From Gammaproteobacteria bacterium (GTDB taxonomy: Bacteria; Pseudomonadota; Gammaproteobacteria; Steroidobacterales; SZUA-146), in NCBI GenBank assembly GCA_045107075.1, contig JBGCFV010000047.1:17351-81350 (forward strand): a DNA stretch of 64,000 bases, in the 5' to 3' direction. This document shows positions 1 through 64,000 of this stretch, one piece after another. The notes under the pieces were generated by a model, which was not told the DNA's origin, did no database searches, and saw only the letters and a program-made list of their open reading frames with translations. The position numbers were made by a program, and so were the translations under genes. Each line of letters opens with the position of its first letter. The stretch's first letter is position 1.

Positions 1-1
1 G

Positions 2-403
2 ATAGCGCTCGAAACCGGGCGCACACAGGAGGCGGTTCAGTATCTTGAGCAAGCCGCTACATCCGATTCAGACGTAGGCCGCGCCGCCGGCGCTACCCTC
101 GCCAAGCTACAGCTTCAAAGCAATCCTGAACGCTACCTTCAAGGCCGCCTCGGACTCGATAACCGTGGTTACCTTGTTGTTCAAATTCAAAATGCAGCGC
201 CGGTTGCTGTCAATAACGTACAGCTCGCCATTGTGCTACTTAACCAGCAGGGTCAGATAGTGCAGAAAGAAACCCTTAACGTGCGTGAGACACTACCGGC
301 TCAGCAGGTGCGAAATTTGCCTACGCGACTAGGGCCCATTACCGATCAAAATCAACTTCAATTCATGCGCGTCGTGGTCGAACGCGCACAGGTTGCTCAA
401 TAG
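2..403 (+). CDS. 3' fragment of a larger gene; TPR-like helical C-terminus, product not identifiable (5' end outside window)
   Basis: Frame 2 is open from the window edge to TAG at 401-403 (..LETGRTQEAVQYLEQAATSDSDVGRAAGATLAKLQL..VVVERAQVAQ*). It is missing from the ORF track only because no start codon lies inside the window. The TPR-like call is by eye. Confidence 0.4.
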   Translation: MALETGRTQEAVQYLEQAATSDSDVGRAAGATLAKLQLQSNPERYLQGRLGLDNRGYLVVQIQNAAPVAVNNVQLAIVLLNQQGQIVQKETLNVRETLPAQQVRNLPTRLGPITDQNQLQFMRVVVERAQVAQ

Positions 404-560
404 CCCGACAGCGGTGCGCGTAGCTGCGCGCACCGCTGGGTCGCCCTGTTCCACAATCAATACTCTGGTGACCTAGCCGCTCGCTCGTAATGATTTCCCA
501 ATTCGTTTCACACCTTCACTCGTTGTAAGAGCCACCCGGCACAACGGCGGATTTACCAAC

Positions 561-983
561 ATGCGTTTGATCTTAAGCAGCTTCCTCATCACCCTAACCA
601 CGACCTGCCTGGTTACCATGATGGCGGTGTTTCTCGGTAACGAGTCTCGCACGCTGGGCATTGCCCTCCTCGTTCAAGCGACTCTGACCCCATTTGTCGT
701 TGCGGTATACCTGTACTACACCTGGCTCGCCACGACACGGGTTGGGCTTGGTGATCTGCTCATGCTGTATCGACGCTTCGTCGCCGGCTGGATGTGGTTC
801 GTATTCTGGTCAATTAACACACTCGTCATCGCGGGCGAACTGTCCTTTTTTATCGTTGAGTGGGCGTCCGACGAGCGTCCGCCGTGGCTCCAGCACGTGC
901 CGTTATGGTGCGCCGCGGCCTGCACGTTTGCGGTGCTAGCCATCTACATGTGGGGTCGCGTACGACACCCGGAAACCGACTAA
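561..983 (+). CDS. hypothetical integral membrane protein
   Basis: 140-aa ORF with four hydrophobic stretches (LILSSFLITLTTTCLVTMMAVFL, IALLVQATLTPFVVAVYLYYTWL, WMWFVFWSINTLVIAGELSFFIV, LWCAAACTFAVLAIYMW). No recognisable family. Confidence 0.4.
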   Translation: MRLILSSFLITLTTTCLVTMMAVFLGNESRTLGIALLVQATLTPFVVAVYLYYTWLATTRVGLGDLLMLYRRFVAGWMWFVFWSINTLVIAGELSFFIVEWASDERPPWLQHVPLWCAAACTFAVLAIYMWGRVRHPETD

Positions 984-1074
984 AATCTGGCTAGCCGACA
1001 TCGCGAGCGCACAGACGTTTACGCGCTATACTGCAACCTGTGCTGCCTTCTGTGTAGGGCGTTGCTATTCACTC

Positions 1075-2877
1075 GTGTCCACATCAAACCAATCAAGAGC
1101 CATTTTGAACATGCAAACGATGCCCCACATTCGAAAATTGAGTTACGTTCGTAAGGCCGTCGCAATCTGCCTCGCTATGGCTGTCGCGTCATGCGCGAGC
1201 AACAGTCCGAAAACGACAGACAACGTGACCCTTTCTGTCATAGGTACTAACGACGTACACGGCCAGCTTCTCCCCGGACGCTTTAGCGGCGGGATGGATG
1301 TATTTTCCGGCTATTTAAATGCCGTCAGGTCAGCTAGACAACTGGACGATGGGGGCTTTCTTTTAATTGATGCCGGCGACATGTGGCAAGGCACTCTGGA
1401 ATCAAATCTCTCCGAAGGGTCCGTAATGGTCGAGACCTACAACGCACTGGGCTACGACGCGGCCACCATTGGAAACCACGAGTTTGATTTTGGTCCGGTT
1501 GGCGAACGTTCTACGCCAAGTAGTCCAACCGAGGACCCTCGCGGCGCGATAAAAGCTCGAGCGACCGAAGCCGACTTTCCACTGCTCGCCGCCAACCTGA
1601 TTGATTCAAGCACCGGGCGTGCGGTCAACTGGCCCAACGTGCAACCGTCAATTATGGTCAACGCAGCGGGCGTAAAGGTAGGCATTATTGGTGTCATGAC
1701 GTCTGGCGCTTTGGCAGCCACCATAGCGGCAAACGTAGGCGGACTGAGCGTGGCGCCGTTAGCTGAAATGATAGAACAAGAGGCACGCGAGCTACGCGAA
1801 CAAGGGGCTAAGGTGATTATTGTTACCGCCCACGCCGGCGGCAGCTGCGGGAACTTTGATGATCCATACGATTTGTCATCGTGTAACCCGGACGACGAAA
1901 TCATGCGAGTCGCCCGTGCTTTGCCCAAAGGTCTGGTTGACCAAATGATTGCTGGCCATCACCACAGAGGCATCGCCCACTTCGTTAATGGCATTGCGGT
2001 AACGGCTAGCTATTCGAGCGGCCGCAGCTTTGGCCGTGTTGACTACACCCTTGATCGCAATAGTGGTGAGGTACTTAAACGGAACATATTCCCTCCTCGT
2101 CGAATTTGCCCTTTCATCGAAACAGTCAGCGGCAAATGCGCTTGGGTAAATGACCCTGAAAAATCACTGAACGTTGCCACGTACGAAAATCGGGACGTAA
2201 CGGCGGATCCTAAGATCACCGCCATTCTAGACCGTGCACGCAGTAAGGCGCAGGAACTAAAGGCCAGAAAGCTGGGAGTCTATTTGGCCACACCCCTAAC
2301 GCTTGAGAACCGTCCGGAAGCGGCGCTGGGTCATTTAATGACCGATGCACTCCTCGAAACCTCCACTGCGGATGTGTCATTGCACAACGTGAGCGGGGGC
2401 ATTCGTGCCAACCTGACCGCTGGCGAACTCACCTTTGGCAAGGTTTACCAAATGTTTCCGTTCGACAACCGGGTCGTGCTTCTTAACCTGACCGGCGCTG
2501 ACATGCGCAAGGTAATTGCCAAACAAGCCCACAAGGAAGAGAAACGAGCGGGATTTTCAGGCATGAGTGCATACGTTCAGTGTGACAACAACCAAATGAA
2601 GGTCACCCTGCGCCGCAAAGATGGTTCGGAAATTTACGACACCGATGTCGTGAAACTCGCGGTTAACGACTTTCTGGCCCTGGGTGGCGACAACATTCTC
2701 TCGCCTGTTCTTCCTGAGAACGGCTTTGCGTATCCGAGTGACACACCGCTTGCCAGAGACATGGTCGTTAAATGGCTAACTGAGAAAGGCGGCACACTGA
2801 CAGCAGACCAATTTCTTGGGGAACAAAATCGTCGCTGGCATATGCCTGACAGCATACCTTCTGACTGCAAACTATAG
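1075..2877 (+). CDS. bifunctional metallophosphatase/5'-nucleotidase family lipoprotein (UshA-like)
   Basis: Calcineurin-type metallophosphatase motifs GTNDVHG, DAGDMWQG and GNHEFDFG, plus a C-terminal 5'-nucleotidase-like half. Lipobox-like AVASCAS. The start is uncertain: GTG at 1075 or ATG at 1111. Confidence 0.85.
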   Translation: MSTSNQSRAILNMQTMPHIRKLSYVRKAVAICLAMAVASCASNSPKTTDNVTLSVIGTNDVHGQLLPGRFSGGMDVFSGYLNAVRSARQLDDGGFLLIDAGDMWQGTLESNLSEGSVMVETYNALGYDAATIGNHEFDFGPVGERSTPSSPTEDPRGAIKARATEADFPLLAANLIDSSTGRAVNWPNVQPSIMVNAAGVKVGIIGVMTSGALAATIAANVGGLSVAPLAEMIEQEARELREQGAKVIIVTAHAGGSCGNFDDPYDLSSCNPDDEIMRVARALPKGLVDQMIAGHHHRGIAHFVNGIAVTASYSSGRSFGRVDYTLDRNSGEVLKRNIFPPRRICPFIETVSGKCAWVNDPEKSLNVATYENRDVTADPKITAILDRARSKAQELKARKLGVYLATPLTLENRPEAALGHLMTDALLETSTADVSLHNVSGGIRANLTAGELTFGKVYQMFPFDNRVVLLNLTGADMRKVIAKQAHKEEKRAGFSGMSAYVQCDNNQMKVTLRRKDGSEIYDTDVVKLAVNDFLALGGDNILSPVLPENGFAYPSDTPLARDMVVKWLTEKGGTLTADQFLGEQNRRWHMPDSIPSDCKL

Positions 2878-2904
2878 ACCAGTTTGCAGCCTGTAGGTGC
2901 CCTG

Positions 2905-3180
2905 TCACCACCAACTGAAATTGAGAATGCGCTGAAGCACGGACCAAATTTTACCCAAGGCATCAATCAGTAATTTGGGCGACAGAAAACCGACAATAGC
3001 CGCCGCTACGGCTGTTATCCAAAGTAAGTTTACTGGCAACAGCAGGGCTGCGCCGGACGACCAGCGATTGACGGCAAACCAAATCACAAAGGCCGTTGGT
3101 ACAAAAAATATTAGCGCAAAAAAGACGCCTATGAGCCGATCACCAAGATCAAGCTTTTCATTATTCATTTTGTCTCGCAC
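2905..3180 (-). CDS. small hypothetical membrane protein
   Basis: 91-aa ORF with two or three hydrophobic helices (LIGVFFALIFFVPTAFVIWFAV, LLLPVNLLWITAVAAAIVGFL). No family recognised. Confidence 0.35.
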   Translation of the reverse strand: MRDKMNNEKLDLGDRLIGVFFALIFFVPTAFVIWFAVNRWSSGAALLLPVNLLWITAVAAAIVGFLSPKLLIDALGKIWSVLQRILNFSWW

Positions 3181-3382
3181 TTTAATTTTTGATTATCGGC
3201 ATCGCCTTAATCATATCTCAACAACAATTAGTTCTCTAACCCGCTCCACACCTTGTGGGGTCCGTGCGTATCGCCTCCGAAGAAAATGTCCATCGTTGGA
3301 TTGGAACAAATGCTAGAGAAACCGACGGAACCTTCTCTGTTCCGGCTCAACCACTGAGTCAAAACAACCATGACTTCAAATA

Positions 3383-3874
3383 TCAACTCGCGTCCAAACA
3401 GGCTATCCAACGCTCCACCTGAGCGCGATGAGGTGACCAAGCCGTCCAAACCTCGCCAGCCCATTGCTCTACCAGATAGCAATGTTGTTCAGCCGTCTTC
3501 GCTTGAATGACATTTTCCACTGTTAGCTCGCCTTTGTTGGGCGGCGGCTCAAGCCAGGTAAAATCCAACTCTTCAACACTACGACCAATCACCGCAGTAG
3601 CTTCTTGATGAGACAATTTGCGTTCCAGAACCATAAAAAGTGATATGAGGTGAACCGCGACTGACTGAACAGATTGCCGTGATGGACGCCCCGGGTGCTG
3701 TACGGCGTAGGCATCAACCGTCAAACGATGAACTGCCATATAATCGGGACTACTGTATTCTCGCGCCAGTATTTTTCCGTACGTAGCCCAACACGCCGGG
3801 GAAGACTCCATGTAACGATGAACAGGCCCATTTAATGAGGGTGATTCTAGTTTACATCCTGGGCACGTTTGCAT
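3383..3874 (-). CDS. hypothetical protein, Cys-rich N-terminus (resembles DUF5946 family from memory)
   Basis: 163-aa ORF with CPGC near the N-terminus and the stretch HRLTVDAYAVQHPG..SVQSVAVHLISL. The family name is recalled, not searched. Confidence 0.45.
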   Translation of the reverse strand: MQTCPGCKLESPSLNGPVHRYMESSPACWATYGKILAREYSSPDYMAVHRLTVDAYAVQHPGRPSRQSVQSVAVHLISLFMVLERKLSHQEATAVIGRSVEELDFTWLEPPPNKGELTVENVIQAKTAEQHCYLVEQWAGEVWTAWSPHRAQVERWIACLDAS

Positions 3875-3993
3875 TGAATTACTCTGGAAGCTGAAGTTTA
3901 TTCTTGGTTTGCTCCAGCTCTGTTTTTAGAATTCTACGAGAATAGTCTATCTAACATTTCTGGCATTGATTAATTGCTGGCAAGGAGAACCGA

Positions 3994-4854
3994 ATGTTGA
4001 ATGTAAAAAAAGCGCTTGTTTTTGGCGCTTCATTCATTGTTTTGGGCTGCGGTACACCTAGCGTACCTGACTCGAAAACTAATTGGGACCGTTATGAACA
4101 AGAGCTACTTGATATTGTCGACGGAAAAGAATGTGGTTTGGGGACCACTGCACTCGGATTCTGCTCGTCAGATGTCTCTTCTGCACGTTACAACTCGCAG
4201 ATCATGGGCAAGGAATGCAAGGGCGATCCGGTCACCTATTTGCGCAACATATATGAGGCGTCGAGTGCGACCGAGATCGATCGAGCCAAGTCGAGTATTA
4301 AACAAGCACTGCAGCGCGACTATTTCGCTACGCCGCTTCCAAACTCAAATTCAGAAAGATTAATCGAAGCCCTCTACCACCGGGATCAAGCTTTAAGATT
4401 TCTTAAAATTGCTGATGTGGAAGCAGACCGGAACCTAATGGACTCAATCAAATGGGTAACTATTTGCGGACATGCCTATTTTGCCAAATTGAAAATAGAC
4501 AGTTACCTGGATCAACATGGTTTCAAGGCCTTGGAGAACGATAAAGACTTTGCCAAAAAGGCGTGGATACTGATTCAGCACAGCGATTTCGATCCTGACT
4601 ATCAGCTTCGACGGTCAGATCAATTTGCTCAATCCCCGCACACTCATATGAAGAAATTCGCGGGCTACCTCAAAGACAGAGGTTTGGTGGGACTTGGCAA
4701 GGAGCAAGTATGCGGCACTCAGTTAACCTGCATTAACGGAGAACGTGCGCCCTTCGCCACCTCGGACAGACGTCGTTTAAACGAACGCCGTTTATCCTTA
4801 GGCATGACGACCATTGAAGAGCGGCTCGCTAAAGCGAGTCGCTGTCGAAAATAG
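3994..4854 (+). CDS. hypothetical lipoprotein
   Basis: 286-aa ORF with a signal peptide and lipobox (FIVLGCGTPS). An RBS-like aaggagaa lies upstream of the ATG at 3994. Confidence 0.5.
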   Translation: MLNVKKALVFGASFIVLGCGTPSVPDSKTNWDRYEQELLDIVDGKECGLGTTALGFCSSDVSSARYNSQIMGKECKGDPVTYLRNIYEASSATEIDRAKSSIKQALQRDYFATPLPNSNSERLIEALYHRDQALRFLKIADVEADRNLMDSIKWVTICGHAYFAKLKIDSYLDQHGFKALENDKDFAKKAWILIQHSDFDPDYQLRRSDQFAQSPHTHMKKFAGYLKDRGLVGLGKEQVCGTQLTCINGERAPFATSDRRRLNERRLSLGMTTIEERLAKASRCRK

Positions 4855-4863
4855 CTTATCTTT

Positions 4864-5475
4864 TCAGAAGTCTGCTGTTTCTTTAAACTTAAAGCGTACG
4901 GTAATACTCTGAACGCCATCAACGATCTTGATATCTCTCACCGCGCCGAAAAGCCCCTGCTCTTTTGACCGAAGCTTCATTTCTTTTGTAACCGCCGGGT
5001 CATCTGACAGAAAGATTTTGGTCGCCCACTGTCGCCCGAACTCCTCTGACTCAAGCGTAAAATGAAGATGAGCGCCTTCCCGGTGAAGGTGATCTGGAGC
5101 AGGTCGAATCGTCTTAAACTGAAACTTCCCGTCTACATCTGTTTGTATCCAACCCTGAAGCTCCCAGGTTGTAAATTCCCGGTCGTTGGTTCCCAATTCG
5201 AAACCGTCATGATCCCGGTGATACGCGTGCACGATCACGTCGCTCGCGGGCGTTCCATTTGGCTGTAAAACGGTGCCATTGATGACAAGCGGCGTGCCCG
5301 GCTCGTCTTCAGTCGCAATCGTACTGTGAGAGACCAACACGGCCGGTCGTCTCTCCTGCGCCTCAGCCCAGCTCTTTAGCCACGCCGGGTCTGCTTGAGC
5401 GTGGCTGCTCTCGATTACAAACGTAGCGCTCACCGTGATCAAAATGCTCAGCTGCAAGATGTGCCTGATAGTCAT
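4864..5475 (-). CDS. secreted intradiol ring-cleavage dioxygenase-fold protein
   Basis: Signal peptide (..TFVIESSHAQA). GTPLVINGTVLQPNGTPASDVIVHAYH, GWIQTDVDGKFQFKTIRP and GAHLHF match the conserved blocks of the intradiol dioxygenase C-terminal domain. Confidence 0.65.
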   Translation of the reverse strand: MTIRHILQLSILITVSATFVIESSHAQADPAWLKSWAEAQERRPAVLVSHSTIATEDEPGTPLVINGTVLQPNGTPASDVIVHAYHRDHDGFELGTNDREFTTWELQGWIQTDVDGKFQFKTIRPAPDHLHREGAHLHFTLESEEFGRQWATKIFLSDDPAVTKEMKLRSKEQGLFGAVRDIKIVDGVQSITVRFKFKETADF

Positions 5476-5784
5476 GTGCGCTCATCCTTTTTCGATTTTT
5501 CTAACTCTGGCTACCCATAAGTGTACGGTAACCATTCCGGTTAGCCCAATGTAGGATTGCGCAAATAGAGCAAGGCCGGGCAACAGCATTGCGGAGGTGG
5601 CCCAACCGTACATATGATGATCCGCGGACCTGGTTTAATCGCCTAGAACTAGTGTTTAACCGTTTTCGGAAACTTGACCGTAAAGCGCATTCATTTTGAA
5701 GGCATTCACACCGATAAATACGTTTTGCACTTAGATCTGTGGAAATTCCTTTGGTAAGTCGTACGGCTATGTTTTGCCGCTCGA

Positions 5785-6381
5785 CTATCTAGAGCCGCGC
5801 AACAGTCGAATTCCGCTCAGGGCAGAAAGAAAGAGTAGCGCCGCACCGGGTAGAGGGACCTTCGTAGTTTCATATTGAATGCCGACTTGAACAAAATCTT
5901 GAAAGTTGTCTTGATTTGCTACGAACTCGTCATTTTGAATTAACACATGGAAGCCACCGCTCAGTAGCAACTCGTCCAGTAAAAACTGCTCCACCTCAAA
6001 TTCAAACGAGATCATGACATCGAGTAGCGGATCGGTGAACAGAAAATCAAAGTTAAGTAAATTGAGGCCTTCAATTGTGTCATCTCTTACGCCTATAGAG
6101 GTTAACTCAATCGTTCCGGGAATAGATTCAAAGCTTAAATTCGCTTTTTCCCCAAACGGCTGCGTGTAATCACCGCGTGCAACAAATGTGAGCAACGCAC
6201 CGCTTCCGTCACTCTCGGGCAGGTCTGAGAACTTGATATCAAAAAACTGGCCGTCCTCGTCTATGTTTTCTGTCGCCTCGTAAGAAAACGTTGACGCTTC
6301 AACCTTACCCGGAGCTACCCAGCAGATAGCGAGAGTAACGAGAACAAGAATGGATAGCGAAAGAGTGTATTTGTGAGTCAT
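5785..6381 (-). CDS. secreted protein with VPLPA/PEP-CTERM-type sorting tail
   Basis: N-terminal signal peptide. The C-terminus KVPLPGAALLFLSALSGIRLLRGSR* has the motif, hydrophobic helix and basic cluster that define exosortase substrates. Confidence 0.6.
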   Translation of the reverse strand: MTHKYTLSLSILVLVTLAICWVAPGKVEASTFSYEATENIDEDGQFFDIKFSDLPESDGSGALLTFVARGDYTQPFGEKANLSFESIPGTIELTSIGVRDDTIEGLNLLNFDFLFTDPLLDVMISFEFEVEQFLLDELLLSGGFHVLIQNDEFVANQDNFQDFVQVGIQYETTKVPLPGAALLFLSALSGIRLLRGSR

Positions 6382-6559
6382 GTGAAATCCTTCTGCTTAT
6401 TATTTTATGTAGATTGTACTGATCTAATTCAAAGATCAACTGCCTTCTTTTTTAATCTTGACAGCTCAATTTCAAAACGTTCGTATATGCCATTCAGCAG
6501 ACCTGAGCAGGATCGAACTCTTTAATATTAGGCCAGTGAAACACCCGCACGATACGTCA

Positions 6560-6596
6560 AACGATTCAAAAGAACCGGCCAGCAAATGCTGGCCGG
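6560..6596 (-). terminator. rho-independent terminator candidate after the 1330-aa gene
   Basis: Stem CCGGCCAGC (6575-6583) pairs with GCTGGCCGG (6588-6596) around loop AAAT. On the minus strand it is followed by TTCTTTTGAATCGTTTG. Confidence 0.5.
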
Positions 6597-6608
6597 CGTC
6601 CTTAGGTG

Positions 6609-9600
6609 TTAAGTCCCACAACTCGTGTTGAGTGCGCTTGGACCAGGCGGGTTCAAGAAACGCGACTGGAACGGCGCAATGTCGATAAAGTTAACCACAC
6701 CGTCGCCATTGATATCTGTATCAAGATCACCGGTAGACAGGAAGTCTCCGGTGAGTATCGCAAGGTCAACGAAGTTGACGATGCAGTCGTTGCTGAAGTC
6801 AAAATCGCACACGTTGCCGATACCGTCACCGTTTGAGTCACGTTGATCAGCGTTTGCGTCTAACTGACAGTTGTCGAGCGTGTCAGTGATACCGTCTGAA
6901 TCATTGTCCCCTACCGTTAACCACTCAAAGCTAACCGATGTTTGTAAGCCGCTTGACCCGGTAGTGGCGGTAAGAGTGACTGTATACGTACCACCAAGAC
7001 CCGCGGTGGCACCCGATATAACGCCTGTGTTTGCGTTGATGCTCAGGCCCGCTGGTAAACCGTCAGCGACGTATGAAATGGCGCCCGAGTTGTTGTCGCG
7101 AGCTGTAACCGCGACATTAACCACATCGCCCACGTTGTTTTGCTGCGTACCCGGGTTCAGCACGTACGGCGGGAAGTTTCCATTGGGCGCGGAAGCGGCC
7201 GGCTCGCTATCGTCAATTTGCAACAGATAGCTGGCCAGGTTATCGAGGTCGCTGGCGCCGAGACTTGTGACGTCTATGCCAACCGTAGCCTCGTTAGTGT
7301 GAGCGAGTATGGCTTGTTGCACGGTGGCTGCTGAACCGTCGTGCAGGTAAGGCGCACCGTGCCAGAGTCCGCGCAGCGTTGGTGTATCAAGCCCCCCATC
7401 CACCAACGGCGTTCCGAGGCGCCCACCTGTATCGGCGTCAACGGTTCCAACATTGTGGAAGAATCCGCCCAATGGGCTGTCGGTGAACTCGCTGTTCGCG
7501 TGGCAACGACTACAGTTAGAACTCGCGAACAACGCTTGTCCGGCCTGACCGTCTGTGGTCAGGTTGCCATTGCTGGCTCGATTTGGGCTGTCGCCCACCG
7601 AGTTCAGCGTAGCCGTGTAGCCAGCCAGAGCGTCTAGGTCGACGTTCAAACCACTCTTCGGCACACCCAGCGTGTCAGATGTCAGGGCAAAGTCCGCGTT
7701 GGAAAGCAAGCCTGTACCATCGAATACGCCACGAATGTCGTTTTCGAAATCGTGAATCTCGTCGAAGTTAGCCGTCCAGTGTACGTTGCCGTGAGCAATA
7801 CCACCGCGACCACGCAGGTCGATAGTGTTGCGCAAGCCTTCGCCGCCGTCGGAGAAATCCCACGTGCGACCATCGTGACCTGCATCGTCGTGACACGTAG
7901 CGCACGAGATATATGCTTGAGAACTCAGACGTGAATCAAACGCATCGAAGAACAGCTTCTTACCGGTCAGCACAAACGGGTTGAGCGTTTCGGCGACAAC
8001 GGTCGCTACTTCGGCATCCAGCGAAATGCTGTTTTCGATACCCTGCATTAAATTGCTGGCATCGTAGACTCCGACCGTGCGGTCAAGATAGTTATGCACG
8101 TACAGAAGCTCACCGTCAGGCGACAGCGCAATACCGCGCGGCGCAGTTCCGGCTGTTCGCGTCACAATAATTTGATTGGCGTATACGTCGAGCACGTGAA
8201 TGGAACGACTGCCCTCGTGAACCACGTACAAGTGGTTTCCGTTTGGACCAAACAGAGCCGCCGTGGGCTGGCTGTTGTCGTCGAAGTCAAAGCGTTCTTC
8301 TACCAACTCCTGCTGAGCCGTCATGTCCAGACGCGCCAGCAGACTTCTGACCAAGCGGTCGTGCTCGCGAGGGTTTCCGTCGCGGAACGAACCGCGATAG
8401 ATGTTGCTGATGTTGGAAGGCACAACGCCTACGGTTGCGTCCGGAGATAAAGCGGCACCCATTACGTAGTTTGGAACACCTCGCGATGAATCCTGCGTAT
8501 CAATTTCATCGTTGTACGCCAGCACCATCGTATTCAGAACGGTCATACCGCCGGTATCCACTCTCGCCACTTCACCACCGCCACCGGTCGTTACGTTACG
8601 AGTGCTTTCGCCGGGAACCGGAGCCGTAATAAAGCGCGACACATACAGCTCGCTGCCGTCGGCGTTGAGCGCCAAATCGCGAGGTCTGAAATCAAGTGCG
8701 AGCGAAGAGTCAATCTGGTTCAGTGCCAGATTAATTTTGACGACACGTTGCTCGGCGAGCAGAGAGACGTAGGCAGCCGTGCCGTCGCTGTTAACCACAA
8801 TCGAATGCGGGCTGGCACCGTAGTCGAACGACATCACCGTCGAGACTGCGAACGTGTTTGTATTGATTTCGGAGATAGAGTGCGAATCGCGGTTAATTGC
8901 CCACAGCGTGTTGACATCAATTTGAGCAATACGCGTTGGATTATCTCCTACACTGATTTCCTGCAAGAACAACTTATTTGGAACGTTAATGGCCGTAACC
9001 GAATCGTTGTCAGTGTTTACAGTCCAAACCAAATCGTCAGCACCTGCACGCTCTTGATACAAAATAGTGCTGGATGAAACGGGCTTCGTTGCCGATAACG
9101 GTGCATGCACGTTCTGGAAGAAAATAAACTGATCAGAGCCAACCGTGTCGGTCAGCGTAACCGTAACCTGGTAGCGGCCAGGTTCTGCAAAGGTATACTC
9201 GAGCGTAGGATCGGTGCCGGTAAACTCTTTACCACCATCACTAATACTCCACGAGAACTCGGGGGCTACCCCACCTGTGACAGTGACTTCCATTGTGCCA
9301 GCAACGCCCGCTTCGAGAGTAACCGGGACAATTCCACTGAATTCAACAATCGCTGGTGCTGCGTCGTTAATGTAAATTGCGTAACGACCTTCGTGAGCGA
9401 AAACCAAATCCTGGTTACCGTCAATGTTAACGTCGGTAATCACAACGTCGTAGGATTCTTCTACTCGCCACTCCGGGTCCGCAAAGACGTCAAAGTTGCC
9501 TGAGAAATTGCCCGTGGTGATAACCATTTCATTCAATTCATTCCGCGGATCTGGATTCAAACCCGTACCCAGCATTTCAATACTGGACATGATGTAGTCA

Positions 9601-10601
9601 GGGTCACCATCGTTGTCGAGGTCACGTATAAACGCAAAGCCGTGCTTGCCGTTGTCACCAATCATGTCAGGGTCAAGTCGTTTCAGGTAGTCGACGAACC
9701 CACCGGTCATGGTTCCTTCGCTTATAAACGCCGTTGGACTGAAGTTGTCGGCATAGACTCGCATGTCAATCATGTTGTCGCCGTTAAAATCGGCGCCAAC
9801 AGGCATGTAGGTCAGGTTGTCGAGGTCGAGGTTCTGTATTCCGGAGTTTGGAAAGTTGCCGTTGCCGTCATTGTAGAATATTGACTGCACGTTCTCTGAG
9901 CCGGCGATACCAATAATGTCCACATCTCCGTCATTTTCAATATCAGCGAGCTGGATCTTGCCCACCGAGTCGAGCACGTTAGAGCCAAGGCGACCGGTGG
10001 TTTCATTCGTAAACACGCCGCTGCCATTGTTGACCAGGTAGTTGCGACTACCGTTTGAACGCAACAGGATAAAATCCATGTCTTCGTCACCGTCCAGGTC
10101 GGCTGACTCAACCATCGTCACACGGCTTGACGCAACGCTTACCGTAGTGCCGCCGTCAAAACCCAACCAGTTGCCGTTACCGTCATCACCGTTGTTCAAA
10201 TAAAGTGCGGGACGTTCGTCGACTCGACCAAAAAACAAATCGCTCCAGCCGTCGCTATTGACGTCGACAATTTCAACGTCGTAGCTGTTACTGCCGAGCC
10301 CCGTGCCGCCAAACAGCGCAGCGCTATTGGTAAGCACTCCGTTTAGATTGAGAAACAGTCGCGGCACGTCACCACGGCGAGCGACAACAATGTCCTCAAT
10401 GCCGTCGTTGTTCACATCACCAAGCGCGAGCTTTTTAACGCGGGTATCACTAACGGACACGCCGGCCAGATCAAGGTGATTTGTAGTGCGTTCATCGAAC
10501 ACCGGTTCGGCGAAAACACTTACGGACAAAGCCAGCCCTGTAAGACCCAACAACAAACGTTCGCGCGCGCGAGTGAATCGGCGAGAATCTTTATACGTCA
10601 T
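6609..10601 (-). CDS. giant exported mosaic protein: FG-GAP/VCBS repeats, PKD, beta-propeller repeats, di-haem cytochrome c peroxidase-like domain, Ig-like domain, TSP3/dockerin-like C-terminal cassette
   Basis: Signal peptide (..LSVSVFAEP). Repeated Ca-loop motifs: DVNNDGIEDIVV, DVNSDGWSDLFF, DLDGDEDMDFIL, DIENDGDVDIIG, DLDNDGDPDYIM, DVNIDGNQDLVF. PKD-like YTFAEPGRYQVTVTLTD. Propeller-like repeats: GNHLYVVHEGSRSIHVLD and DGELLYVHNYLDRTVGVYD. Two CxxCH haem sites (CATCH at 7890-7904, CSRCH at 7510-7524) plus PYLHDGS, as in CCP/MauG enzymes. GLPAGLSINANTGVISG is Ig-like. The C-terminus is DNDSDGITDTLDNC..DSNGDGIGNVCD..DINGDGVVNFIDIAPFQSRFLNPPGPS. Confidence 0.85.
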   Translation of the reverse strand: MTYKDSRRFTRARERLLLGLTGLALSVSVFAEPVFDERTTNHLDLAGVSVSDTRVKKLALGDVNNDGIEDIVVARRGDVPRLFLNLNGVLTNSAALFGGTGLGSNSYDVEIVDVNSDGWSDLFFGRVDERPALYLNNGDDGNGNWLGFDGGTTVSVASSRVTMVESADLDGDEDMDFILLRSNGSRNYLVNNGSGVFTNETTGRLGSNVLDSVGKIQLADIENDGDVDIIGIAGSENVQSIFYNDGNGNFPNSGIQNLDLDNLTYMPVGADFNGDNMIDMRVYADNFSPTAFISEGTMTGGFVDYLKRLDPDMIGDNGKHGFAFIRDLDNDGDPDYIMSSIEMLGTGLNPDPRNELNEMVITTGNFSGNFDVFADPEWRVEESYDVVITDVNIDGNQDLVFAHEGRYAIYINDAAPAIVEFSGIVPVTLEAGVAGTMEVTVTGGVAPEFSWSISDGGKEFTGTDPTLEYTFAEPGRYQVTVTLTDTVGSDQFIFFQNVHAPLSATKPVSSSTILYQERAGADDLVWTVNTDNDSVTAINVPNKLFLQEISVGDNPTRIAQIDVNTLWAINRDSHSISEINTNTFAVSTVMSFDYGASPHSIVVNSDGTAAYVSLLAEQRVVKINLALNQIDSSLALDFRPRDLALNADGSELYVSRFITAPVPGESTRNVTTGGGGEVARVDTGGMTVLNTMVLAYNDEIDTQDSSRGVPNYVMGAALSPDATVGVVPSNISNIYRGSFRDGNPREHDRLVRSLLARLDMTAQQELVEERFDFDDNSQPTAALFGPNGNHLYVVHEGSRSIHVLDVYANQIIVTRTAGTAPRGIALSPDGELLYVHNYLDRTVGVYDASNLMQGIENSISLDAEVATVVAETLNPFVLTGKKLFFDAFDSRLSSQAYISCATCHDDAGHDGRTWDFSDGGEGLRNTIDLRGRGGIAHGNVHWTANFDEIHDFENDIRGVFDGTGLLSNADFALTSDTLGVPKSGLNVDLDALAGYTATLNSVGDSPNRASNGNLTTDGQAGQALFASSNCSRCHANSEFTDSPLGGFFHNVGTVDADTGGRLGTPLVDGGLDTPTLRGLWHGAPYLHDGSAATVQQAILAHTNEATVGIDVTSLGASDLDNLASYLLQIDDSEPAASAPNGNFPPYVLNPGTQQNNVGDVVNVAVTARDNNSGAISYVADGLPAGLSINANTGVISGATAGLGGTYTVTLTATTGSSGLQTSVSFEWLTVGDNDSDGITDTLDNCQLDANADQRDSNGDGIGNVCDFDFSNDCIVNFVDLAILTGDFLSTGDLDTDINGDGVVNFIDIAPFQSRFLNPPGPSALNTSCGT

Positions 10602-10911
10602 GACAACCTCTTATCCACGATTTAATGCCCCATGCCAGTACTCCGGCTTAAACAAGTCTGACGCCTGTTGTTTTTTTCGTGTGACGTTCGAGACCCGACT
10701 ACCCCTAACTCTAGCAAAAAATGCCGGCCCACCTTCTGAATGGTCGGTTTTTCAGCACATTACGTAGATTGACTTTGGTTATACCAACCGTACCGACCAG
10801 CCGATTCGTGTGGCGCAAAACCAAGACAAAGGCTGCAATGGTCTCGATCGCCCTTTATACCTGCAAAACCTTGCAGCTATGCCGCCAAAAATGAATGTTT
10901 TCCAAACAAAT

Positions 10912-10934
10912 ACAGCCGCCCCAAGGGCGGCTGT
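10912..10934. terminator. bidirectional hairpin terminator candidate downstream of sppA
   Basis: ACAGCCGCCC (10912-10921) pairs with GGGCGGCTGT (10925-10934). Both flanks are T/A-rich (TATTTCGTTT on plus, ATTTGTTTGG on minus). Confidence 0.45.
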
Positions 10935-11044
10935 TATTTCGTTTGGAATGTTCTCGTGCTATACAAAACAACAGGCTGTTGCTGGACAACGCAAAGCACC
11001 TTGTATCACAGGCCCTGACCGAGCCGACCTCAGCCGGACATGAA

Positions 11045-12898
11045 TTAGTCCAATGCGCAAAAACAGTGGAGATAAAGGTGCGACGGGTCGTTGAATCGAG
11101 CAATGGCGTTTATGTCATCGCTGAGGTCGCGAAACACCCAGGACTGCATTACTTCGCTTAAACCGACGCGATTACTGCGCGCACTCACATTGCCTTTCCA
11201 AGCCGTCATACGAGTGGAGAACATCAGCGTCAGGCGCTCTTCGAATGTCATCTCGCGTTCAACGTAGTGAGGGACATAGTTTTCGCCAATGCCGGCTAAC
11301 TGCGCCGCCGACAAGACACCGTCTTCAAGCGTTCCAAGTCTATCAACCAGGCCAATGTCCAGCGCGTCTTTACCACTCCACACGCGACCCCGAGCAATCT
11401 TGTCGATTTCTTCAATGGTCATGTTACGAGCTCTTGCTACATTTGAGATAAATTGAAGGTACCCGTTCTCCATGCTTTTTTGCATGATTGTTTTAACGTC
11501 CTCCGACAGCTCGCGGTCAACCCTGAACGAACCGCTCATGCTGGTAGTACCAACACCGTCAACATTAATGCCAGCACGAGCCAGAGTGCGTTGAAAGGTT
11601 GGAATAAAACCGCCAATGCCAATGGAACCTGTGATGGTGTTTTCACTCGCCCAGATTTCGTCGGCTTCCATCGCGATCCAGTAGCCGCCCGAGGCCGCAA
11701 CGGCACTCATAACAGCCACAAACGGTCGACCGGTATCTTTCCATAGCCGGGTTTCACGCTGAACAATTTCAGAAGCAAACTTTGAGCCACCACCGCTGTT
11801 GACGTACAGAACCAGCGCTTTGAGAGATTCATCTTTACGGGCCTTACGAATAAGCCGGGCAAGTGAATCACCACCAATGGACCCAGGAGGTTGGTCGCCG
11901 TCCATAATGTTGCCTGAAGCGACAATCACACCCACTTTTTGCTCGCCACCGGGAATCGACACGTTGCGATCCAGCAGGGCCGCGTAGCTACCCATGTCGA
12001 TGGACGCATAACCGCCGCTCTCGGTGTCCACCTTAACGTGTTTTAAAACGCGCTCACGAAACTCGTCGCGTTGAATCAATTCATCGACAATGCCAGCGTC
12101 AATTGCAGGCTTGGCCAGATCGCCGTTACTTGCGACCACCAGATCCGCAATATTGTTCGCGTAGTTCGCAACAGAACCGGGCTCTATGCCTCGTGCGGCC
12201 TCCACGTCAGCTTGAAACGAAGACCAGAGCTGATTCATCCATACCAAGCTCGACGAACGATCTTCTGGCGACATGTCATTTCGAAAATACGGCTCAATAA
12301 ATGACTTGTACTCCCCGACTTTGAACACGTTCCAATCAATAGAGAGCTTTTCAATTGCGTCTTTATAGTAGGTGCGAAAGCGACCGAAGCCGTCGAGAAA
12401 TACCGCCCCTGACGGATGCAGGTAAACTTCGTCAGCGTGCGAAGCAATCAGATATTGCCCCTGGCTGTAAAAATCCCCGTAGGCAAACACTCGCTTGCCA
12501 GAGGTTTTAAAGTCGTCAATGGCATTACCAACCAGCTGAAGATTAGTCATACCGGCGCCAGCCATACTGCTCATGTCCATCACAACCGCACTAATATTGC
12601 TGTCGTTTTTGGCGGCTTTTAATACTCGCAGCACGTCGCGTACGAGCGTTTGCGCTTCACTGCGTCCGGTCAGACCGTCTAGCGCGCGCTGCACAGGGTC
12701 ACCAGACAGCTGGTCAACAAGAGGCCCCTGCGGATTCAGAAGCAGCGCTGAACCGCTATCGAGAGCGATCTTTGGTCCGCCCATCAATGAGGCCGCAATA
12801 AGGAAAAAGGTAAGCACCATCAGAACGAAATGCACCGACTTACGGAAAACGTCCAATCCTTTGCCGATACCTTTAAAAAAACCTGCTATGACTGACAT
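11045..12898 (-). CDS. sppA: signal peptide peptidase SppA, 67K type (protease IV)
   Basis: 617 aa with an N-terminal TM helix and two S49 peptidase halves. The second half has GGSKFASE and AASGGYWIAMEADEIWA, typical of SppA. Confidence 0.85.
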   Translation of the reverse strand: MSVIAGFFKGIGKGLDVFRKSVHFVLMVLTFFLIAASLMGGPKIALDSGSALLLNPQGPLVDQLSGDPVQRALDGLTGRSEAQTLVRDVLRVLKAAKNDSNISAVVMDMSSMAGAGMTNLQLVGNAIDDFKTSGKRVFAYGDFYSQGQYLIASHADEVYLHPSGAVFLDGFGRFRTYYKDAIEKLSIDWNVFKVGEYKSFIEPYFRNDMSPEDRSSSLVWMNQLWSSFQADVEAARGIEPGSVANYANNIADLVVASNGDLAKPAIDAGIVDELIQRDEFRERVLKHVKVDTESGGYASIDMGSYAALLDRNVSIPGGEQKVGVIVASGNIMDGDQPPGSIGGDSLARLIRKARKDESLKALVLYVNSGGGSKFASEIVQRETRLWKDTGRPFVAVMSAVAASGGYWIAMEADEIWASENTITGSIGIGGFIPTFQRTLARAGINVDGVGTTSMSGSFRVDRELSEDVKTIMQKSMENGYLQFISNVARARNMTIEEIDKIARGRVWSGKDALDIGLVDRLGTLEDGVLSAAQLAGIGENYVPHYVEREMTFEERLTLMFSTRMTAWKGNVSARSNRVGLSEVMQSWVFRDLSDDINAIARFNDPSHLYLHCFCALD

Positions 12899-12930
12899 TC
12901 AAACCTCTCAGGCCGACAGCGTGCTGCCAG

Positions 12931-14184
12931 CTACTTAAACCAAACGGACAAAGCGGGTACGAACGTAATGATCAGTACCGCGACAAATAAAATTAACAGG
13001 AATGGCAGCGTGGCGCTGTATACCTTCATAATGGGGGTATTAAATCGGTAGCTGGCGATAAACAGATTCAACCCTACCGGAGGAGTCAGGTAACCCAACT
13101 GCATGGCCGCCAAAAACATAATGCCGAGGTGCAGCGGGTCTACGCCGTACTGAGCCGCTATCGGCAGTACGAGAGGAACCACCAACACAATGGCTGAAAA
13201 AATATCAAGAATCGCGCCGAGAACCAGAAGAAACAGTAGCAAGTACAGCAGGAAGCTAATGCGCCCCGCTACATGCGATTCGGTGAACGCAAACAGCTTC
13301 TCGGGAATGCCTGCGTCAATCATGTAATTGGTAGACGCAAACGACACGCCTAAAATCAATAAGATGCCACCTACTAACATCATCGATTCTCTGGCAATGT
13401 CAGGCAGTTCGCTAAATTTGATTTCCCGTCGAATAAACACCTCGACCACGATTACGTACAAAGCGGTTACCGCCGCGGCCTCGGAAACAGCCAGATATCC
13501 TGAGTAGATGCCACCCAGAACAATAAACGGCAGCGGCAATTCAAGTGCGGATTCTCGCAAGGCACCGAGCACTTCGCGACCGGAAAAACTGTCAAAAGAC
13601 GTGCGATTGTGACGCTGTGTCCACATGCAGTACGCCGCCAGCAGTACAAGCATTAACACGCCCGGAACAGCGCCCGCTAAAAACAAATCGTCAATGGGTT
13701 GCTTGGCAACGACGCCGTACAAAATAATCGGAAGTGAGGGTGCAAACAGCAGGCCAAGACTACCGCCAGAAGTCACCAGTCCTAAATTAAATTTGTCGTC
13801 GTGGCCAGCCTGCTGAAGAGCCGGATACAAAATCGCGCCAAGCGCAATAATAGTGACTCCGGACGCACCGGTAAACGCGGTGAAAAAAGCACACGCAGCT
13901 AACGCGACAATTGGCAGCCCTCCAGGCACCCAACCAAGCAGAGCCTGAGTGAAACGCACGAGGCGTCCAGGCGCATCGCTTTCACTTAGAATGTAGCCAG
14001 CCAGCGTAAACAAGGGAATTGCCAGCAAGATGGGGGTTTCAGCAATACTGAACACCTCAACCGGCACCGACGTCAAACTGACGTCCTGACGATAAAAGCC
14101 CCACAAGGCACTCGCCGCAATAATCACAAACAGCGGTGCACCGAGCAACGCCAACACGATTAAAATAATTCCGCTAAAGATCAT
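12931..14184 (-). CDS. dctM: TRAP transporter large permease subunit (DctM family)
   Basis: Polytopic membrane protein with the usual DctM start (MIFSGIILIVLALLGAPLFV). I chose the ATG at 14184-14182, which forms an ATGA overlap with the dctQ stop. The track ORF extends to 14286, inside dctQ. Confidence 0.85.
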   Translation of the reverse strand: MIFSGIILIVLALLGAPLFVIIAASALWGFYRQDVSLTSVPVEVFSIAETPILLAIPLFTLAGYILSESDAPGRLVRFTQALLGWVPGGLPIVALAACAFFTAFTGASGVTIIALGAILYPALQQAGHDDKFNLGLVTSGGSLGLLFAPSLPIILYGVVAKQPIDDLFLAGAVPGVLMLVLLAAYCMWTQRHNRTSFDSFSGREVLGALRESALELPLPFIVLGGIYSGYLAVSEAAAVTALYVIVVEVFIRREIKFSELPDIARESMMLVGGILLILGVSFASTNYMIDAGIPEKLFAFTESHVAGRISFLLYLLLFLLVLGAILDIFSAIVLVVPLVLPIAAQYGVDPLHLGIMFLAAMQLGYLTPPVGLNLFIASYRFNTPIMKVYSATLPFLLILFVAVLIITFVPALSVWFK

Positions 14185-14681
14185 TCCGCGGCTCCAGTGT
14201 GCCCACCCAGTCTGCGAAATGACCAAAGAAGATAGCGCCAGGCCATAAGCCCAAAACCAACGGGTAAAATACTTTGGAACCACCACAGAGGCTGGGTGCC
14301 AAACGCGAGGTCTTCGTACTCACGCGTTTCCACCACGAATTGAAAACTGTAGTACGCCAGTACACCGCAAATAACCGCTGTAAATACATCTACTAAAAAG
14401 TTGGTCCAGCGTAAAATCCTGGGAGACATAAATCGCGACAACACATCAATTCGCAGATGCCGGTGATCACGTGAAGCGGCTATAGAACCCAGCAGCGCAA
14501 CCCACAAAACCGTAAGCCGTAAGAACTCGTCCGCCCACACAAACCCGGTGTTGAGCACATTACGAGTGAAAATTTGCCACACTGCGACGCCCAGCATCAA
14601 AGCCAGCATGACCATAAGCAGAGCGTTTTCAGCGAGCCGGCCGTAACGATCGAGCGCACTCAACGCCGAAGGTTTACTCAT
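14181..14681 (-). CDS. dctQ: TRAP transporter small permease subunit (DctQ family)
   Basis: 166 aa with four TM helices, lying between the DctP-like and DctM-like genes. It overlaps both neighbours by 4 nt. Confidence 0.75.
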   Translation of the reverse strand: MSKPSALSALDRYGRLAENALLMVMLALMLGVAVWQIFTRNVLNTGFVWADEFLRLTVLWVALLGSIAASRDHRHLRIDVLSRFMSPRILRWTNFLVDVFTAVICGVLAYYSFQFVVETREYEDLAFGTQPLWWFQSILPVGFGLMAWRYLLWSFRRLGGHTGAAE

Positions 14682-15709
14682 TTTGTTGCGGCAGAGGCGC
14701 GTGACCTGTGGGTTTCTAGCAGCGTTTCCAGCTCCTGCAATTTGTCAGCCGGAATAACTTTGGTCTTGGCCATGTCTCTCCAAAGCTCACGAGAGCCGTT
14801 CTTGAGTTCGTCAAGCAAGCCCGGCTCCGGCTCCACCAGCGTCAGACCACTTCCCAGAAGCGCTTCCATAGCTTTCGCGTTGTCCGGCTCGTTCTGTTTG
14901 TCGAAGTTGGCGTATACTTTTTCAAACACATCGGAAACAATTTTTTGATCCGAAGGTGACAATTTTTTAAAGTGTTTGTCTTCGACAACCATAACGGCAA
15001 ACAAATACGACAAAGGCATGGTGGAGATGTGTGACACTTTTGTGTGCCACTGTAGAACTAGCGCACCAATTGCCGATGAACCAATCACATCAATGAGACC
15101 AGTTTGCAAACCTGTCAACACGTCCGTCGTTGGTAGCGTCACCGGCGACAACCCGAATCGTTCCATGGCGGCGTAACTGATTACGTCACCTTCAGGTACC
15201 CAAACGCGTTTACCTTTTAAATCGTCAATGTTCTTGACCGGATAATTCGACATGATTTGGGCGAACCCGCCGGTTGCCAGACCAAACGAAACAAGGCCGG
15301 AATCGAGCAGGCCTTGCTTAATGTATCCGTCCATAGAACTGCGTACAAAGTTCGCTTCCGCCATGTCGTTGAACACCAACGGCATACCGTAAAGATTCAT
15401 GCCCGGAAAACGCTCAGCTAGAGAACCCGCCGTAAAGGCGCCGCCATGAAGCTGACCGTTACGCATTTTGCGCATGACTTTCTTGTCATTGCCCATGACA
15501 CCGCCACCGTAAAACTTAAACTTCACTCGGCCGTCGGTTTGCTTGGCAATCTCTTTCGCACCGGCTTTCATCTGGTTCATCCAGTCGGAGCCTTCAGGCG
15601 CAAGCGTCGCAATTTTGAACGTCTTCGTTTGCGCGGCCACGTTGGCCGAGAACAAAGACATAGCAATCAGTGCCACTGCACTTAGTAACGTTTTCATGTT
15701 GGTTCTCAT
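14678..15709 (-). CDS. dctP: TRAP transporter substrate-binding protein (DctP family)
   Basis: 343 aa with a signal peptide (..SANVAAQT). It has DctP-like blocks (KIATLAPEGS, GQLHGGAFT, KRVWVPEGD) and sits first in the DctPQM order. Confidence 0.8.
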   Translation of the reverse strand: MRTNMKTLLSAVALIAMSLFSANVAAQTKTFKIATLAPEGSDWMNQMKAGAKEIAKQTDGRVKFKFYGGGVMGNDKKVMRKMRNGQLHGGAFTAGSLAERFPGMNLYGMPLVFNDMAEANFVRSSMDGYIKQGLLDSGLVSFGLATGGFAQIMSNYPVKNIDDLKGKRVWVPEGDVISYAAMERFGLSPVTLPTTDVLTGLQTGLIDVIGSSAIGALVLQWHTKVSHISTMPLSYLFAVMVVEDKHFKKLSPSDQKIVSDVFEKVYANFDKQNEPDNAKAMEALLGSGLTLVEPEPGLLDELKNGSRELWRDMAKTKVIPADKLQELETLLETHRSRASAATK

Positions 15710-15710
15710 A

Positions 15711-16577
15711 TCAAAAATACTCTTCAGCTGATTCCAGCAACCGTTTGGCCTCGTCCTGCGCCATTACGTTCAAAAGCGTACTGGCGCCCAATCGGGGGTC
15801 GGCGGCCAATACTTCATTCAGAAGTTTATCGTGCAACTCCCTTTCGTAGAGAGTTCGAGCGTAAAATCTTGCATAGCTGACTTTGGCACTCAAGTCCGTA
15901 CCTTCTGAAAGCTCGATGGCCCGTTCAAAATAAGCTTGCCCCTTCTCAGGGTTTCCACCTAGCGCAGCAGGCCGAATAGAGTTCAAGACCCCCAAATACA
16001 GCGTAATATTTCCTTCTTCGTAGCCGTCGTTAATGTCGCCGAGACGATTAAGTAACGCTTCCGCTTTCGGTAGCTGGGCCAAAACGGCGTAATCGCTTGC
16101 GTTTGACTGCACAAAGGTTAGCCAGCTGGTCGCCACACCAAACAAGGCCTCCGCATCTTTTGGCCCTCTGTCCGCCAGAAAGGCGTTCCAGTCGTCAAAA
16201 CTGATCGAGCGGATGTCACACCCTTGAGGATACTCAACGCAAAGCGCGTGCTGGGCGTAACCCCACGCACGAGCCGTGAGCTTTTGAGCTCGCACCGGAT
16301 CGTCTACAAACACGCTGCCATACGCTGAGTAGAGGGCAGCCGTGTTGTAGAGCATTGCCGGATTGTCAGGGTCACCCTGTACAAACGAGTCAAGCATCAG
16401 CAAATAGGCTGGCGCCGCCTGTCGCACGGTCTCTGGATCGTCCTGATCCATCATCGACCGCGTCAGGTTAGTGGCAACGCCGTCAACCGCGTTGTCGATG
16501 ATCGAACCGCACCCGCCCAGAAACAGGGCCGACAAGACGCCAACCCAGACCAGGCGGTGATTTACCTTTCGTAACAT
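15711..16577 (-). CDS. TatT-like TPR lipoprotein associated with the TRAP transporter
   Basis: 288 aa with a lipobox (LFLGGCGS) and an all-helical TPR-like body. It lies immediately upstream of dctP with a 1-nt gap, the arrangement described for TPR-protein-associated TRAP (TPAT) systems. Confidence 0.6.
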   Translation of the reverse strand: MLRKVNHRLVWVGVLSALFLGGCGSIIDNAVDGVATNLTRSMMDQDDPETVRQAAPAYLLMLDSFVQGDPDNPAMLYNTAALYSAYGSVFVDDPVRAQKLTARAWGYAQHALCVEYPQGCDIRSISFDDWNAFLADRGPKDAEALFGVATSWLTFVQSNASDYAVLAQLPKAEALLNRLGDINDGYEEGNITLYLGVLNSIRPAALGGNPEKGQAYFERAIELSEGTDLSAKVSYARFYARTLYERELHDKLLNEVLAADPRLGASTLLNVMAQDEAKRLLESAEEYF

Positions 16578-16646
16578 TCGTGCTTCTCCCGCGAAGTACC
16601 TGCACCCGCGTATTTGAGTCCCTGCACTGCAGAGAGTTCCTGATTA

Positions 16647-18500
16647 TCAGTCACTTACCGACAATATTACCTGATTTACCCGCTTTACAAAGGCCGCCGG
16701 ATCGCTAAGTTGGCCACCCTCCGCCAAAATCGCCTGTTCATAAACAAGAGACGAGTACTGTTTGAACAGCTCATCGTCTGTCACTTCACCCATGCGTACG
16801 ATTAAAGGATGTGTCGGATTCAGCTCGAGCACGGGCTTGGCCGACGGCATTGCCTGGCCCGCTTCCTCCAGCATGCGCTGAAGAAAACCGCTCGGCGCGC
16901 CTTCCTGAGCGACAACACAAGAAGGTGATTCCACCAGTCTCTTCGACAGTCGCACGTCCTCTACTTTGTCACTTAACAGCGTCTGCACGCGAGCGACCAG
17001 TTCCTTGTATTCTTCGTCCAGTTGCTTACTGCTTTCGTCCTCGGCGTCGTCTTCGCCGAGATCAATGTCGCCCTGAGCCGCCGAGCGCAGCGTTTTACCT
17101 TCGTACTCGTGCAAGTGCGACACAAGCCACTCGTCAATGCGGTCTCCCAAAATCAGTACTTCAATACCTTTCGCTCGAAGCCCTTCAATGTGAGGACTCG
17201 AGGCCGCCCCTTCTTTGGTTTCACCCACCATGTAGTAAATCGGTTCTTGCGTGCTCTTCATACGACCAATGTAGTCATCAAGCGTTACCGTTTCATCGAG
17301 ATTGTCGTTGTGGGTAGAGGCAAAACGCAGCAGTGGCGCAATGCGGTCTTTGTTACCCGTATCTTCAACAATACCTTCCTTGAGAACGGCGCCGAACAGG
17401 TTCCAAAATTCGGTGTATTTGTCGGCGTCGTTTTTGCTCATTGACTCGAGCACACCGATGATTTTCTTAACCGAACCCGAACGAATCGCGTCAACTACAC
17501 GATTGGATTGTAAAATTTCCCGCGACACATTCAACGGCAAATCGTTTGAGTCGACTAGTCCGCGCACAAAACGCAGGTAGCGAGGCAACAGCTGCTCTTT
17601 GTCTTCGAGAACAAACACTCGCTGAATAAACAGCTTTATACCGTTTTGCTGCTCACGTTCGTACAGATCGAACGGGCGTGACCCTGGAATAAAGAACAAA
17701 GACGTGTACTCGTATTTGCCCTCTACACGGTTATGGCTCCACGCTAACGGCTCGTCCATGGCGTGCGCCATAGACTGGTAAAGATCTTTATACTGCTGCT
17801 CTTCAATTTCGTTCTTGGGTCGCTGCCACAGGGCCGTTGTGTCGTTAATCGTTTCAACTTCACCGTCTTCACCGGTCAGTGTAATCGGCACGGCAATGTG
17901 GTCTGAGTAACGCTTTACAATAAACTTCAATCGCATTTGGTCAGCAAACTCTTTGTCGTCTTCGCGAAGATGCAACGTGATGCGTGTGCCGCGCTGATCA
18001 AAGTCGCTGTCCTCGAGCGTGTATTCACCAGTGCCCTCTGACCTCCAGCGAACCGCTTCGGTGCTTCCGGCTCTGCGTGAGTCAACTACGACTCTTTCGG
18101 CCACAACAAACGCCGAGTAAAAGCCCACACCAAACTGACCGATAAGCTGTGCGTCTTTTTTCTGATCGCCGGTCAGTTCGTTCAAGTACTCACGGGTACC
18201 CGAACTGGCCACGGTACCCAGGAACTGCACAATCTCATCTTTGGACATGCCAATGCCGTTGTCGGTAATGGTGACCGTGCCGGCTTCCTTGTCGACATCT
18301 AGCGCGATACTGAAGTCTGAGCCTTCAGACAACAGCTCAGGGTTTTGGATACCTTCAAAACGCAGCTTGTCACATGCGTCAGACGCGTTAGAGACGAGTT
18401 CGCGCAGGAAAATTTCTTTATTCGAGTACAACGAGTGAATCATCAACTTCAAGAGTTGTTTCACTTCGGCCTGAAAGGCATGAGTTGTGGTGGTCGTCAT
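16647..18500 (-). CDS. htpG: molecular chaperone HtpG (Hsp90)
   Basis: Hsp90 signature YSNKEIFLRELVSNASDACDKLRF, the ATP lid GQFGVGFYSAF, and a full length of 617 aa. Confidence 0.95.
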   Translation of the reverse strand: MTTTTTHAFQAEVKQLLKLMIHSLYSNKEIFLRELVSNASDACDKLRFEGIQNPELLSEGSDFSIALDVDKEAGTVTITDNGIGMSKDEIVQFLGTVASSGTREYLNELTGDQKKDAQLIGQFGVGFYSAFVVAERVVVDSRRAGSTEAVRWRSEGTGEYTLEDSDFDQRGTRITLHLREDDKEFADQMRLKFIVKRYSDHIAVPITLTGEDGEVETINDTTALWQRPKNEIEEQQYKDLYQSMAHAMDEPLAWSHNRVEGKYEYTSLFFIPGSRPFDLYEREQQNGIKLFIQRVFVLEDKEQLLPRYLRFVRGLVDSNDLPLNVSREILQSNRVVDAIRSGSVKKIIGVLESMSKNDADKYTEFWNLFGAVLKEGIVEDTGNKDRIAPLLRFASTHNDNLDETVTLDDYIGRMKSTQEPIYYMVGETKEGAASSPHIEGLRAKGIEVLILGDRIDEWLVSHLHEYEGKTLRSAAQGDIDLGEDDAEDESSKQLDEEYKELVARVQTLLSDKVEDVRLSKRLVESPSCVVAQEGAPSGFLQRMLEEAGQAMPSAKPVLELNPTHPLIVRMGEVTDDELFKQYSSLVYEQAILAEGGQLSDPAAFVKRVNQVILSVSD

Positions 18501-18576
18501 GGTTCTTGTCCTGTCAAAAAGAGAGGGTTGGAAGATGTGGGCTTGGCGCTCATTGCGTCCGCACCGCTTGGCGGTG

Positions 18577-18604
18577 ATTTGGGGGTGATTCCCGGTAATT
18601 CAAG
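18577..18604 (-). promoter_or_regulatory. sigma-32 (heat-shock) type promoter candidate for htpG
   Basis: The minus strand reads CTTGAAT, a 13-nt spacer, then CCCCAAATC. The E. coli RpoH consensus is CTTGAA-N13-15-CCCCATNT. It lies about 80 nt upstream of the htpG start. Confidence 0.5.
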
Positions 18605-18748
18605 CCTGTTTATGAAATTTACTCTTCATCCCTATCTGGGCACTCCGGACCCAAGAATACCGGTCTAGCGTGAATTTCGGGTAGCAGAGCGTATCCTTGC
18701 AAGTCAGTATAAAAGACCCTCGACACGGAGAGTGCGTAAAGAGAACCA

Positions 18749-18921
18749 CCGCCATTGCGAGTCCGTATAGCGAACCTCCGTCATTGCGAGCCCGCGTAGC
18801 GGGTGTGGCAATCTCCTTCAGGCTAAGGCGAACCAGAAAGACAAGCCCCTGAGTCGTCAGGAGATTGCCACGCTCTTCGCACTCGCAAAGGCGAGATTAC
18901 CGGGCTCACACAATGACGGGG
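18749..18921. repeat. REP-like intergenic repeat cluster (two direct plus one inverted copy)
   Basis: CCATTGCGAGTCCGTATAGCG (18751-) and TCATTGCGAGCCCGCGTAGCGGGTGTGGCAATCTCC (18780-18816) are direct copies. The inverted copy is GGAGATTGCCACGCTCTTCGCACTCGCAAAGG (18860-). The outer arms CGTCATTG and CAATGACGG are also complementary. Confidence 0.5.
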
Positions 18922-18964
18922 AGAACGCTCCGCACGTTCTAACACGACATTTCAGCCAGAGACA

Positions 18965-18994
18965 CAACGCAAACAGCGGGCACTAGGCCCGCTG
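18965..18994 (-). terminator. rho-independent terminator candidate after rplS
   Basis: CAGCGGGC (18974-18981) pairs with GCCCGCTG (18987-18994). On the minus strand it is followed by TTTGCGTTG. Confidence 0.5.
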
Positions 18995-19018
18995 CAGAAT
19001 ATTGCGTCGAAAAAATGT

Positions 19019-19360
19019 TTAGATCTTTTCTTTAATACGCGCCGCTTTACCGGTGCGCTCACGCAGGTAGTAAAGCTTGGCACGGCGTACGTCGCCGCGG
19101 CGCTTTACTTCGATTGAGCTGATAACCGGACTGTACGTCTGGAATACACGCTCAACGCCTTCGCCGTGAGAGATTTTACGGACGGTGAACGCAGAGTTGA
19201 TGCCGCGGTTTCGCTTGGCAATAACAACACCTTCGTAGGCCTGCAAACGCTCGCGCTCGCCCTCTTTAACTTTCACCTGCACCACAACGGTGTCACCCGG
19301 TGCGAAACTTGGAAAATCAACGTTCATCTGTTCTTTATCGAGTTCGTCAATGATGTTCAT
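19019..19360 (-). CDS. rplS: 50S ribosomal protein L19
   Basis: 113 aa. [35 protein letters not shown] is the canonical L19 core, and the gene is last in the rpsP operon. Confidence 0.95.
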
Positions 19361-19391
19361 GTTCTTGTCCTGTGCTTAAATCTACAGCTGC

Positions 19392-20135
19392 TTATCTAGT
19401 ACCTTGTTCCTCGATAAACTCATCGAGCAACGCTTTTTCCTGGCTATTCAGTTCCCGTTTGTCCAGCAAATCGGGGCGTCTCAGCCATGTTCGTCCCAGC
19501 GCCTGTTTCAGCCGCCAGTTTTCTATCTTTTTGTGGTCGCCTCCGACCAGAACATCCGGTACGGCCATGCCGTCCAGTTGTTCAGGCCGCGTGTAGTGCG
19601 GGTGGTCGAGCAGCCCGTCTACAAACGAATCAAACTGTGCAGACCGGGAGTCACCCAACACGTCAGGTAACAAACGAGCGACACTGTCGATCACAACCAT
19701 GGCGGCTAACTCTCCGCCGCTCAACACGTAGTCGCCAATCGAGAGCTCTTCATCCACTCCCGCCGTCACTACGCGCTCATCAATACCTTCGTACCGCCCC
19801 GCTACCAGAATCAGTCCTGGCAAGCGTGCGTACTCAGCGGCTTTGGCCTGATCAAAACGTGCGCCCTGAGGCGACATCATGACGACCCGACTGCCTTTTG
19901 CACTTTGGTCTCTAGCCTTATTAACAGCTGCGAGCACAGGCTCTGCTTTCATCACCATGCCGGGGCCACCGCCGTAAGGCCGGTCATCCACCGTTCGGTG
20001 TACGTCGTGCGTAAACTCTCGCGGGTTTACGCTGGTGCAGTTAACAACGCCGCGTTCTATCGCGCGTCCCACAACACCACCTGACTTTACTGCGTCGATC
20101 ATGTCGGGGAACAGCGTGATGCAGGTAATCTGCAT
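19392..20135 (-). CDS. trmD: tRNA (guanine37-N1)-methyltransferase
   Basis: 247 aa. TLFPDM, DDRPYGGGPGMVM, GRYEGIDERV and SIGDYVLSGGE are TrmD signature blocks. Confidence 0.95.
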   Translation of the reverse strand: MQITCITLFPDMIDAVKSGGVVGRAIERGVVNCTSVNPREFTHDVHRTVDDRPYGGGPGMVMKAEPVLAAVNKARDQSAKGSRVVMMSPQGARFDQAKAAEYARLPGLILVAGRYEGIDERVVTAGVDEELSIGDYVLSGGELAAMVVIDSVARLLPDVLGDSRSAQFDSFVDGLLDHPHYTRPEQLDGMAVPDVLVGGDHKKIENWRLKQALGRTWLRRPDLLDKRELNSQEKALLDEFIEEQGTR

Positions 20136-20241
20136 GGGGTCACTCTCCTCGAAACGGTCACCGACTCATCAGCACGTTCGTTTGGTCATAGACTGCAAGC
20201 GTTTCAGCGCTTACCGTTCAGACCTGACGTTTGGTCCTGAA

Positions 20242-20760
20242 TTAAAAATCCGGGTCCCAGTCAACGCTTAACACCGCGTTGTCCAAATCCACCTTCTTAA
20301 CCACTTGACCTTGTATAAACGGTACAAGCCGTTGTCGTTCGTTATCGTCAATAATCAACACGTCGTTTGACCCCGTGGCCAACATCTCGGTCACTTTACC
20401 CAGAGGCACGTTGTCGATCGTAACGACATTCAGGCCGACCAGGTCGGCCCAGTAGTACTCGTCGCTCTCAAGTGAGGGCAGCTGACTGCGATGAATCGCA
20501 ACTTCTGTTCCTCGCAAAGCCAACGCCTCGTCGCGGTTCTGAACGTTGTCCAGCTGAACGACCATGCCTTTACCTTGCACTCTGGAGGACAGCACTTTGC
20601 GTTCCTGCCAGACGTCGCCTTGTTTCAGGTACCACGGGGAATAATCGAGTAGATTGCCCCGAGGTGACGTAAACGATGCGACTTTTGACCAGCCTTTAAT
20701 GCCGTGAGCCGTACCAAGCTGGCCCACCACAACATACTCGTCTTGCTCCTGCTTGTTCAT
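20242..20760 (-). CDS. rimM: ribosome maturation factor RimM
   Basis: 172 aa. VVGQLGTAHGIKGWSKV and a PRC-barrel C-terminus, placed between rpsP and trmD. Confidence 0.9.
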   Translation of the reverse strand: MNKQEQDEYVVVGQLGTAHGIKGWSKVASFTSPRGNLLDYSPWYLKQGDVWQERKVLSSRVQGKGMVVQLDNVQNRDEALALRGTEVAIHRSQLPSLESDEYYWADLVGLNVVTIDNVPLGKVTEMLATGSNDVLIIDDNERQRLVPFIQGQVVKKVDLDNAVLSVDWDPDF

Positions 20761-20812
20761 AACCCGTCGCTCCGGACACGCACAGCGTGATCCGTCACAG
20801 TGTCATCAACAA

Positions 20813-21070
20813 TTATGCAGCGGCGCTAGCTTTAGCGTCTTTCTTCAACAGGTAGCTAACACGGTCGCTCAGTTGAGCGCCCTGGCTGACCCAGTGTTGT
20901 GCACGTTCAGCGTCTACGCTGAGGCCTTTTTCCTGACCGCGAGCAAACGGGTTGTAGTAGCCCAGTCTTTCAATGTAACGACCGTCACGACGGTTGCGGC
21001 TGTCCGTTACAACAATGTGGTAGAACGGCTTCTTTTTAGCGCCGCCTCGAGATAAACGAATGGTAACCAT
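20813..21070 (-). CDS. rpsP: 30S ribosomal protein S16
   Basis: 85 aa. [41 protein letters not shown] is canonical S16. Confidence 0.95.
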
Positions 21071-21251
21071 GCTTTATTAATCCAAATAGCGTACAAAAAA
21101 CCCACGGCGCTTGACGTCGCGGGCTGACCAACCCGGGATTGTACTGCAAAATGCTGAAAAGTGAAGTCTTATTGCAGTGCGATTCGAGAGACTGTTGAGA
21201 GAACCTGTTTCCGGGAGGATTCCCACACCCTGCCCGAAGAGACATAACGTT

Positions 21252-22613
21252 CTAGCGGCCACCCATTCCGGGTGGCATACGGCCCTGAAGGGAGCGCATC
21301 ATGCCTTTCATGCCCCCTTTTGAGAATTTCTTCATCATTTTGGCCATTTGCAGCTGCTGCTTCATCAGGCGATTGACATCCTGAACCTGAAGGCCCGCGC
21401 CTTGCGCGATACGTCGCTTACGTGACCCATTGATTAGTTTAGGAAATTTTCTTTCTCGCGGGGTCATGGAGTTAATCAACGCAATCTGTCGACGGACTGC
21501 TTTGTCGTCGGCTGCGGCGGCTGCCTGCGGTGGCAGCTTGTTGGCACCCGGCAGCTTGTCGATCATGGCGGCCATACCGCCCATGTTAAGCATTTGATTA
21601 AGTTGTGAGCGTAAGTCACCGAAATCAAATGCCTTACCCTTCTTGAGTTTCTTGGCCAGGCGCTCAGCCTCGTCCTGATCAACTTTTTCCTGAACGTTCT
21701 CGACCAGGCTTACGACGTCGCCCATGCCCAGAATACGACCAGCTACCCGCTCCGGGTGAAACGGCTCAAGGGCGTCAATTTTTTCGCCACTCCCGAGAAA
21801 TTTAATCGGTTTGCCTGTTACGTGACGCACGGACAAAGCCGCACCTCCGCGCGCATCACCATCTGTTTTGGTTAAAATAATGCCAGTCAGCGGCAGTGCG
21901 TCATTGAACGCTTTGGCGGCCACAACCGCGTCTTGTCCGGCCATGGCGTCGACCACGAACAGCGTTTCAACCGGTCCGCACGCGGCATGAACACTTTGCA
22001 CTTCGCCCATGAGTGTGTCGTCTACGTGCAAGCGGCCTGCGGTGTCGACGATGACGACATCCATAGAGAGACGCTTGCCCTCCGCTACGGCGGCTTTTGC
22101 AATATCGGCGGCTTTTTGGTCAGTAGAACTGGCCATGAAGGTTGCGCCAACCTGGTCGGCCAGTCGCTCCAGCTGCAAAATAGCCGCAGGCCGATAAATG
22201 TCGGCACTGGCCAGCAACACCTTTTTCTTCTGCTTTTCGATCAGCAGGCGAGCCAGTTTGCCGGCGGTTGTGGTTTTACCCGCGCCCTGCAAGCCGGCCA
22301 AAAGAACGACCGCTGGTGGCCTCGCACTCAGGTCAAGTGATTCGTTTGCCTGCCCCATCACGCGAACAAGTTCGTCATTGACCAGTTTGATAAACGCCTG
22401 ACCCGGGGTCAGGCTCTTGCTAAATTCAGTGCCAAGCGCCTTTTCTTTCAACACGCTCATGATGTCTTTGACGACCGGCAAGGCCACATCGGCCTCAAGC
22501 AGCGCCATGCGCACCTGACGCAGCGCGTCCTGAATATTGTCTTCGGTCAAACGACCCGAGCCGCGCAGCTTCTCGACTACACCGCCTAACCGTTCGGAAA
22601 GATTATCAAACAT
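21252..22613 (-). CDS. ffh: signal recognition particle protein Ffh
   Basis: 453 aa. NG domain with GLQGAGKTTT, DTAGR and TKTDGD, followed by a Met-rich M domain. Confidence 0.95.
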   Translation of the reverse strand: MFDNLSERLGGVVEKLRGSGRLTEDNIQDALRQVRMALLEADVALPVVKDIMSVLKEKALGTEFSKSLTPGQAFIKLVNDELVRVMGQANESLDLSARPPAVVLLAGLQGAGKTTTAGKLARLLIEKQKKKVLLASADIYRPAAILQLERLADQVGATFMASSTDQKAADIAKAAVAEGKRLSMDVVIVDTAGRLHVDDTLMGEVQSVHAACGPVETLFVVDAMAGQDAVVAAKAFNDALPLTGIILTKTDGDARGGAALSVRHVTGKPIKFLGSGEKIDALEPFHPERVAGRILGMGDVVSLVENVQEKVDQDEAERLAKKLKKGKAFDFGDLRSQLNQMLNMGGMAAMIDKLPGANKLPPQAAAAADDKAVRRQIALINSMTPRERKFPKLINGSRKRRIAQGAGLQVQDVNRLMKQQLQMAKMMKKFSKGGMKGMMRSLQGRMPPGMGGR

Positions 22614-23091
22614 GGCTACCTCAAAATTTTGTGATCCATCAGTATACAGGCTCCAGACGGAGCGCGTCTTGAGGAATTCAACAGAATATTCCGCCGGACA
22701 TCGTGCCGTGTGCGATCAGAACGGACTAAGTCGCGCAGGAGCGGCAACCTGCCGCGATTAAGACACCGATTAGCGAGGCTGGAAGTGCCCTTGGGGTGCG
22801 ATAGAACAACAGCCATCTGTGCATGTTAAGGCGATGGCCTGAATGACTTTGGAGTCGTTACGCTCCAGTGCAGGCTGCCCGTATTCACCGATCCAGAATG
22901 CGCAAAATACAATTCAGGACCCTACAGAGCCTGGAGTGACAAATGATCGCAACGCCTGCAAGATGGTCTAAGCACACGAATTTCTCATCCTTTGCGATCG
23001 CTCGCACTTCCCCCTTAAACAAGAATACTTCTCAACCCGACCGGTTCTGTGTTAGTTTCTCCTAAGTCAGCGTAATCATTAGAGCTTTTTA

Positions 23092-23886
23092 GTGTTTCAA
23101 GTCACAATCCCTTTGGCATTAGCAACGGCCTACGTCGTCAGCGGCACGCGTCGCATGCGTGCGGACGTTCCGCGAAGCACGCTAAGCACCCTTTTTGCTC
23201 TGGTCATCATTGTGGCTCACGCCTCCTGGCTTGGGTACGAACTGATTTTTGAGCATGGCCGACTGACCGTTGCCCACGTGCTGTCACTGTCAGCGCTTGC
23301 GCTCGCGTTAATCGCTACATTAAGTTCGCGACTACCCGGCGGCTACGCCTTCACCGGCCTGTTGTTTGTATTTGCCGGAGCGACTACGGCGTTAACCGCC
23401 ATTAACTTTACCGACGCGGGTATGCCCACAACGCAGGGCTGGCCACTCATCGCACACATTATTTTCTCTACCGTAGCCTACGCGCTGTTCGGCATCGCCG
23501 CGCTGGTCGCTTTTATGCTGGTGTGGAAAGAGAAACAAATTCGGCGCAGCAACGTTTCATCGTTTGCCGAGAAAATGCCGTCACTGCTGACCATGGAACA
23601 AGTGCAGTTCAGGGCCATTACCATTGGTTTTATCACACTAACCCTGTCGGTATTCAGTGGCCTGATTTTTATCGACGACATACGTGCACAGCACCTGACG
23701 CATAAAACAGCGTTAACCGCATTAGCCTGGATAGTCTTCGGCGGCCTTCTACTGGGTCGCTGGCGTTTTGGCTGGCGCGGACGCACCGCAGCTGGCTGGA
23801 CCCTGACAGGCTGCCTGCTACTGGTACTCGCCTACTTTGGCACACGGCTAGTGCTCGAAGTCCTGCTTCAAAGGCAGTGGGGCTAG
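23092..23886 (+). CDS. ypjD: cytochrome c assembly (CcsA-like) family inner membrane protein
   Basis: 264 aa with eight TM segments, divergent from ffh as ypjD is in E. coli (synteny recalled from memory). GTG start. Confidence 0.6.
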   Translation: MFQVTIPLALATAYVVSGTRRMRADVPRSTLSTLFALVIIVAHASWLGYELIFEHGRLTVAHVLSLSALALALIATLSSRLPGGYAFTGLLFVFAGATTALTAINFTDAGMPTTQGWPLIAHIIFSTVAYALFGIAALVAFMLVWKEKQIRRSNVSSFAEKMPSLLTMEQVQFRAITIGFITLTLSVFSGLIFIDDIRAQHLTHKTALTALAWIVFGGLLLGRWRFGWRGRTAAGWTLTGCLLLVLAYFGTRLVLEVLLQRQWG

Positions 23887-23889
23887 AAC

Positions 23890-25173
23890 TTGGAACAAGG
23901 TTTTAGTACGCCCGTTCTCATCGGGTTTCTGTTCGGCCTGATTCTTCTCTCCGCGTTCTTTTCAGGTTCGGAAACCGCTCTGATGCGCGTCAATCGCTAT
24001 CGTCTTAGCGCCAAGGCTCGCAAAGGCCACCGCGGCGCTCGTGTAGCGGCCCGCCTGCTTGAAAAACCCGACCAGCTTATTGGCCTGATTCTGCTCGGTA
24101 ACAATGTGGTCAACATTGCTGCTACGGTGCTGGCAACCCTCATCGCGCAGCGGATCGGCTGGGGCCCGGAAATCGTGCCGATCATTCTGACCCCCATCGT
24201 GCTTATCTTTGCTGAGCTGGCACCAAAAACGGTCGCAGCTTACAAGCCCGAAAGCATTGCCTACCCGGCCGCCATCATCTACGCACCGCTCCTTTGGGTG
24301 TTCTTACCCTTCATTTATTTGATTAATAAAGTTGCGAACGGCCTGCTCAAACTGTTCGGTTTTGGCGACGAAGACGAATCGTTAACTTCGTTAAGCAGCG
24401 AAGAACTCCGCCTCGCTGTGAAAGAAGCCGGCACGTTAATTCCTCAGTCACGTCAAACCATGTTGCTGCGTGTGCTGGATCTTGACAGCGTCACGGTCGA
24501 AGACATCATGATTCCTCGTGCCGACATTAACGGCATCGACATGGACGACGACTGGGACGACATTGTCTCCCAGCTACGTAACAGTCCGCATACGCGTATT
24601 CCGGTTTATCGCGACGAGTACGAAAAAGTTGAGGGCATTTTGCACCTTCGTAAAGTGGTCCCTCAACTGATGCGCGACTCGCTGTCACCCGAAGCCTTGC
24701 GTTCAGCGATGATCCCCGCTTACTACGCACCTGAAGACACGCCGCTCAACAGGCAGCTTCTTAATTTTCAGAACGACCGTCACCGCATGTCGCTGGTAGT
24801 CGATGAGTACGGCGACGTTCAGGGACTTGTCACACTGGGTGACCTGCTCGCCGAAATTGTGGGCGACTTTCAGGACGGTCAGATCGTCGACATTCCAAAT
24901 ACAGAAGAGCTCGAAGAAGGCATCTTCCAGGTCGACGGCGCCAGCAACTTGCGCGAACTCAACCGCTCAATGGGCTGGAACTTTCCAACCAACGGTGCAA
25001 AAACACTCAGCGGCCTCATCGTAGATCACCTCGAGACCATTCCAACTCAAGGCACTAGCCTGATACTACACGGCTACTCGTTAGAAGTTGTACATGTACG
25101 TGACAACACAATTAAGACGCTTAAAGTAAGCGAGCTTATTGACGTGAACGATCCGTCCGACACATCCGAGTAA
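23890..25173 (+). CDS. HlyC/CorC family transporter (DUF21, CBS pair, CorC_HlyC domains)
   Basis: 427 aa with an N-terminal DUF21 membrane domain (FFSGSETAL). The CBS pair includes VEDIMIPR, and the C-terminus is a CorC/HlyC transporter-associated domain. TTG start per the ORF track. Confidence 0.85.
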   Translation: MEQGFSTPVLIGFLFGLILLSAFFSGSETALMRVNRYRLSAKARKGHRGARVAARLLEKPDQLIGLILLGNNVVNIAATVLATLIAQRIGWGPEIVPIILTPIVLIFAELAPKTVAAYKPESIAYPAAIIYAPLLWVFLPFIYLINKVANGLLKLFGFGDEDESLTSLSSEELRLAVKEAGTLIPQSRQTMLLRVLDLDSVTVEDIMIPRADINGIDMDDDWDDIVSQLRNSPHTRIPVYRDEYEKVEGILHLRKVVPQLMRDSLSPEALRSAMIPAYYAPEDTPLNRQLLNFQNDRHRMSLVVDEYGDVQGLVTLGDLLAEIVGDFQDGQIVDIPNTEELEEGIFQVDGASNLRELNRSMGWNFPTNGAKTLSGLIVDHLETIPTQGTSLILHGYSLEVVHVRDNTIKTLKVSELIDVNDPSDTSE

Positions 25174-25233
25174 CCACTTTAATTCTCGGAACGTCACGAG
25201 ATCCAGTTCAACTCGGCGACAGGAGATAATTTA

Positions 25234-25503
25234 ATGAAACACGTTCTTTTGGTTCTCATGCTGATTTGCCTGGCCGCCTGTGGCGACAGCCAGCCGGCCG
25301 AAAACAACGCAACGGAGTTGCGCGACTGGGCTAAAAGCCAAACGTCACGCGCTGAGCTCACCACAGAAATTGCGACCGCTAAAATGTCTTTGCGTCTGCT
25401 TCAGCAAAGCGACCCACAGGGTAAGGCAACAGTTGAACTCAAAGCCCGAATTGCGGCGCTTGAAAAAGAACTCAAAGAACTGGAGTCAGTGACGAAACAC
25501 TGA
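25234..25503 (+). CDS. small coiled-coil lipoprotein, hypothetical
   Basis: 89 aa with a lipobox (ICLAACGD) and a heptad-like C-terminus (RIAALEKELKELE). RBS-like aggagataa lies upstream. Confidence 0.4.
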   Translation: MKHVLLVLMLICLAACGDSQPAENNATELRDWAKSQTSRAELTTEIATAKMSLRLLQQSDPQGKATVELKARIAALEKELKELESVTKH

Positions 25504-25635
25504 AAACAAACTACGCTTTTCTGCTTGTCTCGCCTCAGGTTATACGTTTGACACGCCTCTGAACGAGCCGGGACGACTAACCATAGAGCAATAGAGCGGT
25601 TGACAAAATCTGCTAAGCACGTCTTCTACTTACAA

Positions 25636-26169
25636 TCAAACAAACGTCTGGGGCAGTGAATGTATCTCCACCTTCACCCTCCAATCCTCCAGGAATTTCA
25701 CCAACGGCGCAGGATCTTCATCGTGTGGAATTTCTAACGTCTCCAAAAGTCGACGCTTGTCAAATATATCCATGACGACCATGGGTTTTTCCGAGGTATT
25801 AATAGTCCGAATTTCGCATCGCTCTATTTTGCGATACTCAATCGTTTTCGGAAACTTGGATTTCATCGACTGGATCGCGATGACATCTTTATGAAGCGTT
25901 ATCGTTCGGTTTACAAGACCTGTCAGAAAAACCACCGGTAGAATGGCAAGCGCTGTACCCAGTGGAATGTAAACGAGCTGCGGCCCAAATACGTCCTCCC
26001 CTCGAATTGCGGAAACGAAAATCATAAGCAGAACTATAGCTATGGCCAAAATTGCGGATCCTTGAAACGCTTCTTTAAGCAAACTTGTGTTTGCTTCTTT
26101 GCGCTTAAGATCTGACATTCTTCGGGTTTCTCTCCAGGAAATCGAAGTGGATTTAATTCTATATTTCAT
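25636..26169 (-). CDS. hypothetical two-TM membrane protein
   Basis: 177-aa ORF with two adjacent hydrophobic helices and then a soluble domain. Visibly AT-richer than its neighbours. No family recognised. Confidence 0.35.
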   Translation of the reverse strand: MKYRIKSTSISWRETRRMSDLKRKEANTSLLKEAFQGSAILAIAIVLLMIFVSAIRGEDVFGPQLVYIPLGTALAILPVVFLTGLVNRTITLHKDVIAIQSMKSKFPKTIEYRKIERCEIRTINTSEKPMVVMDIFDKRRLLETLEIPHDEDPAPLVKFLEDWRVKVEIHSLPQTFV

Positions 26170-26350
26170 AGACTCCTAATAAAACTGAGGCGAACTATCT
26201 GGGCAACAAATAATTCGGGATAGCTGTTAACACACTCGAATAGCAACCACGGCTAGAGCAGATGCTCTCACCGTCATGATGCCCGATCTAAGGGAAAATG
26301 AAACCTCTGTCTATTCGTCAACGAACACCGACATCAACCTAATTTTCTTG

Positions 26351-27214
26351 TCAGAAACCCGCACTCGGACCAGGCGGCATAAAAAACAGCTCGCTCATCA
26401 CCAAAAAGTCGACAAAGTTAACCACACCGTCACTGTTAAAATCAGCGACCTCGTCGTTAGATAAGAAGAGCATTGAGAACTGACTCAAGTCGATAAAGTT
26501 AACTATTTTATCGCCGTTCAAGTCTGGGTCACAGGCGTTACCAAACCCGTCAAAGTCGGCGTCCTCTTGACCCGGATTGGCTGCTAGCGTGCAATTGTCA
26601 GATGAGTCGGGTACCGCATCTCCGTCTGCATCAGCTTCGACAATATCTTGACAGGTAATCGGCTGAGATCCGCCGCTGTTAATTTGGCAAATCACTTTAT
26701 CGCCCGCGCTACTGGTCAGGTAAGCAAACGCAAGATTCACCCCGACTCGCGAAGGCTGGCCTGATGTTTCCATCCACGTAAAGTTACTACTGGTTGCGAC
26801 CAGCGGATCAGCAAACTAGCTTTCATTCCTGTCCACCACTACCTGAGTAAACCCCGGTCCAAATAGTGTATTGAAATCGGTAAGATCAGGCACACCGGAC
26901 GTAAAAAGATAAATGGGAATATCCGGCGTGCCCGTTTCAAACACCAGCTGGGAATCCCAGGTGGCTGGGTCAAAAATCGCGGACGTCCAACCGGTCAGAC
27001 CTGTATCAGAACTGTTTGCCGCTGAATTAATGTGTCCCCACGCTGCCATCCGCCAAATAGCTCCAGGCGGCACAGGTGGCTGATTGATGGTAACTGTGTA
27101 GATACCACCGTCACCGTCCAGAATAGGCACTTCAGTGACATAAACGTCGGGAAGACTACCTGCGTAACCGCTCGATGCGAACAGGCACAATAAAATACTG
27201 GCTATTTTCTTCAT
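26351..27214 (-). pseudogene. secreted TSP3/dockerin-cassette protein gene interrupted by one in-frame TAG
   Basis: ORFs 26816-27214 (signal peptide MKKIASILLCLFASSGYAGS) and 26351-26773 (cassette ending FFMPPGPSAGF) are in the same frame. The span is 864 nt, or 288 codons. The only interruption is TAG at 26816-26818. The 14 intervening codons (FADPLVATSSNFTW) are open. Confidence 0.55.
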
Positions 27215-28071
27215 GTTAATTCCCCCAGGTAAATAACATGGTGCGAAGGGGAAGCATCTACAGTGTGCTTTGAGAGTTGATTTGGCTCACCGTCATTGCT
27301 ACGACCTGACACCTCGTGTCTTCCTGCAAAGCACGCTTTGAATTTAACTTGACCTTGCAAAAAGGTCTATTAGGTTTACTCCGCCACACGTCACGCTGTC
27401 AATTCAATTTGCCGCTGTCAGCGATTCAAGAGCAAAGATCATAAACTTACGCCCGATTAAGACACTGAAGACTCGTTCGAAATGGAGTTAAACGTTTGGA
27501 ATCGGTTTAGTTACGCAGGCACATGGACGAAGAAAGCACGTTAGTCTCACGCGTGTCACCGGGCGTTTTGAAAAACTTAAAACGGTCAAAAACTATCTCG
27601 TTTCTTCCAGCAACTAAGATTGCTCTTCACTAAAAGGCACAGACCACTGCCCTTTTGTAATCACAAACCCACGCAGGCCCAGCACGACGTACATGGCTAG
27701 AATAGGTGATATTAAAAGTACCTCCGCCTGATTGAATTTGTTGTTACGAGCGCCGTATTCGGATGCGATGGCTCAGTACTGATAGACCGCGAGAGCCGTT
27801 AATGCACCGCTTAGATACTTCAGAACTATTTGAAGTTTCGCGGAAATTGATCAAGGGTTTTCGTCTTGCGTTACACCACGGCGTTGCGGAGACTTCATGT
27901 GTTTGATTTCGCACATCAAGGCCCCCGTACAGCATACAGAAAGGCAGTCGATATGCTACTGTATCCAGGCGCTTACGACCCGTGCCAGCCGGTCTCGATG
28001 TGGCTGCTCACTGAATCTACGACTCGAAAACAGGCGCAGTGCCTCATTAATTAGTCCGTAGCGAGTATTAA

Positions 28072-28533
28072 ATGAAACATGAACTCTATGTATTAGTCAT
28101 ACTCGTGATCACGGTAACTGCCTGCACCCATACCGTTCCACCACAAACAGCATCAACGCTGACTAACCTGACATGGCTGGAAGGGTGTTGGCAAACAGGC
28201 AACGGTGTTGAAGAAAGCTGGATGCGGTCGAAACAAGGCGACCAGCTTTTCGGTTACAGCGTCACAACGAAAGCGGGTCAAAGAGTATTCTTTGAGCAGC
28301 TACGCATTGACTTAAACGAACAGCAAGCTACTCTTTTCGCCTATCCCAAAGGCATAGGACCCACGCCGTTTGACGCTAACATCAACAAACCGTATTCAAT
28401 TGAGTTCATCAATGCTGAGAATGACTATCCACAACGCATCCGCTATTCAATTGTCAGTGGACGCATTGAAGCTACAATTTCTTTACTTGATAACACCAAC
28501 ATGAACACCTGGAGCTATGAACGCTGTGATTAG
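28072..28533 (+). CDS. hypothetical lipoprotein (resembles DUF6265 family from memory)
   Basis: 153 aa with a lipobox (VTACTH). The motif LTWLEGCWQT..ESW fits my recollection of that family. Confidence 0.45.
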   Translation: MKHELYVLVILVITVTACTHTVPPQTASTLTNLTWLEGCWQTGNGVEESWMRSKQGDQLFGYSVTTKAGQRVFFEQLRIDLNEQQATLFAYPKGIGPTPFDANINKPYSIEFINAENDYPQRIRYSIVSGRIEATISLLDNTNMNTWSYERCD

Positions 28534-28614
28534 GTCAAAACCGCGTTACGTCATGGCGAATCAGTACCAGCACACCATTGCCGCTATCAACCTCTGAAAT
28601 AGAGAGATTTTGAA

Positions 28615-29706
28615 ATGACTTACAACTCCCATTTGCAAAACAGGTTATCGCGGCGCACCTTACTCACATTTGCGCTCATATTAACCGCGTTGATTTCGAC
28701 TGAAGGCTCGTACGCTCAACACCAACACGCCGACAAGATGAAACGCCAGGAAGGTCAACAACAGTACGCACAGTTAGGAAAATGCAAATTAGAGAACGGT
28801 CAAACGATCGAGTCCTGTCGCCTGGGCTACCGCACTTACGGCACTCTCAACAAGAACAAAACCAATGGCGTGTTGATTCCAACCTGGTTTACCGGTGACT
28901 CCAAGAGCCATGCGTTTCTTGCGGACAAAAACCTGATTGATCCGGAAAAATATTTCATTGTTGTCGTTGATGCATTTGGAAACGGCGTTTCATCTTCTCC
29001 CAGCAACAGCGATGGACAACCCGGAGAATCGTTCCCCCGGTTCACCATAGGAGATTTGGTCGAATCGCAACATCGGCTGTTAGAAACTGAATTTGGAATT
29101 CATTCGCTTCACGCGGTCGTAGGAATTTCCATGGGCGGCATGCAGGCCTTCGAATGGGCTGTTAGGTACCCCGGTTTCGCCACAAAAACTGTCTCGGCGA
29201 TTGGAAGCCCCCGCCTTGCGGCATTTAATATTGCTCTATGGGAAACACGAAACCGAATTCTGGCACTGTACCGGGATTGTGAATGCGTTAATGCAACCGC
29301 GGCTTTATCCGGTTTCGGCTATTTGCTGATGGTCCCTGAAAAAGTCGAAGAGCTGGCGCCCAGGGAAAATGTAAGCGAGTCATTACATGAACTTGGTAAA
29401 GCTCAGTTCACCAACCTGTCTTCGTTGCAAACGTGGGATCAACAACGTCAGGCGGAAGCCATGATCACACACAATATCGCTGAGGGTCTGCGAAACGACA
29501 TGAATAGCGCTGCTGCAATCACTGAAAGCGAATTCCTTATCGTCGTCTCAGCTGACGATCGAGTTGTCACACCCGCCCCGGCTTTGGCGTTCGCAGAGCT
29601 TGTAGGCGCCCAAATTGAGATAATGGATCACGATTGTGGTCATGGAGATCTCACGTGTGCGCCAAACAAGTTTGCCGGTTTTGTTCAGAGCTTCCTTAAC
29701 AAGTAG
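28615..29706 (+). CDS. exported alpha/beta hydrolase of the MetX (homoserine O-acetyltransferase)-like family
   Basis: 363 aa with a signal peptide (..LISTEGSYAQ). Nucleophile elbow GISMGGMQAFEW, and a C-terminal D..H (DDRVV, DCGHGD). Confidence 0.7.
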   Translation: MTYNSHLQNRLSRRTLLTFALILTALISTEGSYAQHQHADKMKRQEGQQQYAQLGKCKLENGQTIESCRLGYRTYGTLNKNKTNGVLIPTWFTGDSKSHAFLADKNLIDPEKYFIVVVDAFGNGVSSSPSNSDGQPGESFPRFTIGDLVESQHRLLETEFGIHSLHAVVGISMGGMQAFEWAVRYPGFATKTVSAIGSPRLAAFNIALWETRNRILALYRDCECVNATAALSGFGYLLMVPEKVEELAPRENVSESLHELGKAQFTNLSSLQTWDQQRQAEAMITHNIAEGLRNDMNSAAAITESEFLIVVSADDRVVTPAPALAFAELVGAQIEIMDHDCGHGDLTCAPNKFAGFVQSFLNK

Positions 29707-29810
29707 TCTCTCAACAATTTATTCCGCGAATCAATTAATTCTCTAACCGTGAAGAACCCTTCCAGTTCTAATACCCATCATTGAGCGTTGCGTATAGAGC
29801 AGACGCGCTT

Positions 29811-29845
29811 GGAGCTGTCAGCATTGCGTTTACACTGACAGCTCC
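29811..29845. terminator. hairpin between convergent genes (terminator candidate)
   Basis: GGAGCTGTCAG (29811-29821) pairs with CTGACAGCTCC (29835-29845), an 11-bp stem. No strong T-tract follows, so support is weak. Confidence 0.3.
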
Positions 29846-29894
29846 CATTTCATAACGCAGTAGACAGCGTTTTTCATCACTCCTTGTAGAACGC

Positions 29895-31757
29895 TTACTC
29901 GGCTGGACTATTGCAAGATGGCCCTGGTGGCATCAGGAACATCCTGGACAAACGCGAAAGATCAATAAAATTAACCGCCCCATCTCCATTCAGATCATAG
30001 ACTGCGTTTCCCGTTAGAAAATTGTCCGACCATTCTGCGATATCAAGAAAATTCACAACACCCGAGTTATCGAAATCTCCGTCACAGGAATTACCATGCC
30101 CATCCCCATCTGAGTCCAGCTGAATATTACCGCCGTCGTCTGTTTCAAGCGGGCCATTCGGAACGTTAATGCAGTTATCGCCACACATGGCAACCGCATT
30201 CGCACAGCTCCCCAGAATACATTGAACGCTTACGGTATAACCTCCGGTCGAGAGACCATTAAGATCGCGTATGAGCAATGAATAGGCGCCCGTTATTTGG
30301 GGGACAAACTCTCTGCTGAACGAACAACTGTCGAGACAGCTGTACATATCTTCAACACCATTTATAACCAGATTATTATTTGGGTCGCGAATCTCAACTG
30401 TTGGATCAAGAAAATTGGCAAATGACGTTACGGAGATCTGAACCAGGTCATTTTGAGTGCCGCCAAAGAGAAAAATATCTGCATCGATTGCGGGTGAAAT
30501 CTCATCGGACGCGACAGTGCCATAACTCAACACCGCGGGCGTGTCGTAGCTAACACGAGGGTTTCCATCAACAACGCCGTCTGCGTCACTGTCACACGGA
30601 CCGCTAATGCACCACATAGAAATATCATAGCCTCCGGTCGATATTCGCCCCCGATCGCGTATAAGCACAGAATACATTCCATCCAGAGTCGGCACGAGAT
30701 CTACAGTAAATGAACAGCTATCCAGGCACTGTGCGCCATCTAAAACACCGTCTATTACCAGAACATTATTAGGATCACGAACTTCAATAGTTGGGTCCAT
30801 GAAGTTACTGAAAGCCGACGCGCTGATACGAATCTCTGTACCCACGGTTGCGTTTATACGATAAAAATCTGCATCAACGTTGGGTTCAATCTCGGCACTG
30901 ATCTCCGATACGTAAGAAAGCAAATTACCCTTCTCGTCCGGCGCACCATCACCATCACTGTCGCAGTCACCCGAGATACACCACAGGCTAATGTTGTATG
31001 CGCCAGTTTCAAAGCTTAACCGATCGTACACAGCCACGGAGTACCAACCGTCAACGTCCGGCATAACGTCTTTGGAGAACGCGCAGCCATCCAGACAAAA
31101 CGCACCATCGTCAACACCGTTTACAATGAATGACCCATCCGGACGGCGCACTTCAAAAACCGGGTCCATAAAATTAGCCAGCGCTGACCCGTTAATGCGA
31201 ACTGCCGTACCGGTGACACCATAGAACCGGAAGAAGTCACTATCTGTATGAGGGGCTATTTCGTCGACCAGAGTTTCGTCATAACTCAAAAGCTGAGAAC
31301 TCGAAAACGCCGGATAGTGACGCTCGAGTTGCAGCGTATAATCACCGGTAGACTGAGTACTGTTGTCAGATAAAAACAACGTATGGCAGCCTGAATCAAC
31401 AACGGTATAGTTCAATGTTAATGCACAGCTATCAAGACACACCTCCTCAGCCACAATTACCCCTGAAGGGTTGCGAACCACAAGTTTCGGGTCGAGAAAA
31501 CTCGCCAACGCCGCAACTTTGATATTGACTTCATCACCCACCTCCGGACAGAACTCGAATCGGTCTAAGTCTGAAGGGTCATCAATATCACAGCCCGTCG
31601 TGTGCTCCCCGTACTGTAAGAGCTGCACTGATTCATCCGTTGCGCACGCTATTGAAACTTCCGTCTGCTGCGCAAAAGCGGTGGCTGAAAAACCAAATAC
31701 CGCAACTAATACACTGCACCAAAACGCTTTAAATATAGATCGAATCCACTCTTTCAC
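29895..31757 (-). CDS. secreted protein with four tandem PPC (pre-peptidase C-terminal)-like repeats and the TSP3/dockerin-like cassette
   Basis: Signal peptide (..GFSATAFAQQ). There are four repeats of about 115 aa. Each has the blocks D.D.F.F, (A/S)NF(M/L)DP..E(V/I)R.P, C.D(S/G)C.F, G.YS..(V/I).D and GGY.(I/V)S. The C-terminus is DSDGDGHGNSCD..DLNGDGAVNFIDLSRLSRMFLMPPGPS. GTG start. Confidence 0.75.
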   Translation of the reverse strand: MKEWIRSIFKAFWCSVLVAVFGFSATAFAQQTEVSIACATDESVQLLQYGEHTTGCDIDDPSDLDRFEFCPEVGDEVNIKVAALASFLDPKLVVRNPSGVIVAEEVCLDSCALTLNYTVVDSGCHTLFLSDNSTQSTGDYTLQLERHYPAFSSSQLLSYDETLVDEIAPHTDSDFFRFYGVTGTAVRINGSALANFMDPVFEVRRPDGSFIVNGVDDGAFCLDGCAFSKDVMPDVDGWYSVAVYDRLSFETGAYNISLWCISGDCDSDGDGAPDEKGNLLSYVSEISAEIEPNVDADFYRINATVGTEIRISASAFSNFMDPTIEVRDPNNVLVIDGVLDGAQCLDSCSFTVDLVPTLDGMYSVLIRDRGRISTGGYDISMWCISGPCDSDADGVVDGNPRVSYDTPAVLSYGTVASDEISPAIDADIFLFGGTQNDLVQISVTSFANFLDPTVEIRDPNNNLVINGVEDMYSCLDSCSFSREFVPQITGAYSLLIRDLNGLSTGGYTVSVQCILGSCANAVAMCGDNCINVPNGPLETDDGGNIQLDSDGDGHGNSCDGDFDNSGVVNFLDIAEWSDNFLTGNAVYDLNGDGAVNFIDLSRLSRMFLMPPGPSCNSPAE

Positions 31758-31921
31758 CGTCGTTCTCCCGTTTGATTCTCTAGCCTCTGAAATGTATTGC
31801 GTACGCGGGAGGTAAACGGGGCAATCTTTTTTTCTACATCATTTTATTATTCAGCCACTGGTCATCCGACCATGACAGCCTATACTGAAAGGGAATGGTT
31901 ATAAGACTAGGGGGCACATGA

Positions 31922-32524
31922 ATGCCTGAATCAGGAAACAATTCAAATTCTTCTGATCGTTTTTTAGTGTACGAGAACGAGGATCCGGTTACATCCACAG
32001 ATGACAAAGCCCTTTATCGTGAGCTTCATCGCATCGCCGCTTATCTGATGTCCGCCGAACAAGCCGGTCACACTTTGCAGCCAACCGCTCTAATTAATGA
32101 AGCCTGGCTTCGCTTAAATCAGAGTAACTCCATAGAAACTGAAAATCGGCAGCACTTTGTTGCGGCTGCAGCGTTGCAAATGCGCCACGCGCTGGTTGAT
32201 CATGCACGTCGAAAGAACGCCGCCAAACGTCCATCTCGTGGACTTCGACTATCTCTCAATCAATACGAAAGCAGCGACGAAATCACTTTCAGCAACCAAG
32301 CTACAGAGATTGTTGATATCTGCCTTGCAATAGAGAAGCTGGAAAAACGGAACGCCCGCCCTGGTCAGGTATTTGAGCTGCGTTATCTGGGTGGACTGAG
32401 TGTTCCGGATTGCGCCAACTACCTCAACGTGTCGGAACGTACCGTTAAAAGCGACTGGAAGTTCGCCAGCGCCTGGATTGCCCGACACCTTGAACTAACG
32501 CACGAGAAGCCACAGCAAAAATAA
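31922..32524 (+). CDS. ECF-type RNA polymerase sigma factor (Sigma70_ECF / TIGR02999-like)
   Basis: 200 aa. GHTLQPTALINEAWLRL is the hallmark region-2 block of this subfamily. The region-4 HTH is LRYLGGLSVPDCANYLNVSERTVKSDW. Confidence 0.8.
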   Translation: MPESGNNSNSSDRFLVYENEDPVTSTDDKALYRELHRIAAYLMSAEQAGHTLQPTALINEAWLRLNQSNSIETENRQHFVAAAALQMRHALVDHARRKNAAKRPSRGLRLSLNQYESSDEITFSNQATEIVDICLAIEKLEKRNARPGQVFELRYLGGLSVPDCANYLNVSERTVKSDWKFASAWIARHLELTHEKPQQK

Positions 32525-32555
32525 AATCACCTTCCGGAAGACACCGCACAAAAAG

Positions 32556-35255
32556 TTGCGACAGGACACCAGAGTCATGGCCACCATACAGCACGATGCT
32601 ATTGCGACTATCTTTTCCCACGCAAGCTCTCTTGACGAGGAGCAACGCAATTGCTATCTGGATGAAGTCTGCGCCGGCAATCCGGAACTCCGTACCGAAA
32701 TAAATAATCTGATGCGGCATGCGGAAGCCGGCAGCACCCGATTTGGCATAGCACCTGATTCACATCGCTTGCAAACATTATCGCAGATTGTGGCCATGCC
32801 AAAACATGTCGGACCCTACCGTTTACTCGACATTTTAGGCAACGGCGGCATGGCCATCGTTTATCTGGCGAAACAGGAATCTCCACAGCGCCAGGTTGCC
32901 TTAAAGATGATTAAGCTGGGCATGGACTCTGAGCAAATCCTTCATCGGTTTGACGCCGAACGTGAAGCGCTCGCGACTATGCGACACGAGGGTATCGCCA
33001 CTATCTTCGACGCCGGCTTGAACGAAGATGGTCGGTCGTATTTTGTAATGGAGTATGTAGAAGGCACAAATATTGTTGAGTTTTGCAAGCATCACACACT
33101 CACGTTGCCCGACCGAATCAGGCTGATTATTCAAGTGTGCCACGCCACGGCACACGCACACCAAAGAGGTGTAATTCATCGCGATTTAAAGCCTTCGAAT
33201 ATTCTGGTTTGTACTGTAAATGGAGAACCGTCTCCCAAAATTATCGACTTCGGAATTGCACGCAGCATATCGGGTCCAAAGAGTAAAGCCAGACCAGTCA
33301 CCCAACACAACCAGATCATTGGAACCCCGCAATATATGAGCCCGGAACAAGCGGACGCTTCCATTCATGACGTAGACACACGTACTGATGTGTACTCACT
33401 CGGAGTGGTATTCCACGAACTGATCATGGGCTGCCGCCCTGCTCTAACTGATTCGACGAAGGTTTCAAGCACGGTCTCGATACAAAAAACGCTGAGTAAG
33501 GTGAGCGATGAAGAACTCAAGGTACTCGCCCAAGAACGTCGCTGTAGCCCCGGCGGTTTCACCAAGTTTCTTGATGGCGACCTCAACTGGATCATGTGCA
33601 AGGCTCTGGAACCGGACCGAAACACCCGTTACGCTTCGATATCAGCCTTCTCCGACGATCTGGATAGCTTTCTGCGAGGACGAGCGGTAAGCGCCCACCC
33701 GCCGAGCCGCCTTTATCAGCTAAGCTGTTTTTTGCGCAATCATACGGCTGGAGTAGCCGCTACCTCAGCTATCGTTCTCGGGCTCATTATTAGTACCGTA
33801 GGACTGGCCATTGGTTTTAATCGAGCGGAAGAAGCGTTACTGGTGGCGGAAAACTCCAGGCAAGTAGCTGTCCAGGCACAACTTGCGATGGAACGGCAAA
33901 GTGCGCTGGCGCAGCTGGAATCACGTCGCGCGCACGAAGTCACAAATTTTATGATCGAGCTATTTGACGTAGCCAGCCCAACAGGGGCTAATACTACCGA
34001 CCTGAATGCGCTTGAATTGCTCAAGCGCGGCGTCAGTAATATTGATAGCGAACTTCGCAATCAGCCGCTAGTGCGCTCCTCGCTGCTTGAAAGCCTGGCT
34101 CGCGTCCACCTGAACCTGGGTCAATATGGTGAAGCGAAGGTACTCGCGGAAGAAGCACTATCCATTATGGAAGAAAAGGCTCGCGACGAGCAATACCTAC
34201 CAGCGCGTGTTCAGGCCTATCGAACACGTGGTCTTACTCATTTCTACCAAGGTGAGTACCAGCCGGCTGAATCCGTTTATCGAAAAGCAATTGAACTGCA
34301 GCTACGTATTGAGCCAAATCAGACTGTCGAATATGCCGAGCTCAAGCACAATCTGGCTAATGCTGTATTCGAACAAGGCGAGCAGCAAGAAGCCTTGACA
34401 CTCTTTCAGGAGACGCTCGAAATCCGTGAGCAGTTACTTCCTGAACCGCATGAAAAAATAGCCGAATCTCTCAACAGCGTTGCATCAGTCCATCGCCGAC
34501 TTGGTAACCTGGAAGAGGCTTTGGAGCACTACCACAAGTCGCTCAAAGTTCGCCACTCATTGGGACAAGACACGCACCCCGATACAGCCATCACGCTAAG
34601 CAACCTGGGCGTCACTCACTTCAACTTAAAACGCTTTGACGAGGCCGAAGTCTATTTGCTGGATGCACTCGCCATGCAAAGAGTCGTTTTTAGGCAGGAC
34701 CACCCTCAGGTAGGGACCGTTTTGGCAAACCTGGGCGCTACGCTTGCGGCATCAAAACAACTCAACAAAGCAAGTACTTACTTAAGCGAGTCGGTAGCAT
34801 GGCACCGAAAAACGCTTGGCCAGAATCATCCTAACACCGCCAACGCCCTTCTAAACCTCGGATCCGTACTACAGCAGCGCGGACAACTGGATCAGAGTGA
34901 AGCGCTCTTCCGGGAGTGTATTGCCATTTACCGCAAGAGCGCGATCAAATCACCCGTTCTTGGGTTAGCCATGGCCAGTCTCTCTGAAACACTGATGCGT
35001 AAAAACGAAATACTGGAAGCACTTACGCTCGCAGAAGAAAGTCACACTCAGCTTGTAACAACATTGCCAGAAAAGCATCCGTGGCTGTATGTGGCCCAGG
35101 CAGCCGTAGGAGCCGCGGAGGGAGCCAATGGCAACGTAACACGCGCCCGCTCGCTGCTAACCGATAGCCTTCCTGTTCTGGCAAAGACGTTTGGCGAGGA
35201 TAGCGCTCGTACCGTTTCTGTACGAAACTACTTGCTCAAGCTTGATACACCTTGA
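32556..35255 (+). CDS. Ser/Thr protein kinase with one TM helix and a long C-terminal TPR array
   Basis: Hanks kinase motifs GNGGMAIVY, VALKMIK, HRDLKPSNILV, DFGIAR and GTPQYMSPEQ. TM helix AGVAATSAIVLGLIISTVGLAIGF, followed by at least 10 TPR-like units. The likely start is the ATG at 32577. Confidence 0.85.
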   Translation: MRQDTRVMATIQHDAIATIFSHASSLDEEQRNCYLDEVCAGNPELRTEINNLMRHAEAGSTRFGIAPDSHRLQTLSQIVAMPKHVGPYRLLDILGNGGMAIVYLAKQESPQRQVALKMIKLGMDSEQILHRFDAEREALATMRHEGIATIFDAGLNEDGRSYFVMEYVEGTNIVEFCKHHTLTLPDRIRLIIQVCHATAHAHQRGVIHRDLKPSNILVCTVNGEPSPKIIDFGIARSISGPKSKARPVTQHNQIIGTPQYMSPEQADASIHDVDTRTDVYSLGVVFHELIMGCRPALTDSTKVSSTVSIQKTLSKVSDEELKVLAQERRCSPGGFTKFLDGDLNWIMCKALEPDRNTRYASISAFSDDLDSFLRGRAVSAHPPSRLYQLSCFLRNHTAGVAATSAIVLGLIISTVGLAIGFNRAEEALLVAENSRQVAVQAQLAMERQSALAQLESRRAHEVTNFMIELFDVASPTGANTTDLNALELLKRGVSNIDSELRNQPLVRSSLLESLARVHLNLGQYGEAKVLAEEALSIMEEKARDEQYLPARVQAYRTRGLTHFYQGEYQPAESVYRKAIELQLRIEPNQTVEYAELKHNLANAVFEQGEQQEALTLFQETLEIREQLLPEPHEKIAESLNSVASVHRRLGNLEEALEHYHKSLKVRHSLGQDTHPDTAITLSNLGVTHFNLKRFDEAEVYLLDALAMQRVVFRQDHPQVGTVLANLGATLAASKQLNKASTYLSESVAWHRKTLGQNHPNTANALLNLGSVLQQRGQLDQSEALFRECIAIYRKSAIKSPVLGLAMASLSETLMRKNEILEALTLAEESHTQLVTTLPEKHPWLYVAQAAVGAAEGANGNVTRARSLLTDSLPVLAKTFGEDSARTVSVRNYLLKLDTP

Positions 35256-35280
35256 GATGAATTAAAATGTAGCGAGCCGC

Positions 35281-36153
35281 TCAATTGGAACGCCCTTCAA
35301 TCAGCTCGCGATTCTTACGAAGCACATCAACCAAAAACTGCATTACACATTGAATGCGGGGTGTATCTCTCAGATCCGGGTGTGTCAGCACCCACAAGTC
35401 CAAACCACTAAATGCCCGAGCTCCGGGCAATCGACTCAACCGGGGATCTGGATCAGCCATGTAACAGGCATCGATAATCATGCCGTGCTTCTCCAATGCC
35501 GCTTCGTGCCGCATGATGACGTCGTTTATTTTCAAGCCTACCGGTGCGTCAGGAAAAGGCGACTTGGCTAACAGTGTTTTACGCACGCTGTTATCCGCGC
35601 CGCCAATCCACGCGTAGTCCGATTCCATATTGTCTTTGAGATAGTCAACGTGACTGTAATAACAAAGGGCGTACGGAAACAGACGTCGTCCAACCAGGTG
35701 ATCGGGAGGTTGCTTCGTACCTCTAACAACAACGTCTGCCTCAGAACGATCGAGATTAACCAGACGATTTGAGGGGCCGACCACTAAATCAATAGCCGGG
35801 TATTCACGCTGAAATTTGGCTAACTCGGACAAAAGCAAAAATCGGTAAAGCGTATCAGGCACCGACAGCTTTACCTCACCTGACAGGTCCACAGCCTCGG
35901 CGCGACGCTGTCGTTGCGAAGCGATGACAATCAGCTCCATTTGTTCGGCGCTCTCAATCACGCGATCACCGTGTGATGTCGGCCGGTAACCACCCACAAT
36001 TTTCTCGAACAGAGGCCCAGCGGCAGCCTGATTGATTGCCTGCAAGCGCCTGGACACCGTGGAGTGATTTACCCCAAGTCTTTGTGCTGCGCCCCGCAGC
36101 GTACCGGCCCGATCCAGTGCCAGAACAAAGCGATAGTCGTCCCAATTTTCCAT
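35281..36153 (-). CDS. LysR family transcriptional regulator
   Basis: HTH LALDRAGTLRGAAQRLGVNHSTVSRRL plus a LysR substrate-binding fold. I chose the start MENWDDYRF at 36153; the track ORF extends to 36195. Confidence 0.85.
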   Translation of the reverse strand: MENWDDYRFVLALDRAGTLRGAAQRLGVNHSTVSRRLQAINQAAAGPLFEKIVGGYRPTSHGDRVIESAEQMELIVIASQRQRRAEAVDLSGEVKLSVPDTLYRFLLLSELAKFQREYPAIDLVVGPSNRLVNLDRSEADVVVRGTKQPPDHLVGRRLFPYALCYYSHVDYLKDNMESDYAWIGGADNSVRKTLLAKSPFPDAPVGLKINDVIMRHEAALEKHGMIIDACYMADPDPRLSRLPGARAFSGLDLWVLTHPDLRDTPRIQCVMQFLVDVLRKNRELIEGRSN

Positions 36154-36266
36154 TGGTGCATTTTTGCACCGTCTAAATCGAAAGTAAATCCGCAATTATC
36201 GGAGAATTTTCAGGTCATATGGTGCGTATTTGCAATATTTAGCCCATTAGACCTACAGGAACCCAC

Positions 36267-37058
36267 ATGCGCCTAGAATCTCTCAAATTGTCACTTACCC
36301 TATTGGCAGCCCTCTTCTCGCTCTCCACCGGATGCGCCACTGCACCAGAACCCGCTAAAGCAGCGGCGACCGAAACAGCACAGACTTCACCCCTCCCTCA
36401 GCAATCCGTTCTCGAATTACGTGCCGGGCAAGTGCTTTCATTAACAGCACCTGTGCCTCGAGAGAATGCCAGCGATCTTCGCAAAACCTACTATCAACAA
36501 GCCTTTCCGCTCGCACGAAAAGAAGGTCTCGCACGAACCCTCGCGCTCGATGTTACCGGCACGCTAGTCGGCTCTTTTGCACCGGGTGGTCTGGTGTTTT
36601 TTACATGGCCTGATGAAGCCTCGGAAAAAGCCTTTACCTCTAATCCTGATTGGCCTGCTATCAAAGCCACCCGACCTGATGGTTGGGAGGAGCTGCGAAT
36701 TTACAACTCAAAAATAGAGCGTGATATGTCCATTACGTTTCGTCACGACAAGTTTTATACGGCTGCCGTAGCGTGGATCAGTAGCGAAAACCCGGATGAC
36801 TACGAGCGCTACTTGAAGAATATTGAAAGCACCGTAAACGCGGTTGGCGGGCGCTTCCTGTACAAGATGAAAAACATTCGCTACGAAACCCACACGGCAC
36901 CGTTCGAATCGCCGGGGCAAATCACGTTCGTGGAATGGGACACTCAGGAAGGACTTTCGAAGCTGACGTCGTCCAAAGCGTACAAGCAAAATAATCGGTT
37001 CCTGCGAAGCGGCACAACGCGTTTCGAACTTCACAGCATCGCGCCTGGCACCGGTTAA
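36267..37058 (+). CDS. hypothetical lipoprotein
   Basis: 263 aa with a lipobox (LSTGCAT), divergent from the LysR gene. It appears to have two similar halves, possibly DUF1330-like, judged by eye only. Confidence 0.45.
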   Translation: MRLESLKLSLTLLAALFSLSTGCATAPEPAKAAATETAQTSPLPQQSVLELRAGQVLSLTAPVPRENASDLRKTYYQQAFPLARKEGLARTLALDVTGTLVGSFAPGGLVFFTWPDEASEKAFTSNPDWPAIKATRPDGWEELRIYNSKIERDMSITFRHDKFYTAAVAWISSENPDDYERYLKNIESTVNAVGGRFLYKMKNIRYETHTAPFESPGQITFVEWDTQEGLSKLTSSKAYKQNNRFLRSGTTRFELHSIAPGTG

Positions 37059-37059
37059 G

Positions 37060-38412
37060 CTAAGTTAACGCTTCAATGGCTCCGATTAACCGCTTTACGC
37101 CAATCACCTCAATGCCCTTCACAGGCTTTTTGGGGCGGTTAGCGTACGGCACAACCGCTCGTTTGAAACCTTGCTGGGCGGCGGCGGCAATGCGTTCTTC
37201 GCCATACGGCACAGGTCTTATTTCTCCGGCGAGACCTACTTCGCCAAAGGCTACCGTCGCTTCGGGAATTGGCTTGTCACGAAAGCTCGACATAACGGCC
37301 AAAAGAATGGGCAGGTCGGCCGCTGTTTCGCTAATGCGCACGCCACCTACGATATTAATAAACACGTCTTGGCCGGCTAAAGACAAGTTGCCGTGTCGCT
37401 GCATTACCGCCAATAACATAGCCAAACGGTTTTGTTCGTAACCCACCGCAACGCGTCGCGGATTCCCCATTGGGTTGTCACTTGCCAGCGCCTGGACTTC
37501 AACCAGCAACGGACGACTTCCCTCTCGGGTAATTAACACGCAGCTGCCGGGAGCCGCCTCGCGGTCGGAAGACAGAAATATAGAGGACGGGTTTTTAACT
37601 TCCTTAACACCGACGTCCGTCATGGCGAACACGCCAATTTCGTTAGCGGCTCCAAAACGGTTTTTGGCCGCCCGAATCACCCGGTAGCGACTCCCTGCGT
37701 CACTTTCGAAATAGAGCACGGTGTCGACCATATGCTCAAGCACGCGCGGTCCGGCAATCACGCCCTCTTTGGTCACGTGGCCGACCAGAAATATAGCCGT
37801 GCCGCTTTGCTTGGCAAATCTCACGAGCTGCGCTGTACATTCACGCAGCTGGGTCACGGTACCCGGCGCCGAGGGCACCTCACCGCTGTACATGGTTTGA
37901 ACTGAGTCTATGACCAGAACGCCGTGCCGCTTCTTGTCGGCCGTGGCGACAATGGCCTCGACGCAGGTTTCGGCCAGCAGCGTCACGGGCGCTTGCTCAA
38001 CGCCAAGACGACGAGCACGCATACCGATTTGCTCCAACGACTCTTCGCCGCTGACGTACATGGCCGTGGTGTGCTGACACAATGACGCGACGGCTTGAAG
38101 CAAAAGAGTGGATTTACCGATGCCCGGATCACCGCCAATCAAACTGATAGAGCCTGGCACTACTCCGCCGCCCAATACCCGGTCAAGCTCGCCGATTCCA
38201 GTGGATAACCGGGGCTTGGCGGATTCCGGCGCGGAGGCCAATGACTGAGTGGCCCGCTCTCCCGCATAACCCCCAGCACGTGTTTTGACGACCGTACGGC
38301 TGGAGCCTTCTTCAAGCGTGTTCCACTCGCCGCAGTCGCCACATTGCCCTGCCCATTTCGGGGCCGTCGCGCCACAGGAACTGCAGGTATAAACAGATTT
38401 TTCGCGTGCCAT
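37060..38412 (-). CDS. radA: DNA repair protein RadA
   Basis: 450 aa. Zinc finger CSSCG..CGDCGEWNT, Walker A GDPGIGKST, the KNRFG motif, and a Lon-like C-terminal domain. Confidence 0.95.
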   Translation of the reverse strand: MAREKSVYTCSSCGATAPKWAGQCGDCGEWNTLEEGSSRTVVKTRAGGYAGERATQSLASAPESAKPRLSTGIGELDRVLGGGVVPGSISLIGGDPGIGKSTLLLQAVASLCQHTTAMYVSGEESLEQIGMRARRLGVEQAPVTLLAETCVEAIVATADKKRHGVLVIDSVQTMYSGEVPSAPGTVTQLRECTAQLVRFAKQSGTAIFLVGHVTKEGVIAGPRVLEHMVDTVLYFESDAGSRYRVIRAAKNRFGAANEIGVFAMTDVGVKEVKNPSSIFLSSDREAAPGSCVLITREGSRPLLVEVQALASDNPMGNPRRVAVGYEQNRLAMLLAVMQRHGNLSLAGQDVFINIVGGVRISETAADLPILLAVMSSFRDKPIPEATVAFGEVGLAGEIRPVPYGEERIAAAAQQGFKRAVVPYANRPKKPVKGIEVIGVKRLIGAIEALT

Positions 38413-38528
38413 AGTGGCTTAACCGTCTTAGTCAAAGCGGAGGATGTTATCACGCCCTATTAAGGACTTAACCAAATCCGAAAAATCACTACTGGGTCAC
38501 ACTATAACTGTAACTTTTACAGGCTGTT

Positions 38529-41111
38529 ATGCTCTATACTTCGTTGCTAAATAATGGTTACTGGTATTTCGTGAAAAAACCGATCGACATTCTTTCAGCC
38601 GACAGGCTCGCAGGCCTTCTGTACGTGGCGCTTTTTGCGTTGGCCGCTCTGTGGTTGGCTCAGCCCGGTTTTGAACGACTTGAAACAGCTGGCTACGACA
38701 AAATGATGCAATCGGTCACCTTTACTCCTACCGATCGAATTGCCGTAATCGACATAGATGACAAGAGCATCGCTGAACTGGGCCGTATGCCATGGTCGCG
38801 TGATTTGTACGAACGCATGACGCAGCTGCTCGAAAGCGGCGGCGCTAAGGTTGTCACTTACGGACTGCTGTTCTCCGAGGCACAAGTCGACCCGGGTCGC
38901 GACACTCTGCTCGAAATTCAAGGCGAATTGACAAGACTGGCTCAGGCCGCCGCATCGGAAAACGCTGACATCGGTTCACGTGCCAATCAAATAGCCAATA
39001 GCGTCGAGGCCGGACTAAACGACCTCGACTACGACGCCCGACTCGCTGCCAGTTTCGGCTCATCCGGCAACGTTCTCATTCCAATGATGTTTGCTTTGGG
39101 CCAGCCGAGCGGCCGACCTGACGCCGAACTGCCCAGCTACATTGTGTCGATGGCGGCAATATCAGAGACACAGTTTGTCGGCATTCCGGCGAGCCAGGTG
39201 ACACTGCCAATTGAAAGTCTTGCGACGCGAGCACTGCGCATCGGCCACCTCAACCAGACCACCGACGCACACGACAGCGTGCTGCGTAAAGAGTCTCTGG
39301 TCGTCGACTATTACGGCGAAGCCTTTCCTTCGCTGGCGCTGGCAACAGCTGCCGCAGCACTTAATCTTGAACCTGAAGACATAGTCGCCACGTCCGAAGC
39401 TGTAATGATTGGACCGCGACGCATTGCGACCGACGGTCTCGGCCGGTTTAACCCTGTCTTTTATTCAGACGACAACAGTACGGCATTTCCAGTCGACTCA
39501 TTTACTGATGTGTTTGCGGCCAAAGTGCCAGCCGACAAGTACCGCGACAAAGTCGTTCTTATTGGCGCAAGTGCAGCGGGTGTAGGCAATCGCTTTGCTA
39601 CGCCTACCAATCCGGATCTGGCCCCGGCGATGGTGCTGGCCCACAACGTATCCAGCATTCTGCAAGGAGACAGCATTGCTCGTCCCGCCTGGGCAGTCCC
39701 TGTCGAAATGGGCATCTGCGTCCTGATCGGGCTTTACATTCTGGTGCTGCTACCTGGCATGCGCTCGCGGACCGCTTTGCTGACAACAAGTGCTGCAGCC
39801 ATTTTGTTGGTGGCCGTGGCCTTCGGCTTCTTTTCAACCTCACAAGTTTGGCTCAGACTGATTACACCTCTTCTGTTTTTACTCGGCGGACATTTGGTCA
39901 TGACGCTCAAACGCTTCGGTGTCGTTGAACGACTCCGAGCCAACTCTGATCTGGCCAGCGCCGAAAGCAATCGCATGCTGGGACTGGCGTTTCAAAGTCA
40001 GGGCCAGCTGGACATGGCCTTCGAGAAATTTCGCAAGTGTCCGCTCGACGACTCCATGATGGAGCCGATGTACGCTTTGGCTCTGGACTTTGAGCGTAAG
40101 CGACAGTTTAACAAGGCGGGCGCGATCTATTCATACATGGCCAAACACGACGCTAATTACCGCGACCTGACCAAGCGTATTCAACGCAATCAGTCGCTGG
40201 ATGAGACCACCATTTTAGGTCAAGGCAGTGGCGTCGGTGGTACTCGACTGTTGATTGACGAAGACGACAACGGATTGCAAAAGCCAATGCTGGGCCGTTA
40301 CATGGTCGAAAAAGAGATCGGCCGAGGCGCTATGGGCACGGTGTACCTTGGAAGAGACCCTAAAATTAACCGCATCGTGGCAATTAAAACTATCGCCCTA
40401 AGCGAAGAATTTGACGAGGACGATCTCGCCACAGCTCGAGAACGCTTCTTCCGTGAGGCCGAAACGGCGGGACGTTTAAACCATCCGGATATTGTCACCG
40501 TATTCGACGCCGGCGAGGAGCTTGACCTCGCCTATATCGCCATGGAATTTCTCAACGGCAAGGAACTTAGCGACTTTACCAACCAGGACACGCTGCTGCC
40601 GGTTAACACCGTGCTCAAAGTCGTCGCGCGGGTCGCCGAGGCGCTGTCCTACGCGCACGAGCAGGACGTCGTGCATCGTGATATAAAACCGGCGAACATC
40701 ATGTTTGAGCGCGATTCAGGCGATATGAAGATCACCGATTTTGGCATTGCACGCATTACCAATTCGTCGAAAACCAAAACCGGCATAGTGCTCGGGACAC
40801 CGTCTTACATGTCTCCTGAGCAATTGGCGGGTAAAACTGTGACCGGCAAGTCAGATTTATTCTCCCTAGCTGTTACTCTGTTCCAGTTATTGACTGGACA
40901 GTTGCCGTTTCGGGCTGACTCAATGGCAACGTTAATGTATAAAATCGCCAATGACGAGCACGCTCCACTACACTCAGTGCGACCGGAGCTGCCTCCTCAG
41001 TTGGCACACGTAATCGATACAGCACTATCTAAAGAACCAGCCGACCGATATGAGACCGGACTGGAAATGGCCCACGACATTCGCGAATGTCTTCAGCACC
41101 TGGCAGCGTAA
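38529..41111 (+). CDS. CHASE2 sensor domain Ser/Thr protein kinase
   Basis: 860 aa. N-terminal TM plus a periplasmic CHASE2-like domain (IAVIDIDDKSI..GRMPWSRD), then three TM helices and a short TPR-like linker. Kinase motifs GRGAMGTVY, VAIKTI, HRDIKPANIM, DFGIAR and GTPSYMSPEQ. Confidence 0.85.
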   Translation: MLYTSLLNNGYWYFVKKPIDILSADRLAGLLYVALFALAALWLAQPGFERLETAGYDKMMQSVTFTPTDRIAVIDIDDKSIAELGRMPWSRDLYERMTQLLESGGAKVVTYGLLFSEAQVDPGRDTLLEIQGELTRLAQAAASENADIGSRANQIANSVEAGLNDLDYDARLAASFGSSGNVLIPMMFALGQPSGRPDAELPSYIVSMAAISETQFVGIPASQVTLPIESLATRALRIGHLNQTTDAHDSVLRKESLVVDYYGEAFPSLALATAAAALNLEPEDIVATSEAVMIGPRRIATDGLGRFNPVFYSDDNSTAFPVDSFTDVFAAKVPADKYRDKVVLIGASAAGVGNRFATPTNPDLAPAMVLAHNVSSILQGDSIARPAWAVPVEMGICVLIGLYILVLLPGMRSRTALLTTSAAAILLVAVAFGFFSTSQVWLRLITPLLFLLGGHLVMTLKRFGVVERLRANSDLASAESNRMLGLAFQSQGQLDMAFEKFRKCPLDDSMMEPMYALALDFERKRQFNKAGAIYSYMAKHDANYRDLTKRIQRNQSLDETTILGQGSGVGGTRLLIDEDDNGLQKPMLGRYMVEKEIGRGAMGTVYLGRDPKINRIVAIKTIALSEEFDEDDLATARERFFREAETAGRLNHPDIVTVFDAGEELDLAYIAMEFLNGKELSDFTNQDTLLPVNTVLKVVARVAEALSYAHEQDVVHRDIKPANIMFERDSGDMKITDFGIARITNSSKTKTGIVLGTPSYMSPEQLAGKTVTGKSDLFSLAVTLFQLLTGQLPFRADSMATLMYKIANDEHAPLHSVRPELPPQLAHVIDTALSKEPADRYETGLEMAHDIRECLQHLAA

Positions 41112-41121
41112 AGCGTGAACA

Positions 41122-41946
41122 ATGAGTCTTAAAGGGAAAATTGAACACTACGCGGTAACCGATACCGGCATGGTCCGAGACCATAACGAGGACGCCGTAG
41201 GCGCTGATATGGACATTGGTCTGCTGGTGCTCGCCGACGGCATGGGTGGCTACAACGCAGGCGAAGTAGCCAGCGGCATAGCTGTGGGCACCACTGTCGA
41301 CATCATGTCCGATTTCGTCAAACGCGAGAAACGCGACGCGACGGACGAAGAGACCGGCCTTATGCGTCAGACGGTAGCCCTGAGAGACGCTGTGGTGAGA
41401 GCCAACAAAATTATCTACCAAACCTCGAAATCGAAGTCAGAATGCGAGGGAATGGGCACAACAATTGCCGCCGCTTTATTTTACAATAACCGGATTTCGA
41501 TTGCCCATGTTGGCGACTCTCGGGTGTATCGGCTGCGCAACGGCGAGTTTAGCCAGGTAACGAAAGACCATTCGCTGCTCCGAGAGCTGGTAGATCGCGG
41601 TTTTTATTCTCCTGAAGAGGCACAAAGATCACTAAATCGTAATTATGTGACACGTGCATTGGGGATTGAACCGAAGGTTGAGGTAGAACTGACAGAGGAG
41701 ACGGCGCTGCCCGATGATGTGTATGTTTTGTGTTCAGATGGCCTGACAGATATGGTCGAAGACGAGGATATTCATTTAACTATCAGCACGTTTAATGCTA
41801 ATCTTCACACGGTAGGTCAACAGTTGGTAAGACTGTCAAACGACAACGGCGGTAAGGACAATATATCCGTGGTCGTGGCCAAAGTCGTGAAGCCTTTTGG
41901 TGAAAGTAACAAATTGCTTAGCAGACTAAGCAATATCTTTAGTTAA
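41122..41946 (+). CDS. PP2C-family Ser/Thr phosphatase (Stp1-like)
   Basis: 274 aa with the motifs NEDA, LADGMGG, GTT, HVGDSR, SDGLTD and GGKDNISVVV. Confidence 0.9.
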   Translation: MSLKGKIEHYAVTDTGMVRDHNEDAVGADMDIGLLVLADGMGGYNAGEVASGIAVGTTVDIMSDFVKREKRDATDEETGLMRQTVALRDAVVRANKIIYQTSKSKSECEGMGTTIAAALFYNNRISIAHVGDSRVYRLRNGEFSQVTKDHSLLRELVDRGFYSPEEAQRSLNRNYVTRALGIEPKVEVELTEETALPDDVYVLCSDGLTDMVEDEDIHLTISTFNANLHTVGQQLVRLSNDNGGKDNISVVVAKVVKPFGESNKLLSRLSNIFS

Positions 41947-41965
41947 TATTTATTGAGAGCAACAC

Positions 41966-42757
41966 ATGGCACGCCTAGTACTGAGCTTAGACGGACAAGT
42001 TCTTGCAGAATACAATATGCAAAAAGAACGCTATACGGTGGGTCGCCTGCCGGATAACGATGTTCGTATAGACAACCCTGCCGTCAGTGGTCATCACTCG
42101 CTGGTCATCAATATTCTGAACGACTCGTTCCTGGAAGACTTGAACAGCACCAACGGCACTTATGTTAACGGCAAGCTCGTTAAGAAACATGCGTTGCAGC
42201 ACGGCGACGTGATCACTATTGGTCACCACCAGCTGCGCTTTGTCGACGACGACAAAGAAGACTCTGACGACGACGAATTCGAAAAAACCATGATTATTCG
42301 CCCCGGTTCCCAAACCGATGCGCCGAGCATGGAAAACGTCGAAGAAGCCGTGCGGGCTGCCGGTGCAGCCCCGGACGAAGGGCCTAGCGATCAACACCGC
42401 CTGCCCTCTTTCGGTTCGGCCGCTGTTGCAAGCCCGGCTGTTAAACCACACACAGAGACCATGGCCGGGACCGGCGCCAAGGTTCTTCCGAAGGCCAAAC
42501 TACAGGTCCTGAGCGGTGCGTTTGCCGGCAAAGAACTGGTTCTGACCAAAGCGCTAACTACGCTTGGCCGACCCGGTGTACAGGTTGCTGCAATTACCCG
42601 AAGAGCCGAAGGTTACTTTGTCGTCCACGTCGATGGCGGCCCTTCAGGCAACTACCCGATTGTTAACGGTAAACCAATTGGCCCTCAGGCACGACGACTG
42701 AACGACAACGACGTGATTGAGCTGGCTGGCGTCAAGATGGGATTTTTCGAAAGCTAG
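41966..42757 (+). CDS. FHA domain protein (N-terminal FHA, acidic linker, second FHA-like C-terminal domain)
   Basis: 263 aa. N-terminal FHA: YTVGRLPDNDVRIDNPAVSGHHSLV..NSTNGTYVNGK..GDVITIG. C-terminal degenerate copy: TTLGRPG..NGKPIG..NDVIELAG. Confidence 0.8.
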   Translation: MARLVLSLDGQVLAEYNMQKERYTVGRLPDNDVRIDNPAVSGHHSLVINILNDSFLEDLNSTNGTYVNGKLVKKHALQHGDVITIGHHQLRFVDDDKEDSDDDEFEKTMIIRPGSQTDAPSMENVEEAVRAAGAAPDEGPSDQHRLPSFGSAAVASPAVKPHTETMAGTGAKVLPKAKLQVLSGAFAGKELVLTKALTTLGRPGVQVAAITRRAEGYFVVHVDGGPSGNYPIVNGKPIGPQARRLNDNDVIELAGVKMGFFES

Positions 42758-42784
42758 TCATCCTGTTAAAAGTGTCATATCGAC

Positions 42785-42820
42785 GGGCCGCGTTAGCTGT
42801 AACGCGGCCCGTTTTGGTTT
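42785..42820 (+). terminator. rho-independent terminator after the kinase/phosphatase/FHA operon
   Basis: GGGCCGCGTTA (42785-42795) pairs with TAACGCGGCCC (42800-42810) around loop GCTG. GTTTTGGTTT follows. Confidence 0.65.
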
Positions 42821-42923
42821 AGAGAGAATGTTAGTTAACCTGTCTGCAAACGGCGCTATTATCAACAATAATGAAATCAGCTTAAATTGGTCGGCTGCTG
42901 CTACCGGTATGCGCTGACCCGAC

Positions 42924-43415
42924 TTGAGAACAAAAATGAATCAAAACGCATCTCCTTACGCCCCACCTCAGGCCGACGTTGTAGAGCGATCCACAAACCT
43001 GTCGGGGTTCGAGCAGGCTCGGCGCGGACGCCGGTTTTTAAACTTCGTGATCGATTTTGCCGGCTATATGATTTTTGGCATCATCATTACCGTTGCCATC
43101 GGGTTCTATAATGAGTCTTATCTGGACAGCCCGGCGCTCGAAATTTGGGTCGGCTACCCGGTTTATTTGCTCTACTATTTCCTGTGCGAAAGCCTGACAG
43201 GCAGCAGTTTAGGCAAACTGATCACCCGTACACGGGTTGTCGACGCTGAAGACCATAAACCAACGATGGGTAAAATCTTTCTACGTACACTCGCCCGAGT
43301 CATCCCGTTCGAATCGTTCTCTTTTTTCCGCGAATGCGGTCAAGGGTGGCACGATACGCTTACCGATACGCACGTGGTACTCGTAAGAAAACGCCAGGAG
43401 CCAACACCATCATGA
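42924..43415 (+). CDS. RDD family membrane protein
   Basis: 163 aa. ARRGRRFLNFVIDF, hydrophobic helices and GKLITRTRVV fit the RDD domain pattern. Confidence 0.65.
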   Translation: MRTKMNQNASPYAPPQADVVERSTNLSGFEQARRGRRFLNFVIDFAGYMIFGIIITVAIGFYNESYLDSPALEIWVGYPVYLLYYFLCESLTGSSLGKLITRTRVVDAEDHKPTMGKIFLRTLARVIPFESFSFFRECGQGWHDTLTDTHVVLVRKRQEPTPS

Positions 43416-43798
43416 AACGAACGGCCACTCACTCAGATCAGGCACCACAAGCAATAGGTCCCTACTCGCAGGCGGTGTGGAGCGACGACCTGCTTTTTTT
43501 GTCGGGCCAAACGCCGATTGATCCCGCCACCGCCTCACTCATAGAAGGCGACATTGGCGAGCAGACTCAACGCGTATTCGACAACTTGCTTGAGGTGTTA
43601 AAAAGTGCCGGATTAGGTTTCGAGCACGCCATCAAGCTAAACGTTTATCTTACCGATATGGCTGACTTCGCTGGCATGAATGAGGTTTACCTCAAACAGT
43701 TTTCGTCACCATTTCCCTCTCGCACGACCGTGGCCGTGGCCGGTTTGCCGTTAGGCGCCAAAGTCGAAATTGAAATGGTGGCGCGCAAAACACCGTAA
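43412..43798 (+). CDS. ridA: RidA family reactive-intermediate deaminase (YjgF/TdcF)
   Basis: MKRTATHSDQAPQAIGPYSQAV..LFLSGQ..PSRTTVAVAGLPLGAKVEIE. I chose the start at 43412, a 4-nt overlap with the RDD gene stop. The track ORF start at 43334 lies inside the RDD gene. Confidence 0.85.
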   Translation: MKRTATHSDQAPQAIGPYSQAVWSDDLLFLSGQTPIDPATASLIEGDIGEQTQRVFDNLLEVLKSAGLGFEHAIKLNVYLTDMADFAGMNEVYLKQFSSPFPSRTTVAVAGLPLGAKVEIEMVARKTP

Positions 43799-43799
43799 G

Positions 43800-46115
43800 T
43801 TAGTCCAGCGTTTGTGGCACACACTCTGCAATGCCGCTAGGCCCGGGTGGTTGAAACACAAGCTCCGACAAACGAGCCAGATCCAGAAAATTGACGGTCA
43901 GGTCGCCGGTTAAATCGATAACGCCATCGAGCTCAAGAAACGCTTCGCCTAACAAAAACACATCCAGAAAATTAACCGTACAGTCACCGTTGTAGTCGCC
44001 GTCACAGGCATTACCAAAGCCGTCGCCGTCGGCGTCCGTTTGATCCGGATTTGATACATCGACACAGTTATCAAGGCCATCCTGAACGTCGTCTTCATCC
44101 CGATCAGCGAGGAGCAGTGATGGGGATGCCACTGAAGACAGGTTCCCCGAACCGTTATCAAGACTGTACGCCATGGCCACATTTTCGAACTCGCAGCCTT
44201 GTGGAATCTCCGTTAGCACCAGCTTGCTGCCCGCTACCAGCTCACCGTCTACGCGAAACGCGTTAACACCGCAAATTAAAGTGATGTCCTTTAGCGTTCC
44301 TTCCAACCCCGAATCGATTTCCAGATACAGCTTGCCAGGACTGTGATAAACGTCTGTGCAAGTCGGACAAAACTGCCCTTCTGGCTGACCGTCTGTCCAA
44401 GGTGTCGCCTGCAAACCGAAGTACTGCGACTGGGGACACGGGTTGTCAATATTGGTGCCTGGCTCATAGTTCAGCACGTAGCCTGTACGACAATCGTCGA
44501 ACGCTTCCTGCGAGGTAAACATATCGAGAGCGACCGTGCTGGCTCCCGCAAATAATGAAACAAGCTCAACCTCTGATACGCCGGGCCGAACGTCGTCAGG
44601 AAGAGCGCAATTAAAATCTGGGCAAGGGCCTGCCGTTAAGCTTGTGCACACTTTATCGACTGCACCACAAATACTGATGCGGCGAACTTCGTCGGTGCAC
44701 TCGGATTGTGTTGTATTGCAAAATGCAGCGCTACGACCAAGGTCGACTCCCGAACTATAAAGCTCCTGCATAATCTGGTGCGGGCTTGCGTTGTTCGCGA
44801 TTGTCCACGCCGCGGCGGCGGCCGACGCAACCACCACGCTACCGACTGAACTACCGGTCAATATTTGCGTGGGGAATGGCGTGGCACCCTCATTTACTGG
44901 CGCTACGGCGTGGTCACCAAACGCCGTCAACCTCGGTTCACCCCCCGGCCGGGTTTCCGCTGCCGCCCCGGTTTCGTCAACGGAACTAACGGCGTAAATT
45001 AATGGCCGGTAAGAGCCTGCAATGGTTAACGGGTCGGGCGTGAAACCAAACAGGTTATTGCACATAACGGCATCAGGAGCAGTTACGTCTTCCCAGCCAC
45101 CCGGCAGTATTGGCCCAGTCATAGCCGTTGGCCCGGTGACACGGTTACCGGCTGCTGCAATCACCAGTGCGCCACGACAGGACGCGTAGTTCAGAGCGCG
45201 ATACACTGCCTGAACGGAAACCCGGCTGCTATTGATCGGGTCGTCGTCACCATAAAACGAGTCCCACCCCAAGGAAAGATTGATCACCAGCTTGTTCACG
45301 GAGGCGGCACGCCAGTTCTCGACCTCTGTATAAATAGCGGTAGCCAGCTGACCGATCGTGCCCGCATACCCCCCCTGACTTGGGTCAATGCAAAACCCCG
45401 TATTACTGCCGCACCGCTGCATCGGCAGTGCCAGCTGAGAACGCAACTGAACCGGACAAGGACCTATCGTGGGGCAAATGCTATCGCGCACAATATTAAG
45501 CAACGTAAAGCCGTGAGAGGATACTCCGGAGCCGTTACGGTCTTGATTAAACCCGGTGGGCTCGCTATCCAGAATGGAGAGACGAACGTTTTGCGGACCA
45601 ACCGGCAGCGCGCCGAATGATCCAATTTGCTCCAGAAAAAACTCGCGAAATCCCTCCCACATAAGATTGGCACTATCGCTCGCCATAGGAGCTAGCGACG
45701 CAGAGTCACGATTTAGCTGTGTCAAACATTGGTCAAAGCCTGGATCAACCGAGCACAAACGGTTGGTTAGAGGAGCCGAGTTAGGGTTGGTCACATTGCT
45801 CTCGAACACGCAGTAGTTTGACAGTCCTGTTTGAAACGGTATTTCCGCGTTGTCGAAAAGACGCTGACTGGTCCAGCCCGGAATATCGTCCGGACACGGC
45901 TGCCCGGCGGTTTGGCCTACATATCGCCACGCAGTGTCGGCCGAATTCGGCTGCAGGCAGGCATCGGTCGGCGGTGACAAATTATCGCTACTGCCACAGG
46001 TAATTGATTGCCTCGCCCGACTACTCTCTGCCTCGGCATGAGCAACAGCACTCCAACAGCACACCGTAAACATACACGTAACAAGTGTCAGTAATTGTGT
46101 GATCATCCGTTGCAT
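43800..46115 (-). CDS. exported divergent subtilase (S8-like) with TSP3/dockerin-like cassette
   Basis: Signal peptide (..WSAVAHAEA). The blocks come in subtilase order: LSILDSEP (Asp), SSHGFTLLNIV (His), GALVIAAAGN (oxyanion Asn), LTGSSVGSVVVASAAAAAW (Ser). All diverge from the PROSITE patterns. The C-terminus is DRDEDDVQDGLDNC..DADGDGFGNACD..DLTGDLTVNFLDLARLSELVFQPPGPS. AAGGAG lies 7 nt upstream of the ATG. Confidence 0.6.
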   Translation of the reverse strand: MQRMITQLLTLVTCMFTVCCWSAVAHAEAESSRARQSITCGSSDNLSPPTDACLQPNSADTAWRYVGQTAGQPCPDDIPGWTSQRLFDNAEIPFQTGLSNYCVFESNVTNPNSAPLTNRLCSVDPGFDQCLTQLNRDSASLAPMASDSANLMWEGFREFFLEQIGSFGALPVGPQNVRLSILDSEPTGFNQDRNGSGVSSHGFTLLNIVRDSICPTIGPCPVQLRSQLALPMQRCGSNTGFCIDPSQGGYAGTIGQLATAIYTEVENWRAASVNKLVINLSLGWDSFYGDDDPINSSRVSVQAVYRALNYASCRGALVIAAAGNRVTGPTAMTGPILPGGWEDVTAPDAVMCNNLFGFTPDPLTIAGSYRPLIYAVSSVDETGAAAETRPGGEPRLTAFGDHAVAPVNEGATPFPTQILTGSSVGSVVVASAAAAAWTIANNASPHQIMQELYSSGVDLGRSAAFCNTTQSECTDEVRRISICGAVDKVCTSLTAGPCPDFNCALPDDVRPGVSEVELVSLFAGASTVALDMFTSQEAFDDCRTGYVLNYEPGTNIDNPCPQSQYFGLQATPWTDGQPEGQFCPTCTDVYHSPGKLYLEIDSGLEGTLKDITLICGVNAFRVDGELVAGSKLVLTEIPQGCEFENVAMAYSLDNGSGNLSSVASPSLLLADRDEDDVQDGLDNCVDVSNPDQTDADGDGFGNACDGDYNGDCTVNFLDVFLLGEAFLELDGVIDLTGDLTVNFLDLARLSELVFQPPGPSGIAECVPQTLD

Positions 46116-46136
46116 AACTATCTCCTTAAATTCGAA

Positions 46137-48836
46137 CTACCGCGAAATTAACCGGTAAGCGGCCCAGTCTGCCTGTGGATGCGATTCGATTAACGCTATT
46201 TGTGCCAGCCGTAATGCATGCTCGGGCGCCTGACCACGGATCCAATGAGAGTAAAACTGCTCGATCACCCTATGCGCCATATCGTCACGAACCGGGCGTG
46301 AAGCCGCTAACACCTTCTGGCTTCCTGCCAGTAAAAACGCATTGGCCAGACTCATGCTTTGCGAGGCTGTGCTGGTGGCTTTGGCCGTTTCGCAACCCGA
46401 CAACACGACCAGAGGCGGTGAGTGTTCCAGCGTTAACACATCAGAAATTCCCAAGCCGGAATCTGACCCGAGTTTAAGCTCGCTTCCCCAACCGTATTCA
46501 CCGGCAAACCGTGCGTGCCCCGCAAAGTGAAAAAGATCGCTACGCTGTATGTTCTCTAGCACGCTGGAAAACTGAACCTGCTCGTCAACCAGCGTTTGAT
46601 AAGACCAGGCGAGAGAAGCGGTCAACGTATCTGCGACGTTATTTAGTTCACGACGTGCAGCGGCCAGGTCGCCGCCCGCATCGGCCACCAGTAGTGCGCG
46701 ATTACCTCGCGTTAAAGCGTTTCTTGAACTGGCAATATCCAGACCATAAACAACAGGAACCCGGGAAACCAATGGCTGACCTTTTACGCGAAGGGCATGC
46801 ACATCAATTTCGGCCATAGCGCCCGACACCAACATTCGCAACAACGGCGCCGCCGATATGTCTTCGAAGACGGTTTCAAGCAGACACTCCATTTGTTCAG
46901 ACAGGTCGGTGCGCAGACAGCTCGGCTGCGTAACCCGAAGCGTGGTGCCGTCGTGCGTGAAAAGAGCCCAGGACGTTGGCAATTTCTGAACCAGCACCAA
47001 CAGCTCATTTACTCGAGGAGGTAACAGCGACGGAGACTCAATCTCTCTAAACACATCTGCAGCACCATCTAAAATCTGTCGCAGGCGAGTCTTTCGTGTT
47101 GCGTTTTCACCGGCGAGCTCTACCAGTTCATCGGCCGGCAGCATCCACGCGGACTCCACGGCCACTTCCAACTCTTTACGCAAATCATGATACTCACCAA
47201 GCAGTTGCTCCCACTTCCGTTGAGCAGGCTGCGACAACTGCTCAACGCTGTGAGCTACATTCACGGTATTGAGTGCGCGTCTGCGGGCTTCGCGTGCGAG
47301 CGCAAATGCTTCGTCGTAGCGCTGCACATCTAATAGTAGAGCAATATGTTCATTGGTCACGTTTGAGCGTGCCGTTAGCAAAGCCTCCCTGCCTTGATCT
47401 ATCGGAATTGATGGCAAAACATCGAGCAGTAACCAGTCAGCCTCCATGTACGCGTTAAGCGCCGCCTCCCTATCGCCGGTCGCCGCATAAGTACGTGCGT
47501 GTCCTGCTAAAGCACGCCACTGGGCCTGATGAGAAAGCGTCGCTTTGGCGAGCAGCTGAAGCTCATCGTATTTTCTGTGGGCCAGCTCAAAGTCGCCACG
47601 GTCGAGTGCAATGCGAGCTTCGATGTCCAGTAGCCACAGCGCGCTACGCAGATGCATTGCGTTCGTGTCGCGGGCTTTTTCTATCCACCGCTGCGCACCA
47701 GAAAGATCGTTGGCGTGCCACCGCGCCAAGGCAAGATTGGTTCGGGTATTTATAACGACTGTTGGGCCACATTTCTTCTGAGCCAACTCATCTGCTTTGA
47801 CTAGAAGGTCGGTAGGATCCTCGGAACTCCTACCAGCCTCCAATAGCAGAAGAGCTGCCCAACCCATGTTGGTGAGCGCAAGCGAATGTTCACATGGACG
47901 TATATCGTCAGGCAGCGAACTCCAACGAGACAAATAGGCTAGTGCTTCCTGGCCACGCCCCACTCGCTGCAACTGTACGGCGAGTAACAGTTCGGCGTAC
48001 AACCGCTGCGCCGCCGTACCGGTTCGTTGCGCCTGCAAGGCGGCCTCGTTCAGCCGCGTCAGCGCTGTTCGAGTATTGCTGGTGTTGTAAGCCAGTAAAC
48101 CAAAAAAATAATTCAGGTTATACGCGCTGTCTGCATCGAAGAGCGCGGGTGCTACCGTGTCATTCAAGACCTCGCGTGCTCGCTTGAAATCGCCCTTACT
48201 CATCAGGGTGTAAACAATAACCGTTGACGTGCGCAAGGCATCAGAGTGTTTGCCAGCCTTCATGTCGGCCGCAACGGATTGCGACAGCAGCTCTTCGGCT
48301 TTAGCAATATGACCCAGTCGGCGTTGAGCCTGGCCTAGCAGTCGTAACGCGGCGCCTGCCCAGTGCGGATCAATTGACGACATCGAAGTGTTAAGCAGAA
48401 GAATAGACTCTTCAAGCTTCCCTTCCCGATTCAGTGTTCGGGCGGTTTCAAGCATCTTAGGCCGCGTATTGGACTCAAGTTTCAACGCTGCCGTGCGTAA
48501 ACCGTCGCTAAAACTCAGCGTTGAAACTCCTTTGGGAACGTCGAGTTTAAACCGGGTGCCCCCCAAAACTCTGAGCGTTGTAGCGTTTGATAGCGTAGAC
48601 AGACTCATCCTGTTGCCATCGAAGCCAAACGACACACTATCGCGCAGCCCATGCTCTACCCAGACCGTCAGTGTGCGGCTATCGTTGAGAGTACAGACGT
48701 TTTCCGCAGAAACCGAAGCGCAGCCACTGACCTCAACACGTAGCAGATTGTCGTCCGAAAAAGCCCACGGCATTGTTACAAGCCATAGACTCACTGCGAG
48801 TCTTCGGACTCCATTTTTTGTACGTAGATGACTCAT
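46137..48836 (-). CDS. exported TPR-CHAT domain protein (caspase-like protease fold)
   Basis: 899 aa. Signal-peptide-like N-terminus (RRLAVSLWLVTMPWAFSDD), a roughly 120-aa beta-rich region, then a long TPR array. The C-terminal CHAT domain has the dyad context FHFAGHARF (His codon 46515-46517) and LVVLSGCETAK (Cys codon 46392-46394). Confidence 0.8.
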   Translation of the reverse strand: MSHLRTKNGVRRLAVSLWLVTMPWAFSDDNLLRVEVSGCASVSAENVCTLNDSRTLTVWVEHGLRDSVSFGFDGNRMSLSTLSNATTLRVLGGTRFKLDVPKGVSTLSFSDGLRTAALKLESNTRPKMLETARTLNREGKLEESILLLNTSMSSIDPHWAGAALRLLGQAQRRLGHIAKAEELLSQSVAADMKAGKHSDALRTSTVIVYTLMSKGDFKRAREVLNDTVAPALFDADSAYNLNYFFGLLAYNTSNTRTALTRLNEAALQAQRTGTAAQRLYAELLLAVQLQRVGRGQEALAYLSRWSSLPDDIRPCEHSLALTNMGWAALLLLEAGRSSEDPTDLLVKADELAQKKCGPTVVINTRTNLALARWHANDLSGAQRWIEKARDTNAMHLRSALWLLDIEARIALDRGDFELAHRKYDELQLLAKATLSHQAQWRALAGHARTYAATGDREAALNAYMEADWLLLDVLPSIPIDQGREALLTARSNVTNEHIALLLDVQRYDEAFALAREARRRALNTVNVAHSVEQLSQPAQRKWEQLLGEYHDLRKELEVAVESAWMLPADELVELAGENATRKTRLRQILDGAADVFREIESPSLLPPRVNELLVLVQKLPTSWALFTHDGTTLRVTQPSCLRTDLSEQMECLLETVFEDISAAPLLRMLVSGAMAEIDVHALRVKGQPLVSRVPVVYGLDIASSRNALTRGNRALLVADAGGDLAAARRELNNVADTLTASLAWSYQTLVDEQVQFSSVLENIQRSDLFHFAGHARFAGEYGWGSELKLGSDSGLGISDVLTLEHSPPLVVLSGCETAKATSTASQSMSLANAFLLAGSQKVLAASRPVRDDMAHRVIEQFYSHWIRGQAPEHALRLAQIALIESHPQADWAAYRLISR

Positions 48837-48923
48837 CGGGGATACATAAGTGGTCTTATGACGTTGGATATAGAGGCATACGCAGGTAGCGACCGTAATC
48901 TGACACGAACACGCATTTCACTG

Positions 48924-49751
48924 TCATGGCACCACCCGCACCGGCACGCGCCACGCCTGCCAATCGGAACCGACAACGACTTCTTTTTTCTCTAGTGTCT
49001 CAAAAAGCTGGCCAAGTTCAGGCAAACTTCCCTCCAAACCAATCACAACAAGCAGACTGGTAGATCCCTGGACTAGCTCCAACTCCGTTCCCAATCGACC
49101 CGTAATGCGCACCGCACCAGAGGGTGCGATACTAATAATGGCCTGCTCAGCACGCTCGAATCCGGCTGCTGTTTTTGCATAGAGCCGTGCCTCCATCGGC
49201 TGTTGTGTCGCCGTAGCTGGCACCAGTCTTAACTCCAGCCGATCACCTCCTGTAAATTCGGGCAACTCGGCCGGTGCGCCTGATCGAAACGTCGACCCAC
49301 CGAGTAACGAAAGCTCGTAGCCCGGTAGACTGCTTTGTACCGCATCGCTAAAACCGCTTTGCCCTGAACCAAACTGCCACAGGCCGAAGGCAAGCAACAC
49401 CGTTGCAGCAAACGCAATTGGAGCAAACACCTTTCGGTTTCGCGCTTCGAAGTTGACAACCTTGCTATCTGATTCAGTTTCTTGTTTGACATCTGTAGAC
49501 AGTTTGTCGATTGCGGCAAGTTCAGTCTGTATACGCTCTGAGATCTGTTGCTGAAACGACTCTCCAAGTGGTGCAAACGCGGCTTTTAACGCTGTCGCCT
49601 CTTCCGCAGTCACTGACGCCACAAGATCGGTCAGCTCCGCATCTGAAAGCGTGCCCTCAGCGTATCGCTCCCACCGCGGATCAAGCTGGTCAGCGGCTTT
49701 TTGTTTACGCGCCTCACCAGCCAAAGCTGTTAACAACGTATCGTCGTTCAT
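48924..49751 (-). CDS. single-pass membrane protein, candidate non-ZAS anti-sigma factor
   Basis: 275 aa. The start overlaps the sigma gene stop in an ATGA (49748-49751). One TM helix (VFAPIAFAATVLLAFGLWQF) separates a roughly 115-aa cytoplasmic part from a roughly 140-aa periplasmic part. It has no Cys, so no HxxxCxxC zinc motif. The function is inferred from position only. Confidence 0.45.
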   Translation of the reverse strand: MNDDTLLTALAGEARKQKAADQLDPRWERYAEGTLSDAELTDLVASVTAEEATALKAAFAPLGESFQQQISERIQTELAAIDKLSTDVKQETESDSKVVNFEARNRKVFAPIAFAATVLLAFGLWQFGSGQSGFSDAVQSSLPGYELSLLGGSTFRSGAPAELPEFTGGDRLELRLVPATATQQPMEARLYAKTAAGFERAEQAIISIAPSGAVRITGRLGTELELVQGSTSLLVVIGLEGSLPELGQLFETLEKKEVVVGSDWQAWRVPVRVVP

Positions 49752-50569
49752 CGATTTATCCTTCTCGAAACGTGCTGAATGTCCGTCTCTTCTTGCTGGA
49801 GTTCAAACTGACACTGCTTCGCCTGTTTACGCAACCGACTCCGCCACGCGTAAATTGCGTCGCTCTTAAGCCCTGTCTTGTCTTGCACTTCGGCAACACT
49901 GCACTCTTCAATATAAAGCAGTTCAAACAATTGCCACCCTTGAGGGCTCAGAGCAACGCGAAGCCGGTCCAGCAGCGTGCCCAAGTGGTCACTATGAATA
50001 ATCTGCGCTTCGACCTCTGCGCTCAGACTAACCGGCTCAGCAGCTTCTTCGAGCGCTTCGCGCTCGCGCCACGGATTGCGCTTGCCGCTACGCAAAGCTG
50101 AAATCACATGGCGTTCCGAAATTAAACCTACAAAATTCTCAAGAGACATGCCTCGATCGGCCTGCCAGCTTTTTAACTTTTTCGCACCGTCCTGAAACAG
50201 AGACAGAAATATTTCCTGGGCAAAGTCTTTTGTATCCTGACGCATATCGCGGTAGGACCCGGTACCGAGCAGTTTGCGGGCCACTCGCGCATGTATCACG
50301 GGAGTGAGCCGATTTACCAACTCACCTATCGCTCTGTGATCGCCCGATAAGGCGCGCTGTAATGTTCCTTCATTATCCGACGTCAACGACACTTCTCTAC
50401 TGGGAGAGCGACGGTCGACGCCAATCCATTTTACTCTCGCCATACCGTGACGCGATTGAATAGACATACGCGACCGTCGCGTGATGCTTCTAATAGCGTC
50501 AGTATACAATGGAACTGTGGGCTCCTCGGCGTAATTGGAAGAACGGACGACTGGGTGCTCTGACAACAT
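49748..50569 (-). CDS. ECF-like sigma-70 family sigma factor
   Basis: Region 2-like LVNRLTPVIHARVARKL..DFAQEIFLSLF and region 4 HTH LLYIEECSVAEVQDKTGLKSDAIYAWRSRLRKQ. The real start is probably internal (Met35 or Met43 of the track ORF). Confidence 0.7.
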   Translation of the reverse strand: MLSEHPVVRSSNYAEEPTVPLYTDAIRSITRRSRMSIQSRHGMARVKWIGVDRRSPSREVSLTSDNEGTLQRALSGDHRAIGELVNRLTPVIHARVARKLLGTGSYRDMRQDTKDFAQEIFLSLFQDGAKKLKSWQADRGMSLENFVGLISERHVISALRSGKRNPWREREALEEAAEPVSLSAEVEAQIIHSDHLGTLLDRLRVALSPQGWQLFELLYIEECSVAEVQDKTGLKSDAIYAWRSRLRKQAKQCQFELQQEETDIQHVSRRINR

Positions 50570-50602
50570 GATAAAGCCCTCAGACTTGTTCCAAACAGTA
50601 AC

Positions 50603-50632
50603 GGGTGCGTAAAACTAAAATGTCACGCACCC
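50603..50632. promoter_or_regulatory. perfect 8-bp inverted repeat upstream of the sigma gene (operator or leader hairpin candidate)
   Basis: GGGTGCGT (50603-50610) and ACGCACCC (50625-50632) are separated by an AT-rich 14-nt spacer. The repeat lies 34-63 nt upstream of the longest sigma ORF. Confidence 0.3.
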
Positions 50633-50746
50633 GCTCGGTTATCTTGAAATGGTTCACCTTAAAAAAGGAGTCGCTCAGAGCCTTAAGATAACTTCGAGCA
50701 ACTCCTTTTCCAAGAGCCTGTTAAAAAAACAGTTTTCAACCTGTCG

Positions 50747-52150
50747 CTACGGTGAGCACAGGTTTGGTTCAGCAGCCGGACCCGGGTTACCGAAAAAATA
50801 GGTCCGCAAGAAGAAGAGATCAAGCAGATTAACAACGCCATCTGAATTGAAATCGGCCGGAGCGTTATTCGTGAAGAAAGCGTTCCTGAATAGTGCCAGG
50901 TCAGAGAAGCTGACTTCACAGTCGTTGTCTAAATCGGTGTCACACCGGTTACCAATACCGTCTCCATCTGCATCAATCTGGTTCGGGTTGTCGACTAAAA
51001 TGCAGTTGTCGATGTTATCCGGCACACCGTCATTGTCAGTATCTTGTTGCTGAGGTGCAGCCACCGCAATCGCGTCGATATTGTCGAAAGCGTTGGCCGG
51101 CCCGTCAAGAACCACAAAACTATTTCCTGTTAAGAACGACCCGTAGAGCGTTGACGGCACCAGTCCACCTGATTCGTCAATGGTCGACACAGGATTATTA
51201 GGCTGCACGGTAAACAGCATGGCTAACGCTGGTCCCTGCGGTGTTGGTAACCAAACGAACTCAAAGCCGTCGATGTTAACGTCTGCGGGCAAACCAAAAT
51301 GCAGTGGCCGCAACGCAACTGATGGCGCTGCTGGACCTGTGAACTGATAAATATTGCCGGGGTTCAAGCCCATACGACCTTCGGTATCCACGCTAAAATA
51401 GTGCACATCGCAACCGTTAACAGGGTTACGGTCAAGCGCATCCACGTCGTCGTCGTTGATGAGACTTCCAAACGTAGGATTAGGTGACAAATCGGTATGA
51501 ACCTCAGATTCATCGCGCAACGGCCCCATTCCGAGGAGCGCTGCGGGAAAGCCCCCGCTCACGTCCAGGTTCACGCCGAATACTTCGTCCTGACCGGTAG
51601 TTGTACCATACAAAAAACCGAGTGCAGAAAGACCTTCAACCGGTATTCGCGGTGCGCCGGGAAAACCCCATCCGGCCGTGGAGTCGTCGCTGTACGACAG
51701 CGCGACGGTGCCAAACGGATACACGCAATCAATCGGCGCATTAGCTCTGAGCAGCGGTTGCGGCAACGGTGCATCAGGTGAAACATCGAGCTGATTAATA
51801 CGTGCCGAAATGGCATCGTAAGCATCGATATCGAAGAAGTTTGTGTACAGACCCGGCGTTCCAAGTGGCGCTGCCGAAGCCAGAACACCCTGTACGGGGG
51901 CGGGGTCAACGCCGCCAAACAGATCCGCGTCATCGAGTCTCGGTGCAATAGCCATAAGACTTCCTGCCACCTGACTGGAAAAATACACGTCGCCAGGATC
52001 GGCAAATTCTCCCGGATCGTTTGCCGGATCAGATATTTCCGTGTCTGACCCAATGTCCAGCGAGAACACTAATTCAGCGTCCGCGGTTGTCGGGTAAAGA
52101 GTGAGCGCCAGCACAACGGCTGCGCCTAAAGCGTTGAGTGTTCGGTCCAT
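50747..52150 (-). CDS. secreted protein of unknown function with TSP3/dockerin-like cassette
   Basis: 467 aa with a signal peptide (..[10 protein letters not shown]). The C-terminus is [53 protein letters not shown]. A hairpin plus T-tract (minus strand, about 50655-50705) separates it from the sigma gene. Confidence 0.6.
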   Translation of the reverse strand: [467 protein letters not shown]

Positions 52151-52350
52151 GATTGACTCCTTGAGTGTTTGGATGAGGGCTTACCATAAGTTCCCTCTGT
52201 GCCAAGGAGTTCGCACTGCCATTCAAAAATCTGACAAGCTGGTGCAGATTAATTTACTGTCCAACTTCAGACTCGTTTATCAGACCCGTTTAATGCAACG
52301 TCATATTGCTTGCGGCTCCGGGCTTAATTTTCAAACCGAATTCTTGGAAA

Positions 52351-53808
52351 TCAAACCGCAGTTGGTCGCTTGCTCGCGCTCACGGCGTTATGGGCCAGCT
52401 TGAGATCACGGACGAAGAGCTCGTATTCGAGCTGGGCGTTGGGTGAATTGCCAAGGCGCAACAAGTAAGACGGATGCACGGTGACGATGATTTTGCGACC
52501 GTTATCGTCTTGAAGTAATCGCCCCCTAACGTCTTTGATTCTACAGGGGTGGCCCAGCAACGAGTGCGCAGCCGTCGCGCCCAGCGCAAGCGTAATATCA
52601 GGATCTATATGACTGCGTTCCTGAGTTAGCCACCAGCGGCAGTGTTCGATTTCAGAGCTGTCCGGTCGTACATGAAGTCGCTGCCGACCGCGTGCGCGAT
52701 ATTTGAAATGCTTGACGGCGTTGGTTAGATAAATATCATCTCGCTCAATATTAGCGGCATTAAAGGCGCGATTTAAAACTACACCCGCTGGACCGACAAA
52801 AGGCTTGCCCACAACGTCTTCCTGATCTCCCGGCTGCTCGCCCACAACCATAAGACGCGCGTTATCAGGACCTGCACCAACCACAGCTTGCGTTGCGCAT
52901 TGATGTAGCGAGCAACGTTCACAGGCCCTGATTTTGACAACGAGCTCTTGCAGGCTGCCGACGGGCTCTGGCTCTGGTGCCGTTCGTCGCTGCTGCGAAA
53001 CGAGGCGCTTTGCTTTTACGACAGAGGGTCGGGTGCCGGTTGGCGCTGCAAGTTGATATCGATGAGCATCACGTACCAGGTCGCCGATCAATCGACTCTC
53101 TGGCAAATTATGCCAATACTTCTTGGGCATCTCGGAACCCATCGCCTTCACTTTTAGTCGCGCAGGATTAAAAATGCTCGCATAGTATGTTCGCCACCAG
53201 GACTCAAGCGCGTCTGCGTCGGGACAGTCGGCGCGTGTGGCACCGTCGCCAAAACGTAGCGAGCACTTGTCCCAGTGCACACTCCGTGAGGGCGTCACAA
53301 TAGACCAGTGCATGCCGGCAAATCGTTTTTTGAAAAAAGGCGCTGTGAATTCGACTATGTGGTGATCAGGCTCAAACCACGCTATGAACACCTCACGCTG
53401 ACCGTCCGGCACCTGACGAAACCGCACAAACGCTTTCATCTTGTGTGCATCCCGACGAACAGCTTTTGCCATACGATGGAGCTGCCAGACATCGTCATCG
53501 CTTGCGTCGTCGAGAAGTCGCGGCGCGGACTGCAGTCTCCATAGTACTCGATACAGAAGTGCAAAACGCGCACCGTCACTGTGACATATAACTTGCTCTG
53601 CCAACGGTTGAAAAGCTCGAGGAACGCGCACTGAAACAGGCGTAACCGCCCCTTTCGTGAGCGGCTCTGCAAACAGGTCGCCATTTTCGAAAGGCAGCCG
53701 AAAGCTAACCTGGTCAGGCGAAATGCCCTGATTCAGCAGCTCACGCGCCGCGTCGCGCCAAGCCCGATAGTCGGCTGGTGACTCCAGCTCTACCTCAACG
53801 CCAGACAT
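52351..53808 (-). CDS. fusion of DUF4130/TIGR03915-type DNA-metabolism domain with a family-4/UdgX-like uracil-DNA glycosylase domain
   Basis: 485 aa. The C-terminal half has the Fe-S ligands CERCSLHQC, motif A GEQPGDQED and motif B HPSYLLR. The loop HFKYRARGRQRLHVRP has its His codon at 52672-52674. The start overlaps the stop of the radical SAM gene by 1 nt. Confidence 0.8.
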   Translation of the reverse strand: MSGVEVELESPADYRAWRDAARELLNQGISPDQVSFRLPFENGDLFAEPLTKGAVTPVSVRVPRAFQPLAEQVICHSDGARFALLYRVLWRLQSAPRLLDDASDDDVWQLHRMAKAVRRDAHKMKAFVRFRQVPDGQREVFIAWFEPDHHIVEFTAPFFKKRFAGMHWSIVTPSRSVHWDKCSLRFGDGATRADCPDADALESWWRTYYASIFNPARLKVKAMGSEMPKKYWHNLPESRLIGDLVRDAHRYQLAAPTGTRPSVVKAKRLVSQQRRTAPEPEPVGSLQELVVKIRACERCSLHQCATQAVVGAGPDNARLMVVGEQPGDQEDVVGKPFVGPAGVVLNRAFNAANIERDDIYLTNAVKHFKYRARGRQRLHVRPDSSEIEHCRWWLTQERSHIDPDITLALGATAAHSLLGHPCRIKDVRGRLLQDDNGRKIIVTVHPSYLLRLGNSPNAQLEYELFVRDLKLAHNAVSASKRPTAV

Positions 53809-55064
53809 TACTCAAACAGACTACGCTGCACCGGAGGTGGGGCTAACTGCTGACGTAACGTGGCCTGCTCAAGTAGCTTCGTAGGACGCCAATCGGGGGT
53901 GACAACGAACGGTCGCAATCGATGAACAGACGTGGTTAAGCGCGCAAGATCGGTAAGTCGCAGCGCATGAACGCGCCTGGCCTTGAGCACGGCTGCTACG
54001 CCGCGAGTACCGAGCCCCGGAATGCGCAATAACGTTTCTTTGGGTGCCTTGTTGATATCGACCGGGAAGTCCTGTCGATTTCTTAACGCCCAGGCAAGCT
54101 TTGGGTCAATGGCTAAATCCAGCATACCCTCGCGCCCGCCAGACATGATTTCATCGAGATCAAACTGATAAAAACGCAATAGCCAGTCCGCCTGATAGAG
54201 CCGATGCTCTCGCTGCAACGGTGGTGGTTCCGGCGGCAGCTGCACGCTCGGATGAGGGGTCGGACTAAAGGCGCTGTAGTAAACACGCTTTAATTTGTAA
54301 CTCGAATACAAAGTTGTACTCGTGGCCAGAACTTTACGGTCGTCCGAATCGTCGGCGCCGATAATCATTTGGGTGCTCTGGCCGGTAGCCATAAAACCTT
54401 TCGGATTGCGGTGCCGACTACGCTCTGCCTTTTTCTCATCAATTCTCAGTCTGACGTCGGCCATTGCCGTTCGAATACGCCCGGCATCTTTTTCAGGCGC
54501 CAGATTTCGCAAACTGACACGGCTTGGCAGCTCAACGTTAATGGACAGACGGTCTGCGTAACGACCGGCCAAGTCGATTAATTCAGGCGCCGCATCCGGA
54601 ATCGTTTTTATATGGATATAGCCTTGAAACTGATGTGTGTCCCGCAGCTGCCGCGCCACCTCAACCATTTGCTGCATGGTGTAGTCAGGGCTCTTAATGA
54701 TGCCGGAAGACAGAAACAAACCCTCAATGTAATTGCGCTTATAAAAGTCGAGCGTAAGGTTGACCAGCTCATCAACGTTAAATCGGGCGCGACGTACGTC
54801 ACTTGAAATCCGGTTAACGCAGTACAGGCAGTCGTACTGACAGTAGTTAGTCAGCAGCACCTTCAAAAGAGAAATACAGCGACCATCGGGCGTATAGGAA
54901 TGGCAGATGCCGGTCCCGCCCGTCGAGCCGACGCCACCGGTTCGGGTGGAGTCTTTTCGCCCGGCTGCACTGGACGCACAAGAGGCGTCGTATTTCGCAG
55001 CATCGGCCAAGATAGCTAGTTTGTTTACGGTTTTCAGGTGAGTCATCGCGCTACGGTCCGGCAA
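53808..55064 (-). CDS. putative DNA modification/repair radical SAM protein (TIGR03916-like)
   Basis: 418 aa. CxxxCxxC radical-SAM cluster (CQYDCLYC) and a C-terminal helix-hairpin-helix (LLRIPGLGTRGVAAVLKARR). It is paired with the DUF4130-UDG gene, as described for this family. The start is TTG at 55064 or ATG at 55046. Confidence 0.85.
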   Translation of the reverse strand: MPDRSAMTHLKTVNKLAILADAAKYDASCASSAAGRKDSTRTGGVGSTGGTGICHSYTPDGRCISLLKVLLTNYCQYDCLYCVNRISSDVRRARFNVDELVNLTLDFYKRNYIEGLFLSSGIIKSPDYTMQQMVEVARQLRDTHQFQGYIHIKTIPDAAPELIDLAGRYADRLSINVELPSRVSLRNLAPEKDAGRIRTAMADVRLRIDEKKAERSRHRNPKGFMATGQSTQMIIGADDSDDRKVLATSTTLYSSYKLKRVYYSAFSPTPHPSVQLPPEPPPLQREHRLYQADWLLRFYQFDLDEIMSGGREGMLDLAIDPKLAWALRNRQDFPVDINKAPKETLLRIPGLGTRGVAAVLKARRVHALRLTDLARLTTSVHRLRPFVVTPDWRPTKLLEQATLRQQLAPPPVQRSLFE

Positions 55065-55077
55065 TTTAGACTCAATA

Positions 55078-55097
55078 TACTGTGTTTATATACAGTA
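55078..55097. promoter_or_regulatory. LexA (SOS) box upstream of the radical SAM / UDG operon
   Basis: TACTGTGTTTATATACAGTA fits the gammaproteobacterial consensus TACTGT-N8-ACAGTA in both conserved arms. It lies 14 nt upstream of the TTG start. Confidence 0.75.
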
Positions 55098-55136
55098 TTT
55101 GTCAAGCGCTTAATCGAACCATTTGCTCGTTACTCC

Positions 55137-57374
55137 TTACACCACGCCCTCTGCGATCTCGCTCAGGTGGTCCATCTCGCGTTGGCGAGGACGCTGTTTT
55201 TCAGAGCGCTTGTCGTTGATCAACAACAACAGCTGAGCGGCTGCCTCGGCATCACAAAGCGCGCGGTGATGAGTCTCGAGCGATATGCCGTAGGCCTTGG
55301 TCAGGGCGGCAAGACTGTATGAGGCGTGCCCCGGATAGTGACGGCGCATACCCGCAACCGTGCAAAGACGAGCCATCTTGAAACGACGGCCTATGCGACG
55401 AAACTCTCTTCCAATAAATCCGTAGTCAAACGCAACGTTGTGGGCAACGAAAATAGCGTTTCCAAGAAAGTCAGCCAAGGCGTCAGCGATTTGCTCAAAG
55501 CGCGGAGCGCCGTCCACCATTGTTTGGGATATACCCGTTAAACGAGTGATCGCCGGCGGAACTGAGCGACCGGGGTTTAACAACGTTGAGAATTGGTCGA
55601 CTATTTTGCCGTTGACCACCTTCACTGCGCCAATTTCAGTTACGCGATGCTGGTCGCCTCGCCCTCCCGTCGTTTCAACATCCACGACAACATACGCCTG
55701 CCTGGGATCGAGCGTCCATTGGGTCGCTACAACTTCCGCCCGAAAACCAGCGTTGGTTAACTGCTGTAGTTTGGCGAGCTGATGGCGACGCAAACTGTCA
55801 CCTTCCGATTTGATTTCGACGAACTTTACCCCGTGATCATCGACTAACAGCAGGTCCGGATAGCCGGAACGCATCAACGGATAGTTCTTGCACATAAGCC
55901 GCAATATGTTTTCAACAGCCTGCAATGGCGCTTCTTCAACGAGCACAAAAAGCGCATCAAGCGTCGACTGCCGCCAACGAAACACTCCGTTTCTTGTACC
56001 GAATTTTTCGGTGGCCACTTTTAGTAACGTAAGCTTTAAACGCGCCCGGCTGTTAACTTGCGCCAAACGCTTATCGACGGCCGAAGTATACGAGGTGTAA
56101 AACAAGCCCGTTGCTAAACTCTGTGGCAACGTATCAAACGGAGAGTGGATCTCTGCCGTCCGATTTGAAAACAACATGTCCCAAAACACCATGCCAAACA
56201 ACATTCTCCAGAGCGCGTTTTCACAGTGATAAGCCCGCATACCTTTTTCGGCGAACCAGGCAACCGCGGCTTTTTCGGGAGAGCCGACGAACTGTTCGTC
56301 AATTTCAATCGTGGAGGCCGCCTTTAATACATCGGTTGTGGCCAGCGTTCTTTTGCCTTTAAATGTTCGGGCATACAGGTCTCGAGCAAACAGTGCTTCT
56401 TCGTCGTTTCGGGGCGTTTCCATGCAGCTCAAGAGACACGTACTGGCGCTGTCTCTGTCGCCCAATTTGAGCATCAGCCGAATAGCTCGCTCTGTGCAGC
56501 GGGTCGACTCGGCGTAGCGGTAGAGCTCGATTGCCCGTTTTAAGTCTTTTTGCTTTTCTTGAATAGAACCTAGTCGCCATGCGAGCCTGTCGCGTAGCTT
56601 CGCCGCGCCCGCTGAGACGGGTTCGGGCCATTGTCTTGCTTCACGAACCAAAATGTGGATGTCGCAGGACGATGGTGACTTCTGACGAACTTTTAACAAA
56701 CGTGACGCAAAGTAAAAGTGCTCTCTTGCGCCCTCTTCATCTTGAAATCTTGGTTCGTAGTCAGTTTTCAGGTCCGCAGGCTGAACAAGCCCCAAGTCGC
56801 GCAAGGCGAAGCTATCCATACCGTCCCGGGTTTTGCCAAAATACAAGAACATCAAATATTGCACTGTTGACGTTTTGCGCTGGACTATTAACCTTGACGG
56901 ATTGCACTGGCTCAGAAATGACTCTGGTTCACACGTTGCCAATGCCAGTTCAACAAGCTCGTTTTTCAGAATCGTTTTCGGCAGCCCCGCCGTCTTTAGA
57001 GACAGTATTCTGTGAATTTCGCTCTTGGTGAGCAATTTGAGCAGCTCGGAAAAGTGATGAGGTCCGGGTTCCGAAATAAAGCCGGCGCTTCGCAAGCAAG
57101 TCAACGGCTCGTTCAGCTTGCCAATTTCCGGATAGTTCAGCTTGGCACACGAGAACACGGTGCCCTTACGGTTTACAAGGCGGACATAAAGCGCTTGGGC
57201 CAATTCATCGAGCGCTTGAAACGAAGATAGGAAAGCTTGGTCAGCTACGCCTAAAACGTGTTCGTAGTGTTCCTCTACGAACTCGAGCATTTCGACAAAA
57301 TGGTCTCGGTAATAAAAAGGCTCTAGCTGCTTCCCGCGAGAGTATCGTGGTTTTAAGGACTGATTGAAGTTCAT
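55137..57374 (-). CDS. FAN1-like VRR-NUC nuclease fused to a DEDDh (DnaQ/epsilon-type) 3'-5' exonuclease
   Basis: 745 aa. The helical N-terminal roughly 490 aa are followed by a VRR-NUC PD-(D/E)xK core, GYPDLLLVDDHGVKFVEIKSEGDSLRRHQ (about 55705-55900). Exonuclease motifs follow (about 55137-55700): VVVDVETTG (ExoI), FVAHNVAFDYGF (ExoII), HRALCDAEAAA (ExoIII, DEDDh). Confidence 0.8.
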   Translation of the reverse strand: MNFNQSLKPRYSRGKQLEPFYYRDHFVEMLEFVEEHYEHVLGVADQAFLSSFQALDELAQALYVRLVNRKGTVFSCAKLNYPEIGKLNEPLTCLRSAGFISEPGPHHFSELLKLLTKSEIHRILSLKTAGLPKTILKNELVELALATCEPESFLSQCNPSRLIVQRKTSTVQYLMFLYFGKTRDGMDSFALRDLGLVQPADLKTDYEPRFQDEEGAREHFYFASRLLKVRQKSPSSCDIHILVREARQWPEPVSAGAAKLRDRLAWRLGSIQEKQKDLKRAIELYRYAESTRCTERAIRLMLKLGDRDSASTCLLSCMETPRNDEEALFARDLYARTFKGKRTLATTDVLKAASTIEIDEQFVGSPEKAAVAWFAEKGMRAYHCENALWRMLFGMVFWDMLFSNRTAEIHSPFDTLPQSLATGLFYTSYTSAVDKRLAQVNSRARLKLTLLKVATEKFGTRNGVFRWRQSTLDALFVLVEEAPLQAVENILRLMCKNYPLMRSGYPDLLLVDDHGVKFVEIKSEGDSLRRHQLAKLQQLTNAGFRAEVVATQWTLDPRQAYVVVDVETTGGRGDQHRVTEIGAVKVVNGKIVDQFSTLLNPGRSVPPAITRLTGISQTMVDGAPRFEQIADALADFLGNAIFVAHNVAFDYGFIGREFRRIGRRFKMARLCTVAGMRRHYPGHASYSLAALTKAYGISLETHHRALCDAEAAAQLLLLINDKRSEKQRPRQREMDHLSEIAEGVV

Positions 57375-57400
57375 CTGATGAGGCGCTCATAACGAACCTG

Positions 57401-57420
57401 TACTGTATATAAATACAGTA
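57401..57420. promoter_or_regulatory. LexA (SOS) box upstream of the VRR-NUC/exonuclease gene
   Basis: TACTGTATATAAATACAGTA is a near-perfect palindromic SOS box, 27 nt upstream of the ATG at 57374. Confidence 0.8.
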
Positions 57421-57429
57421 TCGCATGCA

Positions 57430-58178
57430 ATAGCAATGAATCTCAACAAATTTTTGAATGTGCGCGCTTTCGGCTGACTTGAACTCGGAAAACCTCTCGC
57501 ACTGTGCCGCCGCATCAACTCCGGCCATTTCCATCACGCTTGACCCGGCGGTCAAAGGTGTTTGGCGTGCGTGAACCAATACGTTTGCCGCATCAAATTT
57601 GCGGGCAACCAGCTGGGCTAACTTCGCCGCTTCGTAATCCAACTCGGCAAAGGCACCGTCTTTTTTCTTGCTTAGACCCAAGGCTGTAACGACCTTGTTC
57701 AACTCCAGGTGTTCGTCCTGAACAAACCACACGTGAACCGGTTAGCAGCGAACCAGCTCCCAGTCCGTATTGCTGTCAAGCCCGGCAGGTAGCTGTGTTC
57801 ACGCGACTGCTTAACGACCAGATCAGGTCCGGCGTCTTCAATTTTACGCAATATCGCTTCCGTTCTTGAGGAGTCCCAGCGCACGTCATGAAGGACTGTC
57901 ACACCCTTTGAGGCGAGCTCAAGAGCCATGTCGGCCATGCGTTTTCGGTTGCGGTTCATGACCTGCTTTTTGTCTTCTTCGAATTTGCTGTACGCTGAAA
58001 ACAAGTGCTGTTCCGATGACGTATCGTGCACGACGTGAAAGAGTTCTATCTCACACCCCATTGTCTTGGCCAAATCGAGCGCTCTCTTGATAGCGGGCGA
58101 ATTGAGCGGGGCTTCAAACGTGATCTGGTCGGCATTCAGAATGACCAGCACGCGTTCAAACAATGTCTGTTTAGACAA
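57430..58178 (-). pseudogene. tandem-domain universal stress protein (UspE-like), frameshifted, nonsense-mutated and 3'-truncated
   Basis: USP domain 1 is intact in ORF 57699-58178 up to ..VVKQSREHS. The conserved continuation LDSNTDWELVRC-[TAA at 57742-57744]-PVHVWFVQDE is in another frame, with a 1-nt shift near 57780-57790. Domain 2 (ORF 57241-57732) runs only about 95 aa (..SAHIQKFVEIH) before reading into the LexA box. The last roughly 70 aa of a USP fold are missing. Confidence 0.6.
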
Positions 58179-58331
58179 AATAATGTGCTTCTCCTGTTGC
58201 TTAAAGTGCGTTAGTAAATCGAAATTGTTGCGTTATCGCAACTATATCAATGCCGCAACCTTTTGAATTATAGTGGTGGTCCCACTGGGAGGCCCAAAAT
58301 CAACAAAGACAACGAGAATCAAATCGCTCAG

Positions 58332-58661
58332 ATGGAGCTGCTGGACCGCGCTCTACGCTATGCGCGAGCGAAGTTGTCGCCGGATATCACGGCGCAGCGA
58401 CTGCTTATTCTGGTGTGCGTGTCGTTTCATGAAGGACTCAGTCAACGCGACTTACTCCGCAAGCTCGAGACGACGTCAATCACAGCTTTGTCCCGCAATT
58501 TGGCCGACCTGTCAGAGCTGACGACCAAAAAACTACCCGGACCCGGATTAATCTCACTCCGCCCGGATCCGATGAATCTGAGAGTAAAACGGGTTTACCT
58601 GACCACCAAAGGCAAACGTTTTATGCGAAGCTGGACGGGGGCCATCTCCAAAAAAACATAG
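58332..58661 (+). CDS. winged-helix (MarR-like) transcriptional regulator
   Basis: The pattern LLILVCVSFHEGLSQRDLLRKLETTSITALSRNLADL..RPDPMNLRVKRVYLTTKG is wHTH/MarR-like. I chose the start MELLDRAL at 58332; the track ORF begins with TTG at 58263. Confidence 0.5.
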   Translation: MELLDRALRYARAKLSPDITAQRLLILVCVSFHEGLSQRDLLRKLETTSITALSRNLADLSELTTKKLPGPGLISLRPDPMNLRVKRVYLTTKGKRFMRSWTGAISKKT

Positions 58662-58694
58662 ATTGAGGCTGCGCCCACGCGCCGGCGCAAGCGA

Positions 58695-59351
58695 CTATCC
58701 GGTAGAGAGATAATCCGATGCCATAACGTGCTGGACCAGATCTTCTACGGTGAGCACGGGTATATCGTGCTTAAGGCCGTACTTCATGACTTCCGGCATG
58801 CGCGCCATGCTGCCGTCTTCGTTGCTTAATTCGCACAGCACACCAAACGGGGACAAGCCAGCTAAACGCATGAGCGTTACGGTGCCCTCCGTATGCCCGC
58901 GACGCTCAAGCAACCCACCCGGAGCCGCACGAAGCGGGAAGACGTGACCGGGTCTCAGCAAGTCGTCCGGTGCACAAGCAGGCGCACTGGCCACTTTGAC
59001 CGTCTGCACTCGATCGGCCGCGGACACGCCCGTCGTAACTCCAACACGCGCTTCGATTGAAACAGTGAACGCGGTGCCGTTTCGACTGGAATTCGTCGTA
59101 ACCATAGGCGGCAGTTCCAAACGCTTAACAGCGGCGTCTTCCATACACAGACAGACAATACCGCTGCAGTCTCGAATCAGCCTCGCCATTTGAGGAGTAG
59201 TGAGATGTTCTGCCGAGAAAATCAGATCGCCTTCGTTCTCGCGATCCTGATCGTCCAGCAGCAACACGCCCGAACCCCGACGCAAAGATGCCAAGGCATT
59301 CGCCACGCGTTCGTCAGGCGTGCCAAAGTCGTTTATAAGTAAGTCTTTCAT
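58695..59351 (-). CDS. ribB: 3,4-dihydroxy-2-butanone-4-phosphate synthase
   Basis: 218 aa from [12 protein letters not shown]. It has the RibB blocks [24 protein letters not shown] and VLCEL. The upstream extension in the track ORF covers the riboswitch expression platform. Confidence 0.9.
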
Positions 59352-59482
59352 GATTATTCCCAAGCATGTAGAGCCAACAGCGGCTGATTCTTGGGGGTGA
59401 CGATTTACGCAGCACTGCATAGGCGAATAAACGCCCAACACAGACTGGTACGGTTCGTGCCGATGGCACAAACTGCACGCTA

Positions 59483-59632
59483 CTCTCTCATCCGGACTTT
59501 AACCGTCGGCTCTGGAATCACACCAGATCTGCTGACCCTGCCACAAGGTGCGGCAGGCGCTCGCGGGCTTTCAAACGCTCTTTTGAGCGATGATTACCGC
59601 CGGTAGGGAGTTCCACCCTGCCCCGAGTACGT
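59483..59632 (-). promoter_or_regulatory. FMN riboswitch (RFN element) controlling ribB
   Basis: The minus strand reads ..CTCGGGGCAGGGTGGAACTCCCTACCGGCGGTAA..GAAAGCCCGCGAGCGCC..GATCTGGTGTGATTCCAGAGCCGACGGTTAAAGTCCGGATGAGAGAG. This matches the conserved RFN blocks (GGGCGGGGTGAAATTCCCCACCGGCGGTAA, AGCCCGCGAGC, GGTGAAATTCCAAAGCCGACAGT..AGTCTGGATG). Confidence 0.85.
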
Positions 59633-59953
59633 GTGCAGGATACGGCTGCTTCGCTGCAAGGTCAATTGCCAGAATGCCAAGTGGCTTAGCCCCCCGAATA
59701 AGCCGGGAAACTCAACTGGCTCTTGGGGTATGCGCATCAAGAGGCCTTTGCTTCGCCGGCCCTTGGCCGACCGCACACCGGCAGCCTGCACGACTCATCT
59801 TGCCGCGATGAAGTACGCGACAACCTGTCTGAAATAAGACGCCCATCGCGGCTGGAAGCCGTTCCTACCTACCTCCGGCGCAAATATCCAGACGGGCACG
59901 GGCCAAGTGCGCATTGCAGCAGGAATTTGAACCCCGAAAGTCTTTAATTCGCC

Positions 59954-61132
59954 CTAATCGATCTCGTCGATTAACGCCAGAACAGTCTGATGAAAGTCCG
60001 CTACACCCTGTTCCGCGGCCCCCAACGTTACCCGTTCAATTGTGCCAGACGACAGCCCCAGTTGACCCAGTTCAGCCGCACGGAAATCCTCACCGCCAAA
60101 CACGTGGCCGTCGAGCAGCTTAAAGCTTTCACTCCAATGCAGCCTGTCGTCCTGGCTTGCAGGCGCTTCCGGGATCAGCATGTAATCTTCGACCACCGTT
60201 TCGTCAACGTTCTTTGGGTAGATCATCATTACATTGATGTAATCCGGACTGACTACGACAACCGTCGCGGGTATCAAACTGAACGAGAAGGTAATGATCT
60301 GGCGTAGGGTGTCCATTGAATCATCAGACTTTGCTTCACGGTAACCGATTCTCGCAACGGCGCTGCGAAAATGATCACCAACGCGATCGGATGCCGTGAT
60401 GGAATCAGCGAAAAACGGCGCAATAGAATTCTTGTGCAATCTCTGCACGTGGTAAGACTCCAAAAACGCATCCATGATGAGCTTCCAGTTAGCCGTCACC
60501 TGATGTGATGTTTTTTGGAAAACGTGAGCCTCGGCTAACCCGAGAGTCTTAAAGTCGTCGGCGATATCGCCCAACACGCTCTCTGGTTCAATTGATTTCC
60601 CGTCCAGCCGCGTCCAAATCAGGCCACCCGCCTCAATCACAGGTAAACGGTTCAGCCGGTAGCGTTGTTTGTCCAAACCAGGAAAACTGTCGGGAAGCGG
60701 AAGGCCTTGCAGAGCACCTGATAGCGTGTAGGTCCAGGCGTGATAAGGACACACCAGACGACTGGCCGATTGCACGGCGCTTGTTTCCACCAGTCTTGTT
60801 CCCCGGTGTTGACAAACGTTAACCAGCACATGCGCAACTCCCTCGGCGTCACGAGTAACCACCAAAGGAACGCCGTAATAGTCGTGAGTAACCGACTGAC
60901 CGGACGTTAAGCGCGCAGTCGGTATTAACGCAACCGGTCTGCTCAGGAAGAGCGCTTCTCGCTCTTTTATAAAATGTGCCTGATCAAGATAGACGCTGGC
61001 GGGCACGTATTGCACACGCTCACCATCAGGCTTGGAAGTTTGACGCAAGCGCTCGACCAGAGAACGCATGGCAGGGGTTACTCTTCTAGAATTCGCGTCG
61101 TCTCGAGATGTATCGCGTCCGCTTCCGCTCAT
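59954..61132 (-). CDS. Rieske [2Fe-2S] aromatic ring-hydroxylating oxygenase, alpha-subunit type
   Basis: Rieske motif CQHRGTRL-x16-CPYHAW and a mononuclear-iron block ESYHVQRLH. The start is set at Met32 of the track ORF to avoid overlapping queD, and is uncertain. Confidence 0.75.
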   Translation of the reverse strand: MSGSGRDTSRDDANSRRVTPAMRSLVERLRQTSKPDGERVQYVPASVYLDQAHFIKEREALFLSRPVALIPTARLTSGQSVTHDYYGVPLVVTRDAEGVAHVLVNVCQHRGTRLVETSAVQSASRLVCPYHAWTYTLSGALQGLPLPDSFPGLDKQRYRLNRLPVIEAGGLIWTRLDGKSIEPESVLGDIADDFKTLGLAEAHVFQKTSHQVTANWKLIMDAFLESYHVQRLHKNSIAPFFADSITASDRVGDHFRSAVARIGYREAKSDDSMDTLRQIITFSFSLIPATVVVVSPDYINVMMIYPKNVDETVVEDYMLIPEAPASQDDRLHWSESFKLLDGHVFGGEDFRAAELGQLGLSSGTIERVTLGAAEQGVADFHQTVLALIDEID

Positions 61133-61203
61133 GCTTTTCCAACCCCTCGAATTATTGCCTCCGACGCGCCATGACACATCGCAACCGGCCGAGTCATGTG
61201 CGC

Positions 61204-61560
61204 TCAGTCGCCGAGGTATACGCACCCCGAGTTACAGGTCTCTCGAACCACTACTTTACTTAACCCTGGCAGCGACGCAATCAAGTGTTGCCAAATCCAC
61301 TTCGCCAGATTTTCACTGGTCGGATTTTCAAGCCCTGGTATATCGTTCAAATAATGATGATCGAGCTGTTCATACAGCGGCTTAAACGCTCCCGAGATAT
61401 CGGCAAAATCAACTACCCAGCCGGCCGGCTCTTCTACTGGCCCGCTGACGTGAATTTCAAGACTAAATGAATGGCCGTGCAATCGGCTGCATTTGTGCTC
61501 TGAAGGCACGTTCGGAAGCCGGTGAGCTGCCTCAATTTGAAAAACTTTAAAGACGTCCAT
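61204..61560 (-). CDS. queD: 6-carboxy-5,6,7,8-tetrahydropterin synthase (6-pyruvoyl-tetrahydropterin synthase family)
   Basis: [45 protein letters not shown] are the QueD/PTPS signature blocks. I chose the start at 61560. Confidence 0.85.
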
Positions 61561-61828
61561 TCTGATCGCACTCCGGTAAGGTCGATCCGCAAGATACACA
61601 GTTTACGGTCTAATTTCTACGTGCATCGCGTTCGCTTTTACAATAGTGAGCCTGATTCCTTCTTGCGCCACTCTCAGCTGACGCTGGAACATCTGAACCT
61701 ATTGTCTTGGTAAGCCTGCCGTCCGGACGACAATTGGTTGAACACAGTGTGAATAGACCTAGCGTGACGTTTTCGAATGCCCGCATTATTTTCAGTTGGC
61801 CACTCTGCTCCACTCACAGCCGAAGCGA

Positions 61829-62260
61829 TTATTCTTCAGCAGGGGGAGCAAACATGGCAAACAGTTCGGCACCGGTCATATTTTTGGTTTCGTTGGAAAA
61901 GTCATAGTAGTCCGGTTTCGAATCTATGAAGACCTGATGGTCAAAGTCGCAGTCAGCTTCTACGCTTAATAAACCGGCCGGCATGATGTACTGACCGCTT
62001 TCTTTGAGTCGATAAAACATGTGTGTCCCGCAGGTAGCGCAGAAACCTCTTTCGGCCCAATCAGATGAATTGAAAACAGACAGAGTTTCAACGTTTTCAA
62101 AATCCACATCGATACTACAATCAACCCCCATGTAGGGTCCGCCACCCCACTTGCGACAGGTATCGCAATGACACGCGCCGACTTTGAGATCGATGGTATT
62201 GGCTTTGAACTTGACCGCGGCGCAAAGGCACTCGCCTTTACCTTTCATAATTTCGCTCAT
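61829..62260 (-). CDS. GFA family protein (glutathione-dependent formaldehyde-activating enzyme / CENP-V fold)
   Basis: 143 aa with the zinc-binding pattern CLC..CHCDTCRKWGGGP..CATCGTHMF. Confidence 0.8.
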   Translation of the reverse strand: MSEIMKGKGECLCAAVKFKANTIDLKVGACHCDTCRKWGGGPYMGVDCSIDVDFENVETLSVFNSSDWAERGFCATCGTHMFYRLKESGQYIMPAGLLSVEADCDFDHQVFIDSKPDYYDFSNETKNMTGAELFAMFAPPAEE

Positions 62261-62486
62261 GTCAGACTCCTGAATACAATTCGCTTCGTCGTGTTTTGCT
62301 GATTATACAGCACGGCGCTTCACACCCTGAACAGGTGGCCATCCAAGCAATATGGATACACTCGCATTGCATATCAGGCTGAAATTCTCCAGCAGCGACC
62401 GGTCGTGATTTAAAACGCTGCATTTAGCTGAAAGAATTGGCTTTTCGCGGCAGATGCCGTTCATAAAGAAATGGCGCCGCGAGATT

Positions 62487-62906
62487 TTATCGGTGTCGTA
62501 ACTCCTTTCGAATTACAAGCTTCAACGCCGACCAAACATCGTTCACTGCACACACCTTGATGTCGACCAGGCCCAACGGCAAAGCCACCTCCCTGATAGT
62601 GTCTTCTGTCACCTCGGAGGCCATTCCGGAAGACTTCTTTGGCCAAGAGACCCATATCATGCCGTTTTGTGCTATCTCGTTTTGAGCGTTTTTCAAGGTC
62701 GTCGCCAGCTCTCTTTTCGAGCAAGTAAACACGTGCCACATATCGATGTTACTGCGCAACCGATTTGACAGATACAGGTTATCAGGAAGCGGTGAAAGCA
62801 TAGACAAATATTCATTCGGCGCGTTACGGGTTTTAATCCGAAAACTCGCTTTGACACCCAGTTTGTCAACCAGCGCCCGACCGGAATAACCGCTACTTTT
62901 TGACAT
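62487..62906 (-). CDS. hypothetical protein (resembles DUF3052 family from memory)
   Basis: 139 aa. The N-terminus SGYSGRALVDKLGVK and the block GMIWVSWPKK fit my recollection of DUF3052. Confidence 0.5.
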   Translation of the reverse strand: MSKSSGYSGRALVDKLGVKASFRIKTRNAPNEYLSMLSPLPDNLYLSNRLRSNIDMWHVFTCSKRELATTLKNAQNEIAQNGMIWVSWPKKSSGMASEVTEDTIREVALPLGLVDIKVCAVNDVWSALKLVIRKELRHR

Positions 62907-63044
62907 GGTTAAATTCTTCCCTATCCGCCGCCTTTGGAAAACAAATGATTTGGAACTGATACGAGTACACTGCGTGTCTCCGTGCGCCCCATCATCTTCG
63001 GGACAATCGATATTCTATACGAAGAATTCGCGATTAAACGCGCT

Positions 63045-64000
63045 CTAACGCATATCGCTAAATCCAAACAGAGCCATAATATCGGCTACTGAACCATAAG
63101 CCGATGCACTGGCACCCGAGTAATGAACGGCCAAAAGCAGCATCCAAAACGTTATTAGCACCTTCTCATAGGTTCGCAACTCATACCGATAGGACGTGTA
63201 CGGTAGTAGCGTTGCGGTTAGTTTACTGAGCTGATTACGACTGTTTCCAATGAGTCTATAAAGCGGTTTGCCCCAGGAGCCCATACCAATCCAGGAGAGC
63301 CCATAGCCCAGTGGAAACCAGACGGGTGAAGCACGCATGAGCTTGAGTAACGCGGCCCAGCACAGTTCATGCTGACCGTCTCCATCAAAAACCACCCAAC
63401 TATCGTTGTCGCGTAGCAGTTTGTGAGCAGCCTCATCGGTTTGCGCGGCGGCAATACGGCAGCGGCCGAGCATAAAAAACGACGCGAAAATAAAACAAAT
63501 TTTTCGACAGAATCCGCAGGGTTGATCGTAGTAAATTCGAATGTCATGACGCTTGGAAAACACTGACCGTTCGCTAATCCAGTCGAACACGCTGCCCGGC
63601 ACCATTAGTGTTGCAAGCACTAATATCAGACCGTACTCGAATGCCTCAACGCCCGTCTGGGCTCTTATCGCAAAAGCTACCGCGGCTACAAACAGTGTGA
63701 TGAATATCAGACGCAGTGCGCCCAGTGTCGGTAACAGCTGCGCCGCAATAATCGAAAGCCCTGCAACAACAGGCCAACGCGCCTGGCCGACAGATAACGA
63801 CGCGGCAATAACTCCGGCAACGCAACCAAACATAATTAACAACACTGCGACCGTGCCGACCGAAGCATACGAATTGTCGATGACCGGGTAAGCGCCGTCC
63901 TCCAAAGCACCCCGGTCCCTCGCGTCGTCCAAAGAGAAAAAGCGAGCAGTTGGCAAAAAGACGCACAGTAACAGCACCGCACAAATCAACGCATGGTAAC
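63045..64000 (-). CDS. membrane protein with DCC1-like thiol-disulfide oxidoreductase (DUF393) domain; 5' end probably outside window
   Basis: IRIYYDQPCGFCRKICF is the DCC-family CxxC block, preceded by several TM helices. The frame stays open upstream of the TTG at 63989 to the window edge, so the gene is probably truncated by the window. Confidence 0.5.
   Translation of the reverse strand, partial: YHALICAVLLLCVFLPTARFFSLDDARDRGALEDGAYPVIDNSYASVGTVAVLLIMFGCVAGVIAASLSVGQARWPVVAGLSIIAAQLLPTLGALRLIFITLFVAAVAFAIRAQTGVEAFEYGLILVLATLMVPGSVFDWISERSVFSKRHDIRIYYDQPCGFCRKICFIFASFFMLGRCRIAAAQTDEAAHKLLRDNDSWVVFDGDGQHELCWAALLKLMRASPVWFPLGYGLSWIGMGSWGKPLYRLIGNSRNQLSKLTATLLPYTSYRYELRTYEKVLITFWMLLLAVHYSGASASAYGSVADIMALFGFSDMR

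Follow-up and report, generated by a model that had tools for sequence, protein, structure and literature searches.

The window analysed here, 64,000 nucleotides of a gammaproteobacterial genome assembly (GCA_045107075.1, contig JBGCFV010000047.1), contains five genes on the minus strand that each end with a cassette of about 95 amino acids (Table 1). When the whole window, translated in all six frames, was searched with a profile made from the five copies (HMM A1), exactly five matches were obtained (E about 1e-35 to 1e-45), each at the end of an open reading frame, and no sixth copy was found there. The five stretches listed in a preliminary description of this DNA are present where it had placed them. 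The pairwise DNA identity of the copies is 48-56%, showing that they are not recent duplicates, and judged by their sequences they are old paralogues, as had been proposed. Signal-peptide-like N-termini were recognised by eye in all five proteins, and the passenger parts differ as described: a mosaic with a MauG-like di-haem peroxidase, PPC-like repeats, an S8-like peptidase that scores just below the Pfam cut-off, and two passengers (genes 2 and 5) without a Pfam match. NCBI names the product of gene 1 'FG-GAP-like repeat-containing protein' (MFK8031373.1) and that of gene 3 'dockerin type I domain-containing protein'.

Table 1. Cassette genes and neighbouring features in the window
Feature	Position	Strand	Description
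198-aa protein	5785-6381	-	signal peptide, unknown domain of ~150 aa, C-terminal KVPLPGAALLFLSALSGIRLLRGSR
Gene 1	6609-10601	-	1330 aa, exported mosaic: FG-GAP repeats, PKD, beta-propeller, MauG-like di-haem peroxidase, He_PIG (Pfam)
Gene 1 cassette	6612-6911	-	Cys class, tail PPGPSALNTSCGT
Gene 2	26351-27214	-	~286 aa, signal peptide, unknown domain, cassette; one in-frame TAG
Gene 2 cassette	26354-26638	-	no-Cys class, tail PPGPSAGF
Gene 3	29895-31757	-	620 aa, four PPC-like repeats, cassette
Gene 3 cassette	29898-30158	-	one TSP3 unit only, tail PPGPSCNSPAE
ECF sigma factor, PF07638 type	31922-32524	+	divergent from gene 3
Ser/Thr kinase-TPR protein	32556-35255	+	divergent from gene 3
Gene 4	43800-46115	-	771 aa, S8-like peptidase, cassette
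Gene 4 cassette	43803-44108	-	Cys class, tail PPGPSGIAECVPQTLD
TPR-CHAT protein	46137-48836	-	between genes 5 and 4
275-aa protein	48924-49751	-	one central hydrophobic segment; between genes 5 and 4
Divergent ECF-type sigma factor	49748-50569	-	between genes 5 and 4
Gene 5	50747-52150	-	467 aa, unknown passenger, cassette
Gene 5 cassette	50750-51049	-	Cys class

For the second gene, a 140-aa open reading frame at 26351-26773 was considered and rejected, since the real gene is about twice as long, with one in-frame TAG (26816-26818) splitting it. Close relatives (P0394 and P0395, 290 aa) have a Tyr at this position and a tail identical to that of gene 2. Orthologues of two further genes retain the cassette: that of gene 1 in L008 (46% identity over 1162 aa) and that of gene 4 in L036 (42% over 743 aa), where a CHAT-TPR gene also precedes. 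In addition, the fragment P0010 shares the end of the passenger with gene 5 and carries the tail PGPAATPNLCAP.

An association of the cassette genes with sigma factor and kinase genes had been noted before, and it recurs in relatives. Pairs of an ECF sigma factor and a Ser/Thr kinase adjoin cassette genes in L011, L033 and L094, a Ser/Thr kinase alone lies beside them in L017, L048 and L052, and TPR-CHAT genes are found next to cassette and/or cohesin genes in L036, L085 and L087. The pair near gene 3 might have a regulatory role, and the TPR-CHAT and sigma factor neighbours between genes 5 and 4 might be functionally linked to the cassettes; the 275-aa protein encoded there may be an anti-sigma factor.

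The earlier reading of the cassette as thrombospondin type-3 (TSP3) repeats followed by a two-loop dockerin was borne out by profiles and fold. Pfam TSP_3 and Dockerin_1 match the cassettes of the five proteins with scores partly above and partly just below the gathering score (36.7 and 24.2 bits, respectively, for gene 2; Dockerin_1 27.5 bits for gene 3, above the gathering score of 22.9). Positions 3-52 of the cassette profile match COMP and thrombospondins (E 1e-36 to 1e-18), and positions 38-87 match a dozen solved dockerins (E 8e-5 to 5e-3). The AF2 model of the cassette has a pLDDT of 96.5 and a pTM of 0.84 over all 100 residues. With Foldseek its dockerin part matches 2y3n_B (rmsd 1.2 Å over 51 columns, TM 0.76) as well as 3kcp, 5g5d, 2b59 and 2ozn, and its TSP3 part matches 2rhp (rmsd 0.5 Å over 36 columns). 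According to sequence and model, the first third is TSP3-like and the rest dockerin-like, and in the consensus the two loop-helix segments are near-identical to each other. The cassette is thus an autonomous folded dockerin-type module, which presumably binds Ca2+.

The terminal PPGPS had been regarded as an extension that could not be placed, a view that we revise. In the model it forms the well-ordered end of the folded module (pLDDT 91 for the last ten residues). The conserved cap reads F-F-x-P-G-P-S; PGP is found in 211 of 216 copies, and the tail is kept in orthologues. Four of the five window tails contain a Cys, and a hydrophobic helix or basic tail is absent from all five, which agrees with what had been reported; in gene 3 the Cys is present in the tail and absent from loop 1. 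Counting the 216 copies regardless of kinship, 81 have a Cys both in loop 1 and in the tail, 125 in neither, ten in the tail only and none in the loop only, and the tail Cys is the seventh residue after PGP in 64 of the 81. This covariation argues that the PPGPS 'extension' is an end cap or clasp of the module, and a disulfide would tie this cap to the first Ca loop in about 40% of the copies.

Related MAGs supplied 91 full copies, and their positions show how the module is used. It is C-terminal in 77 of them (85%), with 0-13 residues following PGPS, whereas nine copies stand directly after a signal peptide, four are internal and one is cut by the contig end. P0137 consists of a signal peptide and four tandem modules, each with an FFGPPGPS end, and six and three tandem modules occur in P0173 and P0254, respectively. 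Arrays of four to six modules are not usual among dockerins; they would also suit a structural or matrix-binding repeat. In P0027 and P0032, a PEP-CTERM-like tail lies behind the module. Given these positions, the module is not the C-terminal tag that had been proposed; of the functions suggested for it, anchoring or assembly is a plausible one. A sorting or secretion signal, perhaps cleaved at PPGPS and comparable to PEP-CTERM/exosortase, sortase, GlyGly-CTERM/rhombosortase or type IX CTD systems, would explain the C-terminal preference, the strong conservation of the motif and the many copies per genome. However, the copies after signal peptides, inside proteins and in tandem, with PGPS closing every module, show that the cassette is not a C-terminal sorting signal. 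Furthermore, it lacks a transmembrane helix or basic tail, a genuine PEP-CTERM-like tail can come after it, its own tail lies within a domain modelled with high confidence and is linked to loop 1 through the Cys covariation, and no NCBIfam sorting-domain model matches the five window proteins. We regard such a signal as very improbable.

The relatives also point to a partner. Beside cassette genes, a family of proteins of about 190-210 aa is encoded that Pfam Cohesin matches below threshold (19.1 bits). At the sequence level its profile matches the solved cohesins 3l8q_A (2.7e-9) and, across the full length, 1g1k_A (1.7e-6), and the best 45 PDB matches of its AF2 model (pLDDT 89.6) are all cohesins (6kgf_C: E 1.7e-10, TM 0.78); judged from profile and model, this family has a true cohesin fold. 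The tail reads VP[LIV]PAA(V)W followed by a hydrophobic helix and an R/K cluster, and two members exceed the cut-off of the VPLPA-CTERM model TIGR03370 (31.4 and 27.5 versus 25.35 bits). Starting from the cassettes, a cohesin gene was found at a distance of 20-311 bases from a cassette gene in L022, L023, L047, L051, L055, L060 and L093; starting from the cohesins, a cassette gene was present in nine of 12 informative loci, mostly directly adjacent. The cassettes next to cohesins are mostly of the no-Cys class, L093 being the sole Cys-class example.

In the window itself, no convincing cohesin was found with Pfam, NCBIfam or the cohesin-family profile (HMM A5). The earlier statement that no cohesin-like partner is visible there holds to this extent, but it has to be qualified, since relatives encode a cohesin beside the cassette and the window contains a doubtful candidate, the 198-aa protein encoded 228 bases downstream of gene 1. 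By eye, its end KVPLPGAALLFLSALSGIRLLRGSR is a VPLPA/PEP-CTERM-type sorting signal, and HMM A5 matches it weakly (E 2.7e-5, 23.5 bits, positions 8-180). In hhalign it reaches 36% probability over 43 columns only, Pfam and NCBIfam gave no match to Cohesin or VPLPA-CTERM, a PDB sequence search gave no match, and it was an orphan in a search of 5.8 billion proteins. Its sequence would allow a divergent cohesin-type partner as a possible, putative assignment.

A dockerin plug on five exported proteins, together with cohesin genes adjoining such genes in relatives, points to tethering in the style of cellulosomes. We consider it reasonably likely that the module on exoproteins docks to envelope-fixed VPLPA-CTERM cohesins and thereby tethers enzymes to the Gram-negative cell. 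In this scheme exported proteins would bear the module, mostly C-terminally but in some cases just behind the signal peptide; once exported, it would fold around Ca2+ and plug into small single-cohesin proteins, which the VPLPA-CTERM signal (PEP-CTERM class, exosortase type) would attach to the envelope or matrix of the cell. The cohesin-dockerin pair would thus bind physically, the cassette proteins would be located at the surface, and the organism of the window may use the same cohesin partner. If this is true, proteases, haem peroxidases and other exoenzymes are kept on the surface of a Gram-negative cell.

It might also be that the module is a Ca-dependent structural or matrix-binding unit without any protein partner, stabilising exoproteins in water rich in Ca2+ or sticking them to exopolysaccharide, LPS or particles, the adjoining cohesin genes then merely encoding co-regulated surface proteins. 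Ca2+ binding by TSP3 and EF-hand loops is generic, arrays of three to six modules occur, most cassette loci have no cohesin next to them (it is adjacent at only about 10%) and the window has no convincing one. We nevertheless hold this to be rather unlikely, since the second half is specifically dockerin-like in sequence and fold, its two loop-helix segments resemble each other as closely as those of cohesin-binding dockerins, and the sole recurrent specific neighbour has a true cohesin fold, with the cassette in those nine of 12 independently retrieved loci. If cohesin and dockerin do pair, they could instead build soluble or periplasmic enzyme complexes or join toxin-like partners, as Clostridium perfringens NagH/NagJ do, with no surface anchoring. 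Non-cellulosomal pairs joining two enzymes are known (2ozn, matched above; PMC3821032), and in L044 a cassette and a cohesin-like domain occur together in one protein, although this is a weak case. Nearly all members of the cohesin family are, however, small and single-domain, with the VPLPA-CTERM membrane/sorting tail as the only other feature, which argues for an anchor and makes such complexes a distinctly improbable explanation.

Compared with known systems, the first ~40 residues of the cassette carry the pattern DxDxDGxxDxxDNC...NPxQxDxDxDGxGxxCD of COMP and TSP-1/2 (PF02412), are 47-53% identical to animal TSP3 repeats and superpose with 0.5-1.2 Å on 2rhp and 3fby, but with 5.0 Å on 1ux6. 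In contrast to the animal proteins, only one or two repeats are present, as an N-terminal extension running directly into the dockerin Ca loop, without the long Ca 'wire' and the lectin-like C-terminal domain. A curated dockerin variant, NCBIfam NF041540 ('GC-type dockerin domain-anchored protein'), is treated as an anchoring domain; a literature search on this family found nothing. It scores two window proteins at 21.6 and 17.4 bits (cut-off 29) and does not match the other three, matches P0027 weakly and four-module P0137 with 63 bits, and its matches are confined to the generic part of the dockerin (model positions 1-63 of 67). PEP-CTERM/VPLPA-CTERM features (TIGR03370) are found in the tail of the cohesin family; the cassette itself has none.

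In solved dockerins the two ends have to be joined by an 'intramolecular clasp', in which a C-terminal Pro often takes part, and contacts of the residues before the first Ca loop with the C-terminus stabilise the Ca-bound dockerin and cohesin binding (Slutzki et al. 2013, PMC3821032). The PGPS cap and the Cys pair of loop 1 and tail fit this role; the clasp would then differ from the known one by the conserved Pro-Gly-Pro motif and, in the Cys-pair copies, by the covalent disulfide that the covariation suggests.

Among the closest known systems are the type I/II pairs of cellulosomes, especially the single-cohesin surface anchors OlpA/OlpC of C. thermocellum (PDB 3ul4, 4dh2). Shared with them are two duplicated loop-helix segments whose Ca loops read D-x-N-x-D-G-x-V-N-x-x-D, dockerin and cohesin folds and sequences in the respective partners, and many dockerin-bearing enzymes but few small cohesin anchors per genome. 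In contrast to cellulosomes, the hosts here belong to the Gammaproteobacteria and are Gram-negative and uncultured, and in place of plant-cell-wall enzymes the passengers comprise proteases, haem peroxidases, PPC/Ig repeats and unknowns. A VPLPA-CTERM tail serves as the cohesin anchor where cellulosomes use SLH or sortase, and the loci surveyed showed no multi-cohesin scaffoldin. TSP3 repeats are fused to the N-terminal side of the dockerin, which ends with a PGPS cap, with or without the disulfide; the module may be N-terminal or tandem. Cohesin- and dockerin-like modules outside cellulosomes have been described (Peer et al. 2009, as cited in PMC3821032), including open reading frames for putative modules of this kind in the marine gammaproteobacterium Saccharophagus degradans with a suggested surface-anchoring role (PMC2386152), and like these and NagH/NagJ the modules studied here are non-cellulosomal. 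No paper combining dockerin, cohesin and PEP-CTERM was found in the literature searched. New compared with the known non-cellulosomal modules are the defined composite module, the partner family with an exosortase-type anchor, the conserved adjacency of cassette and cohesin genes and the multi-copy use across a clade of MAGs.

Five genes in the window, all on the minus strand, end in the same cassette of about 95 residues, made up of thrombospondin type 3 (TSP3) repeats, a two-loop dockerin and a PGPS cap; the positions of the genes and of their cassette stretches are listed in the table. An HMM built from the five copies and run over the six-frame translation of the whole window returned exactly these five, each at the end of an open reading frame (E 4e-35 to 1e-44), and no weaker further copies were among the matches. 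The copies align over about 95 residues with 22 invariant columns and are 45–52% identical to the first copy. Since their DNA is 48–56% identical, they are old paralogues, as the preliminary description had proposed in place of recent duplications; the C-terminal cassette shared by five genes was thus recovered as it had been described, and Pfam found the same passenger domains. Ordinary chromosomal genes (ffh, rimM, trmD, htpG, a TRAP transporter, radA and ribB) surround the cassettes.

Coordinates of cassette genes and other features of the window (Cys, cysteine in the first Ca loop and/or in the tail; L036, a locus from a related genome)
Feature	Position	Strand	Remarks
Gene 1	6609-10601	-	cassette 6612-6912; both Cys
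Gene 2	26351-27214	-	cassette 26354-26640; neither Cys
In-frame TAG of gene 2	26816-26818	-	
Gene 3	29895-31757	-	cassette 29898-30190; tail Cys only
Gene 4	43800-46115	-	cassette 43803-44108; both Cys
Gene 5	50747-52150	-	cassette 50750-51043; both Cys
Candidate cohesin gene	5785-6381		198 aa
G+C-rich hairpin and T run (GCCGGCCAGCATTTGCTGGCCGGTTCTTTT)	~6570-6600	-	directly after the gene 1 stop codon
ECF sigma (PF07638 type) and Ser/Thr kinase-TPR	31922-35255		adjoin a cassette gene
CHASE2-Ser/Thr kinase, PP2C phosphatase and FHA-domain protein	38529-42757		cluster between cassette genes
Possible operon	43800-52150	-	467-aa cassette protein, ECF-type sigma, 275-aa protein, TPR-CHAT, S8-like cassette protein
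Divergent ECF-type sigma	49748-50569	-	TIGR02937 38.9 bits, just under cut-off
275-aa protein	within 43800-52150	-	one central hydrophobic segment; possible anti-sigma factor
TPR-CHAT protein	within 43800-52150	-	899 aa; order before S8-like cassette gene conserved in L036
Radical SAM protein and DUF4130/uracil-DNA-glycosylase-family protein, then 745-aa fusion	52351-57374	-	fusion of FAN1-HTH, VRR-NUC nuclease and RNase T-type exonuclease; unusual architecture, unrelated to cassettes

Gene 2 (about 286 aa) is split into two open reading frames by a single in-frame TAG, and its NCBI annotation covers the 140-aa downstream fragment only. Because two 290-aa relatives (P0394 and P0395, at least 90% identity) carry tyrosine at this position, the TAG is either a nonsense mutation, which would make gene 2 a pseudogene, or an assembly error. 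Selenocysteine or read-through was ruled out, since the codon is TAG and not TGA and the relatives have tyrosine.

The duplicated EF-hand-like Ca loops, D-x-[DN]-x-[DN]-G-x-[VI]-[DN]-x-x-D followed by a helix, are present in all five window copies, and the consensus of 125 sequences reads DLNNDGxVNFxDLGxxKxxFF for the first and DLNGDGxVNFxDLGxxKxxFF for the second. An AlphaFold model built from this 125-sequence alignment, in which a helix follows each Ca loop, had a mean pLDDT of 96.5 and a pTM of 0.84 over all 100 residues, with 91 for the last ten; thus, the entire cassette, tail included, is predicted to form one compact domain. When the model was compared with the PDB by Foldseek, residues ~40–90 fell on solved dockerins (best match 2y3n_B, rmsd 1.2 Å over 51 columns, TM 0.76, probability 1.0; others 3kcp, 5g5d, 2b59, 2ozn and 2vn5) and the first ~40 on thrombospondin type 3 repeats (2rhp, rmsd 0.5 Å over 36 columns at 47% identity, and 1ux6). 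Profile searches of the PDB gave the same division, with COMP and thrombospondins at positions 3–52 (E 1e-36 to 1e-18; COMP 1e-36, TSP-2 3e-28) and about 12 solved dockerins at positions 38–87 (E 8e-5 to 5e-3). The cassette thus has a dockerin fold in the predicted model, and the earlier structural reading as TSP3 repeats plus a double dockerin loop was correct.

With the Pfam models both families were found, but the scores of the window copies fall around the gathering thresholds, so that only some copies pass. Dockerin_1 (PF00404, curated threshold 22.9 bits) gave 27.5 and 24.2 bits for two copies, 21.9 and 16.9 bits for two others and no match for gene 1; TSP_3 (PF02412, cut-off 25 bits) gave 36.7 bits once and 18–24.9 bits for the remaining copies. 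The cassette has the Ca-binding DxDxDG/DNC...CD motif of TSP3 repeats with its paired cysteines. Neither Pfam nor NCBIfam was found to have a model of its own for the TSP3-dockerin-PGPS composite. The nearest, NF041540 ('GC-type dockerin domain', cut-off 29 bits), differs from it: two window proteins score 21.6 and 17.4 bits, the other three do not match, and only the four-module protein P0137 passes, with 63.2 bits reached by summation. Of the five window proteins, three align over the cassette to the C-terminal ~100 positions of another model, NF045500 ('Omp28-related selenoprotein'), and a fourth over the TSP3 part alone, which suggests that this selenoprotein family has a related TSP3-dockerin module at its end.

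Of 216 aligned copies, 211 contain PGP, which closes each module, whether terminal, internal or part of a tandem array. Where position 6 of the first Ca loop is a cysteine (the 'NDC' residue) in place of the usual Gly, the tail always has one too: both are present in 81 copies and both absent in 125, 10 have the tail cysteine only and none has the loop cysteine only (Fisher's test p = 1e-48, relatedness of the copies not accounted for). The tail cysteine is the seventh residue after PGP in 64 of the 81. Going by the sequences, a putative disulfide between tail and loop 1 is the simplest reading. The two-cysteine class can switch between orthologues, as gene 1 belongs to it and its orthologue in locus L008 does not. 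In solved dockerins, C-terminal residues, often Pro, and residues ahead of the first loop form an 'intramolecular clasp' that these proteins need and that stabilises both cohesin binding and the Ca-bound form (PMC3821032). We infer that F-F-x-P-G-P-S, with or without the cysteine, is the clasp of the cassette family.

A possible partner came from relatives, where the neighbours of cassette genes were clustered to find recurrent families. This gave proteins of ~190–210 aa, encoded 17–311 bases from cassette genes, with a signal peptide and a C-terminal VP[LIV]PAA(V)W, helix and R/K tail. The tails pass NCBIfam TIGR03370 'VPLPA-CTERM' (31.4 and 27.5 against a cut-off of 25.35), and Pfam Cohesin (PF00963) scores 19.1 and 15 bits, below its threshold of 24.1. 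A 57-sequence profile of the family matched solved cohesins (3l8q_A 2.7e-9; 1g1k_A 1.7e-6, over full length; 2vn5_A 2.5e-6), which identifies it as a cohesin family by sequence. In its AlphaFold (AF2) model (pLDDT 89.6), a terminal helix comes after a beta-sandwich; the best 45 Foldseek matches in the PDB were all cohesins, of types I–III (best E 1.7e-10, TM 0.78–0.81 over ~148 columns), and the predicted model has the nine-stranded jelly-roll fold of cohesins. About 60 proteins clearly belong to the family, and NCBI calls them just 'VPLPA-CTERM sorting domain-containing protein'. Most of the neighbour clusters were generic families (NAD-binding dehydrogenase/reductase-like fusion, ABC transporter, GGDEF-EAL, aminotransferase) and were judged incidental.

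The neighbourhood was examined from both sides. Starting from the cohesins, a metagenome contig scan gave four loci, in three of which a gene with a C-terminal cassette ends just upstream of the cohesin gene, and exact look-ups of seven more cohesin proteins gave eight informative loci, six of them with cassette genes (five adjoining or within ~1 kb of the cohesin gene, one 4.5 kb off); a cassette gene is therefore present in nine of 12 loci. The passengers in those six are lactonase-like beta-propeller, Cu-oxidase-like, S8 peptidase, Ig-repeat and MauG-like di-haem proteins. Starting from the cassettes, cohesin genes adjoin cassette genes in L022, L023, L047, L051, L055 and L060, from six different MAGs. 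An unbiased look-up of P0002, a cassette protein of the two-cysteine class, led to a Pseudomonadales MAG with the order cohesin (HMM E 1.5e-40), C-terminal-cassette gene, N-terminal-cassette gene, and a second, divergent cohesin-like VPLPA protein close by. Cohesin genes are often in tandem, e.g. five in L091, and no multi-cohesin scaffoldin was seen in the loci examined. Arrays of two to five cohesin-like or other small VPLPA-CTERM paralogues lie beside cassette genes at L091:27-6595, L092:1159-2405, L086:4827-9205 and L093:4289-8299. One 284-aa protein (L044:9446-10297) has a C-terminal cassette and 180 N-terminal residues that weakly match the cohesin-family HMM (E 9e-4), and may be a cohesin-dockerin adaptor.

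The preliminary description had seen no cohesin-like partner in the window. The HMM built from the cohesin family now points to a single open reading frame there, encoding a 198-aa protein that aligns over its full length, weakly (E 2.7e-5, 23.5 bits), and ends in KVPLPGAALLFLSALSGIRLLRGSR. Gene 1 lies 228 bases upstream of it, with a terminator-like hairpin in between; this hairpin and its T run suggest separate transcripts for gene 1 and for the gene with the VPLPA tail. The protein has no Pfam, NCBIfam or PDB match, its hhalign probability was 8% against a three-sequence and 36% against the 57-sequence cohesin alignment, and in a collection of 5.8 billion proteins it found only itself. It is no more than a candidate cohesin, by size, architecture and position, and the true partner of the window cassettes may be encoded elsewhere in the genome.

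The cassette profile matched more than 600 proteins in the same collection, nearly all of them from gammaproteobacterial MAGs and either without a name or annotated as 'thrombospondin type 3 repeat-containing protein'. In GTDB species genomes it matched over 170 sites, almost all in uncultured Gammaproteobacteria. Many copies occur per genome, e.g. at least 13 loci from one MAG. An exhaustive representative search gave 44,620 matches at E<1e-3 and 2,140 at E<1e-30, counts that are no measure of family size because giant proteins with 15–46 TSP3 repeats dominate them; its informative proteins were P0137, P0173, P0192 and P0254. These four consist of or end in three to six tandem cassettes, which is unusual for dockerins, and might be multivalent cross-linkers.

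Does the cassette act as a sorting signal? Its C-terminal position would fit: in a census of 91 full-length copies from 79 fetched loci, 77 were C-terminal. However, nine copies lay directly behind the signal peptide of a long protein (in L030, MRTTPALIALAFGSLAAATALA|ADTDGDG), four were internal and one was cut by a contig end, so the position expected by the preliminary description was found for most copies but not all. P0137 consists solely of a signal peptide and four tandem modules, each FFGPPGPS being followed immediately by the next DSDADG; P0173 has six modules and P0254 three. In the small proteins P0027 and P0032 a PEP-CTERM-like tail (IPVSAP, hydrophobic helix, RRxRA) comes after the cassette, so that here the dockerin itself would be anchored. 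Such copies are at odds with a sorting signal that is recognised at the terminus. Features of PEP-CTERM/VPLPA-CTERM, LPXTG or GlyGly-CTERM signals were not found in the cassette, in which 3–13 polar residues follow PGPS, and no sorting-domain model matched the five window proteins, which bears out the earlier exclusion of PEP-CTERM, sortase and GlyGly signals. Likewise, no NCBIfam or Pfam model of a type IX secretion CTD matched, and the cassette model shows Ca loops and helices where such a domain would have a beta-sandwich. A sorting function is therefore essentially excluded.

The main rival is a Ca-dependent stabilising or matrix-binding module that has no protein partner. Tandem arrays exist and many cassette loci are without a neighbouring cohesin, both of which speak for it, and we consider it unlikely, though a serious contender. 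We think it probable, with some reserve, that the cassette serves instead in cohesin-dockerin anchoring with putative binding and localisation. Cassette proteins would be exported by their signal peptides, which were seen by eye, and the module would fold around Ca2+, as its canonical loop residues suggest, and be locked by the PGPS cap with or without a disulfide. The two near-identical loop-helix segments would then bind the single-cohesin protein in a putatively Ca2+-dependent manner, as the genomic adjacency suggests, and the cohesin would be fixed to the envelope or matrix by its exosortase-type signal.

The link to sigma and kinase genes noted earlier recurs, if modestly. A pair of ECF sigma (PF07638 type) and Ser/Thr kinase-TPR genes adjoins cassette genes in the window and in L011:6212-9517, L033:6391-9809 and L094:3273-6680, and the kinase-TPR gene alone lies beside them in L017, L048 and L052. 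In the window and in L036, the S8-like cassette gene comes after a TPR-CHAT gene, and TPR-CHAT and CHASE2 genes follow cohesin/cassette genes in L085 and L087, with DUF928 too in L085. In both of these the CHASE2 gene is fused to or beside a guanylate cyclase domain. Judged from gene order, these neighbours are probably regulators of the exoprotein genes, and the sigma and kinase pairs look like kinase-controlled ECF regulation.

Cohesin-dockerin pairing is how Gram-positive anaerobes build cellulosomes, and outside cellulosomes it has been mostly a bioinformatic curiosity. Non-cellulosomal cohesin- and dockerin-like modules were catalogued by Peer et al. 2009, going by the citation in PMC3821032, and the Saccharophagus degradans genome paper mentions untested ORFs resembling dockerins and cohesins that might be surface anchors (PMC2386152). 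Our literature search found no paper linking dockerin, cohesin and PEP-CTERM, and none on 'GC-type dockerin' or on dockerin with thrombospondin type 3 and Gammaproteobacteria. The composite module and its putative partner are well defined in silico. We tentatively propose, as a possibility that may well fail in part, an undescribed Gram-negative cohesin-dockerin system in uncultured Gammaproteobacteria and some other Pseudomonadota. In it, a TSP3-fused, PGPS-capped and sometimes disulfide-clasped dockerin would mark a large, varied secretome, exosortase-sorted single-cohesin proteins would be the surface receptors, and ECF-sigma/Ser-Thr-kinase and CHAT/CHASE2 proteins would exert control.

This gives a concrete Gram-negative case, with a module of ~95 aa and a partner domain of ~150 aa with an exosortase-type anchor, and natural gene pairs, e.g. 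in L023, L090 and L093, can be cloned directly. If the binding is true, it would explain how exoenzymes such as proteases and peroxidases stay with the cells in a clade of uncultured Gammaproteobacteria. Thousands of proteins now called just 'thrombospondin type 3 repeat-containing' or 'VPLPA-CTERM sorting domain-containing' would then gain a function, and enzyme display would be tied to the PEP-CTERM/exosortase pathway, itself poorly understood. The compact, putatively disulfide-stapled dockerin is also a possible new orthogonal pair for designer protein assemblies. As proposed, the system is closer to the single-cohesin anchors OlpA and OlpC than to the scaffoldin-based cellulosome.

Follow-up and report, generated by a model that had tools for sequence, protein, structure and literature searches.

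A probably exported FG-GAP protein built on a conserved unit of YVTN propeller and di-haem domain: a proposed oxidoreductase related in fold to hydrazine synthase (HZS) β and γ

The gene and its predicted export

The stretch of DNA analysed here (64 kb, below called the window) carries a complete coding sequence on its minus strand at 6609..10601, which opens with ATG and specifies 1330 amino acids and a stop codon; all protein features described below lie on this strand. An NCBI MAG protein with the name 'FG-GAP-like repeat-containing protein' matches the product at 100% identity. A Shine-Dalgarno motif, AAGAGG (10607..10612, minus strand), can be read 7 nt 5' of the start codon. An intrinsic-terminator-like hairpin with a T-run (6574..6597, minus strand) is found 12 nt past the stop codon, and a bidirectional terminator-like hairpin (10912..10934) separates the gene from an sppA-like gene upstream. 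Terminators thus flank the gene on both sides, which makes the single-gene transcript proposed in the initial annotation plausible. The neighbouring genes in the window showed no functional link to it and no conservation across loci. Full-length homologs with 58–79% identity occur in independent assemblies, and the one at 79% shares the upstream gene order. Since such homologs exist and both CxxCH motifs are invariant (194/194), the locus is neither a chance arrangement nor a chimera, so that the assembly artefact considered earlier can be set aside.

Export of the 1330-aa protein is likely. Residues 1-31 (10509..10601) form a predicted Sec-type signal peptide with a basic n-region and a hydrophobic core, LLLGLTGLALSVSVFA, and with cleavage expected between VFA and EP. 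The mature start EPVFEERTA, which begins exactly at this predicted site, is conserved in close homologs, while the RR pair of the signal peptide is not conserved among homologs.

Modules flanking the core

The domain inventory of the initial annotation (signal peptide, FG-GAP, PKD, YVTN, di-haem, He_PIG and a TSP3/dockerin-like tail) was confirmed. The N-terminal FG-GAP (integrin-α-like) propeller region, aa ~40-420 (9342..10484), was delimited by motifs and by Pfam FG-GAP_3 (73 bits, 5 stretches). It contains seven Dx[DNE]x[DN][GNE]xxD calcium loops, at aa 62, 113, 168, 220, 271, 327 and 390, where at least six had been claimed; their number and their spacing of 50-63 aa would fit the seven repeats of an integrin-α-type propeller. 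Cysteine is absent from aa 1-899, and hence from this region. A PKD Ig-like domain follows at aa 433-491 (9129..9305; Pfam PKD E = 1.6e-8), and 155 of 189 relatives have such a domain immediately preceding the core on its N-terminal side.

On the other side of the core lie a He_PIG Ig-like domain, aa 1144-1227 (6921..7172; Pfam He_PIG E = 2e-13), and a C-terminal cassette, aa 1229-1330 (6612..6917), composed of TSP3-type calcium loops, a double dockerin-like EF-hand and the motif 'FLxPPGPS'. The cassette matches thrombospondin (E = 1e-6). Pfam TSP_3 stays under its cutoff in this tail, and no Pfam dockerin match at E ≤ 1 was obtained for this copy, which holds two DxNxDGxVNxxD-like segments; paralogous tails in the window exceed the Dockerin_1 cutoff, among them that of ORF 29895..31757, to which the tail is 56% identical (E = 7e-23). 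Five ORFs in the window carry copies of the cassette, and one of these ORFs is subtilase-like. The tail may therefore be a tag common to exported proteins of this genome. Of the surface platform envisaged in the initial annotation, export is retained as likely; tethering is not, this shared tag being the sole feature that would suggest it.

A propeller and a di-haem domain as one conserved unit

The central part of the protein starts with a seven-bladed YVTN-type β-propeller, aa ~508-867 (8001..9080), defined by the structural model and by matches to 1l0q (E = 2.8e-31) and the β subunit of hydrazine synthase (HZS-β, 5c2v_B), and scoring 39 bits with TIGR02276 (cutoff 27.85). In the core model (pTM 0.86), 28 strands make up the 7 blades, mostly at pLDDT >90, and a helical di-haem domain comes next; HZS-β ranks second among the Foldseek matches of this model (TMt 0.74). 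Two loop motifs within the propeller insertion, GxPNY (708-712) and NxxRG (733-737), are invariant. The di-haem domain of CCP/MauG fold occupies aa 868-1140 (7182..8000), as delimited by Foldseek and the family profile. Modelled separately, it reached moderate quality (pLDDT 71, pTM 0.70), and the haem loops are of low confidence in both models (pLDDT <50). The top 39 Foldseek PDB matches of this model are nevertheless all of the CCP/MauG family (CCP, MauG, MbnH, HZS-γ), with probability 1.00 and TM of about 0.5-0.6, which places the two CxxCH motifs within the fold that had been anticipated for them. HZS-γ (5c2v_C) comes first, then BccP, MauG, YhjA and MbnH. The family profile gave a similar picture, with E-values of 1.3e-26 for HZS-γ, 4.5e-21 for HZS-β, about 1e-20 for CCPs, 7e-14 for MbnH and 1e-9 for MauG. 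Of the Pfam models named at the outset, PF03150, FG-GAP (as FG-GAP_3), PKD and He_PIG matched; CCP_MauG PF03150 reached 31.8 bits against a cutoff of 25.6, yet along a stretch of only 47 aa, which covers 47 of 149 profile positions. A RoxA-like Pfam match remained under its cutoff (22.8 versus 26.7 bits).

Propeller and di-haem domain form one 640-aa block, which aligns at 35–83% identity in about 50 proteins and was seen in at least 150 cluster representatives, usually with a PKD domain before it. The initial annotation had described a CCP module embedded in an adhesin-like scaffold; instead, the propeller is half of a conserved unit whose nearest relatives of known structure are HZS β and γ rather than a classical CCP. 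Nor is the architecture unusual, as had been supposed, since at least 588 species-representative genomes encode the core, nearly always within proteins of 700-3400 aa, and its hosts belong to typical aerobic heterotroph lineages.

Haem motifs and pocket residues

Conservation was counted over 194 full-length cores. The attachment motif of haem 1, CATCH (aa 900-904), lies at 7890..7904, exactly where it had been reported, whereas that of haem 2, CSRCH (aa 1030-1034), lies at 7500..7514, 10 nt away from the 7510-7524 given originally; these motifs hold the only four cysteines of the core. The PYLHDG motif (aa 1084-1089, 7335..7352), common to the CCP, MauG, HZS-γ and RoxA families, is part of GLWHGAPYLHDGS (aa 1078-1090), and its His, H1087, is found in all 194 cores. 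H941, D910, D915, R924, E948 and D951 are likewise invariant. W942 (7776..7778), present in 193 of 194 cores, stands 38 aa past the haem-1 His and is placed at the predicted inter-haem position from its place in the sequence, not from coordinates; the argument derives from HZS-γ, which carries His144 at the position of the CCP/MauG Trp (PMC12758564).

The sixth ligand of haem 2 is predicted to be H1101 (7299..7301; His in 173 of 194 cores), the counterpart of Met in CCP and of Tyr in MauG. Haem ligands were assigned by sequence alignment alone, in which H1101, 14 aa past the PYxHDG His, pairs with the Met of 'NTMAD' in BccP (3o5c). Among the MauG entries, the Y294H variant (3orv) scored highest against the family profile.

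Partner modules of the core

In most relatives the core is preceded by an enzyme. A GO-like module stands N-terminal of it in 93 of 145 cluster representatives and at 58 of 80 genome loci. Over its whole length this module aligns with galactose oxidases of known structure (E = 3e-41), and it keeps the catalytic set of Cys, Tyr, Tyr-His and His in 96 of 96 aligned sequences, so that about two-thirds of relatives have an intact copper-radical oxidase in front of the core. Loci of this type have copper-handling neighbours, namely SCO1/SenC, PCuAC and MbnP-MbnH. The protein studied here lacks a copper-radical oxidase (AA5) module, and no H2O2-generating partner was detected for it in cis or within the 64-kb window. 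Core proteins of FG-GAP type make up a single clade nested among the GO-type proteins, which suggests that they are derived and that an FG-GAP propeller replaced the copper oxidase in the present protein. The core unit is thus widespread in bacteria, and the variant at this locus is the FG-GAP propeller in the usual place of the oxidase. An FG-GAP gene also occurs inside non-anammox HZS-like gene clusters (PMC12758564), and FG-GAP and βγ-like modules therefore appear to have been linked repeatedly, by fusion here and as adjacent genes there.

Relationship to HZS, di-haem peroxidases and MauG

Like the HZS β and γ subunits (Kuenenia, PDB 5c2v; fused as βγ in Scalindua), the core places a di-haem domain of CCP fold after a seven-bladed YVTN-type propeller. 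For each half, HZS is the best match of known structure; it also shares with the core a His-type sixth ligand of haem 2, which is predicted here. The identity is only about 16–24%, however, and the present protein lies within a secreted mosaic in aerobic host lineages. It has Phe at the position aligned with γCys165, leaving no Cys for the thioether, and Trp (W942) for γHis144, as in non-anammox HZS homologs (PMC12758564). Neither an HZS α-like gene nor another c-type cytochrome ORF was found near it in the window. The NCBIfam model hydrazine_BC, whose cutoff is 1250, gives no more than 65.5 bits. With γCys165, γHis144 and an α-subunit partner missing, synthesis of hydrazine can in effect be discounted.

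The domain resembles the bacterial di-haem CCPs, such as those of P. aeruginosa, Shewanella (BccP 3o5c) and N. europaea (1iqc), in its overall fold, in PYxHDG, in the Trp assigned to the inter-haem position and in the distance of about 130 aa between its two CxxCH motifs. The CCPs are free periplasmic proteins of about 35 kDa, whereas the domain studied here is joined to a propeller and has strongly diverged past the first CxxCH. With His at the position of the high-potential haem Met, it does not belong to the classical CCPs sensu stricto, which have a His/Met high-potential haem. The fold, the conserved Trp and the superfamily scaffold also recur in MauG and MbnH, and MbnH-type genes adjoin GO-type relatives; the His/Tyr haem of MauG (Tyr294) is not seen in this family, which has His at that position.

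Proposed function and alternatives

The likeliest function, in which we place about even confidence, is that of an exported H2O2-dependent oxidoreductase, a multidomain protein with c-type haems that would be stabilised by calcium. The catalytic part would comprise the PKD domain, the seven-bladed YVTN propeller and the di-haem CCP-fold domain, laid out like HZS β and γ. Haem 1 (CATCH), in a pocket with the invariant D910, D915, R924, E948, D951, E953 and R957, would be the reactive centre; haem 2 (CSRCH), with His/His ligation through H1101, would pass electrons on, and W942 would stand between the haems as in CCP and MauG. The reaction would be a peroxidase-type, H2O2-dependent oxidation of an extracytoplasmic substrate, and the FG-GAP calcium propeller, in the place of the oxidase, presumably serves as a binding module. 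The dependence on H2O2 is proposed because every predicted haem-pocket residue is shared with most relatives, whose core follows an intact H2O2-producing copper-radical oxidase. Counting against a peroxidase are the predicted bis-His haem 2, expected to be of low potential, the lack of an evident electron donor outside the cytoplasmic membrane and the absence of an H2O2-generating partner in cis or in the window. Neither a route of export across the outer membrane nor a receptor for the tail was found.

That the protein simply detoxifies H2O2 in the periplasm, as an ordinary cytochrome c peroxidase with added domains, seems improbable. The CCP fold and motifs and the Sec signal peptide agree with this reading, as does the periplasm being the site of c-type haem attachment, but His replaces the Met ligand of the high-potential haem and classical CCPs resemble the core less than HZS-γ does. 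Moreover, PKD, He_PIG, FG-GAP and the TSP3/dockerin tail shared with a subtilase-like protein are typical of exported proteins, and GlyGly-CTERM-like anchors terminate some relatives. Somewhat better placed, though still unlikely, is a maturase of MauG/MbnH type, which would use H2O2 or O2 to oxidise protein side chains remotely via the conserved Trp and so build a cofactor or cross-link, either in cis (in the propeller or the N-terminal module) or in trans. Both by structure and by sequence, MauG and MbnH rank with the best matches, W942 is conserved, and a seven-bladed propeller subunit is part of MauG's own substrate complex; GO-type relatives bear a Tyr-Cys cofactor and often adjoin an MbnP-MbnH gene. 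That dedicated MbnH, however, argues for a different role of the core, and the galactose oxidase cofactor self-forms, copper and O2 being sufficient without aid. In the axial position, His takes the place of the Tyr by which MauG stabilises bis-Fe(IV), and the FG-GAP module offers neither Cys nor an obvious target residue.

An equally small chance is given to the possibility that the core is no catalyst at all, but an electron-transfer module whose haems would pass electrons between a partner bound to it and an acceptor or donor outside, as do the cytochrome domains of quinohaemoprotein dehydrogenases and cellobiose dehydrogenase; in relatives, the copper oxidase would act as that partner. A bis-His haem 2, as predicted, is typical of such modules, HZS γII has been described in this way, and the core is always accompanied by fused modules or redox neighbours. 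Yet the many invariant charged residues round haem 1 exceed the needs of electron transfer, the CCP fold is ancestrally catalytic, and the FG-GAP partner has no redox cofactor motif. Least probable of all is nitrogen-oxide chemistry of the HZS-γ kind, that is, reduction of NO to hydroxylamine or the handling of hydroxylamine or NO. It draws on HZS-γ and HZS-β as top solved relatives of the two halves, on an HZS βγ fusion as the best NCBIfam model and on the agreement of the predicted bis-His second haem with γII, but the features that speak against hydrazine synthesis also weaken this reading, as do the absence of any other cytochrome gene from the window and the aerobic heterotroph hosts. The lack of key HZS residues in non-anammox homologs (PMC12758564) likewise counts against it.

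For the placement of a di-haem protein outside the periplasm, there are precedents in the CCP superfamily. The rubber oxygenase RoxA is a secreted di-haem protein of the CCP family. SACCP of M. capsulatus is a surface CCP-family protein (PMC3912023), so that an extracellular protein of CCP type is not the novelty it was first taken for. Both are di-haem proteins placed outside the periplasm, though without a propeller fusion and with a different architecture. Glyoxal oxidase pairs with a ligninolytic peroxidase. Another fungal example is Perox-AlcOx of Colletotrichum, a tandem pair of peroxidase and copper-radical alcohol oxidase (PMC9770985). In these fungal pairs a secreted copper-radical oxidase works alongside a class II b-haem peroxidase, whereas most relatives of the present protein join an oxidase and a di-haem c-type domain on a propeller in one polypeptide, and the protein itself carries that domain without the oxidase.

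Gene integrity and domain composition

The ORF under study (6609..10601, minus strand, 1330 aa) starts with ATG, and a ribosome-binding site, AAGAGG, can be read from the sequence 7 nt upstream. A terminator-like hairpin with a T-run lies beyond its 3' end (6597-6574) and a second hairpin (10934-10912) separates it from the upstream S49-peptidase gene, so the monocistronic transcription proposed in the initial annotation is plausible. The possibility that the ORF is a chimeric assembly artefact, also raised at that stage, can be ruled out because full-length homologs with 58-79% identity come from independent assemblies, and the 79%-identical one has the same upstream gene order (HtpG, TRAP transporter, S49 peptidase). 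An identical protein has been deposited from a Gammaproteobacteria MAG. Database names are generic: 'FG-GAP-like repeat-containing', 'DUF1929 domain-containing' or 'YVTN family beta-propeller'.

Every feature of the domain inventory first listed was recovered by Pfam, NCBIfam, PDB comparison or motif reading. The FG-GAP calcium loops, originally counted as at least six, number seven (aa 62, 113, 168, 220, 271, 327 and 390; Pfam FG-GAP_3, 73 bits). Pfam places a PKD domain at aa 433-491 and He_PIG at aa 1144-1227; the YVTN repeats exceed the TIGR02276 cutoff and match the archaeal YVTN propeller 1l0q (E = 2.8e-31). CCP_MauG reaches 31.8 bits (cutoff 25.6) in a match that spans 47 residues only. 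The CATCH motif lies at 7890-7904, as reported; CSRCH is also present, but at 7500-7514, 10 nt away from the 7510-7524 first assigned to it. The feature is therefore real and mostly well described, but its first reading needs revision.

The N-terminus has the layout of a signal peptide: behind a basic n-region come a hydrophobic core and a predicted VFA/EP cleavage site. In close homologs, conservation starts exactly at this site with the mature sequence EPVFEERTA..., and does not extend to the n-region with its RR pair, which points to export by Sec and not by Tat. The latter was rejected also on the ground that c-type cytochromes need Sec.

The propeller and di-haem core

The segment aa 500-1140 acts as one unit in evolution: 52 of 53 related proteins align with it as a single block without gaps (35-83% identity). 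When 1.84 billion cluster representatives were searched exhaustively with this 641-aa core as the query, 1,352 matched at E ≤ 1e-30. The best 150 of the 1,352 all had E < 1e-138 and, except for one 479-aa fragment, aligned over nearly the full 641 aa. A PKD domain stands immediately N-terminal of the core in 155 of 189 relatives. The YVTN propeller, initially seen as part of an adhesin scaffold, is instead half of a functional unit with the di-haem domain.

The AlphaFold model of the core (pTM 0.86) contains 28 β-strands forming seven blades, followed by a helical domain. Foldseek ranked a YVTN S-layer propeller first and hydrazine synthase (HZS) β second (TMt 0.74). As generic propellers swamped this search, the di-haem domain was modelled on its own (pLDDT 71, pTM 0.70). 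The top 39 matches were then exclusively CCP/MauG-family proteins, with HZS-γ first, followed by Shewanella BccP, MauG, YhjA and MbnH, and both CxxCH motifs fall inside this fold, in agreement with the initial annotation. In the haem loops pLDDT is low, which is to be expected of models built without haem. The family profile likewise gave E-values of 1.3e-26 for HZS-γ, 4.5e-21 for HZS-β, about 1e-20 to 1e-18 for classical CCPs, 7e-14 for MbnH and about 1e-9 for MauG. The best NCBIfam model was the HZS βγ fusion, at 65 bits, far under its 1250-bit cutoff.

Haem motifs and predicted ligands

Residue conservation was counted over 194 full-length cores. All of them have both CxxCH motifs, H941, H1087 (in PYLHDG), D910, D915, R924, E948 and D951; 193 cores have W942, and 192 have E953 and R957. 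Invariant loops of the propeller comprise GxPNY, NxxRG, R752 and R841. By alignment, W942 appears to occupy the position of the inter-haem Trp of CCP/MauG proteins, where HZS-γ has His144 instead; non-anammox βγ homologs also carry Trp at the equivalent site (PMC12758564). With no more than four Cys in the core, the third thioether that HZS forms through γCys165 is impossible here.

H1101, located 14 residues past the PYLHDG His, aligns with the axial-ligand Met of BccP ('NTMAD'), and His occupies this position in 173 of the 194 relatives. Moreover, the MauG Y294H variant (3orv) scored best among the MauG entries listed against the family profile (39.9 versus 37.2-38.7 bits). On these grounds haem 2 is predicted to be bis-His, with H1101 as a ligand. 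We take Met275 of bCCP to be the equivalent site, in line with the alignment to BccP and the score of MauG Y294H. Such coordination would resemble haem γII of HZS and differ from the His/Met haem of bCCP and the His/Tyr haem of MauG.

Family distribution and partner modules

At least 588 species-representative genomes encode the core. Its gammaproteobacterial hosts include Arenicella (54% identity, the nearest among the matches listed), Granulosicoccaceae, Thiotrichaceae, Steroidobacteraceae and Woeseiaceae. Many others are Burkholderiales, among them cultured Variovorax, Polaromonas, Burkholderia and Methylibium, and further hosts belong to Verrucomicrobiota, Chloroflexota, Acidobacteriota, Myxococcota and Bacteroidota. 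Fused βγ-type homologs have been described as 'highly prevalent in environmental bacteria' (PMC12758564).

Core-bearing proteins are mostly 700-3400 aa long, and the commonest partner, found in 93 of the 145 cluster representatives and in 58 of the 80 genome loci, is a glyoxal/galactose-oxidase-like (GO) module on the N-terminal side of the core. Over its whole length this module aligns with solved galactose oxidases (E = 3e-41), and none of the 96 aligned sequences lacks Cys95, Tyr149, Tyr337-His338 or His427. The DMFC, RGY, YHS and VTH motifs, which we take to carry the catalytic residues of galactose oxidase, match as well. An SCO1/SenC-like gene lies near the core in 17 GO-type loci, an MbnP-like plus MbnH fusion gene is present in 19, and two loci inspected singly have SCO1 and PCuAC genes directly upstream. 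GO-type proteins are apparent single-chain oxidase and di-haem systems with copper-delivery neighbours. Oxidase fusions or genes for SCO1/SenC-, PCuAC-like and MbnP-like plus MbnH proteins were recorded across the related loci L006-L085 (e.g., L020 1220-2977, L084 3330-3971) and at L003 7240-7881 and L004 5397-5843.

The protein studied here is an FG-GAP minority variant in this large family built on an HZS-βγ-like propeller and di-haem unit. Only eight of the 145 representatives have FG-GAP repeats instead of the GO module. When the cores were placed in a midpoint-rooted NJ tree, the 32 FG-GAP proteins all fell into a single clade nested within GO-type lineages, which suggests that an FG-GAP propeller has taken the oxidase's place in a derived minority. 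In non-anammox clusters, an FG-GAP (CRTAC1-family) gene lies between the α-like and βγ-like genes (PMC12758564), so the fusion physically joins the same two modules. In the literature searched, no paper was found describing oxidase-fused or FG-GAP-fused mosaics, DUF1929/glyoxal oxidase fusions to cytochrome c, or YVTN fusions to CCP.

Eleven FG-GAP members also contain a fused CHRD domain, and in four loci an adjacent gene encodes one. CHRD (PF07452) fusions were noted in proteins P0014-P0023, and the adjoining genes at L002 6902-7801, L003 12321-12926, L013 3606-4460 and L061 3648-4511. At least one core stands alone (P0202, 681 aa; locus L086), flanked by Mo-hydroxylase genes of the aldehyde-oxidase type and, on its other side, by protocatechuate-dioxygenase-like genes and a GMC oxidoreductase, a setting of aromatic/oxidative catabolism.

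Possible function of the core

After export by Sec, two c-type haems would, we infer, be attached in the periplasm. Haem 1, in its invariant acid/base pocket, would be the reactive centre, and the bis-His haem 2 would relay electrons, with W942 between the haems. H2O2 use is the ancestral chemistry of the CCP/MauG fold. FG-GAP-type and GO-type members share every predicted haem-pocket residue, and the GO module is a producer of H2O2; H2O2 use by the core is therefore the most economical reading and the best explanation overall, to which we give an even chance. In the FG-GAP variant, the propeller would bind substrate or matrix and H2O2 would have to come from elsewhere.

Four rival readings were considered. 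A MauG/MbnH-like maturase recalls the structural matches to both proteins and the MbnH genes of GO-type loci; the His at the position of the axial Tyr of MauG speaks against it, and we consider this role unlikely. A pure electron-transfer module, to which the predicted bis-His haem 2 would be suited and in which the invariant pocket of haem 1 would have no evident part, seems to us equally unlikely. That the protein is just a decorated periplasmic CCP fits the di-haem fold; the His at the site of the bCCP Met and a similarity to classical CCPs weaker than that to HZS-γ count against it, and we regard the idea as quite improbable. HZS-like nitrogen-oxide chemistry draws on the closest fold and profile matches, and the missing third thioether and the Trp in place of γHis144 set the core apart from HZS; of these readings it appears the least probable.

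Extending the preferred reading of H2O2 use, we tentatively put forward, as a possibility more doubtful than H2O2 use itself, that the PKD, propeller and di-haem modules constitute an unrecognised class of secreted bacterial haem peroxidases or peroxygenases on an HZS βγ scaffold. Most members would be hard-wired to an H2O2 source, the fused copper-radical oxidase, as single-chain counterparts of fungal oxidase-peroxidase tandems; the FG-GAP clade would be a derived branch that binds an extracellular polymer or surface and oxidises with ambient or partner-made H2O2. The secreted fungal peroxidase and copper-radical oxidase pair offers an analogy for the GO-type arrangement (PMC9770985). If the core is an active peroxide-using enzyme, it represents a type of secreted oxidative enzyme not yet studied and widespread in soil, freshwater and sea bacteria, and cultured hosts (Variovorax, Burkholderia, Polaromonas, Methylibium) make the idea directly testable. 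Oxidase and di-haem fusions would form natural cascades of oxidase and peroxidase in a single chain, which could interest those working on biocatalysis for biomass and alcohol oxidation. The family also widens knowledge of HZS βγ relatives and bears on the origin of the key enzyme of anammox. The gene itself, an oxidase-less minority member, is more modest, and the greater interest lies in the family as a whole.

C-terminal cassette and cellular location

The tail of the protein (aa 1229-1330; 6612..6917, minus strand) is 56% identical (E = 7e-23) to that of a paralogous window ORF, whose tail scores above the Dockerin_1 cutoff. The same C-terminus of about 95 aa ends the minus-strand ORFs 26351..26773, 29895..31757, 43800..46115 and 50747..52150, so that five ORFs in 64 kb share a cassette in which a TSP3-type loop is joined to a double dockerin-like EF-hand and to 'F[LF]xPPGPS'. 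Its carriers include a subtilase-like protein, a 620-aa protein with four internal repeats and a 140-aa ORF that is mostly tail. Judging by this recurrence, the cassette looks like a C-terminal tag common to exported proteins of this genome. Among the relatives, a few terminate in anchors of GlyGly-CTERM-like or PEP-CTERM-like type, and surface-located CCP-family proteins have a precedent in SACCP (PMC3912023). The location would be extracytoplasmic, probably at the surface or extracellular. Of the surface-tethered platform originally envisaged, the shared tail and the anchors of a few relatives support the extracytoplasmic location and do not prove tethering. A protein database search with the tail yielded only 11 small proteins consisting of the tail alone, which told little about localisation; neither a tail receptor nor an outer-membrane export route was identified for this protein.

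The 140-aa tail-only ORF (26351..26773, minus strand) has no signal peptide and follows, after 43 nt on the same strand, a 132-aa ORF that has one (26816..27214); a stop codon or frameshift may have divided a single gene into these two. Immediately upstream of the subtilase-like tail-bearing ORF, a CHAT-TPR protein gene occupies the same strand (46137..48836, minus).

Genomic neighbourhood

The neighbours of the gene encode an S49 peptidase, a TRAP transporter, HtpG, a small dioxygenase-like protein and unknown ORFs. Operon partners were considered and rejected, as these genes are unrelated and the downstream ones (dioxygenase-like, unknown ORFs) have no counterparts in other loci. A dioxygenase link was dismissed too: the small Dioxygenase_C gene at 4864..5475 (minus strand) recalls the core-only locus L086, and that co-occurrence was not repeated in 86 loci. 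The 64-kb window was found to contain no gene for CHRD, a copper oxidase, MbnPH, SCO1 or a second cytochrome.

Just downstream of the gene, a 198-aa ORF (5785..6381, minus strand) without a Pfam or NCBIfam match has a signal peptide and the C-terminus VPLPGAALLFLSALSGIRLLRGSR, which resembles a PEP-CTERM/VPLPA-type sorting signal. The Rfam scan revealed only an FMN riboswitch (RF00050, 107 bits; 59475..59634, minus strand), directly upstream of ORF 58695..59471 (minus strand) and unrelated to the gene studied. At 31922..35255 (plus strand), a Ser/Thr kinase gene with a long TPR array comes after an ECF sigma factor gene. At 52351..55064 (minus strand), a radical SAM gene and, directly downstream with a 1-nt overlap, a DUF4130 plus uracil-DNA-glycosylase-superfamily gene are probably an operon pair.

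Follow-up and report, generated by a model that had tools for sequence, protein, structure and literature searches.

Two sites resembling the LexA operator lie close together on the same gammaproteobacterial contig, each ahead of genes for DNA-processing enzymes, and they raise the question of whether these genes constitute a compact, dedicated SOS island, as a first-pass annotation had proposed, or separate SOS units that have come to lie side by side. We addressed this question in the window, by which we mean the whole 64-kb stretch of DNA that was analysed, and in related loci from other genomes. In our view, the locus probably consists of two independent LexA-repressed SOS units that came to lie in a head-to-tail arrangement on the minus strand by chance. 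According to this model, DNA damage would lead to RecA-stimulated cleavage of LexA and hence to derepression of both promoters. The features discussed are given in Table 1.

Table 1. Coordinates of the features of the locus within the window
Feature	Coordinates	Strand	Description
LexA box 1	55078-55097	.	TACTGTGTTTATATACAGTA; 2 mismatches to the 20-bp consensus TACTGTATATATATACAGTA
LexA box 2	57401-57420	.	TACTGTATATAAATACAGTA; 1 mismatch to the 20-bp consensus TACTGTATATATATACAGTA
Radical SAM operon promoter (P_rSAM)	55077-55105	-	-35 TTGACA (55105-55100); -10 CAGTAT (55082-55077)
FAN1-exonuclease promoter-like site (P_FAN)	57417-57446	-	-35 TTGAGA (57446-57441); 18-nt spacer; consensus scan only
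DUF4130-UdgX fusion, 485 aa	52351-53808	-	TIGR03915/DUF4130, aa 11-237; UdgX-family UDG, aa 241-471
Radical SAM TIGR03916 gene	53808-55046	-	C69-x3-C73-x2-C76; weak C-terminal HhH match
FAN1-exonuclease fusion, 745 aa	55137-57374	-	FAN1_HTH, helical/TPR middle, VRR-NUC, C-terminal DEDDh domain
Decayed uspE-type tandem-USP gene	57421-58178	-	frameshift, in-frame stop; upstream boundary of region

Candidate LexA sites and underlying promoter elements

As an SOS box we accepted a CTGT-N8-ACAG palindrome of 16 bp whose spacer is AT-rich and which lies close to TACTGTATATATATACAGTA, the gammaproteobacterial LexA operator. Examination of the window confirmed the two sites that had been annotated and no others: boxes 1 and 2 are the only CTGT-N8-ACAG matches in 64 kb, as well as the only sites within three mismatches of TACTGTATATATATACAGTA. 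The palindrome by itself occurred on average 0.68 times in the shuffled window, with two or more sites in 15 of 100 shuffles, and no site within three mismatches of the consensus was found in 100 dinucleotide-preserving shuffles. Each box is located in a short noncoding stretch immediately 5' of a minus-strand gene, the better fit to the consensus is that of box 2, and the two boxes are 95% complementary across 21 nt. Genes for recA, lexA, umuDC and imuAB/dnaE2 had been reported as missing from the window, and indeed none is present among open reading frames of at least 180 aa; radA is located at 37060-38412.

Both boxes coincide with promoter-like sequence. Box 1 forms the spacer between the perfect -35 and the -10 hexamer of the radical SAM (rSAM) promoter, and therefore bound LexA should exclude RNA polymerase. 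Box 2 overlaps a TG-extended -10, GATACT (57422-57417), and the start region of P_FAN, which would drive the FAN1-exonuclease gene and is the single promoter-like element in this stretch of ~50 nt. The hexamers at both units are consensus matches only, and promoter-like sites are no more common in the region than in shuffles (4 found vs 3.4 expected). The distances to the genes differ from those first given. Box 1 is separated by 31 nt from the rSAM gene, rather than by the 14 nt counted from TTG 55064: the start is most likely ATG 55046, and the resulting MTHLKTVNKL lines up with the MPHL.. start of relatives. Box 2 ends 26 nt from the FAN1-exonuclease ATG at 57374, and not 27 nt. These data support boxes 1 and 2 as high-quality candidate LexA sites of the gammaproteobacterial type over promoter-like elements, and we infer the motif specificity of the host LexA from relatives, in which CTGT-N8-ACAG is in use at the orthologous rSAM promoter.

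The two proposed transcription units and LexA motifs in other genomes

The first unit encodes an rSAM protein that scores 545 bits against TIGR03916 (cut-off 343.5), with the C69/C73/C76 cluster motif present, and a DUF4130-UdgX fusion. The start of the latter overlaps the rSAM stop codon by 1 nt (TAATG), providing the overlapping TIGR03915 gene with which TIGR03916 genes are paired. The UDG domain of the fusion scores 273 bits against TIGR03914, the UdgX family (cut-off 190), and the characteristic motifs are seen as GEQPG at 323, the R-loop histidine His379 and HPS at 445. P_rSAM would drive these genes as a translationally coupled operon, whose products would form an rSAM/DUF4130 complex tethered to DNA lesions via a UdgX-type domain predicted to capture uracil or abasic sites. 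An SOS operon of this kind is widely conserved, and the window carries the copy of this lineage. Published work counts the COG4277-COG1573 radical SAM/UDG operon among the SOS regulon members of other phyla (PMC8565304), with records from the Alphaproteobacteria, Verrucomicrobia and Bacteroidetes (PMC8565304, with refs 7 and 65 therein), and SOS regulation of this operon type has also been published elsewhere (PMC7739468, PMC9380542). Consequently, the description of both units as uncommon DNA-processing units does not hold for this one as an SOS unit, whereas the view that the boxed genes encode DNA-processing enzymes agrees with the domain identities. Functionally, rSAM/DUF4130 and the fused exonuclease are uncharacterised anywhere (bioRxiv 10.64898/2026.08.19.745780).

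Box 1 is conserved at orthologous promoters. A LexA motif appropriate to the clade was detected at 61 of 84 related rSAM loci within 250 nt upstream, as CTGT-N8-ACAG in 31, GAAC-N7-GAAC in 24 and GAAC-N4-GTTC in 6. Across the 170 loci compared, an exact CTGT-N8-ACAG is found in 39, and 31 of these have one at the rSAM promoter position. Woeseiaceae contigs, with rSAM proteins 74-76% identical to that of the window, carry tandem CTGT-N8-ACAG boxes at the orthologous promoter, and the core composed of TTGACA, the box and CAGTAT is invariant in the window and four Woeseiaceae-type relatives. The window has one box compared to the two of these relatives, with a 15-column alignment gap at the position of the distal box. 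At one of the rSAM loci (L157), lexA itself is fused into the operon.

The second unit consists of a single gene for a FAN1-DnaQ fusion. Its FAN1 part is recognised by Pfam (FAN1_HTH 4e-24, VRR_NUC 9e-14) and aligns with Pseudomonas aeruginosa FAN1 (PaFAN1, 4r89) in a single, collinear match over aa 18-556 (E=7e-31), and the predicted fold of the fusion protein matches that of PaFAN1 (Foldseek E=1e-21). This is followed at aa 560-725 by a DEDDh DnaQ-type exonuclease domain (RNase_T 2e-37; TIGR00573 114 bits, cut-off 71.5), whose closest resemblance is to the exonuclease domains of DinG and PolC. The architecture recurs in ~100 clusters at 50% identity, and in 18 fusion proteins both the VRR-NUC PD-(D/E)XK residues D507/E520/K522 and the exonuclease residues D565, E567, D650, H703 and D708 are invariant. 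Judged by its sequence, the FAN1 part is a full-length FAN1 homologue with the catalytic D/E/K intact, for which activity is predicted. FAN1 unhooks interstrand cross-links and acts both as a 5'-flap endonuclease and as a 5'-3' exonuclease. In the fusion enzyme, the VRR-NUC site would cut 5' flaps or cross-linked junctions and the DEDDh site would trim the 3' end.

Within the Gammaproteobacteria, a search for E. coli-type boxes, with one core mismatch allowed, in the 400 nt upstream of 38 orthologues and then in the whole loci detected none, nor is there a LexA box at any of the five nearest homologues of the fusion gene (0/5). Box 2 is therefore without footprint support within its own class and, among the gammaproteobacterial loci compared, it is specific to this lineage. 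The sequence TTTGCTACATTG, conserved upstream of the Woeseiaceae orthologues, was considered as an alternative LexA site and rejected for its lack of a palindrome; the element matches an extended -10 (TGnTAnnnT) and is often located 6-8 nt ahead of a GTG start. Likewise, no Bdellovibrio-type TTAC-N3-GTAA was found upstream of the Bdellovibrionota orthologues.

The alphaproteobacterial-type orthologues have varied upstream neighbours, and 30 of 32 carry the alphaproteobacterial LexA repeat (GAAC-N7-GAAC or GTTC-N7-GTTC) between -160 and +30 of the start. The density of the repeat is 5.1 sites/kb at the gene start versus 0.03/kb elsewhere in the same loci, an enrichment of ~170-fold. Given these data, SOS control of the FAN1-DnaQ fusion looks real and appears to be recurrent in this gene family. 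We found no literature linking VRR-NUC or FAN1 to LexA, although the fusion may be mentioned under another name. The FAN1-DnaQ fusion is thus a probable new member of the SOS regulon, the rest of the locus representing ordinary SOS regulation. A more far-reaching proposal, which we hold tentatively and with slightly more doubt than belief, is that the fusion is an unrecognised, recurrent SOS regulon member, a LexA-controlled nuclease for interstrand cross-links or flaps that has a LexA box almost throughout the Alphaproteobacteria and came under LexA independently here.

Juxtaposition of the units and alternative explanations

The order on the minus strand is uspE pseudogene, fusion gene and rSAM promoter. 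The pseudogene corresponds to the truncated gene that had been named as the upstream boundary of the region. A homologue search with the 159-aa USP open reading frame returned only itself, and therefore the reconstructed reading frame was tested against the UspE profile, of which approximately the last third (positions 198-313) is missing. The reading frame stays open until ~57425, where the promoter-like site of the FAN1-exonuclease gene lies. A local rearrangement or insertion would have truncated uspE and removed the distal box of the rSAM promoter. The stop codon of the FAN1-exonuclease gene and the -35 hexamer of the rSAM promoter are 31 nt apart, with no terminator recognised in this interval, and read-through may therefore add to expression of the rSAM operon. 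A bolder proposal is that the fusion gene may here be co-transcribed with rSAM/DUF4130-UdgX, so that DNA-protein adducts of the UdgX type or cross-links arising from abasic sites are removed.

One alternative is a co-adapted SOS island, in which the FAN1-exonuclease, radical SAM and DUF4130-UdgX proteins form one pathway, assembled and kept as a module, that might, for example, process UdgX-DNA adducts or abasic-site-derived cross-links. The three genes are co-directional, the units are separated by the short terminator-free interval described above, each promoter has a strong box that is largely complementary to the other, and every product acts on DNA. However, a conserved module should show recurrent linkage, and here the adjacency is unique to this genome: tblastn detected neither rSAM nor UdgX within 6 kb of the fusion gene at any of 80 fusion loci, and a FAN1 gene lies within 2.5 kb of rSAM at none of the 84 rSAM loci. 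In other genomes, each unit has its own LexA site, and the junctions of the window resemble rearrangement scars, with uspE truncated and the distal box lost. The compact, dedicated module of the first-pass annotation is accordingly not upheld, and we regard a co-adapted island as improbable. The rSAM operon at L157 is adjoined by an unrelated Cho-like DnaQ/GIY-YIG fusion gene.

Equally unlikely, in our opinion, is that box 1 is the sole working operator and that box 2 is fortuitous or a relic, carried for example with inserted DNA, leaving the FAN1-exonuclease constitutive as the Woeseiaceae orthologues appear to be. This would agree with the lack of a box at the 38 gammaproteobacterial loci and the five nearest homologues, many gammaproteobacterial orthologues having instead the conserved TTTGCTACATTG that resembles an extended -10. 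Against this, box 2 fits the consensus better than box 1 does and has a quality that no shuffle produced, it lies close to the ATG on top of the sole promoter-like element nearby, and the alphaproteobacterial orthologues are almost always LexA-boxed. The most remote of the alternatives, to which we attach hardly any weight, is a mobile element or anti-phage defence locus with nucleases under an SOS-responsive, phage-type repressor and not under chromosomal repair logic. DEDDh exonuclease domains do occur in defence and CRISPR-associated proteins, a pseudogene is present on one flank, and G+C is slightly low in the 5' half of the fusion gene (0.49-0.51 vs ~0.53-0.56). That dip is mild, however, and PADLOC matches the generic DEDDh domain alone, with no match for the FAN1, rSAM or UdgX parts. 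Genes for integrases, transposases and tRNAs are absent from the region, as are Rfam matches, no convincing flanking direct repeats or transposition scars were found around the fusion gene, and the family is chromosomal in many genomes with varied neighbours. Two independent SOS units brought together by chance remains the reading that we favour.

Comparison with known systems

Repair of interstrand cross-links in bacteria is usually credited to nucleotide excision repair and recombination, and what bacterial FAN1 homologues do and how they are controlled has yet to be settled. A FAN1-exonuclease under candidate LexA control in two classes of Proteobacteria leads to a clear hypothesis, that of a nuclease dedicated to cross-links or flaps and induced by the SOS response, for which cultured Bradyrhizobium and Asticcacaulis provide testable systems. 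The rSAM/DUF4130/UdgX operon, among the most widespread SOS units of still unknown chemistry, is now extended to the Gammaproteobacteria with a canonical box. The known logic of SOS regulation is unchallenged by these data.

The first unit is closest to the COG4277-COG1573 operon (TIGR03916 and TIGR03915/DUF4130, with or without a UDG), with which it shares protein families, gene order, overlapping frames and a LexA operator, its proteins scoring far above the NCBIfam cut-offs. The version in the window differs in belonging to a Woeseiaceae-like gammaproteobacterium, in having an E. coli-type box, and in its UDG part, which is a UdgX-type domain fused to DUF4130. This C-terminal domain aligns with Mycobacterium smegmatis UdgX (PDB 6ajo, 6ail; E=1e-49). 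GEQPG, the R-loop histidine and HPS are common to both, with His379 in register with the R-loop histidine of 6ajo, although within RQRLH in the window protein as opposed to KRRIH. M. smegmatis UdgX is a 209-aa stand-alone protein, whereas the domain in the window is part of a fusion, co-translated with the radical SAM protein, and covalent DNA capture by it is putative.

The second unit has PD-(D/E)XK residues in common with P. aeruginosa FAN1 (PA1865; PDB 4r89, 5y7q) and human FAN1, and lacks the UBZ domain, as do other bacterial FAN1 proteins. In contrast to the window protein, PA1865 has no additional DEDDh exonuclease domain at its C terminus. UV-C and ciprofloxacin both induce PA1865 via an unknown regulator, and the gene is reportedly outside the LexA, AlpR and PrtR regulons (PMC12796719), whereas the gene in the window has a candidate LexA box. 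SOS-linked fusions of a Cho/UvrC-like GIY-YIG domain to an epsilon-like domain (PMC1839093) follow the same design, namely a damage-response enzyme joined to a 3'-5' exonuclease of the Pol III epsilon type, as does DinG with its N-terminal DnaQ domain (PDB 8zef). The fusion in the window is distinguished from both of these in that the partner is FAN1/VRR-NUC and the exonuclease is located at the C terminus.

Two candidate LexA boxes in promoter position

The motif CTGT-N8-ACAG occurs at only two sites in the 64-kb window, one upstream of the radical SAM (rSAM) gene (box 1) and one upstream of a FAN1-DnaQ exonuclease fusion gene (box 2). These are also the only sites in the window within three mismatches of TACTGTATATATATACAGTA, with two mismatches in box 1 and one in box 2, and 0 of 100 dinucleotide-preserving shuffles contained any site this close. 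Each box lies in a short non-coding stretch 5' of a minus-strand gene. The sequence check bore out the positions of both 20-mers in the first-pass annotation; its spacings of 14 nt (box 1) and 27 nt (box 2) had to be corrected. The rSAM N-terminus MTHLKTVNKL lines up with the MPHL.. starts of relatives and, judged by sequence, the start codon is most likely ATG 55046. Box 1 therefore lies 31 nt from the start codon; the distance between box 2 and ATG 57374 is 26 nt.

Upstream of rSAM, the gene strand carries TTGACA-aa-TACTGTATATAAACACAGTA-tatt, and the core of TTGACA, box and CAGTAT does not vary when four Woeseiaceae-type relatives are aligned with it. A promoter scan of the fusion gene returned TTGAGA, an 18-nt spacer and TG-GATACT, with the predicted -10 overlapping box 2. 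The hexamers of both predicted promoters are consensus matches and not proof; box and promoter are arranged in both units in the classical geometry for LexA repression.

Across a 21-nt stretch (55077-55097 versus 57401-57421), the two boxes show 95% complementarity; they are near-identical and sit inverted relative to their own genes, which could reflect chance among near-consensus sites or hint at a common origin. The box 1 20-mer, TACTGTGTTTATATACAGTA, recurs exactly ~3 nt before the rSAM ATG in marine comparison loci L120-L126, L130, L131, L135 and L152. In this lineage rSAM is only 58% identical and the 20-mer runs the other way relative to the gene; given that orientation, the two lineages have probably converged on a strong site.

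As first claimed, no canonical SOS genes (recA, lexA, umuDC, imuAB/dnaE2) turned up in the window when its other ORFs of at least 180 aa, excepting one at 63045-63989, were scanned against Pfam. The sole other DNA-repair gene in the window, radA/sms (zinc ribbon, KaiC-like ATPase and Lon/ChlI-like domain), has no LexA box. An FMN riboswitch lies directly 5' of ribB (DHBP synthase), and the long ORF start listed at ribB takes in the riboswitch. The window also contains a signalling cluster, followed by a CHAT-domain protein and then an ECF-sigma-like pair downstream, and two dockerin-domain proteins.

Features of the window and their positions
Feature	Position	Strand	Remarks
Dockerin-domain proteins (two)	29895-31757; 50747-52150		
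Signalling cluster	32556-35255; 38529-42757; 46137-48836		Ser/Thr kinase with TPR repeats, CHASE2 kinase, PP2C phosphatase, FHA protein
radA/sms	37060-38412	-	
TIGR03915/DUF4130 + UdgX-family UDG fusion	52351-53808	-	TIGR03914, 273 bits against cut-off of 190
rSAM gene (TIGR03916)	53808-55046	-	
Predicted rSAM -10, CAGTAT	55082-55077	-	Consensus match; box 1 in -35/-10 spacer
Box 1 (candidate)	55078-55097		
Predicted rSAM -35, TTGACA	55105-55100	-	Consensus match, perfect
FAN1-DnaQ exonuclease fusion	55137-57374	-	745 aa
Box 2 (candidate)	57401-57420		
Decayed uspE-type tandem-USP gene	57421-58178	-	Frameshift, in-frame stop, 3' third missing
ribB	58695-59471		
FMN riboswitch	59475-59634	-	RF00050, 107.5 bits

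The rSAM operon

With 545 bits, the rSAM protein exceeds its cut-off of 343.5, and it carries the motif C69-x3-C73-x2-C76. The UDG domain of its partner matches M. smegmatis UdgX (E=1e-49) and keeps GEQPG, the R-loop histidine (His379) and HPS. The two frames share one base (TAATG), an overlap that suggests translational coupling.

Motif use in the lineage was judged from the rSAM promoters of Woeseiaceae relatives. In Woeseiaceae contigs with rSAM 74-76% identical, the same promoter has perfect CTGT-N8-ACAG boxes arranged in tandem (for example TACTGTATATCTTGACAGTAACTGTATAAATAGACAGTA, locus L083). A metagenome scan supplied 80 more rSAM loci, and motifs were scored up to 250 nt upstream in 84 scorable loci: CTGT-N8-ACAG in 31, the alphaproteobacterial LexA repeat GAAC-N7-GAAC in 24, Gram-positive type GAAC-N4-GTTC in 6 and no exact match in 22, with upstream sequence too short in 1. 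Among all 170 fetched loci, 39 contain an exact CTGT-N8-ACAG, which is at the rSAM promoter position in 31 of the 39. Published work reports SOS control of the COG4277-COG1573 operon in Verrucomicrobia, Alphaproteobacteria and Bacteroidetes (PMC8565304), and radical SAM genes are repeated members of Gram-positive and Balneolaeota LexA regulons (PMC7739468, PMC9380542). In a 2026 preprint, rSAM and DUF4130 are predicted to form a heterodimer that acts on nucleic acid (10.64898/2026.08.19.745780). The rSAM operon is a conserved SOS operon type that is already known.

On an 810-kb metagenomic contig (L157), lexA lies directly 5' of rSAM-DUF4130 with its stop overlapping the rSAM start (1881-4656), and the next gene is a convergent DnaQ-exonuclease/GIY-YIG (Cho-like) gene (4663-6231).

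The FAN1-exonuclease fusion and its probable control in other genomes

Residues 18-556 of the fusion form one continuous alignment to P. aeruginosa FAN1 (4r89, E=7e-31), followed by a DEDDh DnaQ-type exonuclease domain at residues 560-725. Its AlphaFold model (pLDDT 80.7) matches the PaFAN1 fold (Foldseek E=1e-21), with an exonuclease domain resembling those of DinG and Pol III epsilon. Across 18 aligned fusion proteins, VRR-NUC residues D507/E520/K522 and exonuclease residues D565/E567/D650/H703/D708 are invariant. The architecture recurs in at least 346 clusters at 90% identity (~100 full-length representatives at 50%), all three domains being present in 120 of 120 among the matches listed, under the sole database name of exonuclease domain-containing protein. 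The nearest relatives are Woeseiaceae MAGs, in which the fusion is 58% and rSAM 76% identical.

Scanning GTDB species representatives yielded 80 full-length fusion loci. In the 38 gammaproteobacterial loci for which upstream sequence is available (Woeseiaceae, Halieaceae, Congregibacter, Aliidiomarina), the 400 nt before the gene contain no E. coli-type box, one core mismatch allowed, and no credible box occurs elsewhere in these loci; nor is there one in the five nearest homologues (54-58% identity). Among alphaproteobacterial-type loci, which include Bradyrhizobium, Asticcacaulis, Hellea, Algimonas and Hyphomonadaceae, 30 of 32 carry GAAC-N7-GAAC or GTTC-N7-GTTC between -160 and +30 of the start, at 5.1 sites/kb near the start versus 0.03/kb in the rest of the same loci. 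Their upstream neighbors differ in size and orientation, and therefore the site belongs to the fusion gene. Two different LexA motifs before one gene family in two classes are a standard comparative signature of SOS regulation, and the fusion is probably a new SOS regulon member under patchy control. In the searchable literature we found no paper tying FAN1/VRR-NUC proteins to LexA, although the fusion may already have been listed as an exonuclease. Of the two units first described as uncommon, the rSAM operon is of an SOS type already in print.

A conserved element, TTTGCTACATTG, precedes FAN1-exonuclease genes in Woeseiaceae and is often placed 6-8 nt in front of a GTG start codon (L003, L007, L018, L019, L021, L024, L026, L030, L033, L055, L170). 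It was rejected as a LexA site; its sequence resembles an extended -10 with -13C (sigma-S-like) that may drive leaderless mRNAs. In the nearest Woeseiaceae relatives, an AlkZ-like gene (PF06224) lies ~3.6 kb from the fusion gene on the opposite strand (L086, 1315-2418; L087, 55-1137). PF06224 is the family to which AlkZ and YcaQ, glycosylases of interstrand cross-links, belong.

Adjacency of the two units and proposed response

SOS control of both units, as first proposed, is likely on sequence grounds; the accompanying reading of a dedicated SOS island does not stand, as neither rSAM nor UdgX occurs within 6 kb of the fusion gene in any of 80 fusion loci, and none of the 84 rSAM loci examined has a FAN1 gene beside rSAM. 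The truncated pseudogene named as upstream boundary is confirmed: it is of uspE type, is interrupted by a frameshift and an in-frame stop, and is missing approximately the last third of the UspE profile. Its spliced frame covers profile positions 4-197 of 313 with 88 bits, versus 53 bits for the annotated 159-aa ORF. In the NCBI annotation the first 159 aa alone stand as an intact USP, and this ORF matched no homologue except itself in a word-indexed search. The pseudogene's open frame extends to the fusion promoter. At the other end, 31 nt separate the fusion stop codon from the rSAM -35, and exactly there relatives have a second, distal LexA box that is absent from the window (a 15-column gap). 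The fusion gene is thus wedged between two scars, a decayed uspE and a lost distal box. No flanking repeats or mobility genes were found around it, its G+C shows a mild dip only, and PADLOC gave generic DEDDh matches only. The simplest reading is that two units, each under LexA control of its own, became neighbors by chance through a local rearrangement or insertion. With no terminator detected between them, transcription from the predicted fusion promoter may read through into the rSAM operon.

In undamaged cells, both boxes would be bound by LexA dimers that keep RNA polymerase out; after damage, RecA-ssDNA filaments would trigger LexA self-cleavage and both units would be derepressed. The VRR-NUC site may incise 5' flaps or cross-linked junctions like PaFAN1, the DEDDh site may serve 3'-end resection or proofreading, and the UdgX-type domain may capture uracil or abasic sites, tethering the rSAM/DUF4130 complex. 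The stand-alone FAN1 of P. aeruginosa is reported to be damage-inducible yet outside the LexA, AlpR and PrtR regulons (PMC12796719). Parallel nuclease/DnaQ fusions in the damage response are the Cho-like GIY-YIG/epsilon proteins (PMC1839093), exemplified on the L157 contig, and DinG.
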